Source: an uncultured Gammaproteobacteria bacterium (GTDB lineage: Bacteria > Patescibacteriota > Patescibacteriia > UBA11705 > JABHMO01). From it: DNA of 64,000 bases. Positions within the stretch are counted from its first letter, which is position 1. Each line of letters starts with the position of its first letter. The notes under the pieces were generated by a model. The model was not told the origin of the DNA. It saw nothing but the letters and a program-made list of their open reading frames with translations, and did not search any database. The stretch is taken from contig CAZPYM010000002.1 in assembly GCA_964590105.1 (NCBI GenBank), forward strand, positions 90,697 to 154,696, given 5' to 3'. Both the position numbers and the translations under genes were made by a program. Shown here in pieces: positions 1 through 64,000 of the stretch.

Positions 1-218
1 GGCCGAGAAATCATCTGCACGGTAGTAAGAGTCAAACCAAAGTCCGCCAAAATTCCAAAAAACTGCAAAAAGGCCGTAACCGTAATATAGTAACCAAAAC
101 CTTCTTTGCCCAAATAGCGCGTCATCATGGCCACTGCCACTAAACTCAAAATTAAACTGATAAATTTACCGGTCAAATGAATAATCGTGTTATGAGCGAT
201 TTTTTTATTCAAAGTCAT
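1..218 (-). CDS. Wzx/MurJ-type (MOP superfamily) polysaccharide flippase, N-terminal part; gene runs off the window start
   Basis: Hand translation of the minus strand from ATG at 218-216: MTLNKKIAHNTIIHLTGKFISLILSLVAVAMMTRYLGKEGFGYYITVTAFLQFFGILADFGLTLTTVQMISR. The hydrophobic helices and RYLGxEGFG motif are typical of flippase N-termini. Absent from the ORF track because it is truncated. Confidence 0.6.
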   Translation of the reverse strand, partial: MTLNKKIAHNTIIHLTGKFISLILSLVAVAMMTRYLGKEGFGYYITVTAFLQFFGILADFGLTLTTVQMISR

Positions 219-460
219 ATTTCATTAATCATTAAACATGGGACATTATTCATAGAGAGTAGGGCTACCCTTCTTTTCTAATCTTGTGTAGGAGGGATTC
301 CCGAATCCCGCCGCCCTTTTCCACGTTCTCCATTCCATGTTCCGTGTTATGTATTATGTTTCCCGTATTCCTCATTCACTACAATTCTATCACCAAATTA
401 TTGTTACAGCAAAGATATTTTTTGTTTTTCCGCTAAAATTAAGCGCAAACAATTTAACCC

Positions 461-488
461 TTGACAAATAATAGATATCTGCTAAACT
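461..488 (+). promoter_or_regulatory. Sigma70-type promoter of the NfeD/flotillin operon
   Basis: TTGACA (461-466), 16-nt spacer, TAAACT (483-488), about 50 nt upstream of the GGAGG-preceded ATG at 542. Confidence 0.5.
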
Positions 489-541
489 ATTCCATTCTGC
501 AATTACGCAGAATTGGGCTCATTGAAAACAAAGGAGGCACT

Positions 542-1174
542 ATGGAAACATGGTGGGTCGCGCTCAGCGGTTCTGAACAGTTTTTCTGGGTAATTGCCAT
601 CATTTCCACAATCTTTTTGCTCTGCCAGTTTGTCATGCTCCTCGTCGGTCTGGATGACCAGCACGATGGGAGCACTGACACTGACGCAGATTTTGACGGA
701 CACGTTGATGGCCACGATCATGACTCTGATTCTGATCATGACCATGACGCCGGCCATCACGGCCTGGCACTCAAGAGTTTCTTTTCCATTCGCAGTTTGG
801 TGGCTTTTTTTCTCGGATTTTCATGGGGGGGACTTGGTTGTTTGGAATCAGGACTGTCACTTTCAGCGGCAGTCGCTATCAGTATCGTTATCGGAATTGT
901 GATGGCCAGTGTGGTTTTGCTGATTTTCCGGGCCCTTGTAGGCCTCCGGAGCAACGGCACGCTATCTGTCAAAAATGCGATCGGCCAGAAGGGCGTTGTG
1001 CTCATCCTGGTCCCGGCTAATAAAAACGGTTACGGAAAAGTGCATGTCACGGTCCAGGGGCGACTCTGCGACCTGACGGCGGTGACGGACGGCGACATCA
1101 GTCTGCCGAGAGGAACCTCCATCACTGTGAAAGACGTGAAAGGCGATTCTCTCGTAGTTGTCAAGGATCAGTAA
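542..1174 (+). CDS. NfeD/YqiJ-like membrane protein with a His/Asp-rich tract and a C-terminal OB-like NfeD domain
   Basis: ATG at 542 is preceded by AAAGGAGG, so the track start at 461 (TTG) is less likely. It has TM helices, the DDQHDGSTDTDADFDGHVDGHDHDSDSDHDHDAGHHG tract and a C-terminal GKVHVTVQGRLCDLTAVTDGD...VKDVKGDSLVV beta-rich domain. It lies directly upstream of a flotillin gene, like E. coli yqiJ-yqiK. Confidence 0.7.
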   Translation: METWWVALSGSEQFFWVIAIISTIFLLCQFVMLLVGLDDQHDGSTDTDADFDGHVDGHDHDSDSDHDHDAGHHGLALKSFFSIRSLVAFFLGFSWGGLGCLESGLSLSAAVAISIVIGIVMASVVLLIFRALVGLRSNGTLSVKNAIGQKGVVLILVPANKNGYGKVHVTVQGRLCDLTAVTDGDISLPRGTSITVKDVKGDSLVVVKDQ

Positions 1175-1206
1175 CCACCACACAACAACCCAAGAAGGAG
1201 GCTATC

Positions 1207-2907
1207 ATGGTGGCAGGAATCTCAATGTGGGTGATCCTGAGCGCGATTTTCGGGCTCATGGTCTTCATTCTTCTCATCTCGGCGGCGGCGCGCTACAAGC
1301 GCTGTCCGTCCAACAAAATCCTGGTCAAGTACGGCAAGGTCGGCAAGGACAAGTCCGCCGAGTGCATCCATGGCGGCGCCACCTTTGTGTGGCCGCTACT
1401 CCAGTCGTACGAGTATCTTGACCTCATCCCCATGACCATCGAGGTCAGCCTGAAGAGCGCGCTGTCCAAGCAGAACATCAGGATCAACGTGCCTTCCAGA
1501 TTCACCATCGGCGTATCCACCGAACCGCATGTCATGCAGTCGGCTGCAGAGCGCTTGCTCGGCCTGAGCCTCAAGGAAATCGAAACCCGGGCAGAGGACA
1601 TCATCCTCGGCCAGCTTCGCGCCACGATCGCCACGATGAAGATCGAGGAGATCAACAGCGACCGAGAGGGCTTCGAGAAGAAAGTCCAGGACAACGTCGA
1701 ATCCGAGCTGAACAAGATCGGCCTCAAGCTGATCAACGTGAACATCACGGACATCACTGACGAGTCCGGGTACATCGAGGCGCTCGGCAAGCAGGCCGCG
1801 GCCGAAGCCATCAACAACGCCAAAGTGCAGGTCGCCGAGCAGGACAAGGCTGGCGCCAGTGGAGAGGCAGAGGCTCGCAAGGACCAGACCATCAACGTCA
1901 CCGGCGCGGACCGGGAAGGCGCGGTGGTCAGAGCCCAAAACGAAGCCAAGATCTCCGAGGCGGACAAGGAACGCGACGTCAAGCGCGCCCAGTACACCGC
2001 GGAAACCCAGGCCGAAGAAGCCCGCCGCGACCAGGCCAAGCCGAAGGCAGACGCCGTGGCTCGGCAGGCGGTCGTGGTCGAGGAAGTCAAGGTCGAGGAA
2101 CGTCGCCAGCAGGCGCTGGTGGCGGTGAAGGAACGGGAGATCGAAGTAGCCGAGAAATCCCAGCAGGCTACGGTCGTCGTACCGGCGCTGAAGCTGGCAG
2201 ACGCGGCCGAAGCCAAGGCGGACGGCGATCGCCGAGCGGCGGTGAAGACCGCCGAAGGCCAGAAGCAATCGCAGATCCTCGCCGCGGAAGCTGAGAAGCA
2301 GAAGCGGGAACTCGAGGGTCAGGGCGAAGCGGCCCAGATCAAGGCGGTCGGGCTGGCCGAAGCGGCCAGAGTGCAGGCAATCGGCGAAGCCGAGGGCGCG
2401 GCCATCAAAGCCAAGCTCCTGGCCGAGGCCGAAGGTGTACTCAAGAAGGCAGAGGCCTATGCCAAGCTTGACAAAGCCGGAGCACTGCAGATGGTCCTGG
2501 AGAAGTTGCCCGAAATCATCGGCGCACTCGCGCCGGTCATGGCGGCAATCGCCAAGCCCATGGAGGCCATCGACAAGGTGGTAGTCATCGAACAGGGCAA
2601 CGGCGGCGGCGGCTCCGGACAGACCGGGGTATCCCGTTTCACCGGCAATGTGCCGGGAATCCTCTTCTCCTTCCTCCAGAAGGCAGGGGAAATGGGCATC
2701 GACGTCGGTCCCATGCTGAAGAAGGTCGGCATCGATGTCGAGGATCTGTTCAAGGCCGAGGCTCACAAGCCGACCGCCGAGGAACACGTCGACCAGCCGG
2801 CAGTTGAGGCGGCGCCCCCGGCCGCGGAAGCGACCAAGGGGACTCCGCCGGCCATTCCGGCAGATGCCAAACAGGGTGACAAGCACCCGCCCAAGGACGG
2901 CAAGTAA
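1207..2907 (+). CDS. Flotillin-family SPFH/Band-7 protein (YqiK-like)
   Basis: 566 aa with RBS AAGGAGG. It has an N-terminal TM segment, an SPFH domain (LDLIPMTIEV...RINVPSRFTIGV...LGQLRATIATMKIEEIN) and a long Ala/Glu/Lys-rich coiled-coil flotillin region. A 60-nt sample gives about 63% GC. Confidence 0.85.
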   Translation: MVAGISMWVILSAIFGLMVFILLISAAARYKRCPSNKILVKYGKVGKDKSAECIHGGATFVWPLLQSYEYLDLIPMTIEVSLKSALSKQNIRINVPSRFTIGVSTEPHVMQSAAERLLGLSLKEIETRAEDIILGQLRATIATMKIEEINSDREGFEKKVQDNVESELNKIGLKLINVNITDITDESGYIEALGKQAAAEAINNAKVQVAEQDKAGASGEAEARKDQTINVTGADREGAVVRAQNEAKISEADKERDVKRAQYTAETQAEEARRDQAKPKADAVARQAVVVEEVKVEERRQQALVAVKEREIEVAEKSQQATVVVPALKLADAAEAKADGDRRAAVKTAEGQKQSQILAAEAEKQKRELEGQGEAAQIKAVGLAEAARVQAIGEAEGAAIKAKLLAEAEGVLKKAEAYAKLDKAGALQMVLEKLPEIIGALAPVMAAIAKPMEAIDKVVVIEQGNGGGGSGQTGVSRFTGNVPGILFSFLQKAGEMGIDVGPMLKKVGIDVEDLFKAEAHKPTAEEHVDQPAVEAAPPAAEATKGTPPAIPADAKQGDKHPPKDGK

Positions 2908-2925
2908 GCGTCCATTGTAATCGAT

Positions 2926-2963
2926 CTCCCGTTACCACCAAGTTGGTATCGGGAGTTTTTTTT
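2926..2963 (+). terminator. Rho-independent terminator of the flotillin operon
   Basis: 12-bp stem ctcccgttacca/tggtatcgggag (1 mismatch), loop CCAAGT, then T8. Confidence 0.75.
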
Positions 2964-2972
2964 GACCGCTTA

Positions 2973-3001
2973 TTGACAATTACTAAATTTACCGTCATAC
3001 T
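2973..3001 (+). promoter_or_regulatory. Sigma70-type promoter of the small membrane-protein cassette
   Basis: TTGACA (2973-2978), 17-nt spacer, CATACT (2996-3001). Confidence 0.45.
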
Positions 3002-3040
3002 TGGACGAAACAACTGTCCTTTTAAATGGAGGTCTCAATC

Positions 3041-3292
3041 ATGCAATTCGTCTGGTGGAACATCGCGATTGCTTGGGCAATCATTTTTGCAATTTTCTTT
3101 GTAATCCTCAAAATCAAAGCATCCAAGAATCCTACCATCTCCGCTCTTACTTCGTCCGTAATGTCGATTGCAGCTTGCCTTGTTTTTCTCTGTACTCTCC
3201 ATTGGATATGCACTCATATCCTTGTAATTTCGATTGTTGCGTTCTCTGTTGCGGTTCTGACAGTAATATTCCTGCGGTTAAAAAACCAATAA
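3041..3292 (+). CDS. Small hydrophobic protein, about 3 TM helices, 83 aa, unknown function
   Basis: MQFVWWNIAIAWAIIFAIFFVILKIK... GGAGG lies 8 nt upstream of ATG 3041. The track start at 3026 overlaps that RBS. The gene has its own promoter and terminator. Confidence 0.6.
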   Translation: MQFVWWNIAIAWAIIFAIFFVILKIKASKNPTISALTSSVMSIAACLVFLCTLHWICTHILVISIVAFSVAVLTVIFLRLKNQ

Positions 3293-3297
3293 ACGTC

Positions 3298-3331
3298 AAA
3301 ACCAGCCCCTTACCGAGCTGGTTTTTTTATT
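3298..3331 (+). terminator. Rho-independent terminator
   Basis: aaaaccagc...gctggtttttttatt: stem ccagc/gctgg followed by a T-run. Confidence 0.6.
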
Positions 3332-3484
3332 CTTGAACTCTAATCTTTTATTTTTATTCTTCTCCCTACACTCCGCGCCCCACGTTATGCGTTATATATG
3401 GAAATTGAGATGTAACCACGCTCCTCGCAAAAAAAAGGGGTGGTAGACCTGTAAATTTTAGATTTTTAGTTTCAAATTTCCTTT

Positions 3485-3539
3485 TGCGCCAGAGGCGCAT
3501 CCACCTTTGGCGGAGGATTTTGTCCCGCCATGGCGGGAT
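3485..3539. repeat. Tandem GC-rich mini-hairpin repeats (TGCGCC-N3-GGCGCA / TCCGCC-N3-GGCGGA family)
   Basis: tgcgccagaggcgca, tccacctttggcgga and cccgccatggcggg in a row. Related copies are at 11269-11298, 20143-20185 and 9127-9145. Confidence 0.6.
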
Positions 3540-3551
3540 GGGCTTTGGGCT

Positions 3552-3815
3552 TTATTTCACTGGATCATTCCCACCTTTTGAAAACGGGTTACATCGCAAA
3601 ACACGCCAAATCGCCTTAGAGCCGCCCTTGAATACGCCATACTTTTCAACAGCTTCATAACCATACTGCGAACAAGTCGGATGAAACCGGCAATAACCAC
3701 CCGGAAACATATGTTTCAGCGGACCATGGTCAAAAGACAAAGTGTTCTGATATATTCTAATCATTTTAAGCAAAACAATCCGAGGATAATATTTAAATAT
3801 TGAGATCTTCGTCAT
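3552..3815 (-). CDS. yidD: Membrane protein insertion efficiency factor YidD
   Basis: The IRIYQNTLS...[45 protein letters not shown] motif is typical of YidD. Start chosen at the internal Met (MTKISIF) so it does not overlap rnpA. Downstream of rnpA. Confidence 0.9.
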
Positions 3816-3849
3816 AAAATAAAAAGTGGGGGGGGAAAGGTGACACCAA

Positions 3850-4206
3850 TTATAACAGGCCAACTTGTTTAAGTAAATAAATCAGTTCTTTTTCGATGAC
3901 TAAATATTCTTTGTCTTTAATTGCCGACTTAACAATAATCAAACAATCATTTTTGATTTTTAATTTATCTAATTTAAGTCTGATTATTTCGCGCAACTGC
4001 CTTTTGATTTTATTCCTACCGGTAGCTCGCTTGTCAATTTTATTACTAATAATAAACCCAAACCGCGGATTATCAATTCCATTATTAAAACACTTGACAA
4101 TCAAAAGCTGCCCGGCCGTATTTCTACCTTTCTTTTGCTTGAATTCCCGACCAAAAAAAGCATCAAATTCTTTTTGTTTGGTAATTCTATTTTTTTTGTC
4201 CAACAT
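3850..4206 (-). CDS. rnpA: RNase P protein component
   Basis: 118-aa basic protein ([26 protein letters not shown]) in the conserved rpmH-rnpA-yidD order. Confidence 0.9.
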
Positions 4207-4311
4207 ATATTATATAGGTAATGCAACGAACGCTTCCCGTTTCCTATGTTAAAACAAAAAGCTTCACCTTTTCAAGTGTAGCTTTTTTGCATGAAAAAAT
4301 CCAGGTTAGTT

Positions 4312-4458
4312 TTATCGATCTGAAGAAGTTAGACTCTTCCTGGCGCGCTGTCTTCGCCTTTTCAATATTTTCCTTCCGTCTTTAGATTTCATCCTGCTCC
4401 TAAAACCGTGCTTTTTTAGCTTTTTTCTGGTATTTGGCTGGAATGTTCTTTTGGGCAT
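4312..4458 (-). CDS. rpmH: 50S ribosomal protein L34
   Basis: Hand translation: [48 protein letters not shown]. This is the classic L34 sequence. At 48 aa it is below the ORF-track cut-off. Confidence 0.9.
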
Positions 4459-4772
4459 ATACTAGGTTAGATGATTAAAAGAAAAAACTAAGAAATTAAT
4501 AAATTAAGAAAACAAGAAAAAAGGACCTTCTAATAAACTTAGCTTTGAAAAGTATAGCTCAAAATTAAATGTCTGTCAATGATTTTTTCTCTTGCAATTT
4601 TTTAGATAGTAATATAAAATTTTTACAAGAACTAACTTATCAACAGATTACTAACAGTTTAGACGCCTTTGGGGACATTTCAACAGCTTGTCCACATCTG
4701 CTTGCAGTGCTAAAATACAATCGTTAACAAGAATCTCGCTTCAGCAGGCTAACAAAAATAAAAATCCTTACT

Positions 4773-6152
4773 ATGGAAGATCAAAATCTACAACTTTGGC
4801 AAGCAGTGCTGGGCGAACTCGAGCTAACGCTGAGTAAGGCAAGCTTTACCACTTGGCTGAAAAATACTTTTATTATTGAAAATGAAGACGGCCGGATTGT
4901 TATCGGCGTGCCGAATACTTTTTCCCAAGCCTGGCTAAAACAAAAATATCATCAGAAAATTTACAACCTAATACAATCAAAAACCAAAGACCGAATTAAA
5001 GAAATCCACTATAAAGTCCAAAGCGTAAAAAATTATCAGGAAGAAATTAAAACACTGAAAAAACAAATTGTTGAAACAGCTCAAAATCAAGTAATACCCA
5101 CCAACCCTTCTTCCCCGACAAAAGTTCTGGGGCTCAATCCCAAGTATATATTTAACAATTTTATTGTTGGTAAAGGCAATGAACTGGCGCACGCCGCTTC
5201 CATTGCCGTGTCAGAACGACCGGGATTAACTTATAATCCTCTTTTTATTTACGGCGGCGTTGGTCTCGGAAAAACTCACTTATTGCATGCCGTTGGCAAT
5301 ACTATTTCTGCAAAAGATCCGAGTAAAAAAATTCTTTACGTTACTTGTGAGCAATTTACAAATGATTTCATAAGCGCCATCTCTTCCGGCCGAGCGGAAA
5401 AATTTAATATTGCCTACCGCACAGTGGATGTCCTCCTGATCGACGATATTCAATTTCTAACCGGCAAAGAAGGAACACAGGAAGCGTTTTTTCATACTTT
5501 TAATGACCTTCACCAGCGGGACAAACAAATTGTTTTGACTTCCGACCGACCGCCAAAAGCGATCGCCACGCTGGAAGACCGGCTTCTCTCAAGGTTTGAA
5601 TGGGGGATGATCGCTGATATTTCTCAGCCTGATCTTGAGACCAGAATTGCCATTTTAGAAGCAAAATGCCAGGAAAAAGAATTTGAATTGGAACGGGACA
5701 TCATTCAATATATTACCCTGAATATTCAAAACAACATTCGGGAGCTCGAAGGCGCTCTAAATAAAATAATAGCTTATCATCAACTGAACAAAATCACTCC
5801 CACCCTTGAAAACGTTAAAAAGATACTTTTTTCCATTTCCACTTCCAGCAAAAAAACCGGCGCTGTGTCCGCTCGTCAGCTGATTGAACTGGTTTGCGAT
5901 TTTTATGATTTGACAATTGACGATATGCTCGGCAAGAGCCGGGAAAAAAGACTGGCTTTCCCTCGCCAAATCATTATGTTTCTTCTTCGGGAAGAACTTC
6001 AATGCTCTTATCCAATGATTGGCAATGAACTCGGCGGCCGTGACCACACCACGGCTATGCACGCCCACGAAAAAATTTCCAGAGTCATGGAGTCGGATGA
6101 AAAAACCAGGCAGGAAATAAATTTAATCAAGCAAAGAGTTTACGCGCACTGA
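4773..6152 (+). CDS. dnaA: Chromosomal replication initiator DnaA
   Basis: 459 aa. Walker A GGVGLGKTHLL, the box VII/sensor region and C-terminal DNA-binding helices (GGRDHTTAMHAHEKI) are present. Confidence 0.97.
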   Translation: MEDQNLQLWQAVLGELELTLSKASFTTWLKNTFIIENEDGRIVIGVPNTFSQAWLKQKYHQKIYNLIQSKTKDRIKEIHYKVQSVKNYQEEIKTLKKQIVETAQNQVIPTNPSSPTKVLGLNPKYIFNNFIVGKGNELAHAASIAVSERPGLTYNPLFIYGGVGLGKTHLLHAVGNTISAKDPSKKILYVTCEQFTNDFISAISSGRAEKFNIAYRTVDVLLIDDIQFLTGKEGTQEAFFHTFNDLHQRDKQIVLTSDRPPKAIATLEDRLLSRFEWGMIADISQPDLETRIAILEAKCQEKEFELERDIIQYITLNIQNNIRELEGALNKIIAYHQLNKITPTLENVKKILFSISTSSKKTGAVSARQLIELVCDFYDLTIDDMLGKSREKRLAFPRQIIMFLLREELQCSYPMIGNELGGRDHTTAMHAHEKISRVMESDEKTRQEINLIKQRVYAH

Positions 6153-6457
6153 TATCCTGTGGAAAACTCCCCGGTTTCAAGGGATAAAATAAGTGGATAA
6201 AAACAAGTCCAATCTGTTCATAAATATCTACCTCGCGGTTTTCCTTCAATAGTCTGTTTTTGTCCCCTGCTCTGATACAGGCATATCAACAATTCATCCA
6301 TAGACCTGTTTGCATAAAATTAAATTAAACAAAGGCTTATCCACCGCTATCCACAGCATTATTATTATTATTATTTTTATATATATATAATTTCTTATAA
6401 TAAGAAGAAGAGCAAATCAATTAAATAGAAAAAAATAAGTCATAAAAAAACTGGGAT
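6153..6457. promoter_or_regulatory. Candidate oriC (DnaA boxes plus an AT-rich unwinding element) between dnaA and dnaN
   Basis: DnaA-box-like 9-mers: TGTGGAAAA 6158-6166, AGTGGATAA 6192-6200, TTATCCACC 6337-6345, CTATCCACA 6347-6355. These are followed by an (ATT)n/(TA)n tract at about 6358-6410. Two more near-consensus boxes lie upstream of dnaA (TTATCAACA 4637-4645, TTGTCCACA 4688-4696). Confidence 0.7.
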
Positions 6458-7585
6458 ATGAAATTAACTTGCTTGCAAGAAAATTTAAACTTCGGACTGC
6501 AGTCAACAGGACATTTGGTAAATAAAAATATTAATTTACCGATTCTTAGTAATGTACTTCTAGAAGCCAAGGAAGGAACCTTAAAACTCTCAAGCACGAA
6601 TCTTGAAATCGGCATCAGCTGTGTGGTTCGTTGCAAAGTTGAAACAGAAGGGTCTTTTACTGTTGACGCCAGGCTTTTGTCTGAATATATAAATTTATTG
6701 CCCAATGAACAAGTAAATATAAATTTAGCTAGTGATGATTTTTTGAAAGTAGCCTGTCGAAATTCAGAAACCAAAATAAAGGGCATCGTGGCGGATGACT
6801 TCCCTGTCATTCCAAAAATCGACAAGCAAAATCCGTATCGTGTAAAAATAGATGAATTTAAAAAAGCAATTTCGCAAGTAATTTTTACGGTCGCCTCATC
6901 AGAAAACAGACCGGAGATTAGTGGAGTATTGCTTAGTTTTAATAAGTTTAAGAAAAATGAATTATTTTTAGCTGGCACGGACAGCTACCGTTTGGCGGAA
7001 AAAAGTGTCGCCCTGGTTGAAGGTCAACAAGAGCAAGACGTGATAGTTCCACTAAAAACAATGCAGGAAGTTTTGCGAATATTGAATAATTTGAAAGATC
7101 AGGCCAATAATGTTGAACAGCTGGACATTTATATTTCAGAAAATCAAATTCTATTTAATTGCGATTCGATTGAATTAATTTCCCGACTGCTTGAAGGGCA
7201 GTATCCTGATTATAAACAAATAATTCCGCAAGAAACAAAAACCAAGATCATAACTTCGGTTGCCGAGCTAAGCAAAGCCATAAAAAAAGTGGCGTTATTT
7301 TCCAAAGCCGGAATTTTTGATATTAATTTAGTATTTGAAGCTCAAAAAGGACTGACAGTCAGCGCAGTGAATACTCAAGTCGGAGAAAGTAAAACTGATC
7401 TTGATGTAGAATTTACCGGCGAAACAAATGATACAACTTTGAACTTTCGATATTTATTGGACGGCTTGAATAATCTAGACTCAAGCGAAGTTGAAATTAG
7501 CCTAGTGGACAATAATCTCCCCTGTATTATGAAAGCAAAAGGAAAAGATGATTATTTGTATATTGTAATGCCGATTAAACAATGA
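6458..7585 (+). CDS. dnaN: DNA polymerase III beta sliding clamp
   Basis: 375 aa, directly after dnaA. N-terminus MKLTCLQENLNFGL...; the LAGTDSYRLAE and LLEGQYPDYKQIIP motifs are present. Confidence 0.95.
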   Translation: MKLTCLQENLNFGLQSTGHLVNKNINLPILSNVLLEAKEGTLKLSSTNLEIGISCVVRCKVETEGSFTVDARLLSEYINLLPNEQVNINLASDDFLKVACRNSETKIKGIVADDFPVIPKIDKQNPYRVKIDEFKKAISQVIFTVASSENRPEISGVLLSFNKFKKNELFLAGTDSYRLAEKSVALVEGQQEQDVIVPLKTMQEVLRILNNLKDQANNVEQLDIYISENQILFNCDSIELISRLLEGQYPDYKQIIPQETKTKIITSVAELSKAIKKVALFSKAGIFDINLVFEAQKGLTVSAVNTQVGESKTDLDVEFTGETNDTTLNFRYLLDGLNNLDSSEVEISLVDNNLPCIMKAKGKDDYLYIVMPIKQ

Positions 7586-7800
7586 CGCGGATTTAACTAA
7601 TTGCATGAGAATAATGTGGTAAGCGTTGACCAAGCATGTACACATATAATAATTAGAAAATAAAAAATACGCTTCTGATTTGGGGCGTGTTTTTGTCTAG
7701 CGCGGGGCGCTATCATGCCTTAGAGCATGATAGTGAAAACTAGGTAATATAGTTGACATTGCGATTATTTTTGATATATTATATCAAAGTTGATAATTAT

Positions 7801-7876
7801 GCGGGAGTAGCTTAGTTGGTAGAGCGCAACCTTGCCAAGGTTGAGGTCGCGGGTTCGAGTCCCGTCTCCCGCTCCA
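7801..7876 (+). tRNA. tRNA-Gly (GCC), CCA encoded
   Basis: Cloverleaf read by hand: acceptor GCGGGAG/CUCCCGC, anticodon arm CAACC-UUGCCAA-GGUUG, T-arm GCGGGUUCGAGUCCCGU. A TTGACA-N17-TATATT promoter lies about 40 nt upstream. Confidence 0.9.
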
Positions 7877-7923
7877 GAAGTAGGGATAATTCATGAATTG
7901 TCCCTACTTCTGGAAATACGCTA

Positions 7924-8011
7924 GCCCCGGTGGCGGAATTGGTAGACGCGCAGGACTTAAAATCCTGTGGTTGTATAAACCGTGCCGGTTCGATTCCGGC
8001 CCGGGGCACCA
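7924..8011 (+). tRNA. tRNA-Leu (UAA), long variable arm, CCA encoded
   Basis: Acceptor GCCCCGG/CCGGGGC, anticodon arm CAGGA-CUUAAAA-UCCUG, long variable arm, T-arm CCGGUUCGAUUCCGG. Confidence 0.9.
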
Positions 8012-8136
8012 CGGAGGAAAAGTCAAAGAGTTTTGGTTCGCCTTGCTTCGCTCGGCGACCAATTGGTATTCAATTTTGGGGGTAAAAACGAATTTACGAT
8101 TTCGCATTTTGGAGGAAGAAAAAAATTTTAATCCTT

Positions 8137-8712
8137 ATGGAACAAAAAGAAATATTAAATTTTGCCAAAAATTCAGAAACCGTTATTTCTGGTAGTTTTC
8201 GAAAGCACATGGAACAAATTGGCAAAGCATTGGACGGTTTTGGAAAAGCTAATGTAAAAGTTCTTGCGCCAACTACAAGAGAAGCCATTAACCAAGATGA
8301 AGATTTTATTATTCTTGCCACTGATGACCCTAGTAAACCGCCACACAAATTGGAAATGGATTTTATGCGAGAAATACGTAAGGCGGATTTTCTGTATGTA
8401 GCTGATGTTGATGGGTATGTCGGACAAAGTGTTGCGACCGAGATGGCATATGCTCGGCTCAAAAATTTACCTGTTGTCGTTGCTGAAGTAATAAAAACTT
8501 TTTCTAGTGAAATTTCCGAGGAAGCACAAGAACTTTTGAAAAAAACTGTTGCTGGGACTCTCGGAATCTCAGACATATCAAAAGAGAAAATAGTGGAACT
8601 CAAACAAAGTTTTTCAAGTTTAGACATGCCGAATTTAACAGAGGAAGAAACTAGAATTTTGCAAACGCTCATTAAGAAATTACTTAAAGATTTAAAATCT
8701 CTACAAAAATGA
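8137..8712 (+). CDS. Nucleoside 2-deoxyribosyltransferase / Rcl(DNPH1)-like fold protein (putative dNMP N-glycosidase-like)
   Basis: ISGSFRKH...DFMREIRKADFLYVADVDGYVGQSVATEMAYARLKNLPVV fits the GS-R...D...E-x-x-YA pattern of the NDT/Rcl superfamily. The assignment rests on motifs only. Confidence 0.45.
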   Translation: MEQKEILNFAKNSETVISGSFRKHMEQIGKALDGFGKANVKVLAPTTREAINQDEDFIILATDDPSKPPHKLEMDFMREIRKADFLYVADVDGYVGQSVATEMAYARLKNLPVVVAEVIKTFSSEISEEAQELLKKTVAGTLGISDISKEKIVELKQSFSSLDMPNLTEEETRILQTLIKKLLKDLKSLQK

Positions 8713-9038
8713 ATAAAAGTAATTTGATTCTTAAAAACAACCCAACCCTCCGCGATTTTCAGGATTACATTGCTGTAATGGTAAAAGAGCGGGGGTTTGA
8801 TAAGGAAAGTATTTCTGAAATTTTTATGTTGTTTCTTGAAGAATGCGGAGAGATGGCCAAGGCCGCGCGAAAAATTCAAAACATAAAATCTGATAAAAAC
8901 TCCGAGCAATTTCATCTTGACTATGAAATTGCCGATGTGTTCATTTATTTGTTGGATATTTGTAATCATTACAATATTGATTTAGAAAAATCTTTTCGGG
9001 ATAAAGAAGAAGTTAACAAGAAAAGATTTTGGGAATAA
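8709..9038 (+). CDS. MazG-like all-alpha nucleotide pyrophosphohydrolase
   Basis: Carries the EExGE...A...E(I)ADV..YL motif (LEECGEMAKAARK...YEIADVFIYLLDI). It overlaps the upstream gene by 4 nt (ATGA). Confidence 0.7.
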   Translation: MNKSNLILKNNPTLRDFQDYIAVMVKERGFDKESISEIFMLFLEECGEMAKAARKIQNIKSDKNSEQFHLDYEIADVFIYLLDICNHYNIDLEKSFRDKEEVNKKRFWE

Positions 9039-9276
9039 TTATTATTAATTAATGCTGCCAAAGAAAAACTTAAAATTGTCAGCGGTGCGGCTCCGCCACC
9101 TTTCCGAATTTTTGCGGGGGGAATTCCTCGCCGCCTGCGGCGGCGAAATGCGTTCGGACTAATTCAAGAATACTGCGCCATGAAGTATATTTATAAAGCA
9201 GGAATAAGCCCCTGTTTTTTTGTTAGGTATATATTTGATTAATAAAAAAACCGACCGCGAGGGGCCGGAATTTTGT

Positions 9277-9555
9277 TTAGTGAATCGTGCTGTTTGGCGG
9301 AATAGTGTCCGTCGCTTCAGCAGCTTCTTTTTCCTTATCACCGATTTGAATTTTGCGCTGTTTTTCTTTGAACAGATCATCTGCCAAGTTGAGCAGGCAG
9401 AGAAGAAGTCGGGTTGTTTCCGGTAAAGTCTTGCCAGGATTAAGTTGCTCCATTTTAGTCCTTATGCACTCTATCAGCTTGCCGATATGATCTTCTGATT
9501 CCTCTGTTTTTATTGAGAGTTTGTGTCCTAGGAGTTCAATCGTAAAGCTATTCAT
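9277..9555 (-). CDS. zapA: Cell division protein ZapA
   Basis: MNSFTIELLGHKLSIKTEESEDHIGKLIECIRTKMEQL... is typical of ZapA. Start taken at the Met preceded by GGAGGA. A terminator hairpin lies just downstream. Confidence 0.8.
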   Translation of the reverse strand: MNSFTIELLGHKLSIKTEESEDHIGKLIECIRTKMEQLNPGKTLPETTRLLLCLLNLADDLFKEKQRKIQIGDKEKEAAEATDTIPPNSTIH

Positions 9556-9629
9556 GGACTTCCTCCTTGTTAACATTAATTATTAATGTTCGCATCACAA
9601 TACTCAATTTGAAATAAATTGTCAATTAG

Positions 9630-10100
9630 TTACGCTTTGGAAATAATATAATACCCAATTGCGCCAAAAGCCACGGAAACGTTTAAGCTTTCTTTGTCGC
9701 CGAGCATGGGAAGGTGAATTATTTTGTCACAACTTTTTTGAATATGAGCAGATATTCCCCTGACTTCATTGCCGAGGATAATGGCGACTTTATCTTTCGG
9801 GCGCCACTTTCTGAAATCCATGCTGGTTGTTTTGGTTTTTTCGAGGCCGATAATTTCGTAGCCCTGTTTTTTTAGTTCGTGCAATGTTGGCGCGAGTATG
9901 ATTTTCTTTTCCCACGGTACAGCCATCTCAGCGCCGAGCGCGGTTTTTGCCAGCCGGAGCGGTTGTTCTTTTGGCGACGCGGTATAGCCGGCTAAATAAA
10001 GTTTTTCCGCGCCGATCGCGTCGCAGGTGCGAAAAATTGAGCCGACATTATAAAGGCTACGGATATTATGGGCGATGATGATTATATTTGGTTTTTTCAT
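9630..10100 (-). CDS. SpoU/TrmH-family RNA 2'-O-methyltransferase
   Basis: SPOUT motifs are present: NVGSIFRTCDAIG, ILGNEVRGIS, LPMLGDKESLNVSVAFGI. Confidence 0.85.
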   Translation of the reverse strand: MKKPNIIIIAHNIRSLYNVGSIFRTCDAIGAEKLYLAGYTASPKEQPLRLAKTALGAEMAVPWEKKIILAPTLHELKKQGYEIIGLEKTKTTSMDFRKWRPKDKVAIILGNEVRGISAHIQKSCDKIIHLPMLGDKESLNVSVAFGAIGYYIISKA

Positions 10101-10178
10101 GAGATTAAGGTAAAATGTTATTAATGCGAAAGCCGGAATAAAGGCTGAAACGGCCTTCTATTTTCTAACATAGCAAAT

Positions 10179-11198
10179 ATGATTGAGGATAACAATAATC
10201 GAATTGTCTCTGCTAAGCTTGATGAAAATGACGGAAGCATTGATTTGAGTTTGCGGCCGAAAAAACTCGATGACTTTGTCGGCCAGCAAAAAATAAAAGC
10301 CAATTTGAATATATTTATGGAGGCGGCTAGGAAAAGGGGCGAACCGATAGAGCATGTTCTGCTCTACGGGCCGCCAGGGCTCGGAAAAACGACGCTGGCG
10401 CACATTATAGCCAATGAGATGGGTGCAAACATGCGAGTGACCACGGGGCCCGCAATTGAGAAGAGCGGGGACCTGGCGGCGATCCTTACAAATCTTGAAC
10501 CGGGAGACGTTTTATTTATCGATGAAATTCACCGGCTGAACCGGGTGGTAGAAGAAGTTTTGTATTCAGCAATGGAAGATTTTGTTTTGGATATTGTTAT
10601 TGGCAAGGGACCGTCGGCCAGAACATTGAGATTGGACATTCCTCACTTTACACTGATCGGCGCGACCACCAAGCTTTCTAAATTATCGTCACCTCTTCGC
10701 GATCGCTTTGGCAATACGTATCATTTGGAATTTTACGAAAATGAAGATATTGATAAAATAATAAATCGCTCAGCCGGAATATTAAATGTGAATTTTGTCG
10801 AGCCTTGTTCTCTTGAAATTGCCAAAAGAGCCAGGAAAACTCCGCGCATTGCCAATCGTCTTTTGAAAAGGATCCGCGATTTTGCCGAAGTGAAGAATCA
10901 AGGACAAATTAACCGTGAAATAGTGGAGCAAACAGTGCAGATGCTGGCAGTGGATCAGCATGGTCTTGATGATATTGACAGGAAAATTCTTTTGACGATA
11001 ATTGAAAAATTCGGCGGCGGACCGGTTGGCTTGAATACTATTGCCGCGGCTACTTCTGAGGAAATGGAGGCCATTGAAGACGTGTATGAACCGTATTTAT
11101 TGCAGTTGGGCTTTATCAATCGTACAAATCGTGGTAGAATAGTAACAGATGAAGCTTACAAACATTTAGGAATTGAAAAACGTAATTTGCTTTTGTAA
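10179..11198 (+). CDS. ruvB: Holliday junction branch-migration helicase RuvB
   Basis: [12 protein letters not shown], Walker [12 protein letters not shown], Walker [10 protein letters not shown] and the C-terminal winged helix are present. Confidence 0.97.
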
Positions 11199-11322
11199 AT
11201 TTTTGAATTCCCCAGTTTTCCAGTTTCCTAATTACCTGATTTCTTGTTTTCTTGTAATTTGTTATTTGTCCGCCATAGGCGGATGCGCCTTGGGCGCATA
11301 ATTTGTAATTTTTCGCTATTGT

Positions 11323-11568
11323 ATGGCAATTCCACTTTCAACATTTTTGTTTGTTTACCTGCTCTATATTCTAGTTTTTTTGTTTTTTAGTTTTTTTAAT
11401 TTGTATCACATGCTAAGGTACGGGTTTGTCAGTTTTCTCGCCTATGTGGTTACTGTCGGATACATTATTATTACCCTGTTGGCCTTATTTGTTTCCTATT
11501 ATTATTTGGCGCAGGTCGACTGGAGTCAGACAATTGATATTTATAAGGCATCTGGGGGAATTTATTAA
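11323..11568 (+). CDS. Small integral membrane protein (2-3 TM), unknown function
   Basis: 81 aa and strongly hydrophobic. It lies immediately upstream of the bPH-domain membrane protein, with a 2-nt gap. Confidence 0.55.
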   Translation: MAIPLSTFLFVYLLYILVFLFFSFFNLYHMLRYGFVSFLAYVVTVGYIIITLLALFVSYYYLAQVDWSQTIDIYKASGGIY

Positions 11569-11570
11569 AT

Positions 11571-12128
11571 ATGTACAGCCATCATCATTTTCCAAATCAA
11601 AAACCAAACGAGCATGTGCTCATGTTTTTGCGCCGGCATTGGATCGTGGTTTTGAAACTTTTAGGCATTAGTTTGTGCTTGGTTTTAATCCCGGTTTTTT
11701 TCTTTATCATTTATATTAATTACACGGATTATTTTGAAAATGAAATTGTTACCGCTATCATAATTCTTTTAACCAGCGCTTTTTATTTATTTATAATTTT
11801 ATATACGTTTAGTAGTTTTGTTGACTATTACTTGGACGTCTGGATTGTTACAAATCAGCGAATAATTAATATTGAACAAAAGGGTTTATTCGCCAGGGTT
11901 GTTTCAGAAAAAGATTTAGGCAGGATGCAGGATATCACTTCTGATATTGAAGGATTTTGGGCCACGGTATTAAACTACGGGGATGTCCATATTCAGACTG
12001 CCGGAGAAAAAGAAAGATTTATTTTCAAACAGGTGCCTTTTGCTGATGAAGTTTCCCGCAGGATCAGCAATCTGGTTTCTGAATATCAAAAGATAAACAA
12101 AGATACGCCGCTCGATAAAGTAGGTTAA
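11571..12128 (+). CDS. Membrane protein with a bacterial PH (bPH_2/YdbT-like) domain
   Basis: Two TM helices are followed by DVWIVTNQRIINIEQKGLFARVVSEKDLGRMQDITSDIEGFWATVLNYGDVHIQTAG. A terminator lies at about 12143-12185. Confidence 0.65.
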   Translation: MYSHHHFPNQKPNEHVLMFLRRHWIVVLKLLGISLCLVLIPVFFFIIYINYTDYFENEIVTAIIILLTSAFYLFIILYTFSSFVDYYLDVWIVTNQRIINIEQKGLFARVVSEKDLGRMQDITSDIEGFWATVLNYGDVHIQTAGEKERFIFKQVPFADEVSRRISNLVSEYQKINKDTPLDKVG

Positions 12129-12390
12129 AACATACAAAAACAAAAAATACCCCGCCGCTCGTAAAAGGCAGGGTATTTTTTTTGTGGAAAATTGTAGTGT
12201 CCGTTGCGAAGCGACAAACAAACGCGCCTCGCCACTGTGAAGAATTTTGATTTTAGCAAAAGAACAGAGTTGCTTTTTTGTTTTTTCCCAATAAAGACCT
12301 TATTGGGCTTGACTGGACCGCGTGTTTCAGCGGCCTGATTTTGTTTTGATTGTAGATTTGTCCCGATTAGGGAGGTTTATTGCTTAATTA

Positions 12391-14040
12391 TTAATATATT
12401 TTTTCTATATTAATTCCTGAATAATAATATTTCAGAATCTGGTCATATGTCCAGCCCAATTTTTCCGCTCTGGCTTTGGCGTCCTGCTGGTCAATGCCCA
12501 CGCCGTGACCCCATTTAGCCAAGTCTTTTGTGTATGGAGTTTCAACTGATTTTAAATACGGATATTTACTGCTGGTCAAGGTTTGGCCACCACTTCTGGC
12601 CGAATAAAATGCAATAATTACTTCGTCGGAGTGAGTGAGCACAGTTCCCGCTGTTTCCGCCACAATATTTGCCTGATTGGGCATTATAGTTTCCGCTATG
12701 TATCCTTTGTAAACTTGATCTCTTTCATCGGGATAAAGGTCAAATGGGCTGTCTTCGACTTTAAATTTGTTCACATGATAAAGAGCATAGGTTCTAGCGG
12801 CGATCGTCATAGCTTTCTGATATTCAGCTGGATCTGGGTTTGACGTTTCTTTCATTCCTTTTAGGTAATCAGCCAGTGGTAAAGTATTTACCACCCAGAC
12901 TCTCTCGGTTGGTTGATAAAAAATTAAACTCAGGTTGCCGCGAAATTGATTGTAATTAATTGATTTATTCCAATCTGCCAGATCAGTCAGACTTAAGATG
13001 GTAAAAATGCCGTCGTTGAAATTTTTTAAATATAAACTCGAACTCGTTCGTACGGTTGTATTGATAAAATCAAAAGTATATTCTTTTTTTGCTTCGCTAT
13101 AGTTAAATAGAATTTCCACATCTGCGGGGACAGAGGCAAGCAGCGTGTCATTTTTGTCGTAAACTTGCCAAGCTTGATTATTTTTGATTAGCACGGATTT
13201 GTCTGTGTGAAATAACCCCACTCTTACATCGGGACCTTTTTCCGGCAATGAAAAAGCGCTGACGCAGGTTAAATTGTCAATGCCGCTGGTAAGCGCGGCA
13301 ATATTTAATCTTAGTGTGCAGATATTTAATTTTGGTACCGGCGCGCTGACAACGGCAGTCGCGGTTGTTGTGACTATTTGCGCCGAAGGGATTTGAACTG
13401 TTTGTTTTTCTGAAGCAAACTCTTCCGGATGTTCGACTACATTCATCCCTACTGAGACATCGCCGCCTTTTATCATCGTGTTGTCGGAAACCAGAACAAA
13501 ATCTCCTGAATACAAATTAAGATTTTTTGGCGCTTGCAGGGCGAATTTAAAAGTGCCGGTTTCGCCGGGATTAACTATTTTTTCTTGAAGTTGAGCCGGC
13601 AGATAGGGGTCGGGCCAGAACGAGTGTCTAAATTTAAGCGCTGTGGTGAGCGATTTTAAATATACTTTTTCTTTTGTCCAAATTGCCGTGCCTGTGTTCT
13701 TGAAACTAAGATTAAAAGTAAAAGCTTGCTCTGGCTGGATGTTGATCTGCTTGTGCGATTGAAAAATTGATTCAGCTTCATATGTTACCTCAGCGGCCAG
13801 CGCCACTTTGGCAAAAATTGGAATATTTTTATTTTGAGTCTCTGGAATAAGCGTTGATTCAAATGACCGGAGTCCAAAAGCCGCAACCATGACAATGACT
13901 AAAGAAAATAAAATATGGCCAAAAACATTAAGGCCGGAAGTTTCATCTTTGGCTTTTTGATATAGTTTATTTTCTTTAATCCTTGTCTTTTCGAGCGTGG
14001 AGTTCCAAAAATAAGACAAGTATTTGTGTCTGGATTGCAT
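12391..14040 (-). CDS. SpoIID/LytB-domain cell-wall protein with an N-terminal membrane anchor
   Basis: The C-terminal half carries SpoIID motifs (AARTYALYH...ERDQVYKGY...FYSARSGGQT). Confidence 0.8.
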   Translation of the reverse strand: MQSRHKYLSYFWNSTLEKTRIKENKLYQKAKDETSGLNVFGHILFSLVIVMVAAFGLRSFESTLIPETQNKNIPIFAKVALAAEVTYEAESIFQSHKQINIQPEQAFTFNLSFKNTGTAIWTKEKVYLKSLTTALKFRHSFWPDPYLPAQLQEKIVNPGETGTFKFALQAPKNLNLYSGDFVLVSDNTMIKGGDVSVGMNVVEHPEEFASEKQTVQIPSAQIVTTTATAVVSAPVPKLNICTLRLNIAALTSGIDNLTCVSAFSLPEKGPDVRVGLFHTDKSVLIKNNQAWQVYDKNDTLLASVPADVEILFNYSEAKKEYTFDFINTTVRTSSSLYLKNFNDGIFTILSLTDLADWNKSINYNQFRGNLSLIFYQPTERVWVVNTLPLADYLKGMKETSNPDPAEYQKAMTIAARTYALYHVNKFKVEDSPFDLYPDERDQVYKGYIAETIMPNQANIVAETAGTVLTHSDEVIIAFYSARSGGQTLTSSKYPYLKSVETPYTKDLAKWGHGVGIDQQDAKARAEKLGWTYDQILKYYYSGINIEKIY

Positions 14041-14055
14041 AAAATTAAAGCTGCC

Positions 14056-14217
14056 TTAAGCTTTAAGGAAAGTCTTTGACAGCACGTTAAAAGTCCGTCG
14101 ATCAGCAAATTCTGATTTTTTGCCGTTATTCCAACGATGCACCGGGCTTAGGTAGCCGACAACTCTGGAATAAACTTCACACTTCTGCCGTTTTGATTGT
14201 GTTTGTAGTGGGGACAT
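14056..14217 (-). pseudogene. Isolated C-terminal glycyl-radical segment of anaerobic ribonucleotide reductase NrdD (remnant or stand-alone mini-ORF)
   Basis: MSPLQTQSKRQKCEVYSRVVGYLSPVHRWNNGKKSEFADRRTF... matches the extreme NrdD C-terminus (EVYSR-x-x-GY...WN-x-GK..E...R). No NrdD body is seen upstream in any frame. A terminator of the neighbouring gene precedes it. Confidence 0.55.
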
Positions 14218-14452
14218 ATGTGTAAATAAATTACAAATAATAAATAACAAATTACAAGTAACAAATTGATTTAAAATAAACGAGCGCTCATAGAAAAAGC
14301 ACTCGTTTTACATCTCCACATTATAATTATAGCAAAGTTTTTTGGGTTTGTCAATGCATTGGCTAAAGTTAGTGCTTAAGGTTGGCGGAGGCGGAAGTTG
14401 TTTTTATCGTTTGTTTCTAAATTTACAGCAAGAAAACCAAAAATCAATCGGA

Positions 14453-15061
14453 TTAAAGTGATTTTTTGATTTTTTCCGCTAATTTAAGAAAATCTTTTTC
14501 ATTATATTTGAAATCATTTTGATCGCCGTTAGCAATTATTATTGGACAATCCTTGAAATCTCGGCTCCATTCTTCGTAAAGATGATTTAAATCTGAGATA
14601 TAGGTGTTATTCAGGTGAAATTCTACGTTTCGGTTCCTTTTAGTGATGTTTTTAATACAGCGGTCAGTTGAGGATTTTGCATAAATGATTAATTCCGGTG
14701 GAGTCAGTGTTTTCTTTATAGCTTTGTAAAGATTATTGTAAGTCTGCCAATCAGCTTCGTCCAAAAGTCTGTTTTGGTAAAGGTTTTTTACAAAGACTTC
14801 AGCGCCCTCGTATATACAACGGTCCTGCACTGTCGGCAGATTGCTTTCAATTATCTGCAAATGATCTTGCAATCGGCGGCCGAGAAAAAACACTTCGCAT
14901 TTGAAAGCCCATTTGCCCATATCCTGATAATATTTTTCAAGGTAAGGGTTTTCTTCAAACGGTTCCTGAAAATATTCCCAGCCAAAATGATTGGCCAGTT
15001 TTTTTGCCAGATTGGTTTTTCCCGAGCCGATATTGCCGGCAATGGCAATGAATTTTTTCAT
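14453..15061 (-). CDS. Deoxynucleoside kinase (dAK/dGK/dCK family)
   Basis: P-loop IAGNIGSGKT, FQEPFEENPYLEKYY and the overall length (202 aa) are typical of the family. Confidence 0.85.
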   Translation of the reverse strand: MKKFIAIAGNIGSGKTNLAKKLANHFGWEYFQEPFEENPYLEKYYQDMGKWAFKCEVFFLGRRLQDHLQIIESNLPTVQDRCIYEGAEVFVKNLYQNRLLDEADWQTYNNLYKAIKKTLTPPELIIYAKSSTDRCIKNITKRNRNVEFHLNNTYISDLNHLYEEWSRDFKDCPIIIANGDQNDFKYNEKDFLKLAEKIKKSL

Positions 15062-15302
15062 AAAAGTTTTTTTGATATCTTTATCTTAGCATTATTTATA
15101 AATTAAAAATATGGCTGAAATTGGGGTGGTTCATCATATAAGGTAAAAAAATAAAAACGCATCAAGGAAATTAATGTGTTTTTGGAAGTTTTTTAAAATT
15201 GTTTTTGCATTATACTCACTGGAAGAATGGCTGCGCCATTCGCCGTGCTTCGCCATAGCGGCTACGCGACGGCAAGTAGCCCCGTTTTAGTAGGGTGAAG
15301 AA

Positions 15303-15379
15303 TGGTGGACCCGGCAGGCCTCGAACCTGTGACCTCTTCCATGCCATGGAAGCGCTCTAGCCAACTGAGCTACGGGCCC
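15303..15379 (-). tRNA. tRNA-Ala (GGC), CCA encoded
   Basis: Reverse complement GGGCCCGUAGCUCAGUUGGCUAGAGCGCUUCCAUGGCAUGGAAGAGGUCACAGGUUCGAGGCCUGCCGGGUCCACCA. G3:U70 identity pair is present. Anticodon loop AUGGCAU. Confidence 0.9.
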
Positions 15380-15404
15380 TGAACCTGAGTGAACGAATGG
15401 TACA

Positions 15405-15480
15405 TGGTGGGCGCAGGAGGACTCGAACCTCCGACCAATTGGTTAAGAGCCAACTGCTCTACCAGCTGAGCTATGCGCCC
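15405..15480 (-). tRNA. tRNA-Lys (CUU), CCA encoded
   Basis: Reverse complement GGGCGCAUAGCUCAGCUGGUAGAGCAGUUGGCUCUUAACCAAUUGGUCGGAGGUUCGAGUCCUCCUGCGCCCACCA. Anticodon loop CUCUUAA. Confidence 0.9.
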
Positions 15481-15558
15481 CCGGATGAAAGCAAAAAAAT
15501 AATACCGCAATATTATTGTTTTGTAAAGAAAAATTTTCAATAAAGGTCCCGCACAAAG

Positions 15559-15631
15559 TGCACCCGGCACGATTCGAACGTGCAACTCCTTGGTCCGAAG
15601 CCAAGTACTCTATCCATTGAGCTACGGGTGC
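15559..15631 (-). tRNA. tRNA-Arg (UCG), CCA not encoded
   Basis: Reverse complement GCACCCGUAGCUCAAUGGAUAGAGUACUUGGCUUCGGACCAAGGAGUUGCACGUUCGAAUCGUGCCGGGUGCA. Anticodon loop CUUCGGA. Confidence 0.85.
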
Positions 15632-15651
15632 ACTTTATACGGGACGATATT

Positions 15652-16344
15652 TTAGTTCCAGCCTTTTTCTTCAAGAGCATTTCTGGCTGCGTCTTCCTGC
15701 GCTTCTTGTTTGCTTGAACCAGTACCCGTGGCGACCAGCTCGGTTTTTAGATAAATGCCGATTTCAAATTCTTTGTCATGGTCAGGGCCGCTTTCGGATA
15801 GAACTTTATAACTGGGAGTAATGCCGGCTTTTTCCTGAGCCATTTCCTGAAAGCTGCTTTTGGGATCAAGATATAATTTTTTGTCCAGTATTTCCGGCAA
15901 TTCAGACAAAATAAATTTAGTAATGAATGTTTTTGCCGCATCCCAGCCTTGATCTAGATAAATTGCGCCGATCAAAGATTCCATGGCATTAGCTAAAATA
16001 AATTGTCTGGCCTTTCCTGTGTCTTTTTGTTCTCCTTTGCTTAAAAAGAGGCAGTTTTCAAAATCAATGTCGCTGGCGATCTTTGAAAGAATTTTACTGT
16101 TTACCAAGCTTGCCCGCCAATTGGTCAGTTCGCCTTCAGGATTTGGATATTTGTTATATAAGTATTCAGTTACAACTAATTCCAATACCGCATCGCCTAG
16201 AAATTCCAGGCGTTCATTGTGATCAAGTGCAAACCCTGGGTGTTCATTCAAATATGAACGGTGAACAAGGGCTTGTTTCAGTAAATTTTCGTCATTGAAT
16301 TTTGTGCCGATTGTTTTTTCCAAGGATTTTAAGTTCTTTTCCAT
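15652..16344 (-). CDS. rnc: Ribonuclease III
   Basis: RNase III signature NERLEFLGDAVLE plus a C-terminal dsRBD (GPDHDKEFEIGIYL...GSSKQEAQEDAARNAL). Start taken at MEKNLKSLEK. Confidence 0.95.
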   Translation of the reverse strand: MEKNLKSLEKTIGTKFNDENLLKQALVHRSYLNEHPGFALDHNERLEFLGDAVLELVVTEYLYNKYPNPEGELTNWRASLVNSKILSKIASDIDFENCLFLSKGEQKDTGKARQFILANAMESLIGAIYLDQGWDAAKTFITKFILSELPEILDKKLYLDPKSSFQEMAQEKAGITPSYKVLSESGPDHDKEFEIGIYLKTELVATGTGSSKQEAQEDAARNALEEKGWN

Positions 16345-16409
16345 AATGCAAAGAACAGAAAACAATAATCAGTAAACATTGAGCTGTTTGCTAATTACTG
16401 CCTTCTGTT

Positions 16410-16898
16410 TTATTTATTTAAATCGTCCGGGGCCGTTTTTTCTTTTTCTTTTGTCGGCGTTTCTTTGTCTTCCGACTTTTTTGTGGGCCCTATGTCTTTG
16501 TATATTGAACCGAGCACGCCATTAACAAACTTACCCGAAGATTCTCCGCCAAAAGTCTTGGCAATTTCAATTGCCTCATTGATGGCGACTTTGGAGGGAA
16601 TATCAGGATTAAAGGCCAGCTCGTAGATGCCGATTCTTAAAATATTACGGTCAACATTGGTAATCTGTTCCAGCGGCCACTCCGGCGCGTATTTCTTGAT
16701 GTAATTGTCAATCGCCAGCAAATTGTCCGTTACTCCCTTGATCAGTTTGTCTGTGAAGGAATTGTCGTGAAATTCCGGCGCGAACGATTGATAATTATAT
16801 TGGATGATTTCATCCAAATCTTGTTTTTTTTGTCCTTTGAAGTCCCACTCAAAGAGTGTCTGAAGGGCAATCGTTCTTGCTAAGTGTCTGTTTGACAT
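16410..16898 (-). CDS. nusB: Transcription antitermination factor NusB
   Basis: [17 protein letters not shown]...ILRIGIYEL...[12 protein letters not shown] are NusB motifs. It has a Lys/Glu-rich C-terminal tail. Confidence 0.9.
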
Positions 16899-17058
16899 AT
16901 AAAGATATAAAGATCAAATTTATTTTTGTTTGTAAATTTTATTATGGTTGTCACTAGTGAGAATACCTGATTTTGTAAAAAAAGGCAAGCCTAGTAAATT
17001 GGTGAGTTGGCTGATTGACGCGCCGGTAAAAATTTGGTATTTTAAATAAGCGCAATAT

Positions 17059-18429
17059 ATGAGTTTTAAAACAGTTTCAGTCAAAATTATTGCAGTTGTT
17101 TTGCGGGCGAGTTCAGCTGCCCTTAAGCGGCTTTTCCAAAGGCTACGTTTTATTCGGAGCTTTTTTGCTTTGTTGGGAAAAATGGGTTTTCGGTTTTTTG
17201 TTTTTCCGTTTTACAGACTGTTGTACTTGTTTAAATATAAAGCGCTGAATGTCTACGCGCCGGCAAAAAATAGAATGTCTTATGTTTTGAATAAAACATA
17301 TTTGATTCATGTGGCGATTGTCTTGATCGGCGTTGTTGTAACCTGGAATAGCATCATGGCCAAGGACTTGAGGGAAGAAAACTTTGGTGAACAAACTGTT
17401 ATTTATTCAGTAATTTCCAAAGAAGAATTGGAGGTCCTGACGGAAGAGACTCAATTGGATTCTTCTAGTGGAAAAATTTTAAGTTATTTGGACAAAAGCG
17501 CGACCATGGAAAGTCAGAAAATAATCACTGACGCTCCTTCTGCGTCGTCTGATCAGCTGGCCACAGAATTTTCTACGGTTACCGAGGGCGGCGCCGCCGT
17601 GGTCAAGCCAAACATTCTCGGAGAGGTCAAGCCTGAAGATTTGCCCGGAGCGGGAGTTCCTTCTCGTCAGGGGATTACTACTTATGTAGTGCAGGCCGGT
17701 GAAACAGTGTCCGCAATTGCCGAGAAATACAACATTAGTGTTGATACAATCCTGTGGCAAAATAATTTAAGCGTCAGGAGTTTAATCCGCGCCGGAGATA
17801 AATTGGAAATATTGCCCACGTCAGGCGTCCTGCATACGGTCACGTCCGGTGAAACGGTCGGCGCGATTGCTAAAAAATATTCTGTCGAAGTGGAAAAAAT
17901 TATTTCATTTAATAATTTATTTGATGTCAATGATATAAAAAAAGGGCAGAAACTGATAGTCCCCGGCGGAAAAATAGTTGCTCCATATATTGCCCCTAGC
18001 CAATACGCGCAGGTACCGCAAGTGTCGCCAATCAGTAAATTATTTATTCCGCCGGCCCAGCAAATCCAGACTAGCGGTATGCTTTGGCCGACCAGCGTGC
18101 GGCGCATTTCCCAGTATTACAGCTGGCGTCATACGGCCATTGATATTGCCGGACCGACCGGCACGCCGATTTATGCTTCAGATTCGGGAACTGTAATTTT
18201 TGCAGGCTGGTCTACCGGATATGGAAATAATATTTTGATTGATCATGGTGGCGGAATGCAGACACGTTACGCTCACGCTTCCAAACTTTATGTGGGCAAG
18301 GGTGACGCAGTTGTCAAAGGTCAGACAATCATGGCTATGGGTTCAACCGGCTGGTCAACTGGTCCCCATGTTCATTTTGAGATTATTGTTAACGGTGTAA
18401 AAAAGAATCCGCTGTCATACGTAAAATAA
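17059..18429 (+). CDS. Membrane-anchored LysM-repeat / M23 (LytM) peptidoglycan endopeptidase
   Basis: Two LysM repeats (YVVQAGETVSAIAEKYNISVDTILWQNNL; HTVTSGETVGAIAKKYSVEVEKIISFNNL) and an M23 core (HTAIDIAG...GYGNNILIDHGGG...STGPHVHFEI). Confidence 0.9.
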   Translation: MSFKTVSVKIIAVVLRASSAALKRLFQRLRFIRSFFALLGKMGFRFFVFPFYRLLYLFKYKALNVYAPAKNRMSYVLNKTYLIHVAIVLIGVVVTWNSIMAKDLREENFGEQTVIYSVISKEELEVLTEETQLDSSSGKILSYLDKSATMESQKIITDAPSASSDQLATEFSTVTEGGAAVVKPNILGEVKPEDLPGAGVPSRQGITTYVVQAGETVSAIAEKYNISVDTILWQNNLSVRSLIRAGDKLEILPTSGVLHTVTSGETVGAIAKKYSVEVEKIISFNNLFDVNDIKKGQKLIVPGGKIVAPYIAPSQYAQVPQVSPISKLFIPPAQQIQTSGMLWPTSVRRISQYYSWRHTAIDIAGPTGTPIYASDSGTVIFAGWSTGYGNNILIDHGGGMQTRYAHASKLYVGKGDAVVKGQTIMAMGSTGWSTGPHVHFEIIVNGVKKNPLSYVK

Positions 18430-18560
18430 TAATTTTTAGGATAAAAAAACGAGCCTCTTGGGCTCGTTTTTGGTGAAAAGAACTGTTGATCGGGACTACT
18501 AATGAATTCCAAGACAAACTTGAGCACCTGCTAGAAGAGTTTTCTTTTGTTCGTTCCTTT

Positions 18561-20081
18561 CTAGCCCTTTGGCCTGTATTGTAACGCCTCGGCAATGTGT
18601 GTTGTTTTGATATCGGCAATGTTTTCCATGTCGGCAATTGTTCTGGAAATTTTTAGAATTCGGTGATATGAACGGGCAGACAAATGAAGTTGATTTACCG
18701 CCGATTTCATCAGGTCGAGCGATGGTTGATCAAGCTGGCAAAATATTTTAATATCCTGCGGCCGCATTTCCGAATTGTATTTAATTGGTGAGTTTTGAAA
18801 TCTTTGTCTTTGAATTTTGTGAACTTGAGTAATGCGCTGTTGAATTATGGCCGAAGATTCGCTTTTTTGAGATTCCTGCAGTTTTTCAAAATTTAATCTT
18901 GGCACTTCCACATGCAAATCAATGCGGTCAATGATCGGGCCGGATATTTTTTTATTGTATTTAATAATCTGGCTAGGCGAGCAAACGCAATTTTTATCAG
19001 GGTCAGAATAATAGCCGCAGGGGCAGGGATTTTGGCTGGCGACGAGAGTGAATCTGGCAGGGAAAGTCAAAGTTCCCTGCGCCCTTGAAACGGTGATAAT
19101 GCCGTCTTCAAGTGGTTGGCGTAGATTTTCCAGAACCGGCCGGGGAAATTCCGGAAATTCATCCAGAAAAAGAATTCCCCGGTGCGCCAGGCTTATTTCG
19201 CCAGGCTTTGGAATTCGTCCGCCGCCAACCAGAGCGGCGCCCGAGCTGGTATGATGAGGCGAGCGAAAAGGGCGGCGGCGGATCACCGGCTCGCCCTGTG
19301 GCAAAAGACCGGCGATGGAATAAATTTTTGTCACCTCGAGAATTTCATCTTCCCCCATCGCCGGCAGAATGGAAGGTAGGGTTCTAGCCAAAAGAGTTTT
19401 TCCGGATCCGGGTGGCCCGCTTAATAAAATATTGTGCGCGCCGGCAGCGGCGATCTCGAGCGCCCTCTTGGCTTGCTCCTGCCCATGGACGAAAGCCATG
19501 TCCGTGTCAAAACAAACCGGCTGCTCGGTTGTTTCTAAAAGAGAATAGTCAAAAGGAATTATCTTTTCAATGCATTGCAAATGATCGACCAGCTGGCGCA
19601 AATTTTTTACCGGATAAATATTCAGGTCAGAAATTAAGCCGGCTTCTGTCGCATTATCTGCCGGGATGTATAAATTTTTGAAGCCTTTTTCTTTGGCGAA
19701 AATAGCAGCCGGCAAAATTCCGTTGGTGTGGCGCAGGTCGCCGCTTAGGGCGAGCTCTCCGATAAACAAACTGTCGTTCAAATCGCCGGCTTCAAGCTGA
19801 TCAGAATTAACTAATACGGATAGAGCAATCGCCAGGTCGTAAGAAGGGCCTTCTTTGCGCAGGTCAGCCGGCGCCAGATTGACAATGCTTTTGTAGCGCG
19901 GAAAAGAAAAGCCGCTGTTTTTTATTGCCAGCCGAACGCGCTCCTTCGCTTCGTTAATAGCCGCGTCGGGTAGACCGACAATTACAAAATAAGTCTGATC
20001 AGTTTTTACTTGATCAGATTCGACTTCCACCAATTCGCAGTTTAGTCCAATATTCGCGCAGGAGTTTATTTTGGCAAACAT
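18561..20081 (-). CDS. comM: YifB/ComM-family Mg-chelatase-like AAA+ ATPase
   Basis: 506 aa with an N-terminal Lon-protease-like domain, Walker A GPPGSGKT, Walker B LFLDEFPEF and a C-terminal ChlI-like region. Confidence 0.9.
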   Translation of the reverse strand: MFAKINSCANIGLNCELVEVESDQVKTDQTYFVIVGLPDAAINEAKERVRLAIKNSGFSFPRYKSIVNLAPADLRKEGPSYDLAIALSVLVNSDQLEAGDLNDSLFIGELALSGDLRHTNGILPAAIFAKEKGFKNLYIPADNATEAGLISDLNIYPVKNLRQLVDHLQCIEKIIPFDYSLLETTEQPVCFDTDMAFVHGQEQAKRALEIAAAGAHNILLSGPPGSGKTLLARTLPSILPAMGEDEILEVTKIYSIAGLLPQGEPVIRRRPFRSPHHTSSGAALVGGGRIPKPGEISLAHRGILFLDEFPEFPRPVLENLRQPLEDGIITVSRAQGTLTFPARFTLVASQNPCPCGYYSDPDKNCVCSPSQIIKYNKKISGPIIDRIDLHVEVPRLNFEKLQESQKSESSAIIQQRITQVHKIQRQRFQNSPIKYNSEMRPQDIKIFCQLDQPSLDLMKSAVNQLHLSARSYHRILKISRTIADMENIADIKTTHIAEALQYRPKG

Positions 20082-20329
20082 AAGAAAAAAGTTAAAAGGG
20101 AAAAGGGAAAAATTAAAAGTAAGAAAATAGTAAAGTGGATTTCCGCCAAAGGTGCCTGCCTGTGGCGGGGATGCGCCTTTAGCGCAAACTTAATTAAATT
20201 TTTTCGTAATCGGCTGAACGCGGAATGCGCGAGCCGGAAGAAAGCCCTTTACATTTTAAGGATAAAGCGCGTAAATGTCAAAAAAAGACCCGCTTCTCGG
20301 CGGGAATTTTTTTATTAAATTTTTTGTAA

Positions 20330-20848
20330 TTAGAATACTTTGTTCACTACAAATATTACTCCGCCGACAATTATTACTCCGATCACTATCCAGCCAATAT
20401 TTTCCTGGCCGGATTGCGGTTGTTCGTTTTCCGGCAAAGGATTGTTTTCCAAGTAGGTCTTCACAAATAGTTGCGGATCCGGATATTCATTTACCGGCAG
20501 ATTGTAAAATTCAACAGCCTGGCTGATTTCATTTTCACTTTCTCCTTCAATCGCTTTGGCACCGATGAAAGTGACGGGAATGCCCTGCGGAGAAATTTTA
20601 TATGCGTAGTTAAACTCATTGAACTTGGTGACATATTTTGGGTCAGCCTTCATGTCAAAGTCATGAATAACTATTTGAGGGTATTCGTTTTGTTTCAGCG
20701 TTTCAAGTTGAGAAAGAATATTAGCGCAATGCGGGCAACCATTTTGTGTAAAAATATAAATGTCCATCGGCGATTCCGCTGCTTGCGTCGCAGAAGAAAT
20801 GGCAAACATGAAGACAAGCAGAAAACCGAAAAAAAATATTTTTTTCAT
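20330..20848 (-). CDS. Secreted/membrane-anchored thioredoxin-fold protein (CPHC active site)
   Basis: Signal peptide, the GCPHC motif and a C-terminal TM anchor. It overlaps lspA by 4 nt. Confidence 0.7.
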   Translation of the reverse strand: MKKIFFFGFLLVFMFAISSATQAAESPMDIYIFTQNGCPHCANILSQLETLKQNEYPQIVIHDFDMKADPKYVTKFNEFNYAYKISPQGIPVTFIGAKAIEGESENEISQAVEFYNLPVNEYPDPQLFVKTYLENNPLPENEQPQSGQENIGWIVIGVIIVGGVIFVVNKVF

Positions 20849-21318
20849 ATTGTTTTTTTACGTAATTCATTAATTACGAATAAGAACAGACAAACAACGA
20901 TGATGAAATCGGCCAGATTAAAGGCCGGCCATGAAAAATTATAAACGCTGATTGAAAAATAATCAACAACTCCTCGGTGCGCGAACCGGTCCAGTAAATT
21001 TGAAGCGGCAGCGCCGGTGATGAGGGATGTCAGGAGAATATCAAATCGGTCCCCTTTTTTCAATAACTGGTTCTCATAGTAAAGAAGCATGGCAATGGCG
21101 ACCGTGGTAAGTAAAATAATTAAAACCAGCGGGAACTTAATTCCAAAAGCAGCATATTGGTTGATGCTTTTTTCCAGGTGAATTTTTAAAAAATCAAAAT
21201 CAAAAAAAATCATACCTTCCGCGGGGAGCTTTATCATAATCGCGAATTTGATCGCTTGATCAATAAACAATGCGCCCACCTTTAATAAATTGGCGGGCGC
21301 GAAAAACTTACTATTCAT
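20845..21318 (-). CDS. lspA: Lipoprotein signal peptidase (signal peptidase II)
   Basis: LLDRFAHRGVVDYFSI...WPAFNLADFIIV are LspA motifs. Start taken at MNSKFF (21318), 2 nt after the upstream gene's stop. The longer track ORF overlaps that gene. Confidence 0.85.
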   Translation of the reverse strand: MNSKFFAPANLLKVGALFIDQAIKFAIMIKLPAEGMIFFDFDFLKIHLEKSINQYAAFGIKFPLVLIILLTTVAIAMLLYYENQLLKKGDRFDILLTSLITGAAASNLLDRFAHRGVVDYFSISVYNFSWPAFNLADFIIVVCLFLFVINELRKKTI

Positions 21319-21320
21319 TG

Positions 21321-21689
21321 CTATAGAGATTTTAGTTTTGTTTTGCAGCTGATGCAGGCGCCCGAAGTTGGTCTGGCCTTCAGTCTTTTGACGTTTATTT
21401 CCTGTTTGCAATATTTACAAATCCCGTAAGTGCCCTTTTTTAAGCTTTCAATCGCTTTATTCACATCGCGCAAAGATTTTTCCAGGGTTTTTTCCAGAGT
21501 GAGATTAAAACCATATTTCGCAACTTCCGAAGTATTGTCAGTTTCATCGTCGCCAATATCTTCGAATTGAGTCTCATAGTCCTCAGGATTGTGAGGATTT
21601 TTTTTTGCGAATTTCAAAAGTTCCGATTCCAGGTTTTCCTTTTCTTGCAAAAGAATTTGTTTGATTTCTTCAGTGTCTTTTTTGTTCAT
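21321..21689 (-). CDS. DksA/TraR-family C4 zinc-finger protein
   Basis: An N-terminal coiled coil is followed by GICKYCKQEI...ARPTSGACISCK (CxxC-N17-CxxC). Confidence 0.8.
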   Translation of the reverse strand: MNKKDTEEIKQILLQEKENLESELLKFAKKNPHNPEDYETQFEDIGDDETDNTSEVAKYGFNLTLEKTLEKSLRDVNKAIESLKKGTYGICKYCKQEINVKRLKARPTSGACISCKTKLKSL

Positions 21690-21922
21690 ATAATTCTTTC
21701 TTCAATATAGATAAGCATACACTACTTTAACGCAAAGTACAAGATCGCGAAGACAACAGGACCTCAACATTATTCTATATAATAATGTGCTTGTCAACAG
21801 GCAAAATAGGGCTTGAAACAGAGGAAAGGCTGTGCGATAAAAAGGTGTGATTTATGTGTTGGCTATTAATGCTGGATGATCATGTCATATCATATAGGGG
21901 TTAGTCAACCAGTAATCAGTTA

Positions 21923-22492
21923 TTAATAATTTTCACTTTGAACTTGATAATAGGCGCGCGGATGATCACAGCTCGGACACATTTCCGGCGCTTCTTTTCC
22001 AACGTGCAGATACCCGCATTCGCGGCAAATCCAAACTGTTTCGGTTTGCTTTTTGTGAACCGTGCCAGCTTCGACTTCGGCCAATAGTTTTTTATAACGT
22101 TCTTCGTGATGTTTTTCCGCTACGGCGATTGAGCGCAGTCGGCCGGCGATTTTGCTCAAGCCTTCTTCGTCAGCTATTTTTGCAAAGCCGGGATACATTT
22201 CCGTGTGTTCGTGATTTTCTCCGGCAATTGCAGCTTTCAGGTTTTCAATTGTGCTTCCAAAAACAGTGGGCGCGGTGGCGTCAACCACAAGTTCTGCCAG
22301 ACCTTTTTTAATTTCTTGAATGTGCTCAAATAAACGTTTGGCGTGGGTTTTTTCTTGCTCAGCAGTTTCCAAAAAAATGCCGGCAATTTGTTCATAACCC
22401 TCCTTTTGTGCTACTTTTGCATAATATGCGTAGCGATTGCGCGCTTGAGATTCGCCAATGAAGGCTTTAGTAAGGTTTTGTAGTGTCTTCAT
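21923..22492 (-). CDS. rbr: Rubrerythrin
   Basis: Diiron ferritin-like domain (E..H motifs) plus a C-terminal rubredoxin-like CRECGY...CPSC. Confidence 0.9.
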
Positions 22493-22599
22493 AAGGACGA
22501 GGGGGAATTAAGTTTCTAAAGTTTATCAGGTTGAAAGCAGTCAATGTCCGCAATTATCAACTTATTAATAAACCTAGTTCCCTTAATTTATTTTTAAAA

Positions 22600-23577
22600 T
22601 TATTTAATTTGAGCGTCTTCCTGAAATTTATTTAAAAATGTTTCGCTAACTGTTATAACTTGCTCCCAGTTCCAGCCATTATTTATCAAAGCTTGCTCAT
22701 TTATGATATGTTGCTTTGTTTGTTTATTCATCAAATACACCTTATCAGTATTTGCGGAGCGTAGCAAACTGCCCGATTTGAGTTGAAGCTCGGCGACAGT
22801 CGGCGAAAAGCCATTATCAATTTCTTCTTTATCCAAATATCCGTCTTGATCCGTATCGCTGGAAATTAAACTGGTTTTGTATCTCAATTCTTGTGATTTA
22901 GTTAGCCCGTCCAGGTCGCCGTCGAGCGAAGCTGAATTTTTTATTTCAGGGCTGGTGAAGATTGCCACTTTTGCGCCGGTTTTTGTTTTATTGCCGGCCA
23001 CAAAATCGTGCATGGCGTCTATAATTGTTTCATAGGAGTAGCGAAGATTGCGGCCATACTGCGTGCCCGGTTCCTGTGTGATGAATTCCTGATTAATGTC
23101 ATCATAACCAGAAATCACCAGTACATGATAATCAGGTCCGCCGTTCAGAAAATATGGATTTTTCAAATACTTGCCATACGCTGGTAAAATAATGGGATGT
23201 TTTTTTTGAATCTGCTCTTTCATTTGTTCAACCGTGGGACTGGCAACAACATCAGCTTCCCAATTAAAGAAATTATTTATCAATTGGGCAATTTTCCCGG
23301 CTTCTTCATCTTTGCTTTTGCCAAAGTAGGTTTCTTTAATCTGATTAATATTGGCAATACCTTGCTCGGCGGAGTTTAAATTAAGTTCCTGATTATTATA
23401 AAATGCATCTACAATTAAAATAGACGTCTCTTCGCAAGTGTTTTGCCACGACCCTGTCCAATTGCCGATAGGCGCTTGAGAGCTGAAACTGATATTTAGC
23501 GATTCGGCGATTACAGGAAAGGCTAAGATCATTATTATCAGCGCCGAGACAAGAGGAAGGTTTTTGAATGCTTTCAT
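22600..23577 (-). CDS. Secreted C39-like (BtrH-type) cysteine peptidase-domain protein with Ca-binding TSP3-like Asp repeats
   Basis: Signal peptide, SFSSQAPIGNWTGSWQNTCEETSILIV (C39_2-like catalytic Cys context) and DTDQDGYLDKEEIDNGFSP. Confidence 0.55.
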   Translation of the reverse strand: MKAFKNLPLVSALIIMILAFPVIAESLNISFSSQAPIGNWTGSWQNTCEETSILIVDAFYNNQELNLNSAEQGIANINQIKETYFGKSKDEEAGKIAQLINNFFNWEADVVASPTVEQMKEQIQKKHPIILPAYGKYLKNPYFLNGGPDYHVLVISGYDDINQEFITQEPGTQYGRNLRYSYETIIDAMHDFVAGNKTKTGAKVAIFTSPEIKNSASLDGDLDGLTKSQELRYKTSLISSDTDQDGYLDKEEIDNGFSPTVAELQLKSGSLLRSANTDKVYLMNKQTKQHIINEQALINNGWNWEQVITVSETFLNKFQEDAQIK

Positions 23578-23699
23578 GTGAAAATAATATGTCTGTTGAT
23601 ATTATACAGTTTTACTGGCGAGCCAACAACTCCGGAAAACAAATTAACGGAAGTAAGCTATTTTTTCAAAAAAAAAGCGCGAACTGTACGCCCTATGAA

Positions 23700-24022
23700 A
23701 TAAATTATATGGCGAGCTCGCGCTCGTGTCTTGTGTAAAGCCGGCCTTCTTAGATAACTTTTAGAAGGTGTCATCCTTAAAAGCACAAAGCTTTCAAGAC
23801 TGTTGTGTGGACATCTGGTGTTTACCCTTCCACGGGAGAGCCGCTAGGGATCCCTGGTGAAATTTTTGTTTTTGTTTTTGATTGATCGAAATAGGAAGAG
23901 TAAGTAGATGTAATGGACCGAATGGCCCTAGAGTGAATTTTCCAAACTCAACTTGGAAAGTTGTGTTCAAAGAGCAAGTTTGCGAAAGAACATGTAGAAA
24001 TTGATGCATGGATCACTTCCTA
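23700..24022 (-). ncRNA. Candidate promoter-driven noncoding (or small-protein) transcript of unknown class
   Basis: A near-consensus promoter points into about 320 nt that hold only a compositionally odd 71-aa ORF. Local hairpins are UUUCCAA-GUUGAGU-UUGGAAA, GGGCC-AUUC-GGUCC and CGAGC-GCGA-GCUCG (GNRA loop) near the 3' end. I could not assign the class by eye. Confidence 0.25.
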
Positions 24023-24029
24023 CCTCTAT

Positions 24030-24058
24030 ATTATAGCACGTTGAAAATACCCGGTCAA
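24030..24058 (-). promoter_or_regulatory. Near-consensus sigma70 promoter (minus strand)
   Basis: On the minus strand: TTGACC (24058-24053), 17-nt spacer, TATAAT (24035-24030). Confidence 0.55.
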
Positions 24059-24127
24059 GGGTTTTAGGCAATTTTTGTAAATTTAGTTATTTCTTGTGAG
24101 AATTAAATGAATTGATAGGGTGTGAGC

Positions 24128-24164
24128 TGTGGATAACTCTGTGGATTTATCTACCTTATCCACA
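24128..24164. promoter_or_regulatory. Cluster of three DnaA boxes 18 kb from dnaA
   Basis: TGTGGATAA 24128-24136 (perfect), TGTGGATTT 24140-24148 and TTATCCACA 24156-24164 (perfect, opposite orientation), all within 37 bp. Confidence 0.6.
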
Positions 24165-24176
24165 TGTTTGTATACA

Positions 24177-25400
24177 CTAGTCTATACAAATCGTATTTTG
24201 ATTGAAAATTCCAGTACGAAGAACAATATGATTGAAGAAGTTACTTAGCTCGGCACTTTGGGGTTTGATATATAGACAATTTTTTGAAAACATGCCGGAA
24301 CAGCTGGTCGTGTTTATGTTGGCCGGCGATGAAACGATTGATTCATGCGGAAAATTATTATTAATAATCAGCTGACCGTCGACTTCGGTTAGTCGAAGGT
24401 CTAAATTTATTTTTGGTTCAGTCAAAATGTATTGTTGTTGGTAGTCACTGACAACAGTTTCAAATTTCCAAGCATTAGGATCAGCTATATATTGAATGGC
24501 CGTGGTTTGATCCGGCAGCAGTTTTGATTTTTCGCTAGGTAATGTTTGGGCTAGAATATTTAGGATGAACGACTGAAGCTGTTCGGTCGGGTTTTCTTTT
24601 TGAGAAGCGATTATCATGAATCCGTCCGGTGTTTGGGCAAATTCCACTGCCCCGTTTAATGATTTAAGCAGATGAAAAATAAAATTCTGCGGCGAATATT
24701 CTGCGTTTTGAACAATTTTTCCTGGAAATATATTGTTGAAGTAGGCACTGGTATCAGCCGGCAGGACAGAAATTTGTGGTTTTTCGTGCCTACCAACTTC
24801 TTGTCCGGTGAGCCCGTGAGTTTTCAAACAAAGAGTGTTTTCGTGCGCACTGCCGGCCAATGCCAGCGGTGAAGATGGCTGATCCGCGACAAAAGGGATT
24901 TTTAAAGTGCGGATGTCTTTTATATAGATGAGAAAATTCGTAAAAGCTATTTTGCGCCGCGTTTGTTTGAACCATTCCGTTTCATGTAGTTTGTCGGCGG
25001 AAACAGTCAGTCGTGGGAAAAACAAGACTTTGCCTTCGCGCGTGAAGGAAGTTTCATTGCGTGAGATTAGTTCGAGCGTTTTCTGCGTGTCCTTGGCTAC
25101 GGCAAACACCTGCCCATTTAAGGAAAAAAAGCCAACTTCTTCATCCAGGTGTTCAAGAATAGATTGCCATCTGCCAGCAGACATGGCGCTTTTGTCTTCA
25201 AGCCAGGAAAGATAAAAGATTCGTTGTTTTTCTGGAATTTTCAAAAGGTTTTGTGTTGTTGTGTGGAAATAGGCCTCTGCCTGCGCCGGAACGTATTTGA
25301 CAAGATGGTCGTTATGATTGAAAAACAAAAATAGCCAACAGCCGACGAAGACGGTTACTGATAAAACAAAAAGCCAGAATTTTAATCGAAAGTAACTCAT
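24177..25400 (-). CDS. Hypothetical membrane-anchored protein (N-terminal TM, 407 aa)
   Basis: Long ORF with host-like AT-rich composition and an N-terminal TM (FWLFVLSVTVFVGCWLFLFF). I recognised no family. Confidence 0.6.
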   Translation of the reverse strand: MSYFRLKFWLFVLSVTVFVGCWLFLFFNHNDHLVKYVPAQAEAYFHTTTQNLLKIPEKQRIFYLSWLEDKSAMSAGRWQSILEHLDEEVGFFSLNGQVFAVAKDTQKTLELISRNETSFTREGKVLFFPRLTVSADKLHETEWFKQTRRKIAFTNFLIYIKDIRTLKIPFVADQPSSPLALAGSAHENTLCLKTHGLTGQEVGRHEKPQISVLPADTSAYFNNIFPGKIVQNAEYSPQNFIFHLLKSLNGAVEFAQTPDGFMIIASQKENPTEQLQSFILNILAQTLPSEKSKLLPDQTTAIQYIADPNAWKFETVVSDYQQQYILTEPKINLDLRLTEVDGQLIINNNFPHESIVSSPANINTTSCSGMFSKNCLYIKPQSAELSNFFNHIVLRTGIFNQNTICID

Positions 25401-25452
25401 ATTAATTTAATTTTAACTTAATACGTGAGAAAAAGCCAGTTTTTTTATTTAT

Positions 25453-25481
25453 TAAAAAAAACAACGCCCTTGAAGGCGTTG
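25453..25481 (-). terminator. Rho-independent terminator of the 225-aa cassette gene
   Basis: On the minus strand: caacgcc-ttcaag-ggcgttg followed by T8. Confidence 0.7.
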
Positions 25482-25491
25482 AATGTAATGA

Positions 25492-26169
25492 TTATCGGGA
25501 ATACCAACCGTCGACAAATTCAATGCAGTCGTTGAATTTTCCGGCAAAGAGCAGTTTATAGGGACCGCTCTGAAAACCTCCTCCGAGGAGAATAGTTTTT
25601 CCGGAGTTTTGTTTTAGGGTTCTCCAGAACTCGGCGTTGTTGTGAAACCAAGCGGACGAGAGTTGATACGTCACAGTGATGATGTCGACTTTGTCCAGCT
25701 CAGCCCAGGTATGCCAGCGAAAATAGCCTTTGTTTGACTTGAAAAGCAAGCAGCCATTTTTATTTGCCCAAAGCGTGTGAATGCTTAGGGCGCAATTGAA
25801 TCGACGCTTGACCGCCAGGCCGAGAGTCAGATCATAAACGTCAATGTGCGCAATCGAGCGCGGCAGCCTGGGAATTTCTTCGGCTTTGATGTTTTTCAAT
25901 TCCAGAACAATGGGAATTTTATGCTGATTTGAAGCATCAATCAGCGATTGATACGGCCAAGCTTGTTTTTTCCAAAATCTCCAGGTCAGCCAGTACAGGT
26001 AAAACAGGGGCATGACCATGAAAAAGGTAAAAATGCCGCCGGGGTGGAACATATACAGGCCGTGCCAGATATTGACCAGATCGCCCTCAGCATAGTGCCG
26101 CCGGTCGATCGTTTCATACGATTCATAGCGGTTTGCCTTGCGATGGATGATAATTTTCTTTTCGTCCAT
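25492..26169 (-). CDS. Orphan hypothetical protein, 225 aa, one or two TM helices (GC-richer cassette)
   Basis: Strong RBS GGGGGGAGGAGG. Own promoter (TTGACA 26246-26241, N17, TATTCT) and own terminator. I recognised no family. Confidence 0.6.
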   Translation of the reverse strand: MDEKKIIIHRKANRYESYETIDRRHYAEGDLVNIWHGLYMFHPGGIFTFFMVMPLFYLYWLTWRFWKKQAWPYQSLIDASNQHKIPIVLELKNIKAEEIPRLPRSIAHIDVYDLTLGLAVKRRFNCALSIHTLWANKNGCLLFKSNKGYFRWHTWAELDKVDIITVTYQLSSAWFHNNAEFWRTLKQNSGKTILLGGGFQSGPYKLLFAGKFNDCIEFVDGWYSR

Positions 26170-26320
26170 TTCCTCCTCCCCCCCATTGATTTGTAATTAT
26201 GAAAGAACCGACATTAAAGAATAGTATAATTTTATTGAATTGTCAATATAGGCGACAAAAACAGCCGCAGGTTATTGTCTGCAACTGTTTTTTATTACAC
26301 ATTGAATCAGTAATTAAGTC

Positions 26321-28471
26321 CTACGCTTTTTTGATTGACAAACTGATTTTGCCGTTTTCCGGATCAAGTTTGATTACTCTGACTTTTACTTCCTGGCCCT
26401 CTTTCAAATATTTATTTACATCCATAACTCTTTCTTTGTCGGTGATTTCCGAAATATGCAAAAGGCCTTCAGTCCCCGGGAAAATTTCTACAAAAGCGCC
26501 GAAATCAGTTATTTTGATAACCTTGCCATTGTATATTTTATCGAGCTCTGGTTCGCGTGTTAAATCTTCAATCCAGGCTTTCGCTTTTTTCATTCCTTCA
26601 GCGGAAACAGAGGTGACGTATACGCTTCCGTCGTCTTCAATATCGATTGCCACGCCGGTTTCATCAATAATTTTATTAATTATTTTGCCACCCGGCCCGA
26701 TTACCATTCGGATTTTATCAGGATTGATTTTAATCGTTTCAATGCGCGGGGCGTGTTCGGAAAGTTCAGCTCTTGGCGCCGGGATATTTTTGATGATCAC
26801 GTCAAGGATTTCGTTTAATGCTTGCCGGCCTTGTGATAATGCTTGGCCAATAATTTCAAGCGTTAAACCGTCAGTCTTTGTGTCCATTTGAATCGCTGTC
26901 AAGCCATCATAGGTTCCGGTCATTTTGAAGTCCATCCCGCCCTCGCCATCTTCAAGATCCTGAATGTCAGTTAGAATTTTAAATTCTTTATGATTTGCCG
27001 AAGAAGCTAGTCCCATGGCAATGCCGGCAACAGGTTTTTTGATTGGAACGCCGGCGTCCATTAACGCCAATGTTGATCCGCAGGTTGAAGCCATTGAGCT
27101 TGAGCCATTTGAGCCAAGCACTTCTGATACAACGCGAATTGTATATGGGAAAGTTTCTTTGTCTGGAATCATTGGTTGGAGCGCTTTTTCTGCGAGAGCG
27201 CCATGTCCGATTTCTCTTCGTCCGGCGCCGCGCATGAAAGCTGCCTCGCCAACTGAGAACGGCGGGAAGTTATAATGATGCATGTATCTTTTTTTGCCGA
27301 CGGTTTCCATTTCATCCAGAACCTGTTCATCGCCTGGCGATCCCAGGGTGACCACTGATAGAACTTGGGTTTCACCGCGATTAAATAGACCGCTGCCATG
27401 TACTCTTGGGATCAGTCCGACCTGGCAACTTAATTCGCGAATGTCAGTCAGTTTTCTACCATCCACGCGTTGTCCTCGTTCAATGAGCGCGCTGGTAATC
27501 TGTTCGTCAATAAAGGGGTCAAAGAATTCCATGATTTTCTTGCGGCGGTCTTTGCCAACCTGCTTTTGTAGTAAATGTTCTTCCAGAAGCTCCTTGACTT
27601 TGCTTAGGGTTTTTTTCCTTTCTCCCTTGCTTCCCTTTGGAATGTTGAACAGATATTTTTCCAATTCTTTTTTAGCTATTTCCCGGCATTCATCCTGCAG
27701 TTTAGTTAATTCGACCAAACCCATTTTTTGATTTTCGTCCAGGTCTTCAAGGTCAACGTCAACTTTTGGCAGGAGCTGTTTTTCCTTGCCAACTTTCTTG
27801 CGGATGTCGTCGATGAAGCTGACTATTTTTTTGCCATGCTTTAGTCCGAATTCAAAAGCGTCCAAAACAGTTTTTTCATCAATTTCATTGGCGCCGGCTT
27901 CAACCATCACTACTTTGTTGGCAGTCATTGAAAAAGTTAAATCAAGGTTTGATTTTTGTCTGGCAACGTAAGTCGGGTTAATCACCCATTCGTTTTCGAT
28001 TTTTCCAATGCGGATGCAAGTCAGGGGGCCATTAAAAGGGATGTCTGAAATGTGCAGTGCGATTGATGCGCCAATTGTGGCCGGAATATCGGCGTCATTT
28101 TCACCGTCAATCGAAAGCACGGTGATAATCACCTGGATCGCCCGGCGGATTGATTGATCAAAAAGCGGACGAAGTCCCCTGTCGATCATTCGTGAAACCA
28201 AAACTGCTTCATCGCTTGGTCTGGTTTCGCGTTTAATAAATCTGGATCCTTTGATTCTGCCGGCGGCGTATAATTTTTCTGAATACTCCACCATCAGAGG
28301 AAAGTAACTCGCGTTTTCATCTACTTCTGAATTCATGACCGCGGTCGCGAGTACCAGCGTGTCTCCGTACTGAACTGTGCAACTGCCATTAGCCTGCAAA
28401 GCAAGATCGCCGGTTTTAACAATGAGTTTTTTGCCGGCAAACTCTGTTTCAAATGTTTGCGTTTTTTCCAT
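26321..28471 (-). CDS. pnp: Polyribonucleotide nucleotidyltransferase (PNPase)
   Basis: 716 aa with two RNase PH domains, KH and S1 (GKVIKITDFGAFVEIFPGTEGLLHISE). Confidence 0.97.
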   Translation of the reverse strand: MEKTQTFETEFAGKKLIVKTGDLALQANGSCTVQYGDTLVLATAVMNSEVDENASYFPLMVEYSEKLYAAGRIKGSRFIKRETRPSDEAVLVSRMIDRGLRPLFDQSIRRAIQVIITVLSIDGENDADIPATIGASIALHISDIPFNGPLTCIRIGKIENEWVINPTYVARQKSNLDLTFSMTANKVVMVEAGANEIDEKTVLDAFEFGLKHGKKIVSFIDDIRKKVGKEKQLLPKVDVDLEDLDENQKMGLVELTKLQDECREIAKKELEKYLFNIPKGSKGERKKTLSKVKELLEEHLLQKQVGKDRRKKIMEFFDPFIDEQITSALIERGQRVDGRKLTDIRELSCQVGLIPRVHGSGLFNRGETQVLSVVTLGSPGDEQVLDEMETVGKKRYMHHYNFPPFSVGEAAFMRGAGRREIGHGALAEKALQPMIPDKETFPYTIRVVSEVLGSNGSSSMASTCGSTLALMDAGVPIKKPVAGIAMGLASSANHKEFKILTDIQDLEDGEGGMDFKMTGTYDGLTAIQMDTKTDGLTLEIIGQALSQGRQALNEILDVIIKNIPAPRAELSEHAPRIETIKINPDKIRMVIGPGGKIINKIIDETGVAIDIEDDGSVYVTSVSAEGMKKAKAWIEDLTREPELDKIYNGKVIKITDFGAFVEIFPGTEGLLHISEITDKERVMDVNKYLKEGQEVKVRVIKLDPENGKISLSIKKA

Positions 28472-28721
28472 AAATTTTTTCTGGCCGCCAAATTACAGAT
28501 CTCTTTTTGGGTGGAAGTTGGTACTTGGTATATAGATGCGGGATTAGAAAATGGACGCTGGAGGTTGAAATTAGGAATTGAATTTAACTCCAATTTCTTA
28601 CCTCCTTTCTCGTATCCATATACCACGCACCCACTTCCCTTGGTTAAAGAAATCTACTTATCTGACGACCAAGTTAATTATTTTAATAAAAGGAAGGCCC
28701 TCAATAGGAGGGCCGCCTTTT

Positions 28722-29114
28722 TTATTCGTTTTCGTTATTTTTTTCTTTTTGGTCTTTCTCGATTTGTTCTGCCTCTGATTCTGCGGCCACAGTGGCAATT
28801 TCTTCTTCAAGAAGTTTTTGTATTTCCTGATCTCTTTTCATCCTGGAGGTTGGTTTTAATTTTAATTCCTGAATAAGTTTGGCAAAACTTTCCGGGTTGT
28901 CGATTTCAAGATAGCGGATCAAGCGTCTTCGTTCCCCCACTTTTTTCAATAGACCGCGTCTGGATGAATGGTCGTGCTTGTGGGCTTGGAGATGTTTGGT
29001 TAGCTCCTTGATTTCCTCGGTTAAAATGGCGATTTGCACTTCAGCTGACCCAGTGTCGGTCTCGTGTGTTTTGAATTTGCTGATGATTAATTGCTTTTTC
29101 TTTGGCGATAGCAT
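28722..29114 (-). CDS. rpsO: 30S ribosomal protein S15 with a roughly 40-aa acidic/Lys-rich C-terminal extension
   Basis: THETDTGSAEVQIAILTEEIKELTKHLQAHKHDHSSRRGLLKKVGERRRLIRYL is typical S15. Classic rpsO-pnp order. ATG at 29114 preferred over the GTG at 29132. Confidence 0.9.
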   Translation of the reverse strand: MLSPKKKQLIISKFKTHETDTGSAEVQIAILTEEIKELTKHLQAHKHDHSSRRGLLKKVGERRRLIRYLEIDNPESFAKLIQELKLKPTSRMKRDQEIQKLLEEEIATVAAESEAEQIEKDQKEKNNENE

Positions 29115-29354
29115 AATTTTGGCGCTTTCCACCGCTCGGCCGAGTATTCTATGAATATTCAGTAGCCGGAGCCGCAGAGGCGGGTGATTTATTTACTGAA
29201 TTTATATTATCACAAGTGGATAGATTTGGCAATAGTGACTGGTACGACTTGCGTTTTTGACTTTAGTGTCGTACAATATTGTCGGATAGATAGCGAGATC
29301 GTTTTTGTAAAAATGAAATATTAGGTCAATTTATTTTGCACCAAATTATTAGAT

Positions 29355-30227
29355 ATGTCGTCAGTAAATAAACTTATAACTGAATTTCTTTTTGACTTGA
29401 GAAAAAGAAAAAGAACCGAGCGCACGGCGCGCAACTATGATTTGTATTTACGCAGATTTTCAGGCTGGCTTGAGCAAAAGCAGATAGAAAACATGGGGCA
29501 AGTAACGCCGGAACTTATTGCCAAGTATAAAATTTGGCTAAAAAAAATAAAAAACCCGATAAAGAAAATTTATTTGAAAGAAAATACTCAGAATTATCAT
29601 TTGATTGCGCTAAGGGAGTTTATCAAGTATTTGGGAAAGAAAAAAATTTTGTCAATTACCAACCCGAAAATCAAATTGCCAAAAACCCTGAAAGTTAAGG
29701 CCGGCTTTCTCAGTAAAGAAGATGTTCAACTTTTATTGGAATCGCCAATGAAAATTTCACAACCCAGATTGATTCAGCTTCGCGATAGAGCGATATTGGA
29801 ATTGTTTTATTCTACCGGAATTCGAGTTTCTGAGGAGGCAAGCCTGCAGGTTAGCGATATAAATTTTCAAAAACAAGAAATTCTTGTTTGTTCCGGGCAG
29901 AAGAAAGAACGCAGAATTAAATTTTCCAATCAAGCCAAGCATTGGCTGGTTCAATATTTGGAAAGAAGAAAAAATAAAAGTAAATATGTTTTTGTGAGTC
30001 ACGACCGAGCAAAAGCAACAAGAGAAGATGCCGGGCTTAGCGCCAGAAGTTTAGAAAGAATAGTTGAAAAATATGCTAGAGGCGCCGGTATTGACAAAAA
30101 AGTCACTCCGCAGATGCTTCGTCATACATATGCATTTCTTTTGGTCGAAAGAACAGCTGATCCGCGGTCAGTTAAACAAAAACTCGGTCACCTTTCTCTA
30201 AATTCAGCGATGAGATACTTTGATTAA
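29355..30227 (+). CDS. Tyrosine site-specific recombinase (XerC/XerD-like integrase family)
   Basis: N-terminal SAM-like domain, then catalytic residues in the contexts GIRVSE (R), LRHTYAF (H-x-x-R) and GHLSLNSAMRY (H...Y). Confidence 0.85.
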   Translation: MSSVNKLITEFLFDLRKRKRTERTARNYDLYLRRFSGWLEQKQIENMGQVTPELIAKYKIWLKKIKNPIKKIYLKENTQNYHLIALREFIKYLGKKKILSITNPKIKLPKTLKVKAGFLSKEDVQLLLESPMKISQPRLIQLRDRAILELFYSTGIRVSEEASLQVSDINFQKQEILVCSGQKKERRIKFSNQAKHWLVQYLERRKNKSKYVFVSHDRAKATREDAGLSARSLERIVEKYARGAGIDKKVTPQMLRHTYAFLLVERTADPRSVKQKLGHLSLNSAMRYFD

Positions 30228-30589
30228 TCGTTTTTTTCGTGCTCGTTTCACTCGGTCGGAAACAGGGGGCGAAAGTTAATTGTTCCAAGTGTTGTAATCC
30301 GAACTTCGTGTATTATTGAAAAAAACTATTGTTTATGTTAGCATTACGGCGCCCTTTTACCTTTGCTCGTCCGAGCAAAGGTATTGTTCCTATCCTGCAA
30401 TTGCACATTACGCCTTATTACCCACTATTCGGTTGGAGCACTCACCACGAGTGCTCGCTATTTTTTTACTTTTAACGCATTTAAATAGGACCCTTTTGCT
30501 ATAAATATTGATTTAGTTTATGTTTTTAGATATGAATTGATTGACTATATATAGTAATCTGCTATAATTTTTTCAGAAAACGCACATAC

Positions 30590-30664
30590 GTCCCTATAGT
30601 TCAGTGGATAGAACACCAGCCTTCTAAGCTGGATACGCAGGTTCGATTCCTGCTGGGGACACCA
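30590..30664 (+). tRNA. tRNA-Arg (UCU), CCA encoded
   Basis: GUCCCUAUAGUUCAGUGGAUAGAACACCAGCCUUCUAAGCUGGAUACGCAGGUUCGAUUCCUGCUGGGGACACCA. A TTGACT-N16-TATAAT promoter lies at about 30541-30568. Confidence 0.9.
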
Positions 30665-30969
30665 TTTCGTTGGTAGTAGAAAGTGAAGAAGGGTTTACGG
30701 GATGTAATTGTAATATTAATTTAATATGACGCAGGTAAGACAGGGTGGATTCAGAATTTAAGTTGTTTAGCAATTAACCCAATTTAATATGAATAAAAAA
30801 AGAAAAGTTGCCATTAAGAAACAGCAAAAAAAGCAGGGAAAAGATGTACGATGCAGGTATAGATAATTTGCTGAAACGCTTGTAATATCAATTTATAATA
30901 ATATTTTACGACACTTTTTTGGTATTAATTTTATTATAATTATTGTTTTATCATGGCATTAATAGGGCT

Positions 30970-30991
30970 AAATGTTCCACGTGGAACATTT
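30970..30991 (+). terminator. Perfect 22-bp palindrome AAATGTTCCACGTGGAACATTT (copy 1), hairpin plus T-run on the plus strand
   Basis: Perfect palindrome followed by TTTTAT. Identical to the copy at 31641-31662. Confidence 0.5.
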
Positions 30992-31062
30992 TTATAATCT
31001 GATTCATGCGGGCTGAATTCGTTCAGCGAGTTCATTACCTAACTTACTTAATTTCTTTGCGT

Positions 31063-31137
31063 GCTCCCGTAGTTCAGTGGATAGAACAAGACACTCCTAA
31101 CGTCTAGACGCAGGTTCGATTCCTGCCGGGGGCACCA
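31063..31137 (+). tRNA. tRNA-Arg (CCU), CCA encoded
   Basis: GCUCCCGUAGUUCAGUGGAUAGAACAAGACACUCCUAACGUCUAGACGCAGGUUCGAUUCCUGCCGGGGGCACCA. Confidence 0.85.
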
Positions 31138-31640
31138 TGAATCACTTGCCCCTTTGGGACTCGGGTTCATGGCAAGCCATGAATATTAGAATATCTGTGG
31201 ATCTCGGGTTCATTCTTCCCGTGCACTTGAACACAGAAAGCAGTACATGGGCAACGGCGTTGATTGTGAAATGAATTTGGAAGCTGTTATCTTTGAGTAA
31301 ACAATACTAATTTGAAGTTAGTATTTTTTGTTTGCTAAAGCAATGTACAAATATCAAGAATCAATGATAAATGGTAATATTGCTCGTATTGCTGGACGGA
31401 TTTTATGAATAATGCAGGATTTGCTCGAATATTAAATAGCCCAATATTTTATAAAACACCAAAAACTGTGGAAAACATGGTGATAACTGTTGATTTTTGG
31501 GCTATTTGTACACACTAGTGTAGCCAAGTGGGGGGGCTTGGGTTTAGTAAATTGGAAATTCGGAATTGGGGTTGATGGGAAATTTAGTAATATTGATAGC
31601 TCAAAAAAAAACTAAAGAAGATTTGCTGGTAAAAAGAAAA

Positions 31641-31662
31641 AAATGTTCCACGTGGAACATTT
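31641..31662 (-). terminator. Perfect 22-bp palindrome AAATGTTCCACGTGGAACATTT (copy 2), hairpin plus T-run on the minus strand
   Basis: On the minus strand it is followed by TTTTTTCTTTTT, about 75 nt downstream of the TrmB-like gene stop. Confidence 0.55.
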
Positions 31663-31736
31663 GTACAAACATTCAGAAGGACATTTGATTTTGTTAGTCA
31701 TTTTATATGAATATATGAGTCGCAAAATAATAATTA

Positions 31737-32498
31737 TTAGTATTTCAATGTTTTAGCTGATTTCCATGCTTGTTCGAAAAGTGTTTTATGTGTTTCAGCC
31801 AAATCCTTGTTTTCAATAATGATCACGTAATATTTGTTTTTGTTATAAGGCAGGAAGGCAATTTTATTGCCAAAAATAATATTATCACCGCGACCGCAAC
31901 CAAATTTTTTGTTAAAAAAGCGAATTGTATGATTAGGGTTTTTAATTTTTGTAACAACATTGGCGTATTTTACGTTTGCTTCATCAAGGGGGAGGAGCTC
32001 GCGGGTTTTTACGTCGGGATTTTTTAAAGTGTCTTTATATTCTTCGAATATATCTGAATAAAGATCTACAGGTTCAATAATTGAACCATAAAAAACAGCT
32101 TCTTGGCCGGTTTTCAGAAAATTAAGAACCTCGCGGTAAACCTGCACCACCCCATCCTTTCCTTCAAAAAATTGAACTTCCGGTTTGTTAGGCTGTTGGT
32201 TATATATCGCCATCAAGTTTGGAATAGCCTTTTCTAGGTTCTTCTCTCGCTGCTTTAATTGGGTCAATAGATTCTTTGGTGAAGCGGCGCTATATAGCGT
32301 GGCTTTTTTTGTTTTGCGAAAACTGACAAGTCCGCGTTCTGCTAGGGTTTGAAGGATTACATAGGTTGTCGGGCGTTTAACTCGGGCAATTGTTGAAATA
32401 TTAAAAACCGTGTCTTCGCCCAACTGAAGACAAGTAAGGTAAATGGCGGACTGTTTTTGATCAAAGCCAATTGATTTTAGTGTTTGTGAGAGTTCCAT
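31737..32498 (-). CDS. TrmB-family transcriptional regulator (N-terminal wHTH)
   Basis: LKSIGFDQKQSAIYLTCLQLGEDTVFNISTIARVKRPTTYVILQTLAERGLV is a typical TrmB HTH. The promoter ATTGACAGTGAAAT-N-TATACT lies about 150 nt upstream, and the leader is GC-rich and structured. Confidence 0.75.
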   Translation of the reverse strand: MELSQTLKSIGFDQKQSAIYLTCLQLGEDTVFNISTIARVKRPTTYVILQTLAERGLVSFRKTKKATLYSAASPKNLLTQLKQREKNLEKAIPNLMAIYNQQPNKPEVQFFEGKDGVVQVYREVLNFLKTGQEAVFYGSIIEPVDLYSDIFEEYKDTLKNPDVKTRELLPLDEANVKYANVVTKIKNPNHTIRFFNKKFGCGRGDNIIFGNKIAFLPYNKNKYYVIIIENKDLAETHKTLFEQAWKSAKTLKY

Positions 32499-32743
32499 GG
32501 TTGAGGTCTGTCATGCTTTAAGGTTTTTGCGTATTCTCGCAAACACACCTCAGCGCGACAGGCAATAAGCCGTCACCCACCACGACGAGGCGTTTTATTA
32601 GAATACATAAAACCTCGGACTGGGACAGGGTGGGGGCAAGTAAAGTATAACAAACGTTTATTTCACTGTCAATATTTCTGACAACAGTTGCTAATAACTT
32701 GCGTTTTGTTATATAAAATTAGTCAAATAACCTTATATAATGA

Positions 32744-32772
32744 TTGACAGTAGATTTGCTATGTGCTATAAT
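32744..32772 (+). promoter_or_regulatory. Consensus sigma70 promoter of the two-gene cassette (shared promoter module)
   Basis: TTGACA (32744-32749), 17-nt spacer, TATAAT (32767-32772). The surrounding roughly 60 nt are closely similar to 35468-35526. Confidence 0.7.
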
Positions 32773-32908
32773 TCCGTGTTAGTTAAGGTTGGGAATTGTT
32801 CATTTAACTTTCAGTGGAGGGAAGCAGTGAAAAGATTTAACGACGATGATTTTAGCAATTTTATGTGTTGGGAAATGTTCGTTGATAATTTAATCATGGA
32901 GGAATGAA

Positions 32909-33442
32909 ATGGAAATTGCGAAAAAGATTGTCAACGGAAAATTTGAAAGTGCGTACAGGTATTTTATGAATAGACATAAGGGATGCTCTTCGTTAATGAT
33001 TGTTTTTTCTTCTTTTTTATCCCTTTGTCTTAGCGTCTGGACAGTGTTTGGTATTGTCGGCGGAACGGAAAACGAGCTTCAATGTTGCGTTGGTTTTTTT
33101 CTGTCGGGGTTTATGTTTTATGTTTGTCTGCGCCACAGTTTGATTGACGTAAATTCTGTAATTGTGCCGAAGATTTTGCTGAACGAGGTAACAATGTTTT
33201 GTATAGAGAATAAGCAGCTTTCTGTAGTTTTGTCATTGAGAAATAAAACAGAAAAAAGTGATGATGATTGCCTTGAATTGGATCAGCGACTAAATGCTTG
33301 CCAGATTTATCTTCAAAACAAGCGTTATGTAAATTTGGAAAAGAATAGGATTGAGAGATTAAAAAAATTAATTGCCTGCAAGGAAAAAGAAATTAATGAA
33401 TTTGAAAACGAATTTGGGCTTGGAGGTGATGATAATGCCTGA
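32909..33442 (+). CDS. Orphan membrane protein (2 TM) with a C-terminal coiled coil, 177 aa
   Basis: RBS GGAGGA. TM segments SSLMIVFSSFLSLCLSVWTVFGIV and CCVGFFLSGFMFYVCL. C-terminal heptad-like NRIERLKKLIACKEKEINEFENEF. I recognised no family. Confidence 0.6.
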   Translation: MEIAKKIVNGKFESAYRYFMNRHKGCSSLMIVFSSFLSLCLSVWTVFGIVGGTENELQCCVGFFLSGFMFYVCLRHSLIDVNSVIVPKILLNEVTMFCIENKQLSVVLSLRNKTEKSDDDCLELDQRLNACQIYLQNKRYVNLEKNRIERLKKLIACKEKEINEFENEFGLGGDDNA

Positions 33443-33929
33443 AAAAATCAGACCGATAAAATGGAAATGCAGTTGTTGCCAGCGAGTATATTCAGAAAAG
33501 AATTCAGCGATTGAATGTGAAAAAAGGGATGCATGGTTGATGAGAGTGAAGATTGCCCTGGATCAACATCTGCCAGCTAAAGCAATTTTTTGGCGTGGTG
33601 ATCGCGCAGGCGAATATACGGTCGTAACTTCGGAGCCGAAGTGCATTATGAAAGATTGTTTTCCTCAGAGTGATTGGCAAAACAAACCATTAGAACATTG
33701 GATCCGTTTGACCTTTGTTTTGTATCGCAATCGGGATGTTGGCAAAAAAGGTCGTGGGTTACCGCTCGAATGGGGTCATTCCGAACATTTGGAATTTAGA
33801 ATGTTTGACCCGGCTGTTTTTGAAAAGATCAAGGAAATTATGCGCGGAGAAATTGAAATTTGTGTTGTGTGGCCGAGCGCCGCAGAATTCTATAATGATT
33901 CCGAGCAGTTTGTAATAAAACGGAAGTAG
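33435..33929 (+). CDS. Orphan protein with an N-terminal Cys cluster (zinc-ribbon-like), 164 aa
   Basis: ATG at 33435 is preceded by GGAGGTG and overlaps the upstream stop by 8 nt. Sequence MPEKIRPIKWKCSCCQRVYSEKNSAIECEKRD... I recognised no family. Confidence 0.6.
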   Translation: MPEKIRPIKWKCSCCQRVYSEKNSAIECEKRDAWLMRVKIALDQHLPAKAIFWRGDRAGEYTVVTSEPKCIMKDCFPQSDWQNKPLEHWIRLTFVLYRNRDVGKKGRGLPLEWGHSEHLEFRMFDPAVFEKIKEIMRGEIEICVVWPSAAEFYNDSEQFVIKRK

Positions 33930-33936
33930 AGTAGAA

Positions 33937-33974
33937 AATTCCCACCTTGAGCATATTCAAGGTGGGAATTTTAT
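33937..33974. terminator. Bidirectional terminator hairpin between convergent genes
   Basis: 12-bp perfect stem aattcccacctt/aaggtgggaatt with A/T runs on both sides. Confidence 0.7.
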
Positions 33975-34196
33975 TTAGACGTTTATCTCGATTATTTTAT
34001 TTTTTTTACTTAGGCCAGATTTAACCGCAATTAATGACTTTGGTATTTTTAAGTATTCGCTTAAAAGATTAACTAGCGCCTTATTGGCTTTTCCTTTTTC
34101 CGGCGCGGCCGTTGTTCTCACATGAAAAAATTTAGATTTAAGTTGAATAACCTCATTGCGGGAGGCTTTGGTTGAGACTTTGACGTTAATTAGCAT
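33975..34196 (-). CDS. DUF167/YggU-family protein
   Basis: The 73-aa sequence VKVSTKASRNEV...VRTTAAPEKGKANKALVNLLSEYLKIPKSLIAVKSGLSKKNKIIEI matches the YggU pattern. Confidence 0.75.
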   Translation of the reverse strand: MLINVKVSTKASRNEVIQLKSKFFHVRTTAAPEKGKANKALVNLLSEYLKIPKSLIAVKSGLSKKNKIIEINV

Positions 34197-34283
34197 AATT
34201 TGATTTGAATAGGGGATATGGGTAGTGAATTCCTATAAATTGTAGCACAAATAAAAAAAGGGGAACATTGTTCCCCCAGCAGA

Positions 34284-34724
34284 CTATTTTTTGATTTTCC
34301 ATTGGGTAACTTGTTTAATCAACATCTTAACATCGCCCGGGCCATAGGGTAGGGTCAATTGGGCGGAGGGGATTTTGTTCGCGTATTGATCTAGCAAGGT
34401 CGGGGCAAATACCAACAGTTGGTAAGAGTCCGAATCCTTTAGGATTTCAGCACGGTGATCCACAAGACAAAGCCGTGGCGACGTTATTCTGCCAATGCAG
34501 GCCAGCGCCGTAATTTCGTTGTCGGGATACTGTTTCAAATCGTTTCTCACGTTGAGAATCAGCATTCCGTGTAAGTTGTCTATTGATTCAATCTCCAGCA
34601 AAATTTCATCTGAATTGGCGACGGGGGCCGGCGGGATGTTTTTTTCGACTGGAGTTGATTTGACTTTCTGCTGACATGCAATTGAAATCAAGCAACTGCA
34701 GATCATTAGTGCCGCATTTCTCAT
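34284..34724 (-). CDS. Orphan putative lipoprotein, 146 aa (GC-richer cassette)
   Basis: Signal peptide plus lipobox-like LISIAC. RBS GGAGGGA. Promoter TTGACA (34790-34785), N17, TAACTT. Terminator ggggaa-caatg-ttcccc plus T7 at 34252-34276. Confidence 0.6.
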   Translation of the reverse strand: MRNAALMICSCLISIACQQKVKSTPVEKNIPPAPVANSDEILLEIESIDNLHGMLILNVRNDLKQYPDNEITALACIGRITSPRLCLVDHRAEILKDSDSYQLLVFAPTLLDQYANKIPSAQLTLPYGPGDVKMLIKQVTQWKIKK

Positions 34725-34814
34725 GTGCTCCCTCCACGAATGAACAAAAGCAATAAGCTATAAGTTAGCATTTAAAAATAAATTTGTCAACGTCAAATGT
34801 CAGTTCAAATAAAA

Positions 34815-35420
34815 TTATTCAAACATGGACACATCTCCTTTTCCCCCACGAAGCACAATCGGTTCGTCGCCAGATAGATCAATTACTGATGAAGCTTCGT
34901 TTTTTAGAACGCCGGCGTCAATAATTAAATCAACCTTGTCGCCAAACTGTTTTTCAATTTCCAGTGGATCGGAAAAATTTGGTTCTTGCGTAATGTTCAC
35001 GCTGGTGCTGACGATCGGATTGCCAAGGGCTTTGATCAGTTGCAAACAAACTGAATTATTGGGAATGCGGATTGCCACTGTTTTTTTGTTTGGGATTAAT
35101 TCATTTGGAACAAGTTTGGTTGCTTTGAAAATAAAGGTGTAGGGACCAGGTAAAAGCCGTTTCATTGTTTTGTAAGCATAATCTGAAACAATGGCGTATT
35201 TGGATATTTCAGTTAAATCAGCGCAAATAAAACTAAAGCCAGTTGCTTTCTTTTTTTTAATTTTATAAATTCTCTCAACGGCTTGCTTGCAATATATATC
35301 GCAACCAAAGCCGTAAATCGTGTCGGTAGGGTAAACAATAACGCCGCAGTTTTTTAGAATATCCACGGCTTGTTTGATTTTTGGATATTCCGGGGTTTGA
35401 TTGTTGATTTCTATTAACAT
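34815..35420 (-). CDS. tsaC: L-threonylcarbamoyladenylate synthase (YrdC/TsaC/Sua5 family)
   Basis: YrdC-domain motifs VIVYPTDTIYGFGCD, KKKKATGFSFI, PGPYTFIF, AIRIPN and STSVN. Confidence 0.9.
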   Translation of the reverse strand: MLIEINNQTPEYPKIKQAVDILKNCGVIVYPTDTIYGFGCDIYCKQAVERIYKIKKKKATGFSFICADLTEISKYAIVSDYAYKTMKRLLPGPYTFIFKATKLVPNELIPNKKTVAIRIPNNSVCLQLIKALGNPIVSTSVNITQEPNFSDPLEIEKQFGDKVDLIIDAGVLKNEASSVIDLSGDEPIVLRGGKGDVSMFE

Positions 35421-35495
35421 AGGGTTACAGATGTACAGATCTGAATACAGATTATACAGATTTAAGTAAAATTAGTGAAAAGATGGCTAATATAA

Positions 35496-35524
35496 TTGAC
35501 AGTAGATTAAATATATGATATAAT
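35496..35524 (+). promoter_or_regulatory. Consensus sigma70 promoter (second copy of the shared module)
   Basis: TTGACA (35496-35501), 17-nt spacer, TATAAT (35519-35524). The ATTGACAGTAGATT core is identical to the 32743-32756 copy. Confidence 0.7.
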
Positions 35525-35556
35525 CCTTTTTGTTATTAATTTCAATGGGGGGTCTA

Positions 35557-35922
35557 ATGAAAAAGCGGTCATTGTTCTTTCGTCTGAAGTGGGGGAGAGT
35601 TCTGCTGATTTTGTTGGTTCCACTCTATGTGATGGGCGCGTCTGCGAATGCCAGAAGAACTGCTGCTGAACTTACTTCGGTTGCGGAGGCGTTCATGAGC
35701 GTTTCCGCCTATTGCAAGGCGGAAACAGAAGACAGCACTGAAAGGATCATGACCGTGCTCGACTGTGGCGGGGCCTATGATCCGCTAGTCCGCGAACGGG
35801 ACGAGATCGCGCACTCGCGCGGTTGCTGGAACGCGGCTAGCTGGAAGGTCTGGCAACAAGGACGTGACATGGTCAAAAGCACACCGATTGAGGTGTGGTG
35901 CCTCTCACCCTGGCCATTCTGA
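35557..35922 (+). CDS. Orphan secreted protein, 121 aa, 4 Cys (GC-richer cassette)
   Basis: MKKRSLFFRLKWGRVLLILLVPLYVMGASANA signal peptide. The mature part is Cys/Trp-containing. I recognised no family. Confidence 0.55.
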   Translation: MKKRSLFFRLKWGRVLLILLVPLYVMGASANARRTAAELTSVAEAFMSVSAYCKAETEDSTERIMTVLDCGGAYDPLVRERDEIAHSRGCWNAASWKVWQQGRDMVKSTPIEVWCLSPWPF

Positions 35923-36088
35923 AATCTCTCCTGGCCGGTTCAGGCCAAACCAATTCAAATGTTTTGTAAGACTCTCGCCCGTCTCACCGCGCGGGAGTTT
36001 TTGTTTTTTGGAAATTAGAAACTTGAAATTAGAAATTGGGGTAGCTGGCAATAATTTAACCTTCATCGTCTAACCCTAGTTTCCAGTT

Positions 36089-36598
36089 TCAAATTTCCAG
36101 TTTCTCCAGCAGTTTTAACTCTAGCTTCTTATCTTTGGTATCATAAATAGCAAAGCTTGCCCGGTAGAACATGCCGGCCAGGTTGCCGGGGTTAATAACA
36201 TTCGAATTATTAATTTTTTCTTGCCATGGCTTGTGGTTGTGTCCGTAAAAAACAAGATGGTATTTCCCTGAATTAGCCAAGCGTTTTGCTTTTACCTTTT
36301 CATGGCAGGCGGCTATTTTTATGTTATCGAAATCCAAATCGAGAAAGGGGACTGGGCCGTATTTTATCTTTTGAAAACGATTTGTCCTTTTTTGTTTTTG
36401 TTGTTTGCTTATATCAGCGTTGCCTTCAACAAAATATATTTTGCCTTGAAAATTGTTTATAAAAAAAGTTTTTGTTTCATCCTCGGTTACGTCGCCGCAG
36501 TGGATTATAGTATCAATTTTCCGTTCATGGCAATAAGACAGAAATTTGGAAATGTTTGTTAAATTGTCGTGGGAGTCAGAACAGATGGCGAAGAGCAT
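36089..36598 (-). CDS. YfcE/MJ0936-family metallophosphoesterase
   Basis: ICSDSHDN, HCGDV and YGHNHKPW are calcineurin-like phosphoesterase motifs. Start taken at MLFAICSD. Confidence 0.8.
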   Translation of the reverse strand: MLFAICSDSHDNLTNISKFLSYCHERKIDTIIHCGDVTEDETKTFFINNFQGKIYFVEGNADISKQQKQKRTNRFQKIKYGPVPFLDLDFDNIKIAACHEKVKAKRLANSGKYHLVFYGHNHKPWQEKINNSNVINPGNLAGMFYRASFAIYDTKDKKLELKLLEKLEI

Positions 36599-36812
36599 AT
36601 TTATGAAAGGTGAGAAGTAAAAAAGCAAGAAAATAAAAAATCAATGAAACAACAAAGCAAAAATAAAATACAAAATTAATTAATAAAACAAAAAATAATA
36701 AAATAATTGGATTAAACTTTTTGCCATTAACTCTAATTTCTAGTTTCCGGTTTCAAGCTCCATTTGTCTTTCTGCTTAGATTATTGCATCTTTCCTAATT
36801 TTGCGCAAATGC

Positions 36813-36840
36813 TTGACATTTTTTTTGTGGCTGTTATAAT
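36813..36840 (+). promoter_or_regulatory. Consensus sigma70 promoter of the receiver-domain cassette
   Basis: TTGACA (36813-36818), 16-nt spacer, TATAAT (36835-36840). Confidence 0.65.
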
Positions 36841-36874
36841 GAGGTGTTCTTTGAAAACAGCGGAAGGAGGTGGC

Positions 36875-37240
36875 ATGGAACCAGGAATGAAGATCCTTTT
36901 TGTTGATGATTTAAATATGGCGCTCAGAACGTATCAGCTGATGTGTGCCTCAATTGATGGTGTTCGAACTGACGTTGCCTCGAGTGGGCAAGAGGCACTC
37001 GAATTGCTGGAGCAGAATAACTATGACATTTTGTTCACGGACTACAATATGCCGGGAATGAATGGCGTAGCGCTGATTCGACACGCCCGCGCGCTTGGCC
37101 GCGAGATGAAGATTGTCATGATTTCAGCAACTCCGCCGGACGACCATGGGGCGGATGATGTGCTTGAGAAACCAGTGGGAAAAGGATTGAAGCAATTCAT
37201 TCTGGCCCACCTTCAACAGAGGAAGAAGGTGCAAAAATAA
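36875..37240 (+). CDS. Stand-alone response-regulator receiver (CheY-like) protein, 121 aa
   Basis: RBS GGAAGGAGG. KILFVDD acidic pocket, phospho-acceptor context ILFTDYNMPGMNG, MISA and EKP (conserved Lys). No output domain, and no histidine kinase in the window. Confidence 0.8.
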   Translation: MEPGMKILFVDDLNMALRTYQLMCASIDGVRTDVASSGQEALELLEQNNYDILFTDYNMPGMNGVALIRHARALGREMKIVMISATPPDDHGADDVLEKPVGKGLKQFILAHLQQRKKVQK

Positions 37241-37262
37241 GCATGGGGAAAGTATTGAAATC

Positions 37263-37288
37263 CCGTTCGAACATTCGGACGGTTTTTT
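37263..37288 (+). terminator. Rho-independent terminator
   Basis: ccgttcga-aca-ttcggacgg followed by T6. Confidence 0.65.
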
Positions 37289-37569
37289 ATTCCGACCACG
37301 CCGCCAGCGTTCAGGGTTGGTTCCAGCTTGTGTTGATCGCGCAAATCGTTAAATTATAAAATTTTGGTAATAAATAATCAATAAACTTGGCGCGGTTTAA
37401 TTGACGTTCAAGCCGGCACTCATTTGGAAAATTGCGCAAATCAATTTTCATTGTGCGCTCTTTGTCGCCGCTTGGCGAGCAAAACGTTATCCCTGTTCGT
37501 TAAAAAAATTGCCTAATAAAAAATTCCTAGATAAAAACAAGGAATTTTTTGTTGGAACTGGTCGACGTT

Positions 37570-38205
37570 TTATTTTTCCCGTTCTGGTAAATCCGCCACA
37601 ATCCGATCCCAGATTTCTTTGAGTTCGCCCAAAGTGTATTTTGTTCCGCAAAGAAATGAAATTGAAGTTGGTTCTGTCTTTAGTTTGATTTTTTTGTCTT
37701 TGAGCCAGGCGAGTAATTGAGAGGAAGGCTGATAACCGGCCAATTGTGTGGAATCGAAACTGATTTTTTGTAGATTTTCGCCGTAAAAACCGGATTCAAA
37801 TGTGCTGTAACCTTTATCTGATAAATCGATCACCGCCTGCTTTACTTGAGGTTCAATGTGTTCGAGGTAAACACCTCCGCCTTCTCCTTGCGCCATGGAA
37901 CTGTCAATTTGTTTTTCTATTTCAGTAAATTTTGGATTTGTTTTTTTTCTTTCTTCTGCTGCTGTTTCGCTCGCTTGCTTTGTCTGATGGCGGAGGCGTT
38001 CATAATGGCAGATCAGATCAAAATTTTCCGGTGATATGTTGTGAAAGAGTCTTAATTTTTCTCTTTCTTCGTCCGTGCCTTCAATAATTATTCTGCTAAT
38101 GACTTCCTGGTTGCGCAGATCATTGTATTCTTCGTCAGTTTGAAATCTTTGTTTATGCAGTTCGGTAATGGTTTGTTGCGGTGGTTGCGGCGGTTTTTCA
38201 AACAT
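37570..38205 (-). CDS. Hypothetical protein, 211 aa
   Basis: Intact ORF 10 nt downstream of tig and likely co-transcribed with it. I recognised no family. Confidence 0.5.
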   Translation of the reverse strand: MFEKPPQPPQQTITELHKQRFQTDEEYNDLRNQEVISRIIIEGTDEEREKLRLFHNISPENFDLICHYERLRHQTKQASETAAEERKKTNPKFTEIEKQIDSSMAQGEGGGVYLEHIEPQVKQAVIDLSDKGYSTFESGFYGENLQKISFDSTQLAGYQPSSQLLAWLKDKKIKLKTEPTSISFLCGTKYTLGELKEIWDRIVADLPEREK

Positions 38206-38214
38206 ATTACTGTT

Positions 38215-39522
38215 TTAATTTTTTATACTTTTTTCTTTCAATAGCTCCATTGTTTTCCGGTTGGCAATTACATTGCCGAAGTATTGCTTGGCGTGTTCAG
38301 ATCGTAGATTTTCTTCCAACTTGTTCAGTTGGTCGGCATAGGCGGGGTTCATTTTATAAGTAGCAAGCGTTCGTTCTGTTTCATCATCAATTTCTTTTTC
38401 GGTCGCTTGAATATTTTCTTGCTTGGCGATCTGGCGAATGATCAGGCCGGTTTTAACTCTTTTGATTGCGTCGACTGCAAAGTCCAGCCGCAGATCAGCT
38501 TCGGTTTTTTTGAGGTGAGATAGATAATCATCAAACTTCATTCCCTGGCGCGCGATATTGTCTTCCAATTCGTGAACCATTTTATGTGTTTCCTGGTCGA
38601 TGAGCACTTCTGGGATTTCTTCAAACTCTGATTTTTCGATCAGTTGTTCAATGATTTCTAGCTCAAGCCGTTGTTTTTCTTTTTGTTGTTGCTCTTGCTC
38701 AATGTTTGAACTGATGTTTTTTCTTAGTCCTTCCAGACTCGGTAAACCAAAGCCTTTGGCAAAGTCATCATTGATTTCAGGAAGCTCAACTTTGTACACT
38801 GCTTGTAATTTAATTTTAAACTCGGCTTTTTTTCCAGCTAATTTTTTTTCGTGATATTCTTTTGGAAAAGACAATTCAAACTCTTTTTCCTGGCCGCTTT
38901 TCAGGCCGATAATATTTTCTTCAAAACCGGGAATCATTTGTCCGTCGCCGATTGTTAGTTTGTGTTTTTTTGCTTGTCCGCCGTCAATAGGTACATTATC
39001 CATGAAAGTATCAAAGTCCAATTCTACCCGATTGCCCTTTTCCGCTGTTTTGTCTTCTAATACTTCTTTTGCCCGCATTTTTTGTATGTCATTCAAAACT
39101 TTTTCGATTTGTTTTTCTTCAATTTTTGTTTCAGCAATTGGCTTTACTTTGATTTTTTCAAAATCGCAGATCTTAATTTTTGGCACCAGCGCCACCGTTG
39201 CTTTATAAATAAATGGATTGCCCGGGGCCAGCTTTTGTACTTCGATTTTGGGTTGGTCGACGATTTCAATCTTCTGTTCGTCAATTGCCTGATAAACAGT
39301 TGCCTCAATCGCAATGCCGGCGGCTGTTTGGTAAACAACCATTTCCCCAGCGTTTTTTATAACAATTTCAAGCGGCGCTTTACCTGGCCGAAACCCTGGA
39401 ATTTTTTTGTCTTTGGAAATTTCTTCAGCAGCTTTTACCAGATACGGAGTTAATTCTGCTATTGATAGTTCAATTACTATTTCTGCTTGGCTCTTTGGCA
39501 AATCTTTTTTTGCAACTTGCAT
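38215..39522 (-). CDS. tig: Trigger factor
   Basis: 435 aa with an N-terminal ribosome-binding domain (GFRPGKAP), a central FKBP-like PPIase (IPGFEENIIGLKSGQEKEF) and a C-terminal arm domain. Confidence 0.93.
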   Translation of the reverse strand: MQVAKKDLPKSQAEIVIELSIAELTPYLVKAAEEISKDKKIPGFRPGKAPLEIVIKNAGEMVVYQTAAGIAIEATVYQAIDEQKIEIVDQPKIEVQKLAPGNPFIYKATVALVPKIKICDFEKIKVKPIAETKIEEKQIEKVLNDIQKMRAKEVLEDKTAEKGNRVELDFDTFMDNVPIDGGQAKKHKLTIGDGQMIPGFEENIIGLKSGQEKEFELSFPKEYHEKKLAGKKAEFKIKLQAVYKVELPEINDDFAKGFGLPSLEGLRKNISSNIEQEQQQKEKQRLELEIIEQLIEKSEFEEIPEVLIDQETHKMVHELEDNIARQGMKFDDYLSHLKKTEADLRLDFAVDAIKRVKTGLIIRQIAKQENIQATEKEIDDETERTLATYKMNPAYADQLNKLEENLRSEHAKQYFGNVIANRKTMELLKEKSIKN

Positions 39523-39629
39523 AATATTATTGATAATTGATAAGATTAGTTAATGATAACATGCTTTTTTGGGTAAATCAAGAAGAAATTGTTTTTATTT
39601 TATCAAATCTGAGAGGTCGTTAATGGTGC

Positions 39630-39658
39630 TTGACAGATTGTTTTCATTATTATAATAT
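39630..39658 (+). promoter_or_regulatory. Sigma70-type promoter of the HTH/GHKL operon
   Basis: TTGACAGATTG at 39630 is followed by overlapping TATAAT/TAATAT boxes at 39651-39658. Confidence 0.55.
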
Positions 39659-39714
39659 AATCGGTAAAGTGAATTGCTGGGACATTGACAATTATAGGGC
39701 AAAAGGAGGCAATA

Positions 39715-40719
39715 ATGAACCGAAAATCATTCAAGCCTGGCTATACGCTGGAGAGATTGCAAGAGCTTGAAGTGGCAGTCAGGGCGTGGTACGTCGGACT
39801 TCCAAAGCCGAAAATTCCCAATGCTGTGAGAATTACCGGCATGAGTTCCCGGACTGTTTTTTTGTATTTCCGGGCGGCGGAAAGGGGCAGTGGTCCCCAG
39901 CCATTGGTAATGGAGAGGCTGTTTGAAGCGACCGGAAATCCGGTTTTTCTTTTGAATGAACACGAAAAAGAGGCTTTCCGCGAACGCGGATTTGCCATGC
40001 CGGATGAGGTATTGCTTGGACAGAATGATTTTGCAGAGCCTCCGGCTGTCAAGACCAAAGGTAGGCGGCAAATTTCCATGCCTTTTGCAGAAGACAGGGG
40101 CGCGGCGATGGTCAGAGTGATTGCCGAGTGGTTTGACAGTCTGCCGTCGCCGAAAAGAGACCACGCGCAGAATCTCCTCGGAGTTGACGTCGCCACGGTT
40201 TACCGTTGGATCAAGGGGAAGACATTTCCCAATCTTGATTCTGTGTGCTCTTTGTGGAATACACTAGGAAATCCAGTTTTCCTTTTGCGTGAAAATGAGT
40301 TAAGTATTGCAAAAGCGCTTGGTTATGTGCCGGCGGAGGATTACCCGACACTGGAATCTTTCAGCGGGAAGTCTGTCTCTGACCAGCCGGCGTCCGCGTC
40401 GCTGAAAATTGCTGTCAGGACTGAAGCAGACTCGGTCAACGTGGAAGTAGCTTTTGGCAAAAAGGCGAGCAAGCTCCTGGTTGGCGTGCTGACCAGCGTG
40501 AGCGTGATCAGCGATTTGCTGCAAGAATCTGGTCTTTCCGGCGCGCCGGAGTCGATCAGATACAAGGCGGCAGAAGCAGTGATTAAAATAGTTACAGCTT
40601 TCAATTTGAAAACAGATGATTTTAGAAAAAGAACGCCCGAGGGGGGGGATGATGCGGAAACTCGCAAAAGGATGGAAATTGTTTATGGATTATTTCGACA
40701 ACCAGGAAAGGAGGAATGA
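39715..40719 (+). CDS. Tandem helix-turn-helix protein, 334 aa (internal duplication of an HTH-like module)
   Basis: RBS AAGGAGG, 6 nt from ATG 39715. Two paralogous modules: LPKPKIPNAVRITGMSSRTVFLYFRAA...EATGNPVFLLNEHEKEAFRERGF and LPSPKRDHAQNLLGVDVATVYRWIKGK...NTLGNPVFLLRENELSIAKALGY. A helical C-terminal part follows. Confidence 0.65.
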   Translation: MNRKSFKPGYTLERLQELEVAVRAWYVGLPKPKIPNAVRITGMSSRTVFLYFRAAERGSGPQPLVMERLFEATGNPVFLLNEHEKEAFRERGFAMPDEVLLGQNDFAEPPAVKTKGRRQISMPFAEDRGAAMVRVIAEWFDSLPSPKRDHAQNLLGVDVATVYRWIKGKTFPNLDSVCSLWNTLGNPVFLLRENELSIAKALGYVPAEDYPTLESFSGKSVSDQPASASLKIAVRTEADSVNVEVAFGKKASKLLVGVLTSVSVISDLLQESGLSGAPESIRYKAAEAVIKIVTAFNLKTDDFRKRTPEGGDDAETRKRMEIVYGLFRQPGKEE

Positions 40720-42249
40720 ATGACACCAACGAAAAGTCCGATTCAGACATTGCCAATCAAGCATTCACAGTTCCTTTATACTCATTCGCTTGGGATTGAT
40801 ATGTACAAGCCTCTTGACGCACTGTGGGAAGGAATCAAAAACGGCTGGGATGCTGGTATTCGAAAGTTGCGTCGCCCTGGCCAGGGAAAGTTCGACATTT
40901 TTGTGGATTTGATGTTTTACAAGAATCATCCTCTGTCTCCGAGTGGTCCGGCTCTGGTTATTCTGGACAATGGCGAGGGGATGACTTCTCTTTCCTTGAC
41001 CAGATTTACTACCGTCGGTCCAGAAGATGACAAGTTTACCACTTATGGCGTCATGGATCGCAAGCGGATCGGCCGTATTTCCATGTATGCCATGCTCAAG
41101 GAGCCTCTGAAGGGCTTTTGGGCTCTGAGTTCCACTTCGTCGACCGGCCAGGTCCGAGTGGTGCAGATGGATCCTGCCAAGATGGCAAGGGGGGCGATTG
41201 ACACGTATTTTGTTGATCGCGATGATACGATCCTTCATGGGCTTCGACCCGAGGGCACTTTCACTGCCATTGTTTTGCCAAATATCGTGCCGGACATTCA
41301 GAATGAGCAAGCGCTGGTTGAGCATCTTCGCTGGCAGATTCCGCGGCGAGTTGCTAACAATGGTTTCACTCTTCGCTTGAATGGCAATGAAGTGAAGCCG
41401 GCACCTTTGACCGGTAAGAAAGTTGAAGCTGGCGGACTGATCGGCTGGTTCAAAAAGGATGACCGCAAAAAGCCGCAGGGCATCAGGCTCTGCGATGCTG
41501 AAACCAACACTGTGTGCGCCGAAGCAGTTGACATGTCTCGTCATCTGCCATATCCCATGGGCAGGCCGGAATTGACCGGCGACATTTTTATCCCGGGACT
41601 GGCTGCCAATCAAAGGACAGACAGGTCCGGCCTTTCGTCGGTATTCCTCAAGTCCGATGAGTGGATGAGCATCAAGGAGATCTTGTTTACGCATTTTCGT
41701 CCGGTTCTGGTTGAAATCCTGGGTGAGGACGAAACTGGCGGCGGAGTGAATCGCACCATTCGTAGTATTGTTCTGGATTTTAATCAGGTTTGGGGTGAGC
41801 CGCCGGCGGATGTTGTCCCGCCTCCCGGCATCACGCCGAGCGATTTGGATGAAAATCTTTTCATTGACGGGGATCCGGAACCTCCGAATGAGGGACTGGA
41901 TGAGCCGCGTCAGGGGCGGAAGCCTCATCGTCGGCGTAAGCCACAGAAAAAGCCAACATCCTTTGTTTATCGCGGGCAGGTTTATTTCCTGTCTGATTGC
42001 GCCATGGAGCCCGGTAAAACCGCCGAGGTTATGGGCGACAATGTGGTGTATCTGAATAATCATAATCCGCTTTTTGATCGGTTCCGTTCCGCGTCAATGG
42101 CTCTGCGCCTGCATGTGGTGGAGTCGGTCATCGGCGCGATTGAGCGAGCTGACCTAGAAAAGCACAATTACGACATCAATGACTGCTTCAGCGCAGTTCA
42201 CGAAGCCGTTGTTTACCACTTCGGCAAACTGGATGAGCTGAAAAAGTAG
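40720..42249 (+). CDS. GHKL-superfamily (MORC/Hsp90/MutL-type Bergerat fold) ATPase with an unknown C-terminal domain, 509 aa
   Basis: Motif I ExxxNxxDA = EGIKNGWDA. Motif II DxGxG = LDNGEGM. Motif IV GT = PEGTFTAIVL. The G2 box is degenerate (RIGRISMY). A basic Pro-rich linker PRQGRKPHRRRKPQKKP is present. The ATG abuts the upstream TGA (40717-40719). Confidence 0.65.
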   Translation: MTPTKSPIQTLPIKHSQFLYTHSLGIDMYKPLDALWEGIKNGWDAGIRKLRRPGQGKFDIFVDLMFYKNHPLSPSGPALVILDNGEGMTSLSLTRFTTVGPEDDKFTTYGVMDRKRIGRISMYAMLKEPLKGFWALSSTSSTGQVRVVQMDPAKMARGAIDTYFVDRDDTILHGLRPEGTFTAIVLPNIVPDIQNEQALVEHLRWQIPRRVANNGFTLRLNGNEVKPAPLTGKKVEAGGLIGWFKKDDRKKPQGIRLCDAETNTVCAEAVDMSRHLPYPMGRPELTGDIFIPGLAANQRTDRSGLSSVFLKSDEWMSIKEILFTHFRPVLVEILGEDETGGGVNRTIRSIVLDFNQVWGEPPADVVPPPGITPSDLDENLFIDGDPEPPNEGLDEPRQGRKPHRRRKPQKKPTSFVYRGQVYFLSDCAMEPGKTAEVMGDNVVYLNNHNPLFDRFRSASMALRLHVVESVIGAIERADLEKHNYDINDCFSAVHEAVVYHFGKLDELKK

Positions 42250-42262
42250 TATTAGAAATTAG

Positions 42263-42292
42263 GCGGCCCCGCCAAGTCGGGGCTGCTTTTTT
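42263..42292 (+). terminator. Rho-independent terminator of the HTH/GHKL operon
   Basis: gcggccccg-CCAAGT-cggggctgc (9-bp stem) followed by T6. Confidence 0.8.
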
Positions 42293-42338
42293 ATTTATTG
42301 AAATAAGATTGATTATTATGTAGGAAAAAGTTAATTTT

Positions 42339-42361
42339 AAAAACGCTCCACTTGGGGAGCG
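42339..42361 (-). terminator. Rho-independent terminator of the 674-aa gene
   Basis: On the minus strand: cgctcc-CCAAGT-ggagcg followed by T5, 12 nt after the stop. Confidence 0.65.
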
Positions 42362-42372
42362 TTTTGTTCTGA

Positions 42373-44397
42373 TTATTTTTGGGCGAATAATCGCCTGATT
42401 GTTTCTTGTTGTTCCGGCGTAAAAACCTGGTCAAGCCAGCTGATCTCTGCGTCGGGCGACACGCCGTATAAAACCTTGCCGCCAAGCGAGCCGCAAAAGC
42501 GCAAAAAAGTTTGGCTTTTATTGAGTTCTAGGCAGGCTTTAAAAATTTGTTTATAAGCGTTTTTATAATCAATCATTGGGTCAAAGCAATTTGCGTTTCG
42601 CATAACGCTGGCAATTTTGAAAAGTGTTCTCACCTTTCCGCCAAGGCAAAACACGGCAATGATTTGTTTTTGAAGTTGAGTTAATTCATTCGTGCGTTGG
42701 CATTCGACTTCAGTCGTTACGTCATTGCGGAGCCTTATAATCCTTGTCTTCGTGTCGTTTTTAGCCAAAACTGGCAAGGGAGCTGAATCTACCGGACTTG
42801 TTTTTGCGCTGTTTTCAGCAGGAGTTACCGCCGGTGAAACTGCCGGTGTGGGTTCTGTTTCCGGTTTTGGCGGTTTCGTTGTCGCGCAAAGAGATCTTAA
42901 CCGTTCGTGAAGTTCAGTCGGAATGATTGCTCCTGTGTCCCCGGTCGCAGCGGTACTTTGCATGTAGAGCGCATACTTTTTGCTCATGCGGCCGCAGAAA
43001 GTCAATGGCGGCTGGTCACGGCGGGAAATTTCCCTGGCCGTAGAAATGATGTTGCCGCGTCGTTTTGAATCGCTGCCAAGTAGTCCAAGTTTAAACAGTG
43101 CGTCGGCCACTTTCCAAGATGATTTTCTTGTGCCAATGATTTGATAGGCTGCAATGATCAGTGTTTCGTCTTCTAGTGAACATGGCGTGCCATCGGGAAC
43201 TTCATTTGTGTCTTCTGCGTCTTCGGGCGGAAGTATCGGAGCCTCAGAAGCTTGCCAGCTAAGAAGTTCCTCTTCGTCAAATTCAGGCGGCGCAGAAAGA
43301 ATATCTGTTCCCGCCGAAACTTCTTCAAAATGTTCAACCGGCGGGGCCATTTGACAGACCTTCAAAGCGTTTTGCAAGCGCAAAAGATCTTTGAGCTGAT
43401 CTTCAATAGGCGACCGCAACCGGAGGAGTTTCTGGATATAAGCGTCGATTTCTTCAATTTTTTCATACGCGCGTTCGATCGCGGCAGTGATTAGTTGGCA
43501 ATCTTCTTTGGAAGAAAATTCAAGGCGCGGCTTTAACTCCTGATCAATTATTTCATTTTGGATATAACTTCGATCGTCTTCCACAACGGTTTGCGCGCGG
43601 CGCAAACCGTCAAGGCGTCTTTGCAGGGGCGCGATGAACTGTTGCAAGGACTTAATCTTGATGCTGACATCGCAGCCATGTGTTCTCGTCGGTGTAGTAG
43701 AGATTTCTCCAGCCAGGGTTTCAAGCGCTTCATCCTCAATTTGACGTCTGATTTCCGACAGTAATTCGTCGAGTATCATGGCCAGAGCAAATGATGCGCT
43801 AGTAGCTTCTTTGCGGTCACCCTGGAAAGAGTGTTGTGCCAATAGTCCAAGTTCTTCAATGATTGAAGTAAGTCTTGGGTACTGATGAGATAGCCCGTTT
43901 AGGCTTTCCCGCGCTTCTTCTGAAACCATTGTTCTGATCGATTCCGGAGTCAGCGGTTCTTCTGCCGGCGAATCAACCTTTTCATCGACAGGGTCGATGG
44001 GGGGGGCAAAGTAGTCTAGTCGCTCCTGCGGATCGACGGGCATTTCAGGCACAACCCTTTTTCGGGAAGCTTCAATGATTCTTTCGAACTGTCCTTGGTC
44101 AAAGAAAAACCGGCGGTTAGTGTCATTGGTAATGATTACTCCGCCATACTGGATGAAGTAGTTTATCAGATGCCAGAGAGCTTTCCTATTGGAACAAGAA
44201 AAGCTCTGCAAGTACTTTTGAACCTTGTTCATTGGTTCCAGAATAGAATCCGGAGTTCTGGTCATCAAGCGGGTTTGCGAATCGCAGTTGTCGGCAAATC
44301 GTTTGCTGGTTTGGATCAGCAGTTCATGGTCAGGCGGACGGCGGGGATCTATATCACTCTTCCGCTTTTGCGCCTCCAGTTTTGTTATTTCTGTCAT
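42373..44397 (-). CDS. Large orphan protein, 674 aa: repeated winged-helix-like modules, a central coiled coil and acidic/Pro-rich linkers
   Basis: RBS AAGGAG. Paralogous modules: LIIAAYQIIGTRKSSWKVADALFKLGLL...PPLTFCGRMSKKYALY and QIIAVFCLGGKVRTLFKIASVMRNANCF...TFLRFCGSLGGKVLY. A weaker N-terminal copy is KALWHLINYFIQYGGVII. Heptad-rich region around aa 200-360. I saw no enzymatic motif. Confidence 0.6.
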   Translation of the reverse strand: MTEITKLEAQKRKSDIDPRRPPDHELLIQTSKRFADNCDSQTRLMTRTPDSILEPMNKVQKYLQSFSCSNRKALWHLINYFIQYGGVIITNDTNRRFFFDQGQFERIIEASRKRVVPEMPVDPQERLDYFAPPIDPVDEKVDSPAEEPLTPESIRTMVSEEARESLNGLSHQYPRLTSIIEELGLLAQHSFQGDRKEATSASFALAMILDELLSEIRRQIEDEALETLAGEISTTPTRTHGCDVSIKIKSLQQFIAPLQRRLDGLRRAQTVVEDDRSYIQNEIIDQELKPRLEFSSKEDCQLITAAIERAYEKIEEIDAYIQKLLRLRSPIEDQLKDLLRLQNALKVCQMAPPVEHFEEVSAGTDILSAPPEFDEEELLSWQASEAPILPPEDAEDTNEVPDGTPCSLEDETLIIAAYQIIGTRKSSWKVADALFKLGLLGSDSKRRGNIISTAREISRRDQPPLTFCGRMSKKYALYMQSTAATGDTGAIIPTELHERLRSLCATTKPPKPETEPTPAVSPAVTPAENSAKTSPVDSAPLPVLAKNDTKTRIIRLRNDVTTEVECQRTNELTQLQKQIIAVFCLGGKVRTLFKIASVMRNANCFDPMIDYKNAYKQIFKACLELNKSQTFLRFCGSLGGKVLYGVSPDAEISWLDQVFTPEQQETIRRLFAQK

Positions 44398-44444
44398 GGG
44401 TCTTTCTCCTTTTTTTTGGTTGTCAATTTACATTCGGACTTTTA

Positions 44445-53800: not shown

Positions 53801-54649
53801 TCAATAATTTGTTATAAATTCTAACACATTTTTTGCGGTATCAAACTTTGCTTCATGCAATTCCTTTGCCAGCCTTAACCCCCGATAGTACAAGGCAACT
53901 TTAAATATTGGATCATAGTTTTTTTCGTGTCCGTATAATCGTTTTGCATTCGTCAAAAGTATTTTTGCATCCTCTGTGCGATCAGTATAGCCGATCAACT
54001 GCAGTGCTGTGTAGGCAAAATCATAATATTTTAATGACCAACCCGCCCAGCCAGTATCAATCAATAACAATTCGCCGTCATTCAATCTGCCAATATGCCA
54101 TGGCACGATATCATGATGCTGGAATGCCCAGTTACTACCAAACTCACTCATTACACCAATAGCCTGGTCAACAAAGGTTTTTGAAATTAATTCATTTTCA
54201 AGTAAATAGATAGAATTAGTATGGATGTTTTTTTGAAAATTACCTTTTCTAAACATCCAATCATCTTTAATCGTCTGCGGTAGGTCTTTAAATAATATAT
54301 TTCTCATCACCTTTTGCAATTTCATGTATTTATCCAAATAACATTGAATTGGCTCATTGCTACCGCCCAATTCGCCCAACCACACTACCTGTCCTGTTAT
54401 ATCCGAAAACACTATCATTCCATCATCCAAGGTTGTTGGTAGAAACTTAAATCCGCAATCATTTTTCAGAGCAAGATTATGTAAAAATTTTTGGTTATTA
54501 TATTCACGATCGATCATCTTTTTACCGGCGTCAGTCATTGGAGTCTTAATAAAAACTTTTGACGAATCAATTTTTCGACTAGCTAAAACAACCGAATAGT
54601 CGTTAGTTTTCTTAATCGTTGAATTGTAAATATATTTTTCTAATTTCAT
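53801..54649 (-). CDS. Aminoglycoside/choline-kinase-like phosphotransferase (APH family) protein
   Basis: FQHHDIVPWHIG (HxDxxxxN-like) and LLLIDTGWAGW (DxG) are present. ATG at 54649 preferred over the TTG at 54664. Confidence 0.65.
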   Translation of the reverse strand: MKLEKYIYNSTIKKTNDYSVVLASRKIDSSKVFIKTPMTDAGKKMIDREYNNQKFLHNLALKNDCGFKFLPTTLDDGMIVFSDITGQVVWLGELGGSNEPIQCYLDKYMKLQKVMRNILFKDLPQTIKDDWMFRKGNFQKNIHTNSIYLLENELISKTFVDQAIGVMSEFGSNWAFQHHDIVPWHIGRLNDGELLLIDTGWAGWSLKYYDFAYTALQLIGYTDRTEDAKILLTNAKRLYGHEKNYDPIFKVALYYRGLRLAKELHEAKFDTAKNVLEFITNY

Positions 54650-54662
54650 ATAAAGTTTTTCC

Positions 54663-54687
54663 AAATTTCAAAAGGGCTTGAAAAAAA
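54663..54687. repeat. Right arm of the 25-bp perfect inverted repeat
   Basis: aaatttcaaaagggcttgaaaaaaa. See 53717-53741. Confidence 0.8.
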
Positions 54688-54721
54688 ATTAATAAAGAGT
54701 TTGTTTTTTGCTATTTCAGCT

Positions 54722-54960
54722 AACTGGTTTCTATGCGAAAATAGTTCGCCTTTGATACAAAATTGCGCAGTAAAGGCGAAGTTCGGCAATTTGGATGTTA
54801 CTCCGCCACGCGGAAGACTTCATCCAGCGAAGTGATTCCTTTCAGCGCTTTCATCAGTCCGTCCTGGACCATGGTAATCATGCCGTTCTTGACGGCGAAT
54901 TCCTGCATGTCGTATTCAGAAACTTTGCCGCCGAGAATTATTTTTTCAATTTCCTTGGTC
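54722..54960. repeat. Left copy of a 239-bp direct repeat (pilB 3' end plus downstream sequence)
   Basis: Aligns base-for-base, with no length change, to 55570-55808. The coding-homologous part (54798-54960) has 7 mismatches in 163 nt. The downstream part is more diverged. Confidence 0.9.
54798..54960 (-). pseudogene. Detached 3' fragment of a pilB/gspE allele (last 54 codons)
   Basis: Minus-strand translation TKEIEKIILGGKVSEYDMQEFAVKNGMITMVQDGLMKALKGITSLDEVFRVAE*, against TKEIEKIILSGKVSEYDMQEFAIKNGMITMVQDGLMKALKGITSLDEVFRVAE* in the intact gene. Homology ends abruptly at 54960. Confidence 0.85.
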
Positions 54961-54967
54961 GTCTAGC

Positions 54968-54996
54968 TTGACATAGGCCAGAAGATGTGCTATCCT
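54968..54996 (+). promoter_or_regulatory. Sigma70-type promoter of the cassette between the direct repeats
   Basis: TTGACA (54968-54973), 17-nt spacer, TATCCT (54991-54996). The GATGTGCTAT motif is shared with the 32.76-kb promoter. Confidence 0.6.
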
Positions 54997-55049
54997 GATA
55001 AAAGTCAGTAATGGTATTGATAAGTCAAACCTTAACAAAGGAGGAAGTC

Positions 55050-55442
55050 ATGGCAACAGACGGACCAACCCCTGCATCTTGTGATCAAGAGATTTTTCAG
55101 AAAGGCGAGCCCGTGGCCTTTTTGGACGGTAGTTCAAATGCCGTCGAAAATTGGGTTCAAGAAGTCGCCAAAAAGGCAAATGCTCGTGTCGACTGGCATT
55201 ACAGTGGCGGTATCGCTCAGGTCCTTCATTTTGGAGACATGGAAAGCCGCCGGCGTGTTGAAAAAGCAATCGTGAATATGCAGGAAGTCGACAACCCTAG
55301 CGTTATGCGTCGATTAATAGCAGGCTCGCCTGGTTTGTATCGCAAGGGCGTTACAGAAGCACCAAAAGGCGCAGTCGCTGGGTTCATGGATCCGATTTCC
55401 GGCAAGCAAGCCTATATAGTGGTCGACTCAAGCGAGGATTAG
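55050..55442 (+). CDS. Orphan soluble protein, 130 aa (GC-richer cassette)
   Basis: RBS AAAGGAGGAAG. MATDGPTPASCDQEIFQKGEPVAFLDGSSNAVENWVQEVAKKANARVDWHYSGG... I recognised no family. Confidence 0.6.
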   Translation: MATDGPTPASCDQEIFQKGEPVAFLDGSSNAVENWVQEVAKKANARVDWHYSGGIAQVLHFGDMESRRRVEKAIVNMQEVDNPSVMRRLIAGSPGLYRKGVTEAPKGAVAGFMDPISGKQAYIVVDSSED

Positions 55443-55468
55443 TTTACGTATTTTGCGCTCCACTGAAT

Positions 55469-55506
55469 ACCGCCAATATACCACAAAGGTTGAGGCGGTT
55501 TTTTTA
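55469..55506 (+). terminator. Rho-independent terminator of the cassette
   Basis: accgcc...ggcggt stem followed by T8. Confidence 0.6.
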
Positions 55507-55569
55507 TTTAAAAAATTGAAAAAGGGCTTTTTAAAAAATAAATAATTATTTATTTTTTCTTTTTTACGG

Positions 55570-55808
55570 AACTGGTTTCTATGCGAAAATATTTCGCTTT
55601 AGCCGGAAAGTCTGGTAACAAAGGCGAAGTTCGGCAATTTGGATGTTACTCCGCCACGCGGAAAACTTCATCCAGTGAAGTGATTCCTTTCAGCGCTTTC
55701 ATCAGTCCGTCCTGAACCATGGTGATCATGCCGTTCTTGATGGCGAATTCCTGCATGTCGTATTCAGAAACTTTGCCGCTCAGAATTATTTTTTCAATTT
55801 CCTTGGTC
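55570..55808. repeat. Right copy of the 239-bp direct repeat (part of the intact pilB gene)
   Basis: See 54722-54960. The copies are offset by 848 bp. Confidence 0.9.
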
Positions 55809-57436
55809 ATGATCATAATTTCATAAATGCCGATCCGGCCCTTGTAGCCGATGTTGTGGCAAACTTCACAGCCGGGGCTTTTGAAAAATTTCATATTTGC
55901 CAGATCCGGTCGGTCAGGATGGCCTTCGGGTATTGCTTCTAATATTTTTTTGGCTTTTTCCAGTTTTTCCGGTTCCACTTCTGCTTCCTGGCGGCATTTT
56001 TCACACAGCCGGCGGACTAGCCTCTGTCCCATGATTGCATTAAGAGCCGGCGCCATTAAAAATGGTTGGACTCCCATGGCCAGAAATCTGGGAATTGCTC
56101 CGGCCGCGCTATTTGTATGAATAGTGGATATTACCAAGTGGCCGGTAAGCGCCGCGTTGATAGCCACGTCAGCGGTTTCAAGGTCGCGAAGCTCGCCGAC
56201 CATAACAACATCAGGATCCTGACGCAGGATTGAGCGCAGACCATCGGCGAAAGAATAACCTTTGCTATGATCGATTTGGCTTTGGTTGATTCCTTCAAGT
56301 TTATACTCAACAGGATCTTCGAGCGTGATGACTTTAACTCCTTCAACATTTAATTTATTTAAAATCGCGTACAAAGTGGTTGTTTTACCGGAACCGGTCG
56401 GGCCGGTGGTGACAATCATGCCGTTCGGCCGTTCGGCTTGTTCTTTTAGATTGGCAAATGATTTGCCGATTAAACCAAGATCTTCGAAGCTCAGGCCGAC
56501 AGTGCTGGATTTGAGCAAACGCATAACCACGCTCTCTCCCCAGGTGGTCGGTAGTGTGGAAACACGGACATCGATTTTTTCTTTTGTCAGTGAAATTGTA
56601 AAACGCCCGTCCTGCGGCTTGTCAGTAATATTAATTTTCAAACCAGATAATAATTTAACTCTGGAAATAACTTTTGACCAGCTATCTTTGTCAATCGAGG
56701 CGGTATCATGCAAAATTCCGTCAATGCGGAATCTGACTTTTACGTTTTTATCTTCAGCTTCAATATGGATGTCTGACGACCCGGCCTGAATTGAAGCTGC
56801 AATAATCAGCGTAACCATTTCAGTCATGTTTACTTTTTTAATATGAGCATCCAGCGCCTTTAGATCAGTGGCAATTTTTTTGAATTCTTCTAGCTCTTCT
56901 TCCTTGATCTCAACACCGGCAACCGGTTTTTTGTATTTTGGCAGTTTGGCGTAAATGGCCAGCGCTTTGGCCAAATTTCTTTCAGAAATTAAATATATTT
57001 CCGTGTGGGCGCGCAAAGATTCTTCTAGACTGTGCTGAATTTTTTCAATTTCCGGATTTTCTGGCTCAGTGGTGGCCAGGCGCAGTTGCTCGCCAGTATT
57101 GACGAAGCAGACGATTTTTTGTTCTTGGCAAACATTTTGCGGAATGGTTTGTAGAGCTTCGGCGCTTATTGGGAATTCTGTAAAATCAATGTAGGGGAGA
57201 CCCAAGCCTTGCGCATTGGCTTTTATTTTTCCTTCATTTTCATTAATTGTTATTTGTTCCAGCTTGTCGACAAGCTTTTTCGCCACCGGAATATCGTCGG
57301 TTAGAGAGCCTTTTTTGGTTTTGGGAGCAGTTGACTGGCGGTCGTCAGACGCCTGAGACGCAGCTTGCTTGCCCGTAAGGCTGGTTTTGCCTTTGGCAGT
57401 CAGGAGGTCTTCAATTGAGGAGGTTGCTTTGACCAT
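55646..57436 (-). CDS. pilB: Type II/IV secretion system ATPase (PilB/GspE family)
   Basis: 596 aa. Walker A GPTGSGKTTT, Asp box, Walker B VMVGELRD, His box and a tetracysteine motif (CEKC...CEVC) are present. Confidence 0.93.
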   Translation of the reverse strand: MVKATSSIEDLLTAKGKTSLTGKQAASQASDDRQSTAPKTKKGSLTDDIPVAKKLVDKLEQITINENEGKIKANAQGLGLPYIDFTEFPISAEALQTIPQNVCQEQKIVCFVNTGEQLRLATTEPENPEIEKIQHSLEESLRAHTEIYLISERNLAKALAIYAKLPKYKKPVAGVEIKEEELEEFKKIATDLKALDAHIKKVNMTEMVTLIIAASIQAGSSDIHIEAEDKNVKVRFRIDGILHDTASIDKDSWSKVISRVKLLSGLKINITDKPQDGRFTISLTKEKIDVRVSTLPTTWGESVVMRLLKSSTVGLSFEDLGLIGKSFANLKEQAERPNGMIVTTGPTGSGKTTTLYAILNKLNVEGVKVITLEDPVEYKLEGINQSQIDHSKGYSFADGLRSILRQDPDVVMVGELRDLETADVAINAALTGHLVISTIHTNSAAGAIPRFLAMGVQPFLMAPALNAIMGQRLVRRLCEKCRQEAEVEPEKLEKAKKILEAIPEGHPDRPDLANMKFFKSPGCEVCHNIGYKGRIGIYEIMIMTKEIEKIILSGKVSEYDMQEFAIKNGMITMVQDGLMKALKGITSLDEVFRVAE

Positions 57437-57688
57437 ATGGCTTTAATTTATGGATTATCTTGATATATTATAGCTTTTTTATGTTTTTTACACAATTAAT
57501 GAAATATTTCCAATAATATTGCATGCAATCAAAGAGGAGAGCACTGTGAATATTCAATTTGCTAAATTTTTTAATCGTGCTAAAATAGGGGTGCTTGCGA
57601 ATATCAGTCATCAGCCGGGGGCGCTTCAATAGCTCTGGTTGCGACGGATTTTCCAGAGAAGAATATATAATCCATAAGTACAGACTTT

Positions 57689-58552
57689 ATGCCAGTTGAC
57701 AACATTATCGAAGAATTAGAAAAAGGTGGAGCAAAAAAACCTAAAAAAGCTAAGGAGAAAAAAATTGCGGACAAACCGGTCGTTCAAAAAAAAGAATCAA
57801 AACGCGAAGATAATCAATTGTTTAATTTGGTGATTGCCGTCGTGGTGATTCTCGGCATTATCGGGATCGTCTTTGGCTACACCAAGGATAAAATTTCAGA
57901 AATCAGAAAAGGCGGTACAGATGTAACCAAGGGGCTTGAGCAGCAAGTGCTGGTTTTGAAAGATGATATTAATGCTCTCAAAGAAAAAGCTTCCAGCTTG
58001 GAAAAGGATACTATTTCCAATAAAGACGTGGTGATTGACTTGTTTGAGAAAACCAGAAAAATTCCAACCAAGGTAGATGCCAGCAATTGGAATGTTCTGG
58101 GCGACGAGAAATTAAGCTTTTCCGTTAGTTTCCCAAACACTTGGGAAAAGGTTCAGTCAATTGTTGATCCTACCTCAGAACAAAGCGAAACAGCGAGTGA
58201 GGTCGTTTACCTTCAGCCGATCGGCCAGCCGGATTTCCTAAATTCGGTTACCATTAAAAGCGACTATGCTGATTTTGCCGAGCTATCGCTGAAAGAAAAA
58301 ATGGAAATCTTCCAAGACTTGGATTTATTGGATTCATCCAAATTTGTTAATGGGCAGATGCTTTATTTCATCAATTTGGATAAGGATAACAATGAAGTGC
58401 CGACAATAATTATTTTAACTGATGATAATATTTACCGCGCGACTTTTAATATCAGCAATAAGAAACTTTCCGGATACTTTGGCTTTCGCAAAGATTTTGA
58501 AAGTATAGCGGCGACGTTTGCTCTTGTTCCGAAAGTAATAGAAACAGAATAA
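57689..58552 (+). CDS. Hypothetical membrane-anchored protein, 287 aa
   Basis: Lys-rich N-terminus, a single TM (LFNLVIAVVVILGIIGIVFGY), a short coiled coil and then a globular domain. I recognised no family. Confidence 0.55.
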   Translation: MPVDNIIEELEKGGAKKPKKAKEKKIADKPVVQKKESKREDNQLFNLVIAVVVILGIIGIVFGYTKDKISEIRKGGTDVTKGLEQQVLVLKDDINALKEKASSLEKDTISNKDVVIDLFEKTRKIPTKVDASNWNVLGDEKLSFSVSFPNTWEKVQSIVDPTSEQSETASEVVYLQPIGQPDFLNSVTIKSDYADFAELSLKEKMEIFQDLDLLDSSKFVNGQMLYFINLDKDNNEVPTIIILTDDNIYRATFNISNKKLSGYFGFRKDFESIAATFALVPKVIETE

Positions 58553-58648
58553 CGATATTATTTGAATAATGCTATAATGAAAGGCGAGGCCGCGAGCTTC
58601 GTCTTTCGAAGTTTTAGTGGATATTATTAAAAACCAATGTAATTATTT

Positions 58649-59029
58649 ATGCAATTTCACTGGCGTTTATTTATTGCTTTGCTGGTTATCTCTATTTTTG
58701 TATCCGGTGGAGCTGTTTATTTTTGGCAGCAAGGCGTTCTAATGAATGACCAAGTTTCGATACAGCAAGCTGATGAAGTTAATCCAGTTGAACTGCAAAC
58801 TGTTCCGGCGGCAGAATGGCGGGAAACGGTGCGCTATTATTGCGAACAAAGCGGCGGTGCGTTTATTAATGACAACTGCGACTGTCCTTCGGAGTTCGGG
58901 GCTGATATGTATGAGAAACCATCCGGCCAGTGTCAGACTACTTATGGCGGTCCCGGCGGCGAGCTCGGACAAGCAATGAATGCCTGCATCGGTCTGCATT
59001 TGCAGTTGGATGAATGTTTGAATAAGTGA
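58649..59029 (+). CDS. Hypothetical membrane-anchored Cys-rich protein, 126 aa
   Basis: N-terminal TM (LFIALLVISIFVSGGAVYFW). The extracytoplasmic part has 6 Cys. I recognised no family. Confidence 0.5.
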   Translation: MQFHWRLFIALLVISIFVSGGAVYFWQQGVLMNDQVSIQQADEVNPVELQTVPAAEWRETVRYYCEQSGGAFINDNCDCPSEFGADMYEKPSGQCQTTYGGPGGELGQAMNACIGLHLQLDECLNK

Positions 59030-59077
59030 TTAGCCTGGAACGTGGAGAGTGATAAAGTGAAATTAATTTTATATTAT

Positions 59078-60031
59078 ATGGAATCAATTTTTAAACAAAG
59101 AATTGGTTATAAGGGGGATTTGAAGGAAATTGCAAAAGATATTTGTAGAGATTTTAGTTTTGGGCATTTTGTGAATTGTAAAACAGTTCTCATAGGTTAT
59201 GAAGATTTTAACTTCTTTTTAGAAACAACAGAGGGCAAATTTTTCGTAAAAATATTTTCGAATGAAAGAACGCTTGATGATTGCAAACGAAACGTTGAAG
59301 TAATCGTAAAAGCATTGGAAGCCGGCGTTTCTGCTCCGGGGTTACACAAATCACCACAGGGATATTTACATCTTCTGGAGATTGATCAATCAATATTAAG
59401 GATTTGCGTCATGAATTTTATTGATGGGGAAGATTTTTTTACTTCTGGGGCAAAAATTACCCGAGAAGATATGCTTTCATTGGCACGCCAAGCGTCTTTG
59501 ATCAATTTAATAGAAGTTAAACCGCCCAAAATTTATGATCCATGGGCGATTACTAACTTTTCCCTGGAATTTGAAAAGAAGAGCCAATACTTAGAAAAAG
59601 AGGATTTTGATATTATTAAGACACTCGTTGAAAGATTCAATAATTTCAAAATAGAAACATTGCCTTATTGCTTTGTCCATGGGGATATTATTAGAACTAA
59701 TGTAATTAAAGATAAGAATAATAAGATTTGGATCGTGGATTTTTCTGTTTCAAATTACTATCCGCGCATTCAGGAATTGGCAGTGTTGGCTTGCGATATC
59801 TTATTCAATAAGGATAACAAAGAAGAAAGTGAACAAAATTTTAAGGGGGCTTTAGAAGAGTATCAAAAAATAATAAAATTAACCGTAAGAGAAATTGAAG
59901 TTTTACCAAATTATATTAAATTTGCTCATGCCATGCATGTACTATCTGCAATCTATGAGAAGAAGGTTAACGGTAATGGCTCTAACGAAAATGAATATTT
60001 TCTTAGTATTGGAAAAGCTGGATTAAAATAA
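59078..60031 (+). CDS. Phosphotransferase-family (APH/homoserine-kinase-II-like) kinase
   Basis: CFVHGDIIRTNVI (HxDxxxxN) and IWIVDFSVSNY (DFS) are present. ATG at 59078 preferred over the GTG at 59042. Confidence 0.7.
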   Translation: MESIFKQRIGYKGDLKEIAKDICRDFSFGHFVNCKTVLIGYEDFNFFLETTEGKFFVKIFSNERTLDDCKRNVEVIVKALEAGVSAPGLHKSPQGYLHLLEIDQSILRICVMNFIDGEDFFTSGAKITREDMLSLARQASLINLIEVKPPKIYDPWAITNFSLEFEKKSQYLEKEDFDIIKTLVERFNNFKIETLPYCFVHGDIIRTNVIKDKNNKIWIVDFSVSNYYPRIQELAVLACDILFNKDNKEESEQNFKGALEEYQKIIKLTVREIEVLPNYIKFAHAMHVLSAIYEKKVNGNGSNENEYFLSIGKAGLK

Positions 60032-60116
60032 ATTGATTAAGGTCTCTTTACGTCTTTTTCTCGTCTGTACGTTTGTAATTTGTTGTTTGTAATTTGTAAT
60101 TTAAATTGTTATTATT

Positions 60117-61205
60117 ATGTCTTTTTCAATCGGAATAGTCGGCTTGCCCAATGTTGGCAAATCAACCTTGTTCAAAGCTTTGACTAAAAAACAAATCGAT
60201 ATTGCCAATTATCCTTTTTGCACCATTGAACCGAACAAGGGAATTGTTTTGGTCCCCGATGAACGGCTGGATCAATTGGCAACGTTTTCTAAATCAGAAA
60301 AAATTATTCACACAACCATTGAATTCGTGGATATTGCCGGTTTGGTCAAGGGTGCGCACAAAGGCGAGGGGCTCGGTAATAAATTTTTACATAATATTCG
60401 TGAAGTGGATGCCATCTGTCACGTTGTTCGCAATTTTCATCTGGGCGACATTATCCATGTTGATGGCCGGGTTGATCCGGCGCATGACGCGGAAGTTATT
60501 GACATTGAGCTGGCTTTTGCTGATCTGGAAATAGTTACCAAGCATTTGGTCAAGTTAAAAGATAAATTAAAGGGCGCTTCGGCCAAAGAAGAAAAAGACG
60601 CCAGAAAACTGGTTGAATTTTTGCAAACAAAAATTATCACGGCCTTGGAAAACGGGCAAGGCATTCGAAAGCTTGGCCTGTCAGCAGAAGAATTAGAAGG
60701 AATTAAATATTTAAGCTTACTTACCGCCAAGCCGATGATTTATTTATTAAATGTTGATGAAGATAAAGTAAAAGAAATTCCGCAAATTCCGTTTTTGCAG
60801 GGAGAGGTGGTGATTCCCATCTGCGCAAAGGTAGAAGCTGATTTGGCAGAATTGTCAGAAACAGAGGCAAAGGAATATTTGACAGAACTGGGAGTTTCCA
60901 TGTCCGGACTGGATAATATAATTTTAGAAGCATACAAGGTTTTGGATCTAATTAGCTTTTTGACGACCGGGCCAAAAGAAACCCGCGCCTGGACAATTGA
61001 GCGCGGCACCAAAGCGCCGCAGGCTGCCGGTAAAATTCATGGAGATTTTGAAAGAGGCTTTATTGCTGTGGAAATTATCAATTGGCAGAACTTGATTAAT
61101 GCTGGTTCTGAAGCCCTGGCCAAAGAAGGGGGATTGATTCGTTTGGAAGGAAAAGAATATGTGGTTCAGGACGGCGACTGCTGTAATTTCCGGTTTAATG
61201 TGTAG
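60117..61205 (+). CDS. ychF: Ribosome-binding ATPase YchF (Obg-family)
   Basis: [33 protein letters not shown] and a C-terminal TGS-like domain ([10 protein letters not shown]...VVQDGD) are present. Confidence 0.95.
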
Positions 61206-61288
61206 GTTAGTTAAATTTACAGAAAATATTGACAAAAACTAAGGATAGTGTTATCATTAATTATAATTAACAGAGTTCATAATAAATA

Positions 61289-63646
61289 ATGAATGATCAG
61301 CTTATGAAAAAATTCGCTTTTGTATTTTTCATTGTTGGCTTGATGCTTGTTTTGCCGGCTTTTGCCAAGGCCGCGTCACTCAGCAGCACGCTGGCAGGAA
61401 GAATTTTATTGCAAGTGGAACAAAATGGCGAGGCTTGGTACCTTTATCCGAGTGATACTACCAGATATTATCTGGGTAGGCCTGCGGACGCTTTTAGCAT
61501 TATGCGAACGCTTGGACTGGGTATCAGTGAAAGTGATTATGGCCAGTTTAAAGATAAGGCGCCTCTGCGTTTGGCCGGAAAAATTTTACTTCGCGTTCAG
61601 GCCGGCGGAGAAGCGTATTATGTTTATCCTTTGGATTTAAAATTATATTATTTGGGTCGACCAGCCGATGCTTTTGACATAATGAGAAAATTGGGACTGG
61701 GCATTGCTGATAAAAATTTGGAATTAATTGCCGTAAATGAAAAAAGTCAGGCGGTTAGAAAAGTTGAAACGTCAGACACCAGCGCTGATAATGGAAATGT
61801 AAAAAATACCGAAGCCACGCCTGAAGCACAAAGCGGTGGCGGCACATCTGACAAATCAGTAATATTTGAAGTGGCGGTGAATGATTTCACCTCCCACAAA
61901 AATTTCGATAATATCAAGAATCTGCCGAATGCTTACATTAATGTATATAATATTGAAGTTACCAGTGCCAATTACAAGGGAACTCTTAAGGAAACTTTAG
62001 TAACGGGCGCTGACGCTATGGCTGAAACTTCTGTCGGCCTGGGAGAAATGGTTGACTTTGTTGGTTTTCAAACGCTGGAGCAGGCCAAGAGTTATCCAAC
62101 TTGGAATTTTGGCACGCCTTCATACAAGAATTTTGGCGATGCGGACCAGTTGTGCCAGATTAATTTCAAGAACACTAGTCAATATTTAAAAAATGACAAA
62201 AGTTATGCCTGCGCTAATTCACTTAGCGTTCCTTATCAGGATATTTCAACGATAAAACCAGAAACCATAACCACTGAAACAACAACATCAACACCTTCAA
62301 CCACTTTAGTCGCCACTCCAAATTGGGGATGGAAGCTGGCTACAACTGTGGATGATACTTATAATTTCATTAATGGATTTGGTAGTTATGGCGACCCGGT
62401 TTATGTTGGCGATATTGCCTGGACAGAAAAAGGATTTTATATTTTTTATCGGGCGGATAAAACCGGCACAGCTGATTGGGGCTGGAAAATGGCTCCGGAC
62501 AATGATGATTTGTATAATTTTTTGAATCGCAAAGGAGCTTATACCGGATTGCCGAAAGATCAAGCGTTTGTTGTTGACACGGACAGCGGCAAGTATGTAT
62601 TTTATCGCGGTACGGACGCGACTGCCAGCTGGGGTTGGAAAAAATCAACAGCAATTGATGATATGTATAATTATGTCAATGGATTCGGTGGTTATTCCAA
62701 ATCTTATGTCGGCAGTATCAGCGGTCGAGCAACTAATGACATTACCATGTTTTATGACGATAGCCAGATTGGGACAAAAAATTGGGGCTGGAAACTGGCT
62801 GGAACCATTGATGATGCTTACAACTTTTTGAACAATTTGGAAGGCTACACAGCATCTCAATTTGATGTGCATAATGTTAAAGTCCTTACACAGGGATCAT
62901 ACTTTTACATTTTCTACAACACAGCTGAGGACACTACTTCGACAATCCCAGCAACTCCCGCAACTCCAGCAACTCCTGCAACACCAGCAACTCCCGCTAC
63001 GCCGGCTGTTGTCGTGCCGAACTGGGGCTGGAAATTAGCCACGACTGTTGATGATGCGTATAACTTTATCAATGGATTTGGTAGTTATGGCGACCCGGTT
63101 TATGTTGGCGATATTGCCTGGACAGAAAAAGGATTTTACATTTTCTATCGTTCAGACAAAACCGGCACAGCTGATTGGGGCTGGAAACTCGGTTCTGATA
63201 ATGACGATATTTATAATATGCTGAATAGCAATGGCACATATAGCGCGTCATACGGCGGATTGCCGATAGATCGGGCATTGATGGTTGATACAGACAATGG
63301 CAAATATGTATTTTATCGAGGCACGGACGCGACTGCCAGCTGGGGCTGGAAAAAAGCCACGGAAATTAATGACATGTACAATTATGTAAATGGACTCGGC
63401 ACATATTCCAAAGCTTATGCCGGCACGATCAGCGGCCGAGCCACCAATGACATTACTATGTTTTATGATAATAGTCAGACGGGAACAAAAGACTGGGGCT
63501 GGAAACTGGCCACAACAGTGGATGACGCCTACAACTTCATGAACCGATTGTCAGGCTACACAAAGGCGGAGGGGTATGTCTATAATATAGATGTTTTCAC
63601 CACTGCGGAAAATTATTTTTATATTTTTTACAACAAGGCTGAATAA
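61289..63646 (+). CDS. Large secreted repeat protein, 785 aa: 2 N-terminal LGRPADAF repeats plus 8 WGWK repeats arranged as a duplicated 4-repeat block
   Basis: Signal peptide. Two copies of LAG(R/K)ILL.V...GEA(W/Y)Y.YP...YYLGRPADAF.IMR.LGLGI. Then NWGWKLATTVDD.YNF-type repeats occur 8 times. (TPA)6 linker. Confidence 0.8.
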   Translation: MNDQLMKKFAFVFFIVGLMLVLPAFAKAASLSSTLAGRILLQVEQNGEAWYLYPSDTTRYYLGRPADAFSIMRTLGLGISESDYGQFKDKAPLRLAGKILLRVQAGGEAYYVYPLDLKLYYLGRPADAFDIMRKLGLGIADKNLELIAVNEKSQAVRKVETSDTSADNGNVKNTEATPEAQSGGGTSDKSVIFEVAVNDFTSHKNFDNIKNLPNAYINVYNIEVTSANYKGTLKETLVTGADAMAETSVGLGEMVDFVGFQTLEQAKSYPTWNFGTPSYKNFGDADQLCQINFKNTSQYLKNDKSYACANSLSVPYQDISTIKPETITTETTTSTPSTTLVATPNWGWKLATTVDDTYNFINGFGSYGDPVYVGDIAWTEKGFYIFYRADKTGTADWGWKMAPDNDDLYNFLNRKGAYTGLPKDQAFVVDTDSGKYVFYRGTDATASWGWKKSTAIDDMYNYVNGFGGYSKSYVGSISGRATNDITMFYDDSQIGTKNWGWKLAGTIDDAYNFLNNLEGYTASQFDVHNVKVLTQGSYFYIFYNTAEDTTSTIPATPATPATPATPATPATPAVVVPNWGWKLATTVDDAYNFINGFGSYGDPVYVGDIAWTEKGFYIFYRSDKTGTADWGWKLGSDNDDIYNMLNSNGTYSASYGGLPIDRALMVDTDNGKYVFYRGTDATASWGWKKATEINDMYNYVNGLGTYSKAYAGTISGRATNDITMFYDNSQTGTKDWGWKLATTVDDAYNFMNRLSGYTKAEGYVYNIDVFTTAENYFYIFYNKAE
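62318..62929 (+). repeat. Intragenic tandem duplication, unit 1
   Basis: Homologous to 63017-63643 at a 699-bp offset. It includes a roughly 70-nt identical run (aatggatttggtagttatggcgacccggtttatgttggcgatattgcctggacagaaaaaggatttta). Confidence 0.9.
62948..63006 (+). repeat. 9-bp tandem repeat encoding the (PAT)n linker
   Basis: ccagcaact-type units occur about 6.5 times with synonymous variation. Confidence 0.9.
63017..63643 (+). repeat. Intragenic tandem duplication, unit 2
   Basis: See 62318-62929. Confidence 0.9.
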
Positions 63647-63745
63647 AAGTAATTGCCAAAGTTAAAAAGCGCCCCGTCCTGATTTTATCAGGCGGGGCGT
63701 TTTGGATAAAGAAAAAACAAGCGCCAGGCGCTTGTCTGTGTGTCC

Positions 63746-64000
63746 TCACGCGGGAGGAGTATCAATTCTAAATACAAAACTAGAGAAAGCTCTCGACAGC
63801 GTGCAGCTGTACTGATTATTGAAATGCCCGGAAATGAATTTCAGGCGAGACGTTTCAGCTTCTTCCATACGTTCCACATGAGCAACACATATTTCATGCG
63901 GCACATTGACTATTTCTCGGATGAATTTTCTGAGATTGATCAGACTGAATTGTGAAGTGGCCGGTACCAAGTAAAACGTGAAAGCAGTTTTGTTTTTTTG
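63746..64000 (-). CDS. Hypothetical protein, C-terminal part; the frame is open to the window end
   Basis: The minus-strand frame has no stop between 64000 and 63749. A hairpin caagcgcc/ggcgcttg plus a T-run lies just downstream (63713-63740). I recognised no family. Confidence 0.35.
   Translation of the reverse strand, partial: QKNKTAFTFYLVPATSQFSLINLRKFIREIVNVPHEICVAHVERMEEAETSRLKFISGHFNNQYSCTLSRAFSSFVFRIDTPPA

Follow-up and report, generated by a model that had tools for sequence, protein, structure and literature searches.

Two start-codon contexts separate intergenic cassettes from their neighbours in a Falkowbacteria-like chromosome

Introduction

In flexible genomic islets, or replacement islands, conserved flanks enclose slots whose content varies between related bacterial genomes. 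Such slots hold very divergent alleles or unrelated genes. Here, we describe ten gene blocks in a 64,000-nucleotide stretch of DNA (the window) from a Falkowbacteria-like organism (Patescibacteria/CPR) with a tiny genome. As in flexible islets, conserved flanks frame variable slots. However, the slots are tiny (0.3–5 kb) and many; over 12 kb, almost every core gene is paired with one. The genes in them form transcription units of their own. Integron cassettes, too, are modular and small; each carries a single gene, mostly of unknown function. The blocks differ in lacking attC sites, IntI and a common Pc promoter; each has its own promoter and terminator, in either orientation.

Phage 'morons', described for HK97/HK022, are extra genes separating a pair that relatives keep side by side (Cumby et al. 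2012, PMC3594210). They have their own sigma-70 promoter and intrinsic terminator, a GC content unlike that of their neighbours and, often, envelope or host-interaction proteins as products (PMC3594210). The blocks resemble morons in placement, signals, GC and product type, and the family encoded by block 10 is present in large phage genomes. However, the blocks lie in the origin-proximal chromosomal core (dnaA, pnp, tig, tsaC) and not in a prophage. Furthermore, blocks 1 and 6 appear to be long-term residents with positional orthologs, and the blocks are marked by a Shine-Dalgarno sequence (SD) that surrounding genes lack.

SD-independent translation has been described for Bacteroidia (Baez et al. 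2019, PMC6847099; Jha et al. 2021, PMC7797042; McNutt et al. 2023, PMC9976891). There, as here, most core genes are SD-less with A-rich, weakly structured starts, and an SD-led minority stands apart. Enrichment of A is at positions -12 and -13 in Bacteroidia and at -11 to -13 here. Unlike Bacteroidia, with A at -3 or -6, this organism has U at -1 as its hallmark, and the SD-led genes, about a quarter of the total, are an accessory class rather than rpsU or prfB.

Results

Anatomy of the blocks

A preliminary description of the window listed ten promoter-equipped blocks in gaps between housekeeping genes. All ten are real, and each opens with an exact TTGACA (10/10). Of these, 9/10 fit TTGACA-N16-18-TANNNT; block 2 has CATACT at 17 nt. 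The window contains 19 TTGACA-N16-18-TANNNT sites, against 1.73 expected from shuffles. As described, (A)GGAGG lies 5–10 nt upstream of the ATG in 14/14 cassette genes and a hairpin with T-run closes 10/10 blocks. Counted by gene, 12/14 have a terminator; the two exceptions are internal operon genes. The near one-for-one alternation with trmB-like, DUF167, tsaC, phosphoesterase, hyp-tig and hppA genes is also correct, as is the use of TTGACA by native promoters (tRNA-Gly and a surface-protein gene). An eleventh unit of identical anatomy, zapA (9277–9625, minus strand), had been overlooked. Hence, the architecture is not restricted to genes of unknown family. Nor are the blocks single-gene modules, as had been proposed: block 1 has two genes, block 4 has three ORFs, and block 8 consists of two convergent units with three genes in all. 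The features are as follows.

461–2963, plus: cassette 1; promoter 461–488, leader hairpin 494–512, terminator about 2925–2963
542–1174, plus: cassette 1 gene, NfeD-like membrane protein (weak Pfam NfeD match)
1207–2907, plus: cassette 1 gene, flotillin (SPFH; Pfam Band_7 1e-30, Flot 3e-8)
2973–3331, plus: cassette 2; promoter TTGACA-17-CATACT, terminator
3041–3292, plus: cassette 2 gene, 83-aa three-helix membrane protein
9240–9625, minus: eleventh unit; promoter 9597–9625, AAGGAGG, zapA 9277–9555, terminator
25453–26246, minus: cassette 3; promoter 26218–26246, terminator 25453–25480
25492–26169, minus: cassette 3 gene, 225-aa membrane-anchored protein
32744–33974, plus: cassette 4; promoter TTGACA-17-TATAAT, terminator shared with DUF167
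32827–32907, plus: cassette 4, 26-codon ORF
32909–33442, plus: c4a, membrane protein
33435–33929, plus: c4b, Cys-rich protein
34252–34790, minus: cassette 5; promoter 34762–34790, terminator
34284–34724, minus: cassette 5 gene, 146-aa lipoprotein-like protein
35496–36005, plus: cassette 6; promoter TTGACA-17-TATAAT, terminator
35557–35922, plus: cassette 6 gene, 121-aa secreted Cys-rich protein, C-terminus C-x-S/A-P-W-P-F
36813–37288, plus: cassette 7; promoter TTGACA-16-TATAAT, terminator
36875–37240, plus: cassette 7 gene, stand-alone receiver-domain protein (Response_reg 9e-18)
39630–42320, plus: cassette 8, first unit; promoter 39630–39658, terminator
39715–40719, plus: c8a, HTH protein (weak HTH and phage-repressor-like matches)
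40720–42249, plus: c8b, MORC/Hsp90-like GHKL ATPase
42330–44473, minus: cassette 8, second unit, convergent with the first; promoter 44445–44473, terminator
42373–44397, minus: c8c, 674-aa protein
49467–49779, minus: cassette 9; promoter 49751–49779, terminator
49497–49721, minus: cassette 9 gene, 74-aa CxxC...CxxC protein
54663–54960: left direct repeat flanking cassette 10, broken reading frame
54968–55506, plus: cassette 10; promoter 54968–54996, terminator
55050–55442, plus: cassette 10 gene, 130-aa protein
55513–55808: right direct repeat, spacer and intact T2SSE ATPase 3' end
55646–57436, minus: T2SSE ATPase gene

Each block would be an insulated transcription unit, in which a sigma-70-type consensus promoter precedes a leader of 25–55 nt with a canonical SD, one to three ORFs and, last, an intrinsic terminator. 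From their sequences, we infer that these promoters, SDs and terminators are functional. The units lie in gaps of a housekeeping gene order that the clade shares.

Most products are small envelope or secreted proteins. The rest comprise flotillin with NfeD, a three-gene module whose core is a MORC/Hsp90-like GHKL ATPase, and an orphan receiver domain. No family had been recognised for any block, which is incorrect for block 1 (Band_7 and Flot, with an NfeD-like partner), block 7 (Response_reg) and c8b (GHKL ATPase). The cassette 2 protein has no match in Pfam, the cassette 3 protein none in Pfam, PADLOC, PHROGs or NCBIfam, and the cassette 9 protein no family match in the libraries searched.

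The junctions are not assembly errors

Compositional steps at blocks 1, 6 and 8 are all that would suggest GC-richer foreign fragments stitched into a CPR contig by assembly or binning. We regard such an artefact as vanishingly improbable. The junctions are identical in at least seven independent assemblies: ENA ERZ27248895, ERZ27248920, ERZ27248939 and ERZ27248953, Logan SRR8437217, and JGI 3300028191 and 3300028156 all match the window with 100.000% identity at the junctions that they cover. For blocks 1, 2 and 4–9, this excludes a chimeric assembly, as the contigs come from independent samples and assemblers. The same architecture is also found in unrelated MAGs.

Cassette and core genes have separate start-codon contexts

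Our main result is that two separate start-codon contexts exist. The sharpest feature, missed in the preliminary description, is that the SD is essentially exclusive to cassette genes. A strong SD (duplex dG with CACCUCCUUU <= -8 kcal/mol) precedes 14/14 cassette genes but 2/46 other genes in the window (Fisher 7e-12), a statistic that is circular because the blocks were chosen partly for carrying an SD. Tests in relatives and beyond the window lessen the circularity; these cover only about 80 genes. In relatives L026, L028, L031 and L032, using independent database gene calls, an SD was found for 20/31 genes with no Pfam match and for 4/42 Pfam or conserved genes (p = 9e-7). Relative to their own locus, SD-led genes in these genomes are 3.7 points higher in GC and SD-less genes 2.1 points lower (p = 7e-7).

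SD-less genes have a signature of their own. In the window, T occupies position -1 in 35/44 SD-less but 2/16 SD-led genes, compared with only 20% of all window ATGs. The counts in relatives are 38/49 and 2/24, respectively. Both partitions recur in three related genomes and in the 7 kb beyond the window. In that 7 kb, groES, groEL, NUDIX and Wzy_C genes are SD-less with T at -1; three genes with no Pfam match and a radical-SAM gene are SD-led, with A at -1 and higher GC.

These contexts could also define a translational regulon. An SD-led accessory set would be translated only when the anti-SD is exposed, core mRNAs would be read by default by SD-blind ribosomes, and gap position and turnover would be secondary. 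Consistent with this, SD and U at -1 are mutually exclusive across about 130 genes in four genomes, and Bacteroidia ribosomes lacking bS21 provide a precedent (PMC7797042, PMC9976891). In addition, rpsO, rpmF, tig and groESL have no SD. Since ribosomal-protein and chaperone genes are SD-less, the SD is not simply a signal of high expression. However, only a handful of Bacteroidia genes are SD-led, compared with about a quarter here, and housekeeping zapA is SD-led. We therefore consider a regulon unlikely.

GC content is a poorer marker of the cassettes

The blocks had been described as GC-richer. This holds for about six only; block 2 (0.398, background level) and block 4 (0.378) do not stand out from the window remainder (0.395). 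As a class, cassette genes are GC-richer (median 0.48 vs 0.40, p = 2e-5) and have higher GC3. Even so, dinucleotide and codon-usage tests detected no deviation for c3, c4a, c4b, c5 and c9. Cassette promoters and leaders are AT-rich and host-like, and GC in block 1 steps up at the start codon and down at the stop codon rather than at the block borders. The start regions of cassette genes are more structured and GC-richer (MFE -8.25 vs -4.05 kcal/mol, p = 2e-4). We conclude that the translation-initiation signal, more than GC content, marks the cassette class.

Gap content differs between relatives

Nearly all native genes of the 24–49 kb interval are conserved in the same order in relatives, where the same gaps are filled by other small genes, alike in build. 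The ten cassette proteins of this interval all lack a tblastn match at E <= 1e-4 in the related genomes. The cassette 3 slot (pnp to a 407-aa gene) holds other genes in L028, the cassette 4 slot about ten other small genes in L026, and the cassette 7 slot other genes in L001 (an HTH protein), L026 and L028. Cassette 5 is missing from L001 and L004, where DUF167 adjoins tsaC; different SD-led genes take its place in L025, L026 and L028. Cassette 2 is missing from L031; there, yidD directly follows flotillin. In the closest relative (91% nucleotide identity in tsaC), homology stops right at the edges of blocks 5 and 6. Synteny thus supports the earlier suggestion of a lineage-specific accessory gene pool, as opposed to ordinary operon structure.

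Some blocks are no recent insertions: block 1 has, and block 6 likely has, very divergent positional orthologs in relatives. Block 1 sits at the same place in L031 with promoter and leader conserved, and its flotillin is 58% identical (dnaA, 81%). For cassette 6, L026 9474–9842 and L028 9341–9760 (both minus strand), from two other lineages, are likely positional orthologs. They share position, strand, Cys pattern and promoter/SD architecture, at 26–31% identity and weak similarity (E 0.007 to L026; 5e-9 between L026 and L028). Retention of promoter and SD at 26–58% protein identity in blocks 1 and 6 argues for selection on these signals in this host.

The missing proteins, the sharp ends of homology and the class-wide GC and GC3 would also suit recent horizontal acquisition of all ten blocks, as ready-made promoter–gene–terminator modules from foreign donors. 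This is improbable as a general rule. Blocks 1 and 6 have kept their places, the best non-syntenic flotillin matches are only 46% identical, five cassette genes are compositionally indistinguishable from core genes, and promoters and leaders are host-like. Moreover, composition deviates most in blocks 1 and 6 (strongly in cassette 6), the apparent oldest residents, so GC deviation here is no sign of recent arrival. The flotillin GC3 of 0.81, confined to the CDS, is accounted for by neither vertical descent nor any known donor.

Repeated acquisition of promoter-equipped modules, as first proposed, does fit block 10. Its protein has homologs in a 595-kb uncultured phage (LR756511.1, E 9e-12) and in four IMG/VR contigs (41–46% identity). 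The flanking direct repeats are 88% identical over about 300 nt, the left copy being a degenerate duplicate of the T2SSE ATPase gene 3' end and downstream spacer. Hence, block 10 looks acquired. For the other nine blocks, no recombination sites, att-like or other flanking repeats, or dedicated integrase were found.

Cassette-like modularity, reuse of the same slots across genomes and a tyrosine recombinase gene at 29355–30227 might indicate mobilisation by a dedicated site-specific system, integron-like or with a novel cassette recombinase. However, this recombinase resembles XerC/D, and every relative has it conserved in an equivalent position. Cassette ends share no attC-like sequence, the sole inter-cassette repeat is promoter similarity between blocks 4 and 6, and the cassettes bear promoters and lie in both orientations. 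Such a system is highly improbable.

Block 8 encodes a MORC/Hsp90-like ATPase

The c8b family comprises 129 clusters with invariant E37, N41, D83 and G87; 26/73 members match HATPase_c_3. The AF2 model of c8b (pLDDT 90) matches TRAP1, MORC and SMCHD1 in Foldseek at 1e-12 to 1e-9. Prokaryotic MORC/paraMORC-type GHKL ATPases of conflict systems were reportedly described by Iyer, Abhiman and Aravind in 2008. Similarly, c8b has Bergerat-fold motifs, a GHKL and transducer architecture matching MORC, SMCHD1 and Hsp90 structures, and a place in a variable slot beside an HTH protein and a large partner. In contrast, no PADLOC model matches the module and family-library searches recognised no nuclease or methylase domain in the partners; c8c matched nothing in any family library, phage or plasmid search. 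Block 8 is plausibly a conflict or defence module.

Discussion

We think it probable that the blocks make up the accessory fraction of a Falkowbacteria-like chromosome: insulated, SD-led units that form the fast-turnover content of gaps. Compared with the core genes on either side, gap content turns over or diverges at a much higher rate. Long-term, very fast-diverging residents would be blocks 1 and 6, possibly also block 8; blocks 2–5 and 7 would have been replaced or gained. Block 10 would have been inserted by recombination from a gene pool shared with large phages.

About half of Parcubacteria 16S sequences have no detectable anti-SD motif (PMC9297842); the 16S rRNA of this organism would retain it. 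Accessory genes would initiate as SD-N5-10-AUG without U at -1. Core genes would use an A/U-rich, weakly structured start with no SD, U at -1 and A at -11 to -13. The default initiation of this genome would need unstructured A/U-rich leaders, and SD-led initiation would permit translation of GC-richer, more structured 5' ends.

Accessory units with their own expression signals lie between housekeeping genes

The window has a GC content of 41% and eight tRNA genes. Its housekeeping genes are ruvB, rnc, nusB, lspA, pnp, rpsO, tsaC/D/E, tig, hppA, ychF and a type II/IV secretion ATPase gene. For tig and tsaC, the best matches come from Candidatus Falkowbacteria and other Patescibacteria MAGs. In an origin-type region (3552–7585), minus-strand yidD and rnpA are followed by plus-strand dnaA (4773–6152) and dnaN (6458–7585). 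Cumulative GC skew reaches its minimum at ~6 kb, and cassettes 1 and 2 directly adjoin this region.

Ten accessory blocks, with 14 genes, sit between the housekeeping genes. Much of their anatomy, as set out in a preliminary description, was borne out. An exact TTGACA starts 10/10 blocks. The pattern TTGACA-N16-18-TANNNT fits nine; in block 2, CATACT follows after a 17-nt spacer. In the window, 19 sites match this pattern, compared with 1.73 expected from shuffles. Native genes were said to use such promoters too; indeed, they are served by 8 of the 19 sites, including those of tRNA-Gly, zapA, the trmB-like gene and a surface-protein gene. A Shine-Dalgarno (SD) site, (A)GGAGG, is located 5–10 nt before the ATG of 14/14 cassette genes. 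A hairpin and T-run close every block. Block 4 contains an additional 26-codon SD-led ORF. Between 32.7 and 44.5 kb, cassettes and native genes alternate as described. We rejected the possibility of spurious ORFs; every unit has a promoter, SD, ATG and terminator, and homologs were identified for blocks 1, 6 and 10 and for c8b, the second gene of block 8. A chimeric contig had also been considered. Against this, contigs assembled from different samples (ENA, Logan and JGI) match the window with 100.000% identity over the junctions of blocks 1, 2 and 4–9.

Cassette products outside block 8, and an eleventh unit

Block 1: NfeD-flotillin membrane-scaffold pair
c2, c3 and c4a: membrane proteins
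c4b and c9: CxxC proteins
c5: lipoprotein-like
c6: secreted Cys-rich protein
c7: orphan receiver domain
c10: small soluble protein, of a family common to phages
9277–9555, minus strand: zapA, an eleventh unit with identical promoter, SD and terminator layout

Two details required correction. The blocks had been called GC-richer. This is true of some but not of block 2 (0.398) or block 4 (0.378), relative to a background of 0.395. Dinucleotide and codon-usage tests, made against core-gene fragments of the same length, were significant for NfeD, flotillin, c6, c8a and c8b. They were marginal for c2, c7, c8c and c10, and null for c3, c4a, c4b, c5 and c9. The products had also been described as having no recognisable family. 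This fails for three blocks, which encode NfeD-like and flotillin proteins (block 1), a receiver domain (block 7) and a GHKL ATPase (c8b). For ten cassette proteins, PADLOC, PHROGs and NCBIfam gave no significant match, only weak HTH and GHKL hints. Apart from these GC and family details, the block observation is real. Separately, the promoters of cassettes 4 and 6 (32740–32772 and 35492–35524) are 82% identical over 33 nt (ATxATTGACAGTAGATT...TATAAT), beyond what the consensus needs.

Accessory and core genes have different start-codon contexts

In the window, a strong SD (duplex dG <= -8) precedes 14/14 cassette genes versus 2/46 others, namely zapA and one weak case (Fisher 7e-12). The same was seen at four loci from related genomes (L026, L028, L031 and L032). 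Here, using database gene calls, a strong SD was present for 20/31 genes with no Pfam match and 4/42 Pfam or conserved genes (p = 9e-7). An SD is absent from 44 of 46 non-cassette genes in the window and 38 of 42 conserved genes in relatives. At these four loci, the GC content of SD-led genes exceeds that of the locus by 3.7 points, while SD-less genes fall 2.1 points below (p = 7e-7).

The SD-less genes have a signal of their own. Upstream of dnaA, dnaN, pnp, rpsO, rpmF, tig, hppA, tsaC/D and other core genes there is only A/T-rich sequence. The dominant feature is T directly before the start codon, T(-1), at 81%. In addition, A accounts for 53–56% at -11 to -13, 39% at -3 and 42% at -6, and G does not occur at -1 or -2. 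In the window, T(-1) was found for 35/44 SD-less and 2/16 SD-led genes (p = 4e-6). In relatives the corresponding counts were 38/49 and 2/24 (p = 2e-8). Across all ATGs of the window, only 20% follow a T. One example is a ribosomal protein gene:

46620–46880, minus strand: rpmF (ribosomal protein L32), between hppA and tRNA-Glu; SD-less, T(-1)

The split recurs at two further loci, L001 and L004, for which separate gene calls were made. It also extends to 7 kb beyond the window, which served as an out-of-sample region. In this segment, groES, groEL, NUDIX and Wzy_C have T(-1) and no SD. An SD precedes three no-Pfam genes and a radical-SAM/SPASM gene; these have A(-1) and a higher GC content. 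We conclude that a gene class is near-exclusively paired with an initiation signal, and that this pairing is clade-wide and predictive.

The SD does not mark high expression here, given its absence from genes for ribosomal proteins and chaperones. Start regions of cassette genes have a higher GC content and are more structured than those of other genes (MFE of -8.25 versus -4.05 kcal/mol; p = 2e-4). This suggests that SD pairing enables their translation. Default initiation would need open A/U-rich leaders, and SD pairing could render GC-rich, structured 5' ends translatable. The SD is probably functional, since blocks 1 and 6 have kept it at 26–58% protein identity. About half of Parcubacteria 16S sequences reportedly have no detectable anti-SD (PMC9297842), the CCUCC at the 16S rRNA 3' end; the window and fetched loci contain no 16S rRNA 3' end. 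Our literature search for a core/accessory SD split, or SD use in CPR, returned nothing beyond the anti-SD survey by Tsurumaki et al.

Related genomes keep the core gene order but differ in the gaps

The comparison covered the tig and tsaC loci of other genomes (L001, L004, L025, L026/27 and L028–30). The tsaC genes of L001 and L025–L030 are 80–96% identical to that of the window. Core order is kept: tsaD ... hppA - tig - (211-aa gene) - phosphoesterase - tsaC - DUF167 ... trmB - tRNAs - xerC-like - rpsO - pnp. At these loci, the proteins of cassettes 3–8 gave no tblastn match at E <= 1e-4. In L001, the tsaC-DUF167 and phosphoesterase-tsaC gaps are empty (39 and 86 bp), whereas in the window they hold blocks 5 and 6. 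In other relatives the slots are filled by different small no-Pfam genes, often on the opposite strand. These share the cassette anatomy; for example, L004 2562–2846 (minus) has TTGACA-N17-TATCAT, GGAGG and a terminator. For L025 (tsaC 91% nucleotide identity), homology to the window stops at 35487 and 34815, which are precisely the borders of blocks 6 and 5. In place of these blocks, L025 has an IS element and other cassettes with TTGACA and GGAGG. The IS element of L025, the closest different-species relative, lies at 254–1423, between tsaC and the neighbouring cassette promoter, and has a DDE_Tnp_1 transposase and ~20-nt terminal repeats. At 90% identity, clusters of cassette proteins hold only alternative start calls from one species. 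With core order kept and gap contents differing, one reading in the preliminary description, a lineage-specific accessory gene pool, is supported.

Blocks 1 and 6 are probable long-term residents

The flotillin of block 1 matches PF01145 (Band_7; 1e-30) and PF15975 (Flot; 2.8e-8), both above cut-offs. The match of its NfeD-like partner to PF01957 (residues 146–208; E 0.009), at 16.6 bits, falls short of the 29.1 cut-off. The position of this protein next to flotillin and its membrane topology are consistent with an NfeD-type partner. Among 5.8 billion proteins, the best flotillin match has 58% identity, and the next, from unrelated phyla, have <= 46%. The best match is from L031, at the equivalent locus (Polysacc_synt / NfeD-flotillin / yidD-rnpA ... 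rpmH / dnaA-dnaN). Identity between the window and L031 is 81% for dnaA, 58% for flotillin and 43% for NfeD. In L031, both GGAGG sites are present, and promoter and leader are recognisably conserved (TTGACAAAT...TATTCCATTCTGC). Block 2 is missing, so that flotillin and yidD are adjacent. The cassette 1 leader has a hairpin, TTCTGC-N6-GCAGAA (494–512), right after the predicted start site; the L031 counterpart (~7270–7295) keeps the stem with a different loop. In the window this leader folds better than shuffles (z = -2.5).

For block 6, candidate relatives occupy the equivalent slot, on the same strand, in L026 and L028. The proteins are 26–31% identical to c6; the adjacent tsaC genes are 84–86% identical. 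All share a signal or TM segment, the Cys pattern, a C-terminal C-x-P-(W)-P-F motif and the promoter/SD layout. Hence, the slot genes are likely orthologous to block 6.

Blocks 1 and 6 are the clearest long-term residents and also the most compositionally deviant. Their orthologs are likewise GC-richer than their own genomes. In block 1, GC steps up at the NfeD start codon and down at the flotillin stop; promoter, leader and terminator are AT-rich. The GC3 of flotillin is 0.81 in the window (1207–2907) compared with 0.39 for the positional ortholog in L031 (8001–9614). Because the oldest residents deviate most, and the GC step is limited to coding sequence, GC deviation does not date acquisition here and serves poorly as a clock.

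Block 8 encodes a GHKL ATPase

The first gene of block 8, c8a (39715–40719), encodes an HTH protein with weak phage-repressor-like matches. It has an internal duplication, giving two HTH-like modules that each end GNPVFLL. The c8b family has 129 representative clusters. Across 73 members, E37, N41, D83 and G87 are invariant and G85 nearly so, forming an N-box (E-x3-N) and G1 box (D-x-G-x-G). A HATPase_c_3 match was obtained for 26/73. An AF2 model (pLDDT 90.1) predicts a GHKL domain followed by a transducer (S5-like) domain. The model aligns over 375–450 columns to the ATPase modules of TRAP1, MORC2/3/4 and SMCHD1 (E 3e-12 to 1e-9). On this structural prediction, c8b is a MORC/Hsp90-like GHKL ATPase. 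A role in conflict or defence is plausible; no PADLOC model matches c8b. The convergent c8c encodes 674 aa and has no detectable relatives.

In L001, the hppA-tig slot has a similar three-gene arrangement that includes a GHKL-motif protein. Its pairwise match to c8b (E 1e-3) covers the motif region only. Neither c8a nor c8c gave a significant pairwise match to the proteins of the L001 slot. Scans of viral contigs with c8b, c8c and c3 gave no match. Similarly, tblastn gave no match for the c8 trio in phages and plasmids, or for the small cassette proteins in plasmids.

The block 7 protein matches PF00072 (REC) at 9.4e-18 and 64.9 bits, and lacks an output domain. The window contains no partner kinase gene for this receiver.

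Block 10 appears to be acquired

Block 10 is flanked by ~300-nt direct repeats with 88% identity (54663–54960 and 55513–55808). The right repeat is the intact 3' end of the secretion ATPase gene with its downstream spacer; the left is a decayed duplicate. This arrangement fits integration of DNA with a homologous segment, or duplication-mediated insertion. Full-length homologs of c10 occur in an uncultured phage of 595 kb (E 9e-12; aligned at 42% identity) and in four IMG/VR contigs of 37–407 kb (41–46% identity). From its sequence, block 10 looks acquired. Repeated recent acquisition, the other reading proposed for the blocks, is clear for this block only and is contradicted for blocks 1 and 6.

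The other nine blocks have no flank repeats, and we found neither a recombination site common to the cassettes nor a dedicated integrase. The sole tyrosine recombinase in the window is a conserved XerC/D-like gene. A prophage was rejected; phage structural genes are absent and the neighbours are dnaA, dnaN, pnp, rpsO, tig, tsaC, tsaD and hppA. An integron was also rejected. Integron gene cassettes have attC at the 3' end and are associated with intI/attI; here there is no attC or IntI, and the cassette ends share no imperfect inverted repeat. Classical genomic islands have flanking repeats, associate with a tRNA or integrase and exceed 10 kb. By comparison, our blocks are 0.3–4.8 kb, none abuts a tRNA gene, and flanking repeats occur at block 10 alone. 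They do not qualify as such islands.

The blocks resemble morons and core-gene initiation resembles that of Bacteroidia

Phage morons are extra genes between conserved neighbours, with their own promoter and terminator and a differing GC content (PMC3594210). Consensus matches at every block predict such a promoter and a factor-independent terminator. The genes that flank blocks 5 and 6 are neighbours in L001, and those that flank block 2 are neighbours in L031. Blocks 1 and 6 are not insertions in this sense, as relatives carry them as well. GC content differs for blocks 1, 6, 7, 8 and 10 but not for 2, 4, 5 and 9. Unlike morons, some units are ancient. Furthermore, the host is a chromosome rather than a phage or prophage, and the units have a translation signal absent from their neighbours.

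The SD-less core is reminiscent of initiation in Bacteroidia (PMC6847099; PMC7797042; PMC9976891). There, the determinants are A at -3, -6, -12 and -13, and the anti-SD is present but sequestered by bS21, bS18 and bS6. Here, U(-1) is found instead of A(-3)/A(-6) and, unlike in Bacteroidia, there is a large SD-led gene class.

Other features of the region

A perfect 22–24-nt palindrome, AAATGTTCCACGTGGAACATTT, has two copies (30970–30993 and 31639–31662) that flank tRNA-Arg(CCT) upstream of the trmB-like regulator gene. The pair could be an operator-like site. A 13-codon ORF (47045–47097) has a strong AAGGAGG site and overlaps the promoter predicted for tRNA-Glu (47165–47239). This ORF may be a chance occurrence or a tiny leader peptide. 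On the minus strand at 14040–14354, TTGACA-17-TATAAT (14326–14354) is followed by a ~300-nt leader with a terminator-like hairpin and then a SpoIID-domain gene. The leader has no Rfam match and may be an attenuator or other leader element.

A low-GC block (51600–54700; GC 0.30–0.35; GC3 0.24–0.34) contains a RIO-type protein kinase gene (52808–53506, minus) and two no-Pfam genes, all SD-less. Each lies between inverted copies of one terminator-like sequence (53717/54663, 100%; 52800/53524, 89%). A 785-aa no-Pfam ORF (61289–63646) has a TTGACA-17-TATCAT promoter and no SD. It contains ~700-nt internal direct repeats (62280–62844 versus 62979–63555, ~80%) and a run of 9-nt repeats (62936–63006), and looks like a repeat-rich surface protein.

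Implications

We see a small chance that Falkowbacteria-like CPR bacteria operate two initiation codes in one cell. Core genes would use SD-free, A-rich U(-1)AUG starts and fast-turnover accessory genes the SD. Accessory, host-interaction and defence genes would then be jointly switchable at the ribosome, for instance through exposure or masking of the anti-SD, with newcomers joining the SD class. This is a concrete hypothesis of class-wide translational control that existing metatranscriptomes, proteomes and 16S sequences can test.

Most genes in CPR/Patescibacteria genomes lack an assigned function, and how these uncultured cells express them is poorly understood. A sequence rule (SD without U(-1), versus U(-1) without SD) would separate accessory from core genes and also improve start-codon calling. 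A moron-type 'plug-in' architecture, familiar from phages, is also how the flexible portion of a minimal bacterial chromosome is organised.

Follow-up and report, generated by a model that had tools for sequence, protein, structure and literature searches.

We suggest that a TrmB-like gene and the region upstream of it, in the 64-kb stretch of DNA analysed here (the window), which comes from an uncultured bacterium of the candidate phyla radiation (CPR), carry the signature of a local TrmB-family regulator, which would act as an autoregulated repressor of a divergent cargo operon and into whose control the promoter of a nearby gene, P35.5, was probably drawn later (Table 1). We put the chances of this reading as a whole at somewhat better than even. 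The conserved unit is the regulator gene together with its two-way control region; the cargo behind the divergent promoter, P32.7, differs between relatives.

Table 1. Positions of the regulator locus and of the P35.5 region in the window
Feature	Position	Strand	Description
TrmB-like regulator gene, 253 aa	31737..32498	-	winged helix-turn-helix, predicted long helix, C-terminal alpha/beta domain
Regulator leader, ~139 nt	32499..32637	-	two hairpin elements of ~55 nt, loops TATTCT and AGAATA
Regulator promoter	32644..32672	-	-35 TTGACA 32672-32667, 17-nt spacer starting GTGAAAT, TG extension, -10 TATACT 32649-32644; 11/12 consensus
Inverted repeat TGTCA-N7-TGACA, TGTCAatatttcTGACA	32667..32683		one arm doubles as the regulator gene's -35 box; putative operator
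Distal block of P32.7, AAAATTAGTCAAA	32715..32727	+	starts 29 nt upstream of the P32.7 -35 box
P32.7	32743..32772	+	ATTGACAGTAGATT core, -35 at 32744-32749, TG extension, -10 TATAAT at 32767-32772; 12/12 consensus
P32.7 cargo operon	32827..33972	+	from the ORF list
26-codon small ORF	32827-32907	+	P32.7 cargo
177-aa membrane/coiled-coil protein	32909-33442	+	P32.7 cargo
164-aa protein	33435-33929	+	P32.7 cargo
Terminator hairpin of cargo operon	33935-33972	+	perfect 16-bp stem
Sua5 promoter	35479..35451	-	TTCACT-17-TATAAT
Distal block of P35.5, AAAATTAGTGAAA	35468..35480	+	starts 28 nt upstream of the P35.5 -35 box
P35.5	35495..35524	+	ATTGACAGTAGATT core, -35 at 35496-35501, TG extension, -10 TATAAT at 35519-35524; 12/12 consensus
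121-aa signal-peptide protein gene	35557..35922	+	driven by P35.5; backbone gene, not cassette

The minus-strand promoter of the TrmB-like gene was found as the initial annotation described it, with TTGACA and TATACT and an overlap with the inverted repeat. This divergent promoter bears ATTGACAGTGAAAT within TGTCA-N7-TGACA, which occurs once in the 64-kb window (0.05 expected), and the 17-bp inverted repeat is the probable autoregulatory operator of the regulator gene. TGTTGTCA-N6-TTGAC(A/T) was detected over the -35 box that serves the TrmB-like gene in 7/7 species with sequence covering the site, at protein identities of 100% (window), 77% (L007), 60% (L011), 41% (L151), 38% (L155), 37% (L153), and 34% (L152), and the cut contig L010 (66%) is consistent with the pattern. 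TGTCA-N7-TGAC immediately precedes the TrmB-like gene in every one of the seven covered species and has one other match in 179 kb of clade DNA, in the L007 cargo region. The remainder of the regulator intergenic regions can hardly be aligned between relatives. L001-L006 are 100% identical to the window, and strain polymorphism therefore gave no information.

The flank of the motif is conserved on both sides of the control region. TTGACAGT(A/G)AA(A/T)T at the regulator promoter is kept in L007, L011, L010, and L151, and at the partner promoter TTGACAGTA persists in the window, L007, L011, and L151, down to 41% identity, though the driven genes change; TACTGTCAA of P32.7 is invariant in the four-species alignment A2. 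Matches to the AAAATTAGYSAAA regular expression are restricted to four places: the intergenic regions by the regulator gene in the window, L007, and L151 (41% identity), and P35.5 of the window. There the distal block starts 29, 29, 39, and 28 nt from the -35 box, respectively. In seven species the regulator promoter is accompanied by an oppositely oriented promoter 70-92 nt away, with cargo that differs between the species; from one -35 box to the other the distance is 71, 71, 81, 92, 70, 70, and 70 nt. Given the distances of 71/81/92 nt and the distal offsets of 28/29/29/39 nt, the changes are therefore of ~10-11 bp, about whole helical turns, an argument resting on two or three independent indel events.

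We infer the TrmB-like protein to be the binder from adjacency and co-conservation, the ties that link it to this DNA, and another binder is accordingly conceivable: a global regulator, a nucleoid protein, or an alternative sigma factor preferring the extended -35 TTGACAGT, with the TrmB-like gene as a mere target. The closest structural match of the protein, TrmBL2, is a largely non-specific chromatin protein, which fits such an alternative. We consider it unlikely, since TTGACAGT with a good -10 is restricted to regulator promoters, partner promoters, and P35.5, the distal block being distributed alike, and in 179 kb from eleven loci the motif is confined to TrmB-like neighbourhoods and P35.5. 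No promoter-context copy was found in the syntenic loci that have no TrmB-like gene (L147, L149, L150). In L152, L153, and L155 the regulator promoter reads TTGACTTTT and the partner promoter is also without GT; the motif flank and the regulator subclade vary together. Both the -10 and the TG element are of the usual sigma-70 type, which likewise argues against this alternative.

The regulator is a member of the TrmB family PF01978 by its N-terminal winged helix (residues 7-75, 40.7 bits against a cut-off of 25.6, E=2.1e-10). By phmmer, its residues 2-150 match residues 6-147 of P. furiosus TrmB (3qph, E=1.8e-4), and Foldseek with the AF2 model, whose mean pLDDT is only 65, gave TrmBL2 chains as the best matches (E about 1e-7). 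A long helix after the winged helix is expected as in 3qph, and a helix spans residues 74-100 of the model, with pLDDT of 49-67. A sugar-sensing TrmB/TrmBL1 identity is not indicated by the sequence: the NCBIfam equivalogs NF040851, NF047390, and NF047392 scored 20.8-28 bits against full-length cut-offs of 500-650, the match being limited to the N-terminal 120-160 residues, and the C-terminal part, where a sugar-binding domain would lie, has no Pfam family above threshold. The P32.7 cargo proteins have no match in Pfam, NCBIfam, or PADLOC, and BLASTP shows no similarity between them and the cargo of L011, L151, L152, L153, and L155; PADLOC and PHROGs searches with the regulator and cargo proteins gave nothing useful.

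P32.7 and P35.5 are both TTGACA-17-TATAAT promoters with a TG extended -10, i.e., by sequence, of the sigma-70 type (TTGACA, a 16-18 nt spacer, TATAAT, and TG one base upstream of the -10). The initial annotation presented 32716-32772 and 35468-35524 as clearly homologous over about 57 nt. The letters are as quoted: the ATTGACAGTAGATT 14-mer occurs without mismatch at 32743-32756 and 35495-35508, nothing else in the 64-kb window matching it at up to 2 mismatches, and AAAATTAGTsAAA is exact in the two distal blocks and occurs nowhere else in it. The window's strong promoters make up 105 pairs, of which this one ranks first, with 28 identities over 46 non-consensus positions (mean 16.0 +/- 2.9), or 4 sd above the mean. 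The extent of the homology was overstated, about 15 of the ~57 common positions being plain sigma-70 consensus (-35, TG, -10), and only GT(A) and the distal block set P32.7 and P35.5 apart from other consensus promoters. The half-site TGACA belongs to every consensus -35 box, so neither of the two has the full palindrome. An extended palindrome at P32.7 or P35.5 was ruled out (no TGTCA partner at N7 on either side), as were a GTCAA-N17-TTGAC symmetry between distal block and core, which is lost in P35.5, L007, and L011, and a CtsR-like reading of AGTCAAA within the distal block, where the second heptad is absent. The P35.5 distal block also contains, on the minus strand, TTCACT, which the divergent Sua5 promoter has as its -35-like box.

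That the likeness is a generic promoter context of this genome, seen in very strong consensus promoters, is the least probable of the explanations and was largely refuted within the window. The window is rich in 11-12/12 promoters with TG, as this explanation would have it, but GT after TTGACA was found in 0/12 other strong promoters, from which the distal block is also absent, and the excess of the pair over the pairwise mean likewise speaks against it. The generic context that the initial annotation had set against its own proposal was thus not encountered within the window. A scan of a genome collection with TTGACAGTRRRWT-N7-TGNTAHAMT gave at least 120 matches in other phyla, which would also suit a generic context; the matches listed came from Clostridia and other Bacillota, and no locus of Kuenenbacteria or Falkowbacteria was among them. 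This pattern is too generic and by itself is not lineage-specific.

The further promoters that had been linked to the pair do not belong with it. The 39.63-kb promoter, TTGACAGATTG, shares TTGACAG alone, with a G that is common in the window's strong promoters and with GT and the distal block missing, and ATGTGCTAT, shared by the 54.97-kb promoter, includes the TGnTAT extended -10 and has 2 matches against 0.4 expected, a count reached by 5/100 shuffles; both likenesses are at chance level. The k-mers common to the window's 55 intergenic regions are A/T runs and GTAAATTTAC only, so a wider regulon is unsupported. Of the proposal of a common operator over the -35 with the TrmB-like protein as controller, phylogenetic footprinting thus supports the part concerning the regulator's and partner promoters; P35.5 is a plausible addition, and the 39.63-kb and 54.97-kb promoters drop out. 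Motif counts for the source genome refer to the 64-kb window of a ~594-kb contig, and the motif may be commoner genome-wide than 64 kb suggests.

The P35.5 gene decides against the description of the module as carried by two unrelated cassettes. The products are indeed unrelated, with no BLASTP similarity of the 177-aa and 164-aa proteins to the 121-aa protein, but the latter is encoded by a backbone gene, located between the metallophosphoesterase gene and Sua5 with synteny kept in relatives, and its BLASTP similarity to positional orthologues is weak but significant (L149, E=6e-10; L007, E=4e-6). A portable promoter segment moving with gene cassettes, the other proposal of the initial annotation, is very improbable for the same reason, the orthologous promoter being at the same place in four relatives (L007, L147, L149, L150). 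The DUF167-to-Xer-type integrase region is hypervariable between relatives, an IS element lies within P35.5 in L146, and a second leader module is common to Sua5 here and the trigger-factor gene in L147 and L149, all of which would suit such mobility. Against it, neither copy is surrounded by terminal repeats, bounding repeats, or target duplications, only two copies exist in the 64 kb, and the similarity is split into blocks within orthologous DNA. What holds of the cassette idea is its altered form, in which the regulator and the two-way control region stay and the cargo is swapped; portability of the promoter itself is unsupported.

Wider scans also speak against a portable segment. Viral contigs gave 0 matches to the two-block module and 68 to the 16-base operator pattern, none of them with a full -10 at 16-18 nt spacing (best 5/6, most at most 3/6) or with a TrmB gene near, and these are therefore a chance-level control only. 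The metagenome scan with ATTGACAGTAGATT-N7-TGNTATAAT detected 14 matches, 11 of which are one promoter of a low-GC bacterium mainly from gut samples; the organisms are unrelated and the distal block was found at 0/14. Neither of the two sites in the window came back, so this collection is without this genome; its scan, like that of the genome collection, does not address the copy number here.

The orthologues of P35.5 read TTGACAAAAGT, i.e., TTGACAAAA(A)GT.., in L007, L147, and L149, and TTTGACAGGGG in L150, and GTAGATT is absent from 4/4 of them, suggesting that the motif was gained at P35.5 in the window's lineage only, as a single event. P35.5 is a mosaic in which patches resembling P32.7 are set into orthologous sequence, at the two conserved blocks and nowhere else; the sequence flanking the patches stays orthologous. 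In the 30-nt core, P35.5 is identical to P32.7 at 25/30 positions and to its own orthologues in other species at 20-22/30. It differs from the L007 orthologue at 13 positions, 10 of which equal P32.7 (binomial P about 0.002-0.008). We suggest that P35.5 was probably recruited later into the regulator's control, and membership of P35.5 in the regulon is not conserved, because L007 has the regulator and its P35.5 orthologue is without the motif.

The same observation in L007 would suit an alternative that we regard as doubtful, albeit with appreciable probability. It accepts the regulator control region as real operator architecture and takes the P35.5 likeness to be without regulatory meaning, arising through short ectopic gene conversion between same-orientation promoters, both of consensus sequence and 2.75 kb apart, or through drift from a similar ancestor. 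Ancestral P35.5-type promoters already had TAAAATT..AAAA, ATTGACA, and TGnTATAAT, so that few changes were needed, there was only one P35.5-type event, and the TGTCA partner arm is absent at P35.5. However, the P32.7-like patches fall exactly on the two blocks conserved across species, with the block spacing held (28 vs 29 nt), and the derived positions at P35.5 go predominantly toward P32.7. The sequence between the blocks is orthologous (aaaaGAtGG, and TTAA in the spacer), unlike the product of one contiguous conversion tract.

In the regulatory reading, which we prefer, a dimer of the 253-aa winged-helix protein would bind the 17-bp inverted repeat, the right arm of which serves the regulator's own promoter as its -35 hexamer, and the bound dimer would block sigma-70 and shut this promoter. 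The divergent partner promoter ~70 bp off, with its half-site-like -35 box TTGACAGTA and distal block AAAATTAGYSAAA, would be kept on the same helix face and repressed jointly with the regulator promoter, probably by cooperative binding or looping, and repression would be lifted by a signal sensed through the C-terminal domain of the regulator. In this species only, P35.5 of the nearby small-secreted-protein gene would have gained both blocks in the same arrangement and probably joined the small regulon. The consensus strength of all three promoters fits repressor control.

Classical divergent regulator-target pairs (TetR-tetA and many MarR/IclR loci) have an operator over the -35, autoregulation, and strong promoters silenced by the repressor. 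The locus resembles them in a regulator transcribed away from the target operon, in consensus-strength promoters, and in putative operators overlapping both promoters; unlike in these pairs, the -35 boxes are ~70-92 bp apart at a distance that shifts by helical turns, the target side is without a full palindrome, and the target genes are swapped between relatives. In the repression loops of GalR, AraC, and DeoR, which depend on helical phase, the bound proteins must face each other. The site distance here likewise varies only by about 10-11 bp, a phasing that rests on few indel events, and looping is conjectural.

At malE, P. furiosus TrmB recognises a full palindrome; at mdxE it has just one half-site to bind, and its affinity there is about 8-fold lower (PMC4158304). 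TrmB of P. furiosus and Thermococcus litoralis, acting at malE (TM) and mdxE (MD), has, as here, the PF01978 winged helix, followed by a long helix that is predicted here, and the two systems are alike in a palindromic operator over core promoter elements and a second promoter with a half-site only (PMC4158304), which here is read from sequence alone. Archaeal TrmB represses by blocking recruitment of the transcription machinery, and we propose the same, although it blocks BRE/TATA and the CPR regulator would block the bacterial sigma-70 -35 box. The operators also differ (TACT-N3-AGTA vs TGTCA-N7-TGACA), and the CPR regulator appears to be without the sugar-binding C-terminal domain. TrmBL2, a Thermococcales chromatin protein (PDB 5bpd/5box/5bqt), has a similar length (about 260 aa) and a domain order similar to that of the regulator model, with marginal sequence similarity (E=0.24). 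It coats coding as well as intergenic DNA, and its binding is largely independent of sequence (PMC4158304), whereas here a specific conserved 17-bp inverted repeat is found at one promoter.

CPR/Patescibacteria are uncultured and have very small genomes and, as far as is known, few regulators. To our knowledge, hardly any experiments have addressed transcription control in this group; a literature search on TrmB in Patescibacteria and CPR regulons found nothing relevant. The locus would be an ordinary kind of local gene switch, as yet undescribed in the CPR group, with no new mechanism indicated. It offers a concrete putative operator, TGTCA-N7-TGACA, that overlaps a sigma-70 -35 box, a protein of a mostly archaeal family as candidate binder, a candidate two- or three-promoter regulon, and a dated motif gain at one promoter. 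It is amenable to recombinant protein and reporter fusions without culture of the organism and, if confirmed, would be an early characterised regulator-operator pair in CPR and an example of a regulator module with exchangeable cargo.

More tentatively, the TrmB-like gene and its phase-locked two-way control region may form a self-contained CPR regulatory module that stays intact in hypervariable regions, exchanges its cargo, and is able to annex backbone promoters such as P35.5 via few point changes creating a half-site and a distal block. If true, regulon growth would be visible here in a minimal genome with very few regulators.

The leader of the regulator gene was also analysed. The whole-window Rfam gathering scan detected tRNAs only, none of them in this leader. 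Its hairpin elements are present in the window and L007 only; L011, L010, and L151 have short leaders that lack them. Its RNA fold has an energy of -49.4 kcal/mol (z=-3.8).

The promoter segments of P32.7, the divergent partner promoter of the TrmB-like regulator gene, and P35.5, the promoter of a small secreted-protein gene (35557-35922), read as quoted in the initial annotation, and the core of the shared module described there was confirmed. A large part of their 57-nt likeness is ordinary sigma-70 consensus; at the non-consensus positions 28 of 46 are identical, the first rank among the window's 105 strong-promoter pairs (mean 16.0 ± 2.9). Neither the GT following TTGACA nor the distal block, an AAAATTAGTsAAA-type sequence upstream of the -35 box, was detected in the 12 other strong promoters of the window, suggesting that the motif is not the generic promoter context of this genome. 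ATTGACAGTAGATT is exact in both promoters, with no further match at up to two mismatches in the 64 kb, and the distal block, which starts 29 nt upstream of the -35 box in P32.7 and 28 nt upstream in P35.5, is exact at these two places only in the window. Two further proposed links were dropped: the 39.63-kb promoter has TTGACAG alone in common, and the match at 54.97 kb, ATGTGCTAT, consists mostly of the extended -10 and was reached in 5 of 100 shuffles. The near-palindromic k-mers GTAAATTTAC and TGTAAATTT, present in 6 of the 55 intergenic regions (starts 1, 2908, 14041, 23578, 46546, 61206), could be another regulatory motif.

Coordinates of the control-region features and neighbouring elements
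Feature	Source	Position	Strand	Description
P32.7	window	-35 box 32744-32749; -10 box 32767-32772	plus	TTGACA-17-TATAAT, TG extended -10, perfect match
P35.5	window	-35 box 35496-35501; -10 box 35519-35524	plus	TTGACA-17-TATAAT, TG extended -10, perfect match
Regulator promoter	window	TTGACA 32672-32667; TATACT 32649-32644	minus	upstream of TrmB-like gene (31737-32498)
Inverted repeat TGTCAatatttcTGACA	window	32667-32683		one arm is the regulator -35 box
Operator-like site TGTCAATGCAACTGAC	L007	7211-7226		intergenic gap
P35.5 orthologous promoter	L007			ATTGACAaaaagttaagagtaTGcTATACT
P35.5 orthologous promoter	L147			ATTGACAaaagttaaaaagtgTGcTATAAT
P35.5 orthologous promoter	L149			gTTGACAaaagtctcgaagtgTGaTATAAT
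P35.5 orthologous promoter	L150			TTTGACAggggtat...
Small ORF	window	32827-32907		26 codons, GTG start after GGAGGG
Second TrmB-like paralogue	L151; L153	6055-6792; 5173-5898		about 2 kb from the first
Regulator leader	window	32499-32640	minus	about 139 nt
Hairpin elements	L007	9446-9505; 9850-9915		direct copies
Hotspot	window	about 29355-34200		DUF167 (33975-34196) to Xer-type integrase (29355-30227)
Palindrome ATGTTCCACGTGGAACAT	window	30972-30989; 31643-31660		perfect, 18 bp
16-bp core of ATGTTCCACGTGGAACAT	L007; L147; L149; L152	11313; 11866, 12893; 8540, 9694; 281		apparently intergenic
Sua5 leader repeats	window	35421-35462	minus	TACAGAT four times in tandem (ATCTGTA on the Sua5 strand)
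Region directly upstream of trigger-factor gene	L147; L149	5657-5711; 2865-2919		resembles Sua5 leader
IS element	L146	1424-1512		in the P35.5 region
GAAAyTnGAAAyT-type repeats	window	36009-36057; 36076-36103; 36715-36754; 31549-31581		direct and inverted
Metallophosphoesterase gene	window	36089-36628		bracketed by these repeats

The window belongs to a CPR/Patescibacteria genome, and the nearest named relatives of its proteins are annotated as Candidatus Kuenenbacteria or Falkowbacteria. TGTCA-N7-TGACA occurs once in the 64-kb window, as TGTCAatatttcTGACA at the regulator promoter. Among the fetched contigs encoding regulator homologues, the homologue promoter is TGTTGTCA-N6-TTGAC(A/T), followed by a correctly spaced -10 box, in all species with sequence across the site (the window and, by protein identity, L007, 77%; L011, 60%; L151, 41%; L155, 38%; L153, 37%; L152, 34%); the contig of L010 (66%) is truncated at this point, yet is consistent with the pattern. 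In 179 kb of clade DNA, TGTCA-N7-TGAC was found at regulator promoters and at one more intergenic site, inside the L007 cargo region, where cargo denotes the genes under the partner promoter. In a control on viral contigs, the 16-base operator pattern matched 68, none of them with the full -10 and none with a TrmB homologue nearby. Strain-level contigs were all identical to the window.

The partner promoter carries TTGACAGTA in the window, L007, L011 and L151, and TACTGTCAA is unchanged throughout a four-species alignment. In L152, L153 and L155 the regulator promoter reads TTGACTTTT and the partner promoter likewise lacks the GT, so the two promoters change together. The distal block AAAATTAGYSAAA was detected in the window, L007 and L151, and a weaker form, TTAGAGAA, in L011. 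The two -35 boxes are separated by 71, 71, 81, 92, 70, 70 and 70 bases and the distal-block offsets are 28, 29, 29 and 39 nt; these spacings appear to vary by about whole helical turns only, a phasing argument with few independent indels behind it.

The cargo of the partner promoter is not homologous among relatives by BLASTP, suggesting that the conserved unit is the regulator with its two-way control region, and that the cargo is exchangeable. The window and L007 cargo do resemble each other over a short N-terminal stretch, seen by eye and below the BLASTP threshold. The product of a small ORF preceding the 177-aa gene (..DFSNFMCWEMFVDNLIMEE) resembles the N-terminus of a 111-aa L007 protein (..DFMGWELFLDNLEGK), which looks like a fusion of the small ORF with the next gene. 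The distant relatives L151 and L153 encode a second TrmB-like paralogue. It too has a divergent promoter pair; this pair has TTGACAA, and neither TGTCA-N7-TGACA nor the GT.

The regulator matches PF01978 at residues 7-75, and its residues 2-150 align with P. furiosus TrmB (3qph). Scores for the NCBIfam sugar-sensing TrmB equivalogs were 20.8-28 bits, where the cut-offs are 500-650. In an AF2 model computed from 8 sequences (mean pLDDT 65; winged helix 79-94), the winged helix is followed by a long helix and an alpha/beta C-terminal domain. In the PDB the model comes closest to TrmBL2 chains; MarR-type regulators, some methyltransferases and TrmB itself rank next. The two operator subclades have an identical recognition helix, KRPTTY, and differ in the wing (RKTKKA versus LPKKVK), a difference that, speculatively, could be linked to the changed half-site flank.

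We infer that a dimer of the regulator would bind TGTCA-N7-TGACA and occlude its own -35 box, leading to autorepression. The partner promoter, in helical phase, would be co-repressed through TTGACAGTA and the distal block, and a ligand would relieve the repression. All three promoters are of consensus strength, which suits repression rather than activation. P. furiosus TrmB provides a direct precedent, with the full palindrome at malE and a half-site only at mdxE, where repression is about 8-fold weaker (TrmB review, PMC4158304). The common operator suggested by the initial annotation is supported, from motif conservation in relatives, for the regulator's own promoter and the partner promoter, and is plausible for P35.5. 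The locus is an uncharacterised member of a familiar type of local regulatory unit; its interest lies mainly in the CPR genome setting and the exchangeable cargo.

The syntenic loci, gathered via Sua5 homologues, have the backbone order trigger factor, AP endonuclease, 211-aa gene, metallophosphoesterase, small secreted-protein gene, Sua5 and DUF167, then a variable region, two tRNA-Arg genes, Xer-type integrase, S15 and PNPase. Within the variable region lie the TrmB-like gene and the cargo, both missing in L147-L150; the P35.5-driven gene is a fast-evolving backbone gene of conserved position. The alternative that a portable promoter travels with the cassettes is not supported, since orthologous promoters precede the same backbone gene in L007, L147, L149 and L150. 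Both in the gap separating the blocks and in their flanks, P35.5 remains orthologous to them (aaaaGAtGG upstream; in the leader, attaatttcaatgg), and GTAGATT is present in the window P35.5 only. Its resemblance to P32.7 falls exactly at the two blocks conserved across species, and at 10 of the 13 positions differing from the L007 orthologue it has the P32.7 base (P about 0.002-0.008). A transplanted promoter cassette does not fit, the orthologous flanks being kept and the likeness confined to the two blocks; the pattern is compatible with short-patch conversion or with selection for shared binding sites. The same two blocks would have been gained by P35.5 in this species. The regulator is present in L007, whose P35.5 orthologue lacks the motif, so any P35.5 co-regulation would be a recent, lineage-specific addition. 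In L146 (Sua5 96% identical) an IS element encoding a 389-aa DDE_Tnp_1 transposase lies directly after the distal block (aaaattagtgagaatatggc|...), and the -35/-10 core is removed from beside Sua5.

The variable region is a hypervariable hotspot adjoining the two tRNA-Arg genes, about 0.5-1.5 kb in L149 and L147 and about 7 kb in L007 and L150; its small genes are unrelated from one relative to the next. The regulator leader contains two hairpin elements, each about 55 nt long and inverted relative to each other (GAGGTTTTATG-TATTCT-...AAAAC..CCTC; fold z=-3.8); the leaders of relatives at 41-66% identity are short and lack them. In L007, two copies lie on either side of a 107-aa GIY-YIG gene that interrupts the leader, a layout suggestive of a small mobile or palindromic element.

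Two copies of the palindrome ATGTTCCACGTGGAACAT lie in the window (expected 0), one upstream of tRNA-Arg(CCT) and one immediately 3' to the TrmB-like gene, for which it also resembles a terminator; the relatives with its core include a distant lineage. The GAAAyTnGAAAyT-type repeats were also detected in the interval from the TrmB-like gene to tRNA-Arg(CCT). Over about 55 nt, the Sua5 leader aatctgtataatctgtattcagatctgtacatctgtaaccctATG shares 82-84% identity with the sequence directly ahead of the trigger-factor gene in L147 and L149, and it is a second promoter/leader module common to unrelated genes. In L007 it has ATCAGTA three times instead, so all repeat copies differ in concert.

What the first reader, a model, noticed from the sequence alone, without database searches (positions are those of the whole stretch)
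54664..55808. Cassette bracketed by 239-bp direct repeats that duplicate the 3' end of pilB, with a mostly synonymous difference pattern
Seen in sequence:
- 54722-54960 and 55570-55808 align without indels at an 848-bp offset.
- The right copy forms the last 54 codons plus the downstream region of the intact pilB gene.
- The left copy is a detached fragment whose homology stops exactly at 54960, 8 nt before the cassette promoter TTGACA at 54968.
- In the 163-nt coding part I count 7 differences. Five are synonymous and two are conservative (S/G, I/V). The non-coding part is much more diverged.

Inference: the detached copy evolved as coding sequence in another pilB allele and did not simply decay in place. 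This is the footprint expected when an element integrates into the 3' end of a gene while carrying a replacement 3' end, as in tRNA- or gene-end-targeting integrative elements. The delivered cargo would be the 130-aa orphan gene with its own promoter and terminator. No recombinase lies within the repeat-bounded segment.
Basis: partly seen in the sequence, partly recalled or inferred. Interest (0 to 1): 0.65.

Follow-up and report, generated by a model that had tools for sequence, protein, structure and literature searches.

The report
Mini gene cassette inserted into pilB's end
An 848-bp, one-gene, recombinase-less DNA cassette sits inside the 3' end of the pilus ATPase gene pilB of a tiny-genome (Patescibacteria/CPR) bacterium and keeps the gene intact by supplying a second copy of its last 53 codons; it is the newest member of a 5-kb stack of single-gene insertions at that same spot.

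Summary
Two direct repeats (54705-54960 and 55553-55808, offset 848; about 298 nt with a 2-nt indel) bracket a promoter, a 130-aa gene and a terminator. The right copy is the true pilB 3' end. The left copy is a detached 53-codon fragment with 5 synonymous and 2 conservative differences (dN/dS 0.10). Four independent assemblies span the whole structure at 100% identity.

A third, older pilB 3' remnant (50452-50487) lies 26 nt upstream of the 203-aa gene (49814-50425) that directly follows pilB in a relative. So the whole 5.2 kb between it and pilB was inserted into the pilB end in at least two events. The pattern closely matches E. coli icd/e14/icdC.

Two points need correction. The 130-aa protein is not an orphan: it has at least 134 homologs in CPR bacteria and one in a huge phage, often on 1-2 kb contigs, one of which looks circular. 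And the only recombinase in the window is a Xer-like gene 25 kb away.

The integration mechanism is not settled: site-specific recombination in trans, or homologous single crossover of a small circle. I rate this a new variant of a known kind.

The parts
55646..57436 (-). Intact pilB (type IV pilus/T2SS ATPase, 596 aa), the target gene
   Evidence: ORF. Pfam T2SSE 1.5e-123 and MshEN. 66-72% identical to PilB of Kuenen-/Falkowbacteria genomes.
55553..55808 (.). Right direct-repeat copy: the last 53 codons plus stop of pilB (55646-55808) and 93 nt downstream. A weaker extension reaches 55513.
54705..54960 (.). Left direct-repeat copy. A weaker extension reaches 54663.
54798..54960 (-). Detached pilB 3' fragment (53 codons plus stop) with no start codon and an upstream stop. 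It differs from the gene copy by 5 synonymous and 2 conservative changes.
   Evidence: NG86: Sd = 5, Nd = 2, omega 0.10. The G and V states are common in orthologs.
54968..54996 (+). Cassette promoter: TTGACA, 17-nt spacer, TG-TATCCT. It lies 7 nt after the end of repeat homology.
   Evidence: 10/12 matches, extended -10. Homologous AGCTTGAC promoter context in L104.
55050..55442 (+). Cargo gene, 130 aa, convergent with pilB. It belongs to a conserved CPR family (invariant C11 and DWHYSGG motif). The fold is ferredoxin-like alpha/beta and the function is unknown.
   Evidence: AF2 pLDDT 89. No PDB match with E < 1e-3. No Pfam, PADLOC or NCBIfam hit.
55469..55506 (+). Intrinsic-terminator-like hairpin (CCGCC...GGCGG followed by U7) after the cargo gene
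   Evidence: RNA fold.
55512..55537 (.). 'M' motif (AAAATTGAAAAAGGGCT...) at the cassette's right end. Copies lie at 54663-54687, 53717-53741 (inverted), 53524-53551 (inverted) and 52800-52827.
   Evidence: I2 25/25, I3, I5, D2.. Inverted M pairs flank the homologous gene in L103, and single copies occur in L106, L108 and L112.
55570..55645 (+). Junction element variant between the M motif and the pilB stop. It has conserved flanks (..CTATGCGA / TGGATG) around a hairpin whose loop is completely different in the left copy (54722-54797).
53551..53611 (+). Canonical junction element: AACGTATC..GA-[hairpin]-TGGGTGGAG. The same element with different, covarying stems occurs in L103 (x2) and L104 (x2).
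50452..50487 (-). Old displaced pilB 3' end (TSGDEVFRVSE*), 26 nt upstream of the start of the 203-aa gene
   Evidence: tblastn. Translation. 31/36 and 30/36 nt identical to pilB ends of L028 and L023, and one of only three places in the window that match pilB ends.
50488..55645 (.). 5.2-kb insertion stack between the old pilB end and the present pilB stop. It holds a PHP-domain gene (50551-51432), a 348-aa gene (51658-52704), a RIO-type kinase (52808-53506), a 282/287-aa gene (53801-54664) and the 130-aa cassette.
   Evidence: Synteny with relatives: in L026 the homolog of the 203-aa gene follows pilB after 34 nt. Pfam. Mixed G+C of 0.28-0.50.
49814..50425 (-). Conserved 203-aa gene that was the ancestral downstream neighbour of pilB
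   Evidence: 59% identical homolog directly after pilB in L026.
29355..30227 (+). The only recombinase gene in the window: a Xer-like tyrosine recombinase, 290 aa. It is a possible trans-acting enzyme. This is inference only.
   Evidence: Pfam Phage_integrase 3.6e-34. NCBIfam XerA/XerD/XerC-like, below the equivalog cut-offs. The other ORFs of 100 aa or more that I judged to be real genes (about 55) were scanned with no other recombinase.

Best explanation
The repeat pair is the attL/attR-like footprint of a small piece of foreign DNA. That DNA was most likely an 848-bp circle made of the 130-aa gene with its own promoter and terminator, plus about 300 nt copied from another strain's pilB end. 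It recombined within the last 53 codons or the downstream region of pilB. One repeat copy now completes pilB, so the gene stays intact. The other copy is left as a dead fragment on the far side of the cassette.

The same gene end had been hit before. An older displaced pilB end lies 5.2 kb away, next to the gene that originally followed pilB. The region is therefore an accretion stack of single-gene insertions, and the flagged cassette is its newest, pilB-proximal member.

Shown:
- the repeats, and coding-type (selected) divergence of the detached copy;
- the older remnant and the ancestral gene order;
- reproducibility of the structure across assemblies;
- a mobile, patchy distribution of the cargo family.

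Inferred:
- the circular intermediate;
- the direction of transfer;
- the enzyme, which is either a trans-acting tyrosine recombinase (for example the Xer-like gene at 29355-30227) or the host's homologous-recombination machinery.
For: 1. The repeats are exact in register and end abruptly 7 nt before the cassette promoter.
2. omega = 0.10. Coding divergence is 4.3% against 18% non-coding, and the hairpin loop is wholly replaced. The left-copy residues G and V are normal states in PilB orthologs.
3. A third pilB end at 50452-50487 keeps the stop codon in register. It matches relatives' pilB ends at 31/36 and 30/36 nt, against about 22/36 to the present gene end by my hand count. It lies 26 nt from the 203-aa gene, whose homolog directly follows pilB in L026.
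4. L001, L019, L020 and L021 reproduce the whole arrangement.
5. The cargo family sits in unrelated contexts, for example between mfd and dprA. Most members lie on 1-2 kb contigs. Two 1565-bp contigs from different samples are rotated copies of one 1424-bp circle or tandem unit, with a 141-bp end overlap. One homolog is in a 595-kb phage.
6. In a distant relative, L131, two cassettes, one carrying a family member, are each preceded by a truncated copy of the promoter and first 46 codons of the downstream ComEC/MBL-like gene. Those copies give omega 0.22-0.34. Each is followed by the same roughly 130-nt arm, about 95% identical by my hand count over those 130 nt (137/170 over the longer stretch scored). 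This is a tandem gene-end-duplicating insertion.
7. L003 carries left-copy alleles at 55715 and 55724 but right-copy alleles at 55664 and 55676. An excised circle junction would read this way.
8. The E. coli icd/e14/icdC comparator has the same anatomy: 165 nt, 9 synonymous and 2 conservative codon differences.
Against: - There is no recombinase inside the unit, and the nearest is Xer-like and 25 kb away.
- No empty site and no close pilB allele were recovered, so which DNA was incoming cannot be decided.
- With only 7 differences, the synonymous bias is marginal (P about 0.056) if only the left copy is assumed to decay.
- None of 80 other Patescibacteria pilB loci has a duplicated pilB end, so pilB is not a general target.
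- The L003 pattern could be an assembler switch across a 38-nt identical block.
- L104's circularity could be a tandem array.
Confidence: 0.62

Rival explanations
1. Scar of strain-to-strain recombination of linear DNA after natural transformation (homology-facilitated illegitimate recombination). A donor fragment began inside the donor's pilB end and carried the donor's downstream genes (the 282-aa gene, the RIO kinase and so on). It was joined illegitimately next to a resident 130-aa cassette. In this reading there is no discrete mobile element and no circle.
For: - It explains allele-like divergence, an abrupt break inside coding sequence, the missing left M motif of the cassette, and the absence of a recombinase.
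- From my own knowledge, not tested here: CPR bacteria carry competence genes.
- Regions downstream of pilB differ between relatives.
Against: - Two independent events (50452-50487 and 54798-54960) both broke inside the last 12-53 codons of pilB, and both left pilB intact. That is expected for gene-end targeting and not for random illegitimate joins.
- In L131 the truncation point and the adjoining arm are the same for two different cargos.
- The cargo family occurs on a circular-looking 1.4-kb contig.
Confidence: 0.17
2. Purely local origin. A copy of the pilB end was made in place, by replication template switching or unequal exchange between the repeated intergenic motifs. It has since decayed or been partly homogenised by gene conversion.
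For: - Repeated M motifs and junction elements flank both copies and could promote slippage.
- L003 shows sequence exchange between the copies.
- With only 7 differences, the neutral-decay-of-one-copy model is not formally rejected (P about 0.056, hand calculation).
Against: - The structure is not a tandem unit: it is A-B-A and not A-B-A-B.
- Non-coding divergence is 4 times the coding divergence, and the 18-nt hairpin loop is entirely different.
- Both amino-acid changes are to states used by functional orthologs.
- The older remnant resembles relatives' alleles rather than the present gene, so foreign ends have replaced the native one at least once.
Confidence: 0.12
3. A functional silent cassette or diversification system: a pilS-like donor for gene conversion of pilB, or a template/variable repeat pair of a diversity-generating retroelement.
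For: - A detached, promoterless gene-end copy lies close to the expressed gene.
- L003 suggests exchange between the copies.
Against: - There is no reverse transcriptase in the window.
- The differences are not adenine-specific.
- Only two conservative residue changes would be exchanged, in an ATPase and not a surface protein.
Confidence: 0.03
4. Assembly artefact: a collapsed or chimeric join of two strains' pilB ends.
For: The family often lies on short contigs that break in repeats.
Against: Four assemblies from different samples and pipelines span both repeats and unique flanks at 100% identity.
Confidence: 0.02

Closest known systems
E. coli cryptic prophage e14 (and phage 21) integrated in icd, with the displaced icdC pseudogene
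   Same: - Insertion into the 3' end of a housekeeping protein gene, with the gene kept intact by an element-borne replacement end.
- A duplicated segment of almost the same size: 165 nt against 163 nt of coding sequence.
- Differences almost all synonymous or conservative: 9 synonymous and 2 D/E codons in E. coli, against 5 synonymous plus S/G and I/V here.
   Different: - e14 is 15 kb and encodes its own integrase and excisionase (intE, xisE).
- The unit here is 848 bp with one cargo gene and no recombinase.
- Here the repeat also includes about 135 nt of structured downstream sequence.
CIMEs (cis-mobilizable elements) and tandem accretion at gene 3' ends (ICESt1/CIME; IME review PMC5704250)
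   Same: - Elements that keep attL/attR but lack integration genes.
[quoted passage not shown] This matches the two displaced pilB ends and the L131 tandem.
   Different: - As defined in the review, CIMEs are decay products of ICEs/IMEs, with a cognate integrase in an adjacent element.
- Here the units are single genes with their own promoter and terminator.
- No ICE/IME remnant and no cognate integrase were found.
Integron gene cassettes
   Same: - Small single-gene units of about 0.8-1.4 kb with no recombinase of their own.
- They are stacked at one chromosomal spot and may exist as free circles.
- Structured (hairpin) elements with conserved flanks lie at the unit boundaries.
   Different: - There is no intI or attI next to the array.
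- The junction hairpins lack the RYYYAAC...GTTRRRY box order.
- The hairpins do not travel with the gene: the window and L103 have different ones beside the same cargo.
- The cassettes carry their own promoters.
- Integron insertion does not duplicate a gene end.
Xer-dependent integrase-less elements (IMEX such as CTXphi/TLC) and Acinetobacter pdif modules (comparison from my own knowledge)
   Same: - Cargo modules without their own recombinase, presumed to use a host Xer-type tyrosine recombinase.
- pdif modules are single or few genes bounded by inverted short sites. This resembles the inverted M motifs (about 7-nt inverted arms with a 6-nt spacer) flanking the 282-aa gene (25/25 perfect) and the cargo gene in L103.
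- The only recombinase in the window is Xer-like.
   Different: - No evidence that M is a Xer site or that the insertion point is dif.
- IMEX and pdif recombination does not produce 250-300-nt gene-end repeats.
Campbell-type (single-crossover) integration of a circular DNA carrying a homologous fragment
   Same: It gives exactly A-B-A with the circle length equal to the repeat spacing (848 bp), needs no site-specific recombinase, and is reversible by recombination between the repeats (compare L003).
   Different: - It is known mainly as a laboratory or plasmid phenomenon, not as a recurring natural way of stacking cassettes at one gene end.
- The repeat copies now differ by about 11%, and the older event retained only 36 nt of homology. 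From my own knowledge, both would make a RecA-type exchange inefficient.

Membership tests
Integrase-encoding integrative element targeting a gene 3' end (prophage/IME/ICE type, e.g. e14 in icd) | [quoted passage not shown] | tested here: met
   pilB is a full-length 596-aa T2SSE ATPase.
Integrase-encoding integrative element targeting a gene 3' end (prophage/IME/ICE type, e.g. e14 in icd) | The element encodes its own integrase (tyrosine or serine recombinase) near one end | tested here: not met
   Only one 130-aa gene lies between the repeats. No recombinase was found in the whole 5.2-kb stack. The nearest is Xer-like at 29355-30227.
Integrase-encoding integrative element targeting a gene 3' end (prophage/IME/ICE type, e.g. 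e14 in icd) | Excision to a circle and an empty site (attP/attB) can be detected | tested here: inconclusive
   - No empty site was found.
- L003 shows a right/left hybrid repeat compatible with a circle junction.
- A related two-cassette unit assembles as a 1424-bp circle.
CIME (cis-mobilizable element) / accretion stack | Retains attL and attR but lacks integration and transfer genes | tested here: met
CIME (cis-mobilizable element) / accretion stack | Successive elements at one target are separated by partial copies of the target end | tested here: met
   Displaced pilB ends at 54798-54960 and 50452-50487. Only two of the five gene units are delimited in this way.
CIME (cis-mobilizable element) / accretion stack | Derived by decay from an ICE/IME, with a cognate integrase available in cis or in trans | tested here: inconclusive
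   No ICE/IME remnants in the stack. A Xer-like recombinase exists in trans, but no link to the site is shown.
Integron cassette array | An intI integrase with an adjacent attI and Pc next to the array | tested here: not met
   Neighbours are pilB and the 203-aa gene. There is no integrase within 20 kb on either side.
Integron cassette array | Each cassette ends in an attC site (RYYYAAC ... GTTRRRY imperfect palindrome) that moves with the gene | tested here: not met
   The junction hairpins have GA / TGGGTGGAG flanks and the opposite box order. They differ beside the same cargo in the window and in L103.
Diversity-generating retroelement (TR/VR pair) | A nearby reverse transcriptase, and mismatches confined to template adenines | tested here: not met
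   No reverse transcriptase in the window. The mismatches are G/A, C/T, A/G and CG/TC.
Plain tandem duplication | The whole unit is repeated head to tail (A-B-A-B), with neutral divergence | tested here: not met
   Sequence beyond either repeat is unrelated at the 848-nt offset. omega is 0.10.

The most novel reading that the evidence does not exclude
The cassette is one unit of a previously undescribed cassette-capture system of Patescibacteria. In this reading, single-gene modules of 0.8-1.4 kb have their own promoter and terminator and are bounded by inverted 'M' sites and structured junction hairpins (GA-[covarying stem]-TGGGTGGAG). They circulate as tiny circles without any recombinase gene. 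A host (Xer-like) recombinase stacks them at the ends of housekeeping genes, sometimes dragging or replacing 50-300 nt of the target gene end. This would be functionally an integron without a linked integrase.
Probability: 0.22. Interest if true: 0.8.

Novelty: new variant of a known kind. Interest (0 to 1): 0.55.

Why it matters
Insertion into a gene end with a replacement end is a classic signature of integrative elements. Here the 'element' is reduced to a single small gene plus the homology patch, with no recombinase, in a phylum whose mobile DNA is, to my knowledge, poorly characterised.

Together with the older displaced pilB end, the covarying junction hairpins, the circular-looking 1.4-kb relative and the tandem case in L131, it points to a cheap, recurring way for these reduced-genome bacteria to acquire accessory genes one at a time at protected sites.

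It also gives concrete handles for testing that idea. There are defined junctions to look for in reads, a conserved cargo family of unknown function that a huge phage also carries, and candidate recombination sites.

If it turns out to be only homologous single-crossover insertion, it is still a clean natural example of how gene-end duplications arise. It is also a caution for annotating pilB-like fragments.

Tried and rejected
- Empty site or donor allele. The exact PilB look-up found nothing. The GTDB scan gave relatives no closer than 72% aa. The PilB homolog search was swamped by double-length proteins. The search with the left-copy peptide returned only the same population or distant ends. 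L188's 'split pilB' is merely an in-frame TAG. L189 (80% nt) has other genes downstream.
- Generality at pilB. None of 80 other pilB loci has a second pilB end.
- Flanking repeats around the closest well-assembled homologs (P0007, P0010): none.
- Some repeat hits around distant homologs (L119, L150, L123) look like ordinary repeated intergenic or terminator sequence, and I did not count them as gene-end duplications.
- Known RNA families: no Rfam match above noise.
- Cargo function. No Pfam, PADLOC or NCBIfam hit. The confident AF2 model has no significant PDB neighbour. The afdb50 library was unavailable. There was no plasmid hit.
- Integron attC and DGR readings were rejected on sequence grounds.
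- A loose structural scan for junction hairpins gave background-level extra hits. Only five canonical copies stand out.
- The second variable spot (58649-60031) has no gene-end duplicates.
- Polarising the 7 differences with outgroups L188 and L189 was uninformative.
- Literature searches found no description of such cassettes in CPR.
Full report
**1. What is in the sequence**

pilB lies at 55646-57436 on the minus strand. It encodes 596 aa and matches Pfam T2SSE at 1.5e-123.

The repeat finder reports one strong direct repeat, 54705-54960 versus 55553-55808. It is 256 nt long, 89% identical, with spacing 848. BLAST extends the repeat, with a 2-nt indel, to 54663/55513 (298 nt, 87.6%).

The right copy is the last 53 codons, the stop and the downstream region of pilB. 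The left copy translates in the same frame to the same 53 residues plus stop. It is preceded by a stop codon and has no start, so it is a detached fragment.

The seven coding differences are five synonymous codons plus S/G and I/V.

Between the copies lie three features:
- a good sigma-70-like promoter, TTGACA at 54968, 17-nt spacer, TG-TATCCT;
- a 130-aa ORF at 55050-55442, convergent with pilB;
- a hairpin followed by a U7 run at 55469-55506.

Four contigs from different JGI and ENA assemblies (L001, L019, L020, L021) cover both repeats and unique sequence on both sides at 100% identity. The arrangement is therefore not an assembly artefact.

**2. Is the divergence pattern meaningful?**

Nei-Gojobori counting gives Sd = 5, Nd = 2, dS = 0.164, dN = 0.016 and omega = 0.10. 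The chance of two or fewer non-synonymous changes among seven is 0.006 if all changes are neutral. By my hand calculation it is about 0.056 if only the detached copy decays while the gene copy stays under selection. On its own the test is suggestive, not decisive.

Three further observations point the same way.
- The 76 nt of adjoining non-coding repeat have 14 mismatches, against 7 in 163 coding nt (P = 0.0008). An 18-nt hairpin loop is replaced wholesale.
- The two residues special to the detached copy (G, V) are found at those positions in 10 and 17 of 80 functional PilB orthologs.
- The E. coli icd / e14 / icdC locus is the textbook gene-end-replacing integration. It shows the same picture: 165 nt, 12 nt differences, 9 synonymous and 2 conservative codons.

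**3. The surroundings change the picture**

In relatives with 66-72% identical PilB (L023-L031), the genes on the upstream side (the 287-aa gene and ychF) are syntenic. In L026 the homolog of the window's 203-aa gene (49814-50425) follows pilB after 34 nt. In the window, 5.2 kb separate these two genes.

I searched the window for further PilB C-terminal remnants. One turned up at 50452-50487 on the minus strand, translating to TSGDEVFRVSE*. It lies 26 nt upstream of the 203-aa gene, with its stop codon in register.

I then scanned the whole window with the last 36 nt of pilB from 15 relatives. All of the top-ranked hits fall in just three places: the gene end, the left repeat copy and this remnant. 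The remnant matches L028 at 31/36 and L023 at 30/36, and none of the 30 best hits (24/36 or more) lies anywhere else. The remnant is of the FRVSE type found in the closest relatives. By my hand count it matches only about 22/36 nt of the window's present pilB end.

So the native pilB end was displaced, and everything from 50488 to 55645 was inserted into the end of pilB in at least two events. That stretch holds a PHP-domain gene, a 348-aa gene, a RIO-type kinase, a 282-aa gene and the 130-aa cassette. The flagged cassette is the most recent and pilB-proximal insertion. G+C ranges from 0.28 to 0.50 across the stack, which fits mixed origins.

**4. The cargo is not an orphan**

The 130-aa protein has 134 database homologs, mostly from Parcubacteria, Kuenenbacteria and Paceibacteria bins. 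C11 and a DWHYSGG motif are invariant.

A confident AF2 model (pLDDT 89) has a ferredoxin-like alpha/beta fold with no significant PDB neighbour. There is no Pfam, PADLOC or NCBIfam hit.

Its genomic contexts differ between lineages. In one it sits between mfd and dprA, in another among small hypothetical genes, and in neither are there flanking repeats.

Most members sit on contigs of 1-2 kb. One homolog is in a 595-kb uncultured phage. None is on a known plasmid.

Two 1565-bp contigs from different samples (L104, L105) carry a 79%-identical homolog plus a 140-aa gene. They have identical 141-bp ends and are rotated relative to each other. This is what an isolated 1424-bp cycle in the assembly graph gives, so the unit is a circle or a tandem array.

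**5. A second, independent example of the same footprint**

In L131, whose family member is 56% identical and fused to a longer protein, three direct copies of one segment occur. Each holds a promoter plus the first 46 codons of a ComEC/MBL-like gene. They bracket two different cargos, one of them the family member.

- The first two copies are truncated at the same nucleotide. Each continues into the same roughly 130-nt arm, about 95% identical by my hand count over those 130 nt (one search scored 137/170 over a longer stretch).
- The third copy runs on into the gene.
- The gene fragments differ with omega 0.22-0.34 and dS 0.39-0.53, so they are much more diverged than the arm.

This is the structure expected from tandem integration of two related, recombinase-less elements into a gene end. 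It argues against random illegitimate joins as the general cause.

Other repeat hits around distant homologs (L119, L150, L123, L132) may be ordinary repeated intergenic sequence. I do not rely on them.

**6. Boundary motifs**

Two repeated features mark the unit boundaries in the window's stack and in the closest relatives.

*The 'M' motif* (AAAATTKMAAAAGGGCT):
- It occurs as a perfect 25/25 inverted pair around the 282-aa gene (53717-53741 / 54663-54687).
- It occurs as an 89% inverted pair around the RIO kinase, and at 55512-55537 at the cassette's right end.
- Inverted M pairs also flank the family gene in L103, and single copies occur in L106, L108 and L112.
- The cassette's expected left M is missing. 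The pilB fragment sits in its place.

*The junction element*:
- It has conserved flanks and a variable hairpin, ..AACGTATC..GA-[stem-loop]-TGGGTGGAG.
- It is present at 53551-53611 and in L103 (x2) and L104 (x2).
- In a trimmed alignment the 7 closing base pairs are 100% paired in all five copies. Five of the seven pairs show compensatory double changes, and the second pair is an invariant G.T.
- I chose the stem arms by eye, so this count is biased upward. A constrained scan still finds just these five canonical copies in 1.4 Mb.
- The non-coding part of the flagged repeat (54722-54797 and 55570-55645) is a variant of this element, and its right flank abuts the pilB stop.
- The hairpins beside the same cargo differ between the window and L103. 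They therefore do not behave like integron attC sites.
- No Rfam family matches.

What acts on these motifs is unknown.

**7. Recombinases**

I scanned the ORFs of 100 aa or more that I judged to be real genes (about 55) against Pfam. The window is chromosomal (dnaA and dnaN at 4773-7585). It contains a single recombinase, a 290-aa Xer-like tyrosine recombinase at 29355-30227, next to two tRNA-Arg genes.

**8. A hint of ongoing exchange**

L003, from a third JGI sample, is identical to the window except at 55715 and 55724. At those two positions its right repeat copy carries the left-copy alleles. At 55664 and 55676 it keeps the right-copy alleles.

Downstream of the cassette, this right-then-left pattern is what the junction of an excised 848-bp circle would read. 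Gene conversion, or an assembler switch across the 38-nt identical block, cannot be excluded.

**9. Interpretation**

The best-supported account is a gene-end-replacing insertion. A small DNA consisting of the cargo gene plus a roughly 300-nt copy of another strain's pilB end recombined with the resident pilB end. This left one copy completing the gene and one detached.

It happened at a site that had already received earlier insertions, which makes the region an accretion stack as described for CIME/IME tandems.

The enzyme is not identified. Two features fit site-specific recombination in trans, perhaps by the Xer-like enzyme:
- two hits in the last 12-53 codons, each restoring an intact gene;
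- the identical truncation points in L131.

The long homology and the absence of a recognisable core fit a homologous single crossover equally well for the young event.

The rivals are less well supported but not excluded. They are a transformation/illegitimate-recombination scar, local template switching followed by decay, and a silent-cassette or DGR system. Assembly error is effectively refuted.

**10. Novelty and score**

The principle is known from e14/icd, from IMEs at gene 3' ends, and from CIME accretion. Four things are unusual:
- the reduction to an 848-bp single-gene unit without a recombinase;
- the stacking of single-gene units at pilB;
- the covarying junction hairpins and inverted M sites;
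- the occurrence in Patescibacteria, together with a circular-looking relative.

I rate it a new variant of a known kind, with interest 0.55. The more radical reading is a dedicated, integrase-unlinked cassette-capture system. It has perhaps a one-in-five chance and would be of high interest if true.

Noticed in passing
window 50452-50487 (-): Third, older pilB 3' end (TSGDEVFRVSE*), 26 nt upstream of the 203-aa gene. It is closer to relatives' pilB ends (31/36 nt) than to the window's own. It marks the ancestral end of pilB and the far border of a 5.2-kb insertion stack.
   Followed up: yes
L104 1-1565 and L105 1-1565: Two 1565-bp contigs from different JGI samples are rotated copies of one 1424-bp unit with identical 141-bp ends. 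The unit holds a 129-aa homolog of the cargo, a 140-aa gene and two junction hairpins. It is a tiny circle or a tandem array with no replication or recombination gene.
   Followed up: partly
L003 (= window 54789-55731), positions 55715 and 55724: In one sample the right repeat copy carries left-copy alleles at two of the seven difference sites. This is compatible with an excised circle junction, gene conversion or an assembler switch.
   Followed up: partly
window 53717-53741 / 54663-54687, and 52800-52827 / 53524-53551: Inverted repeats of one motif family (AAAATTKMAAAAGGGCT) bracket the 282-aa gene (25/25 perfect, extending to about 70 nt at 79%) and the RIO kinase gene (28 nt, 89%). The architecture is site-like: short inverted arms around a 6-nt spacer.
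   Followed up: partly
window 53551-53611; L103 27-102 and 625-705; L104 746-862 and 1400-1424 joined to 1-95: Junction element with conserved flanks (..GA / TGGGTGGAG) around hairpins of unrelated sequence. The stems covary and the second base pair is an invariant G.T. No Rfam match. Degenerate versions may lie at 51520-51580 and 50527-50539.
   Followed up: partly
L131 467-765, 1786-2084, 3168-3345: Three direct copies of the promoter plus the first 46 codons of a ComEC/MBL-like gene bracket two cassettes. The two truncated copies continue into the same highly conserved roughly 130-nt arm. This looks like tandem gene-5'-end-duplicating insertions.
   Followed up: partly
window 58649-60031: A 126-aa gene and an APH-family phosphotransferase (329 aa) sit between the 287-aa gene and ychF, which are adjacent in all close relatives. 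This is a second lineage-specific insertion, without gene-end duplication.
   Followed up: partly
window 52808-53506 (-): A RIO1-type protein kinase (Pfam RIO1 1.7e-43) sits inside the insertion stack. From my own knowledge, RIO kinases are mainly archaeal and eukaryotic.
   Followed up: no
window 29355-31137: Xer-like tyrosine recombinase (290 aa), followed by two tRNA-Arg genes (tct, cct). It is the only recombinase in the 64 kb.
   Followed up: partly
L188 1096-1104: A relative's pilB carries an in-frame TAG in place of the conserved Tyr of GRIGIYE. It splits the gene call into 365-aa and 56-aa ORFs. It could be a nonsense mutation, an error or recoding.
   Followed up: no
L119 3950-4744, L150 4001-4717, L131 2280-3023: In several lineages the 130-aa domain is the N-terminal half of a 238-264-aa protein with a conserved C-terminal extension (..GQLVLDDP..VVVVDxGVAEVF).
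   Followed up: no
phage record LR756511.1 39695-40030: A 595-kb uncultured phage encodes a 39%-identical homolog of the cargo protein.
   Followed up: no
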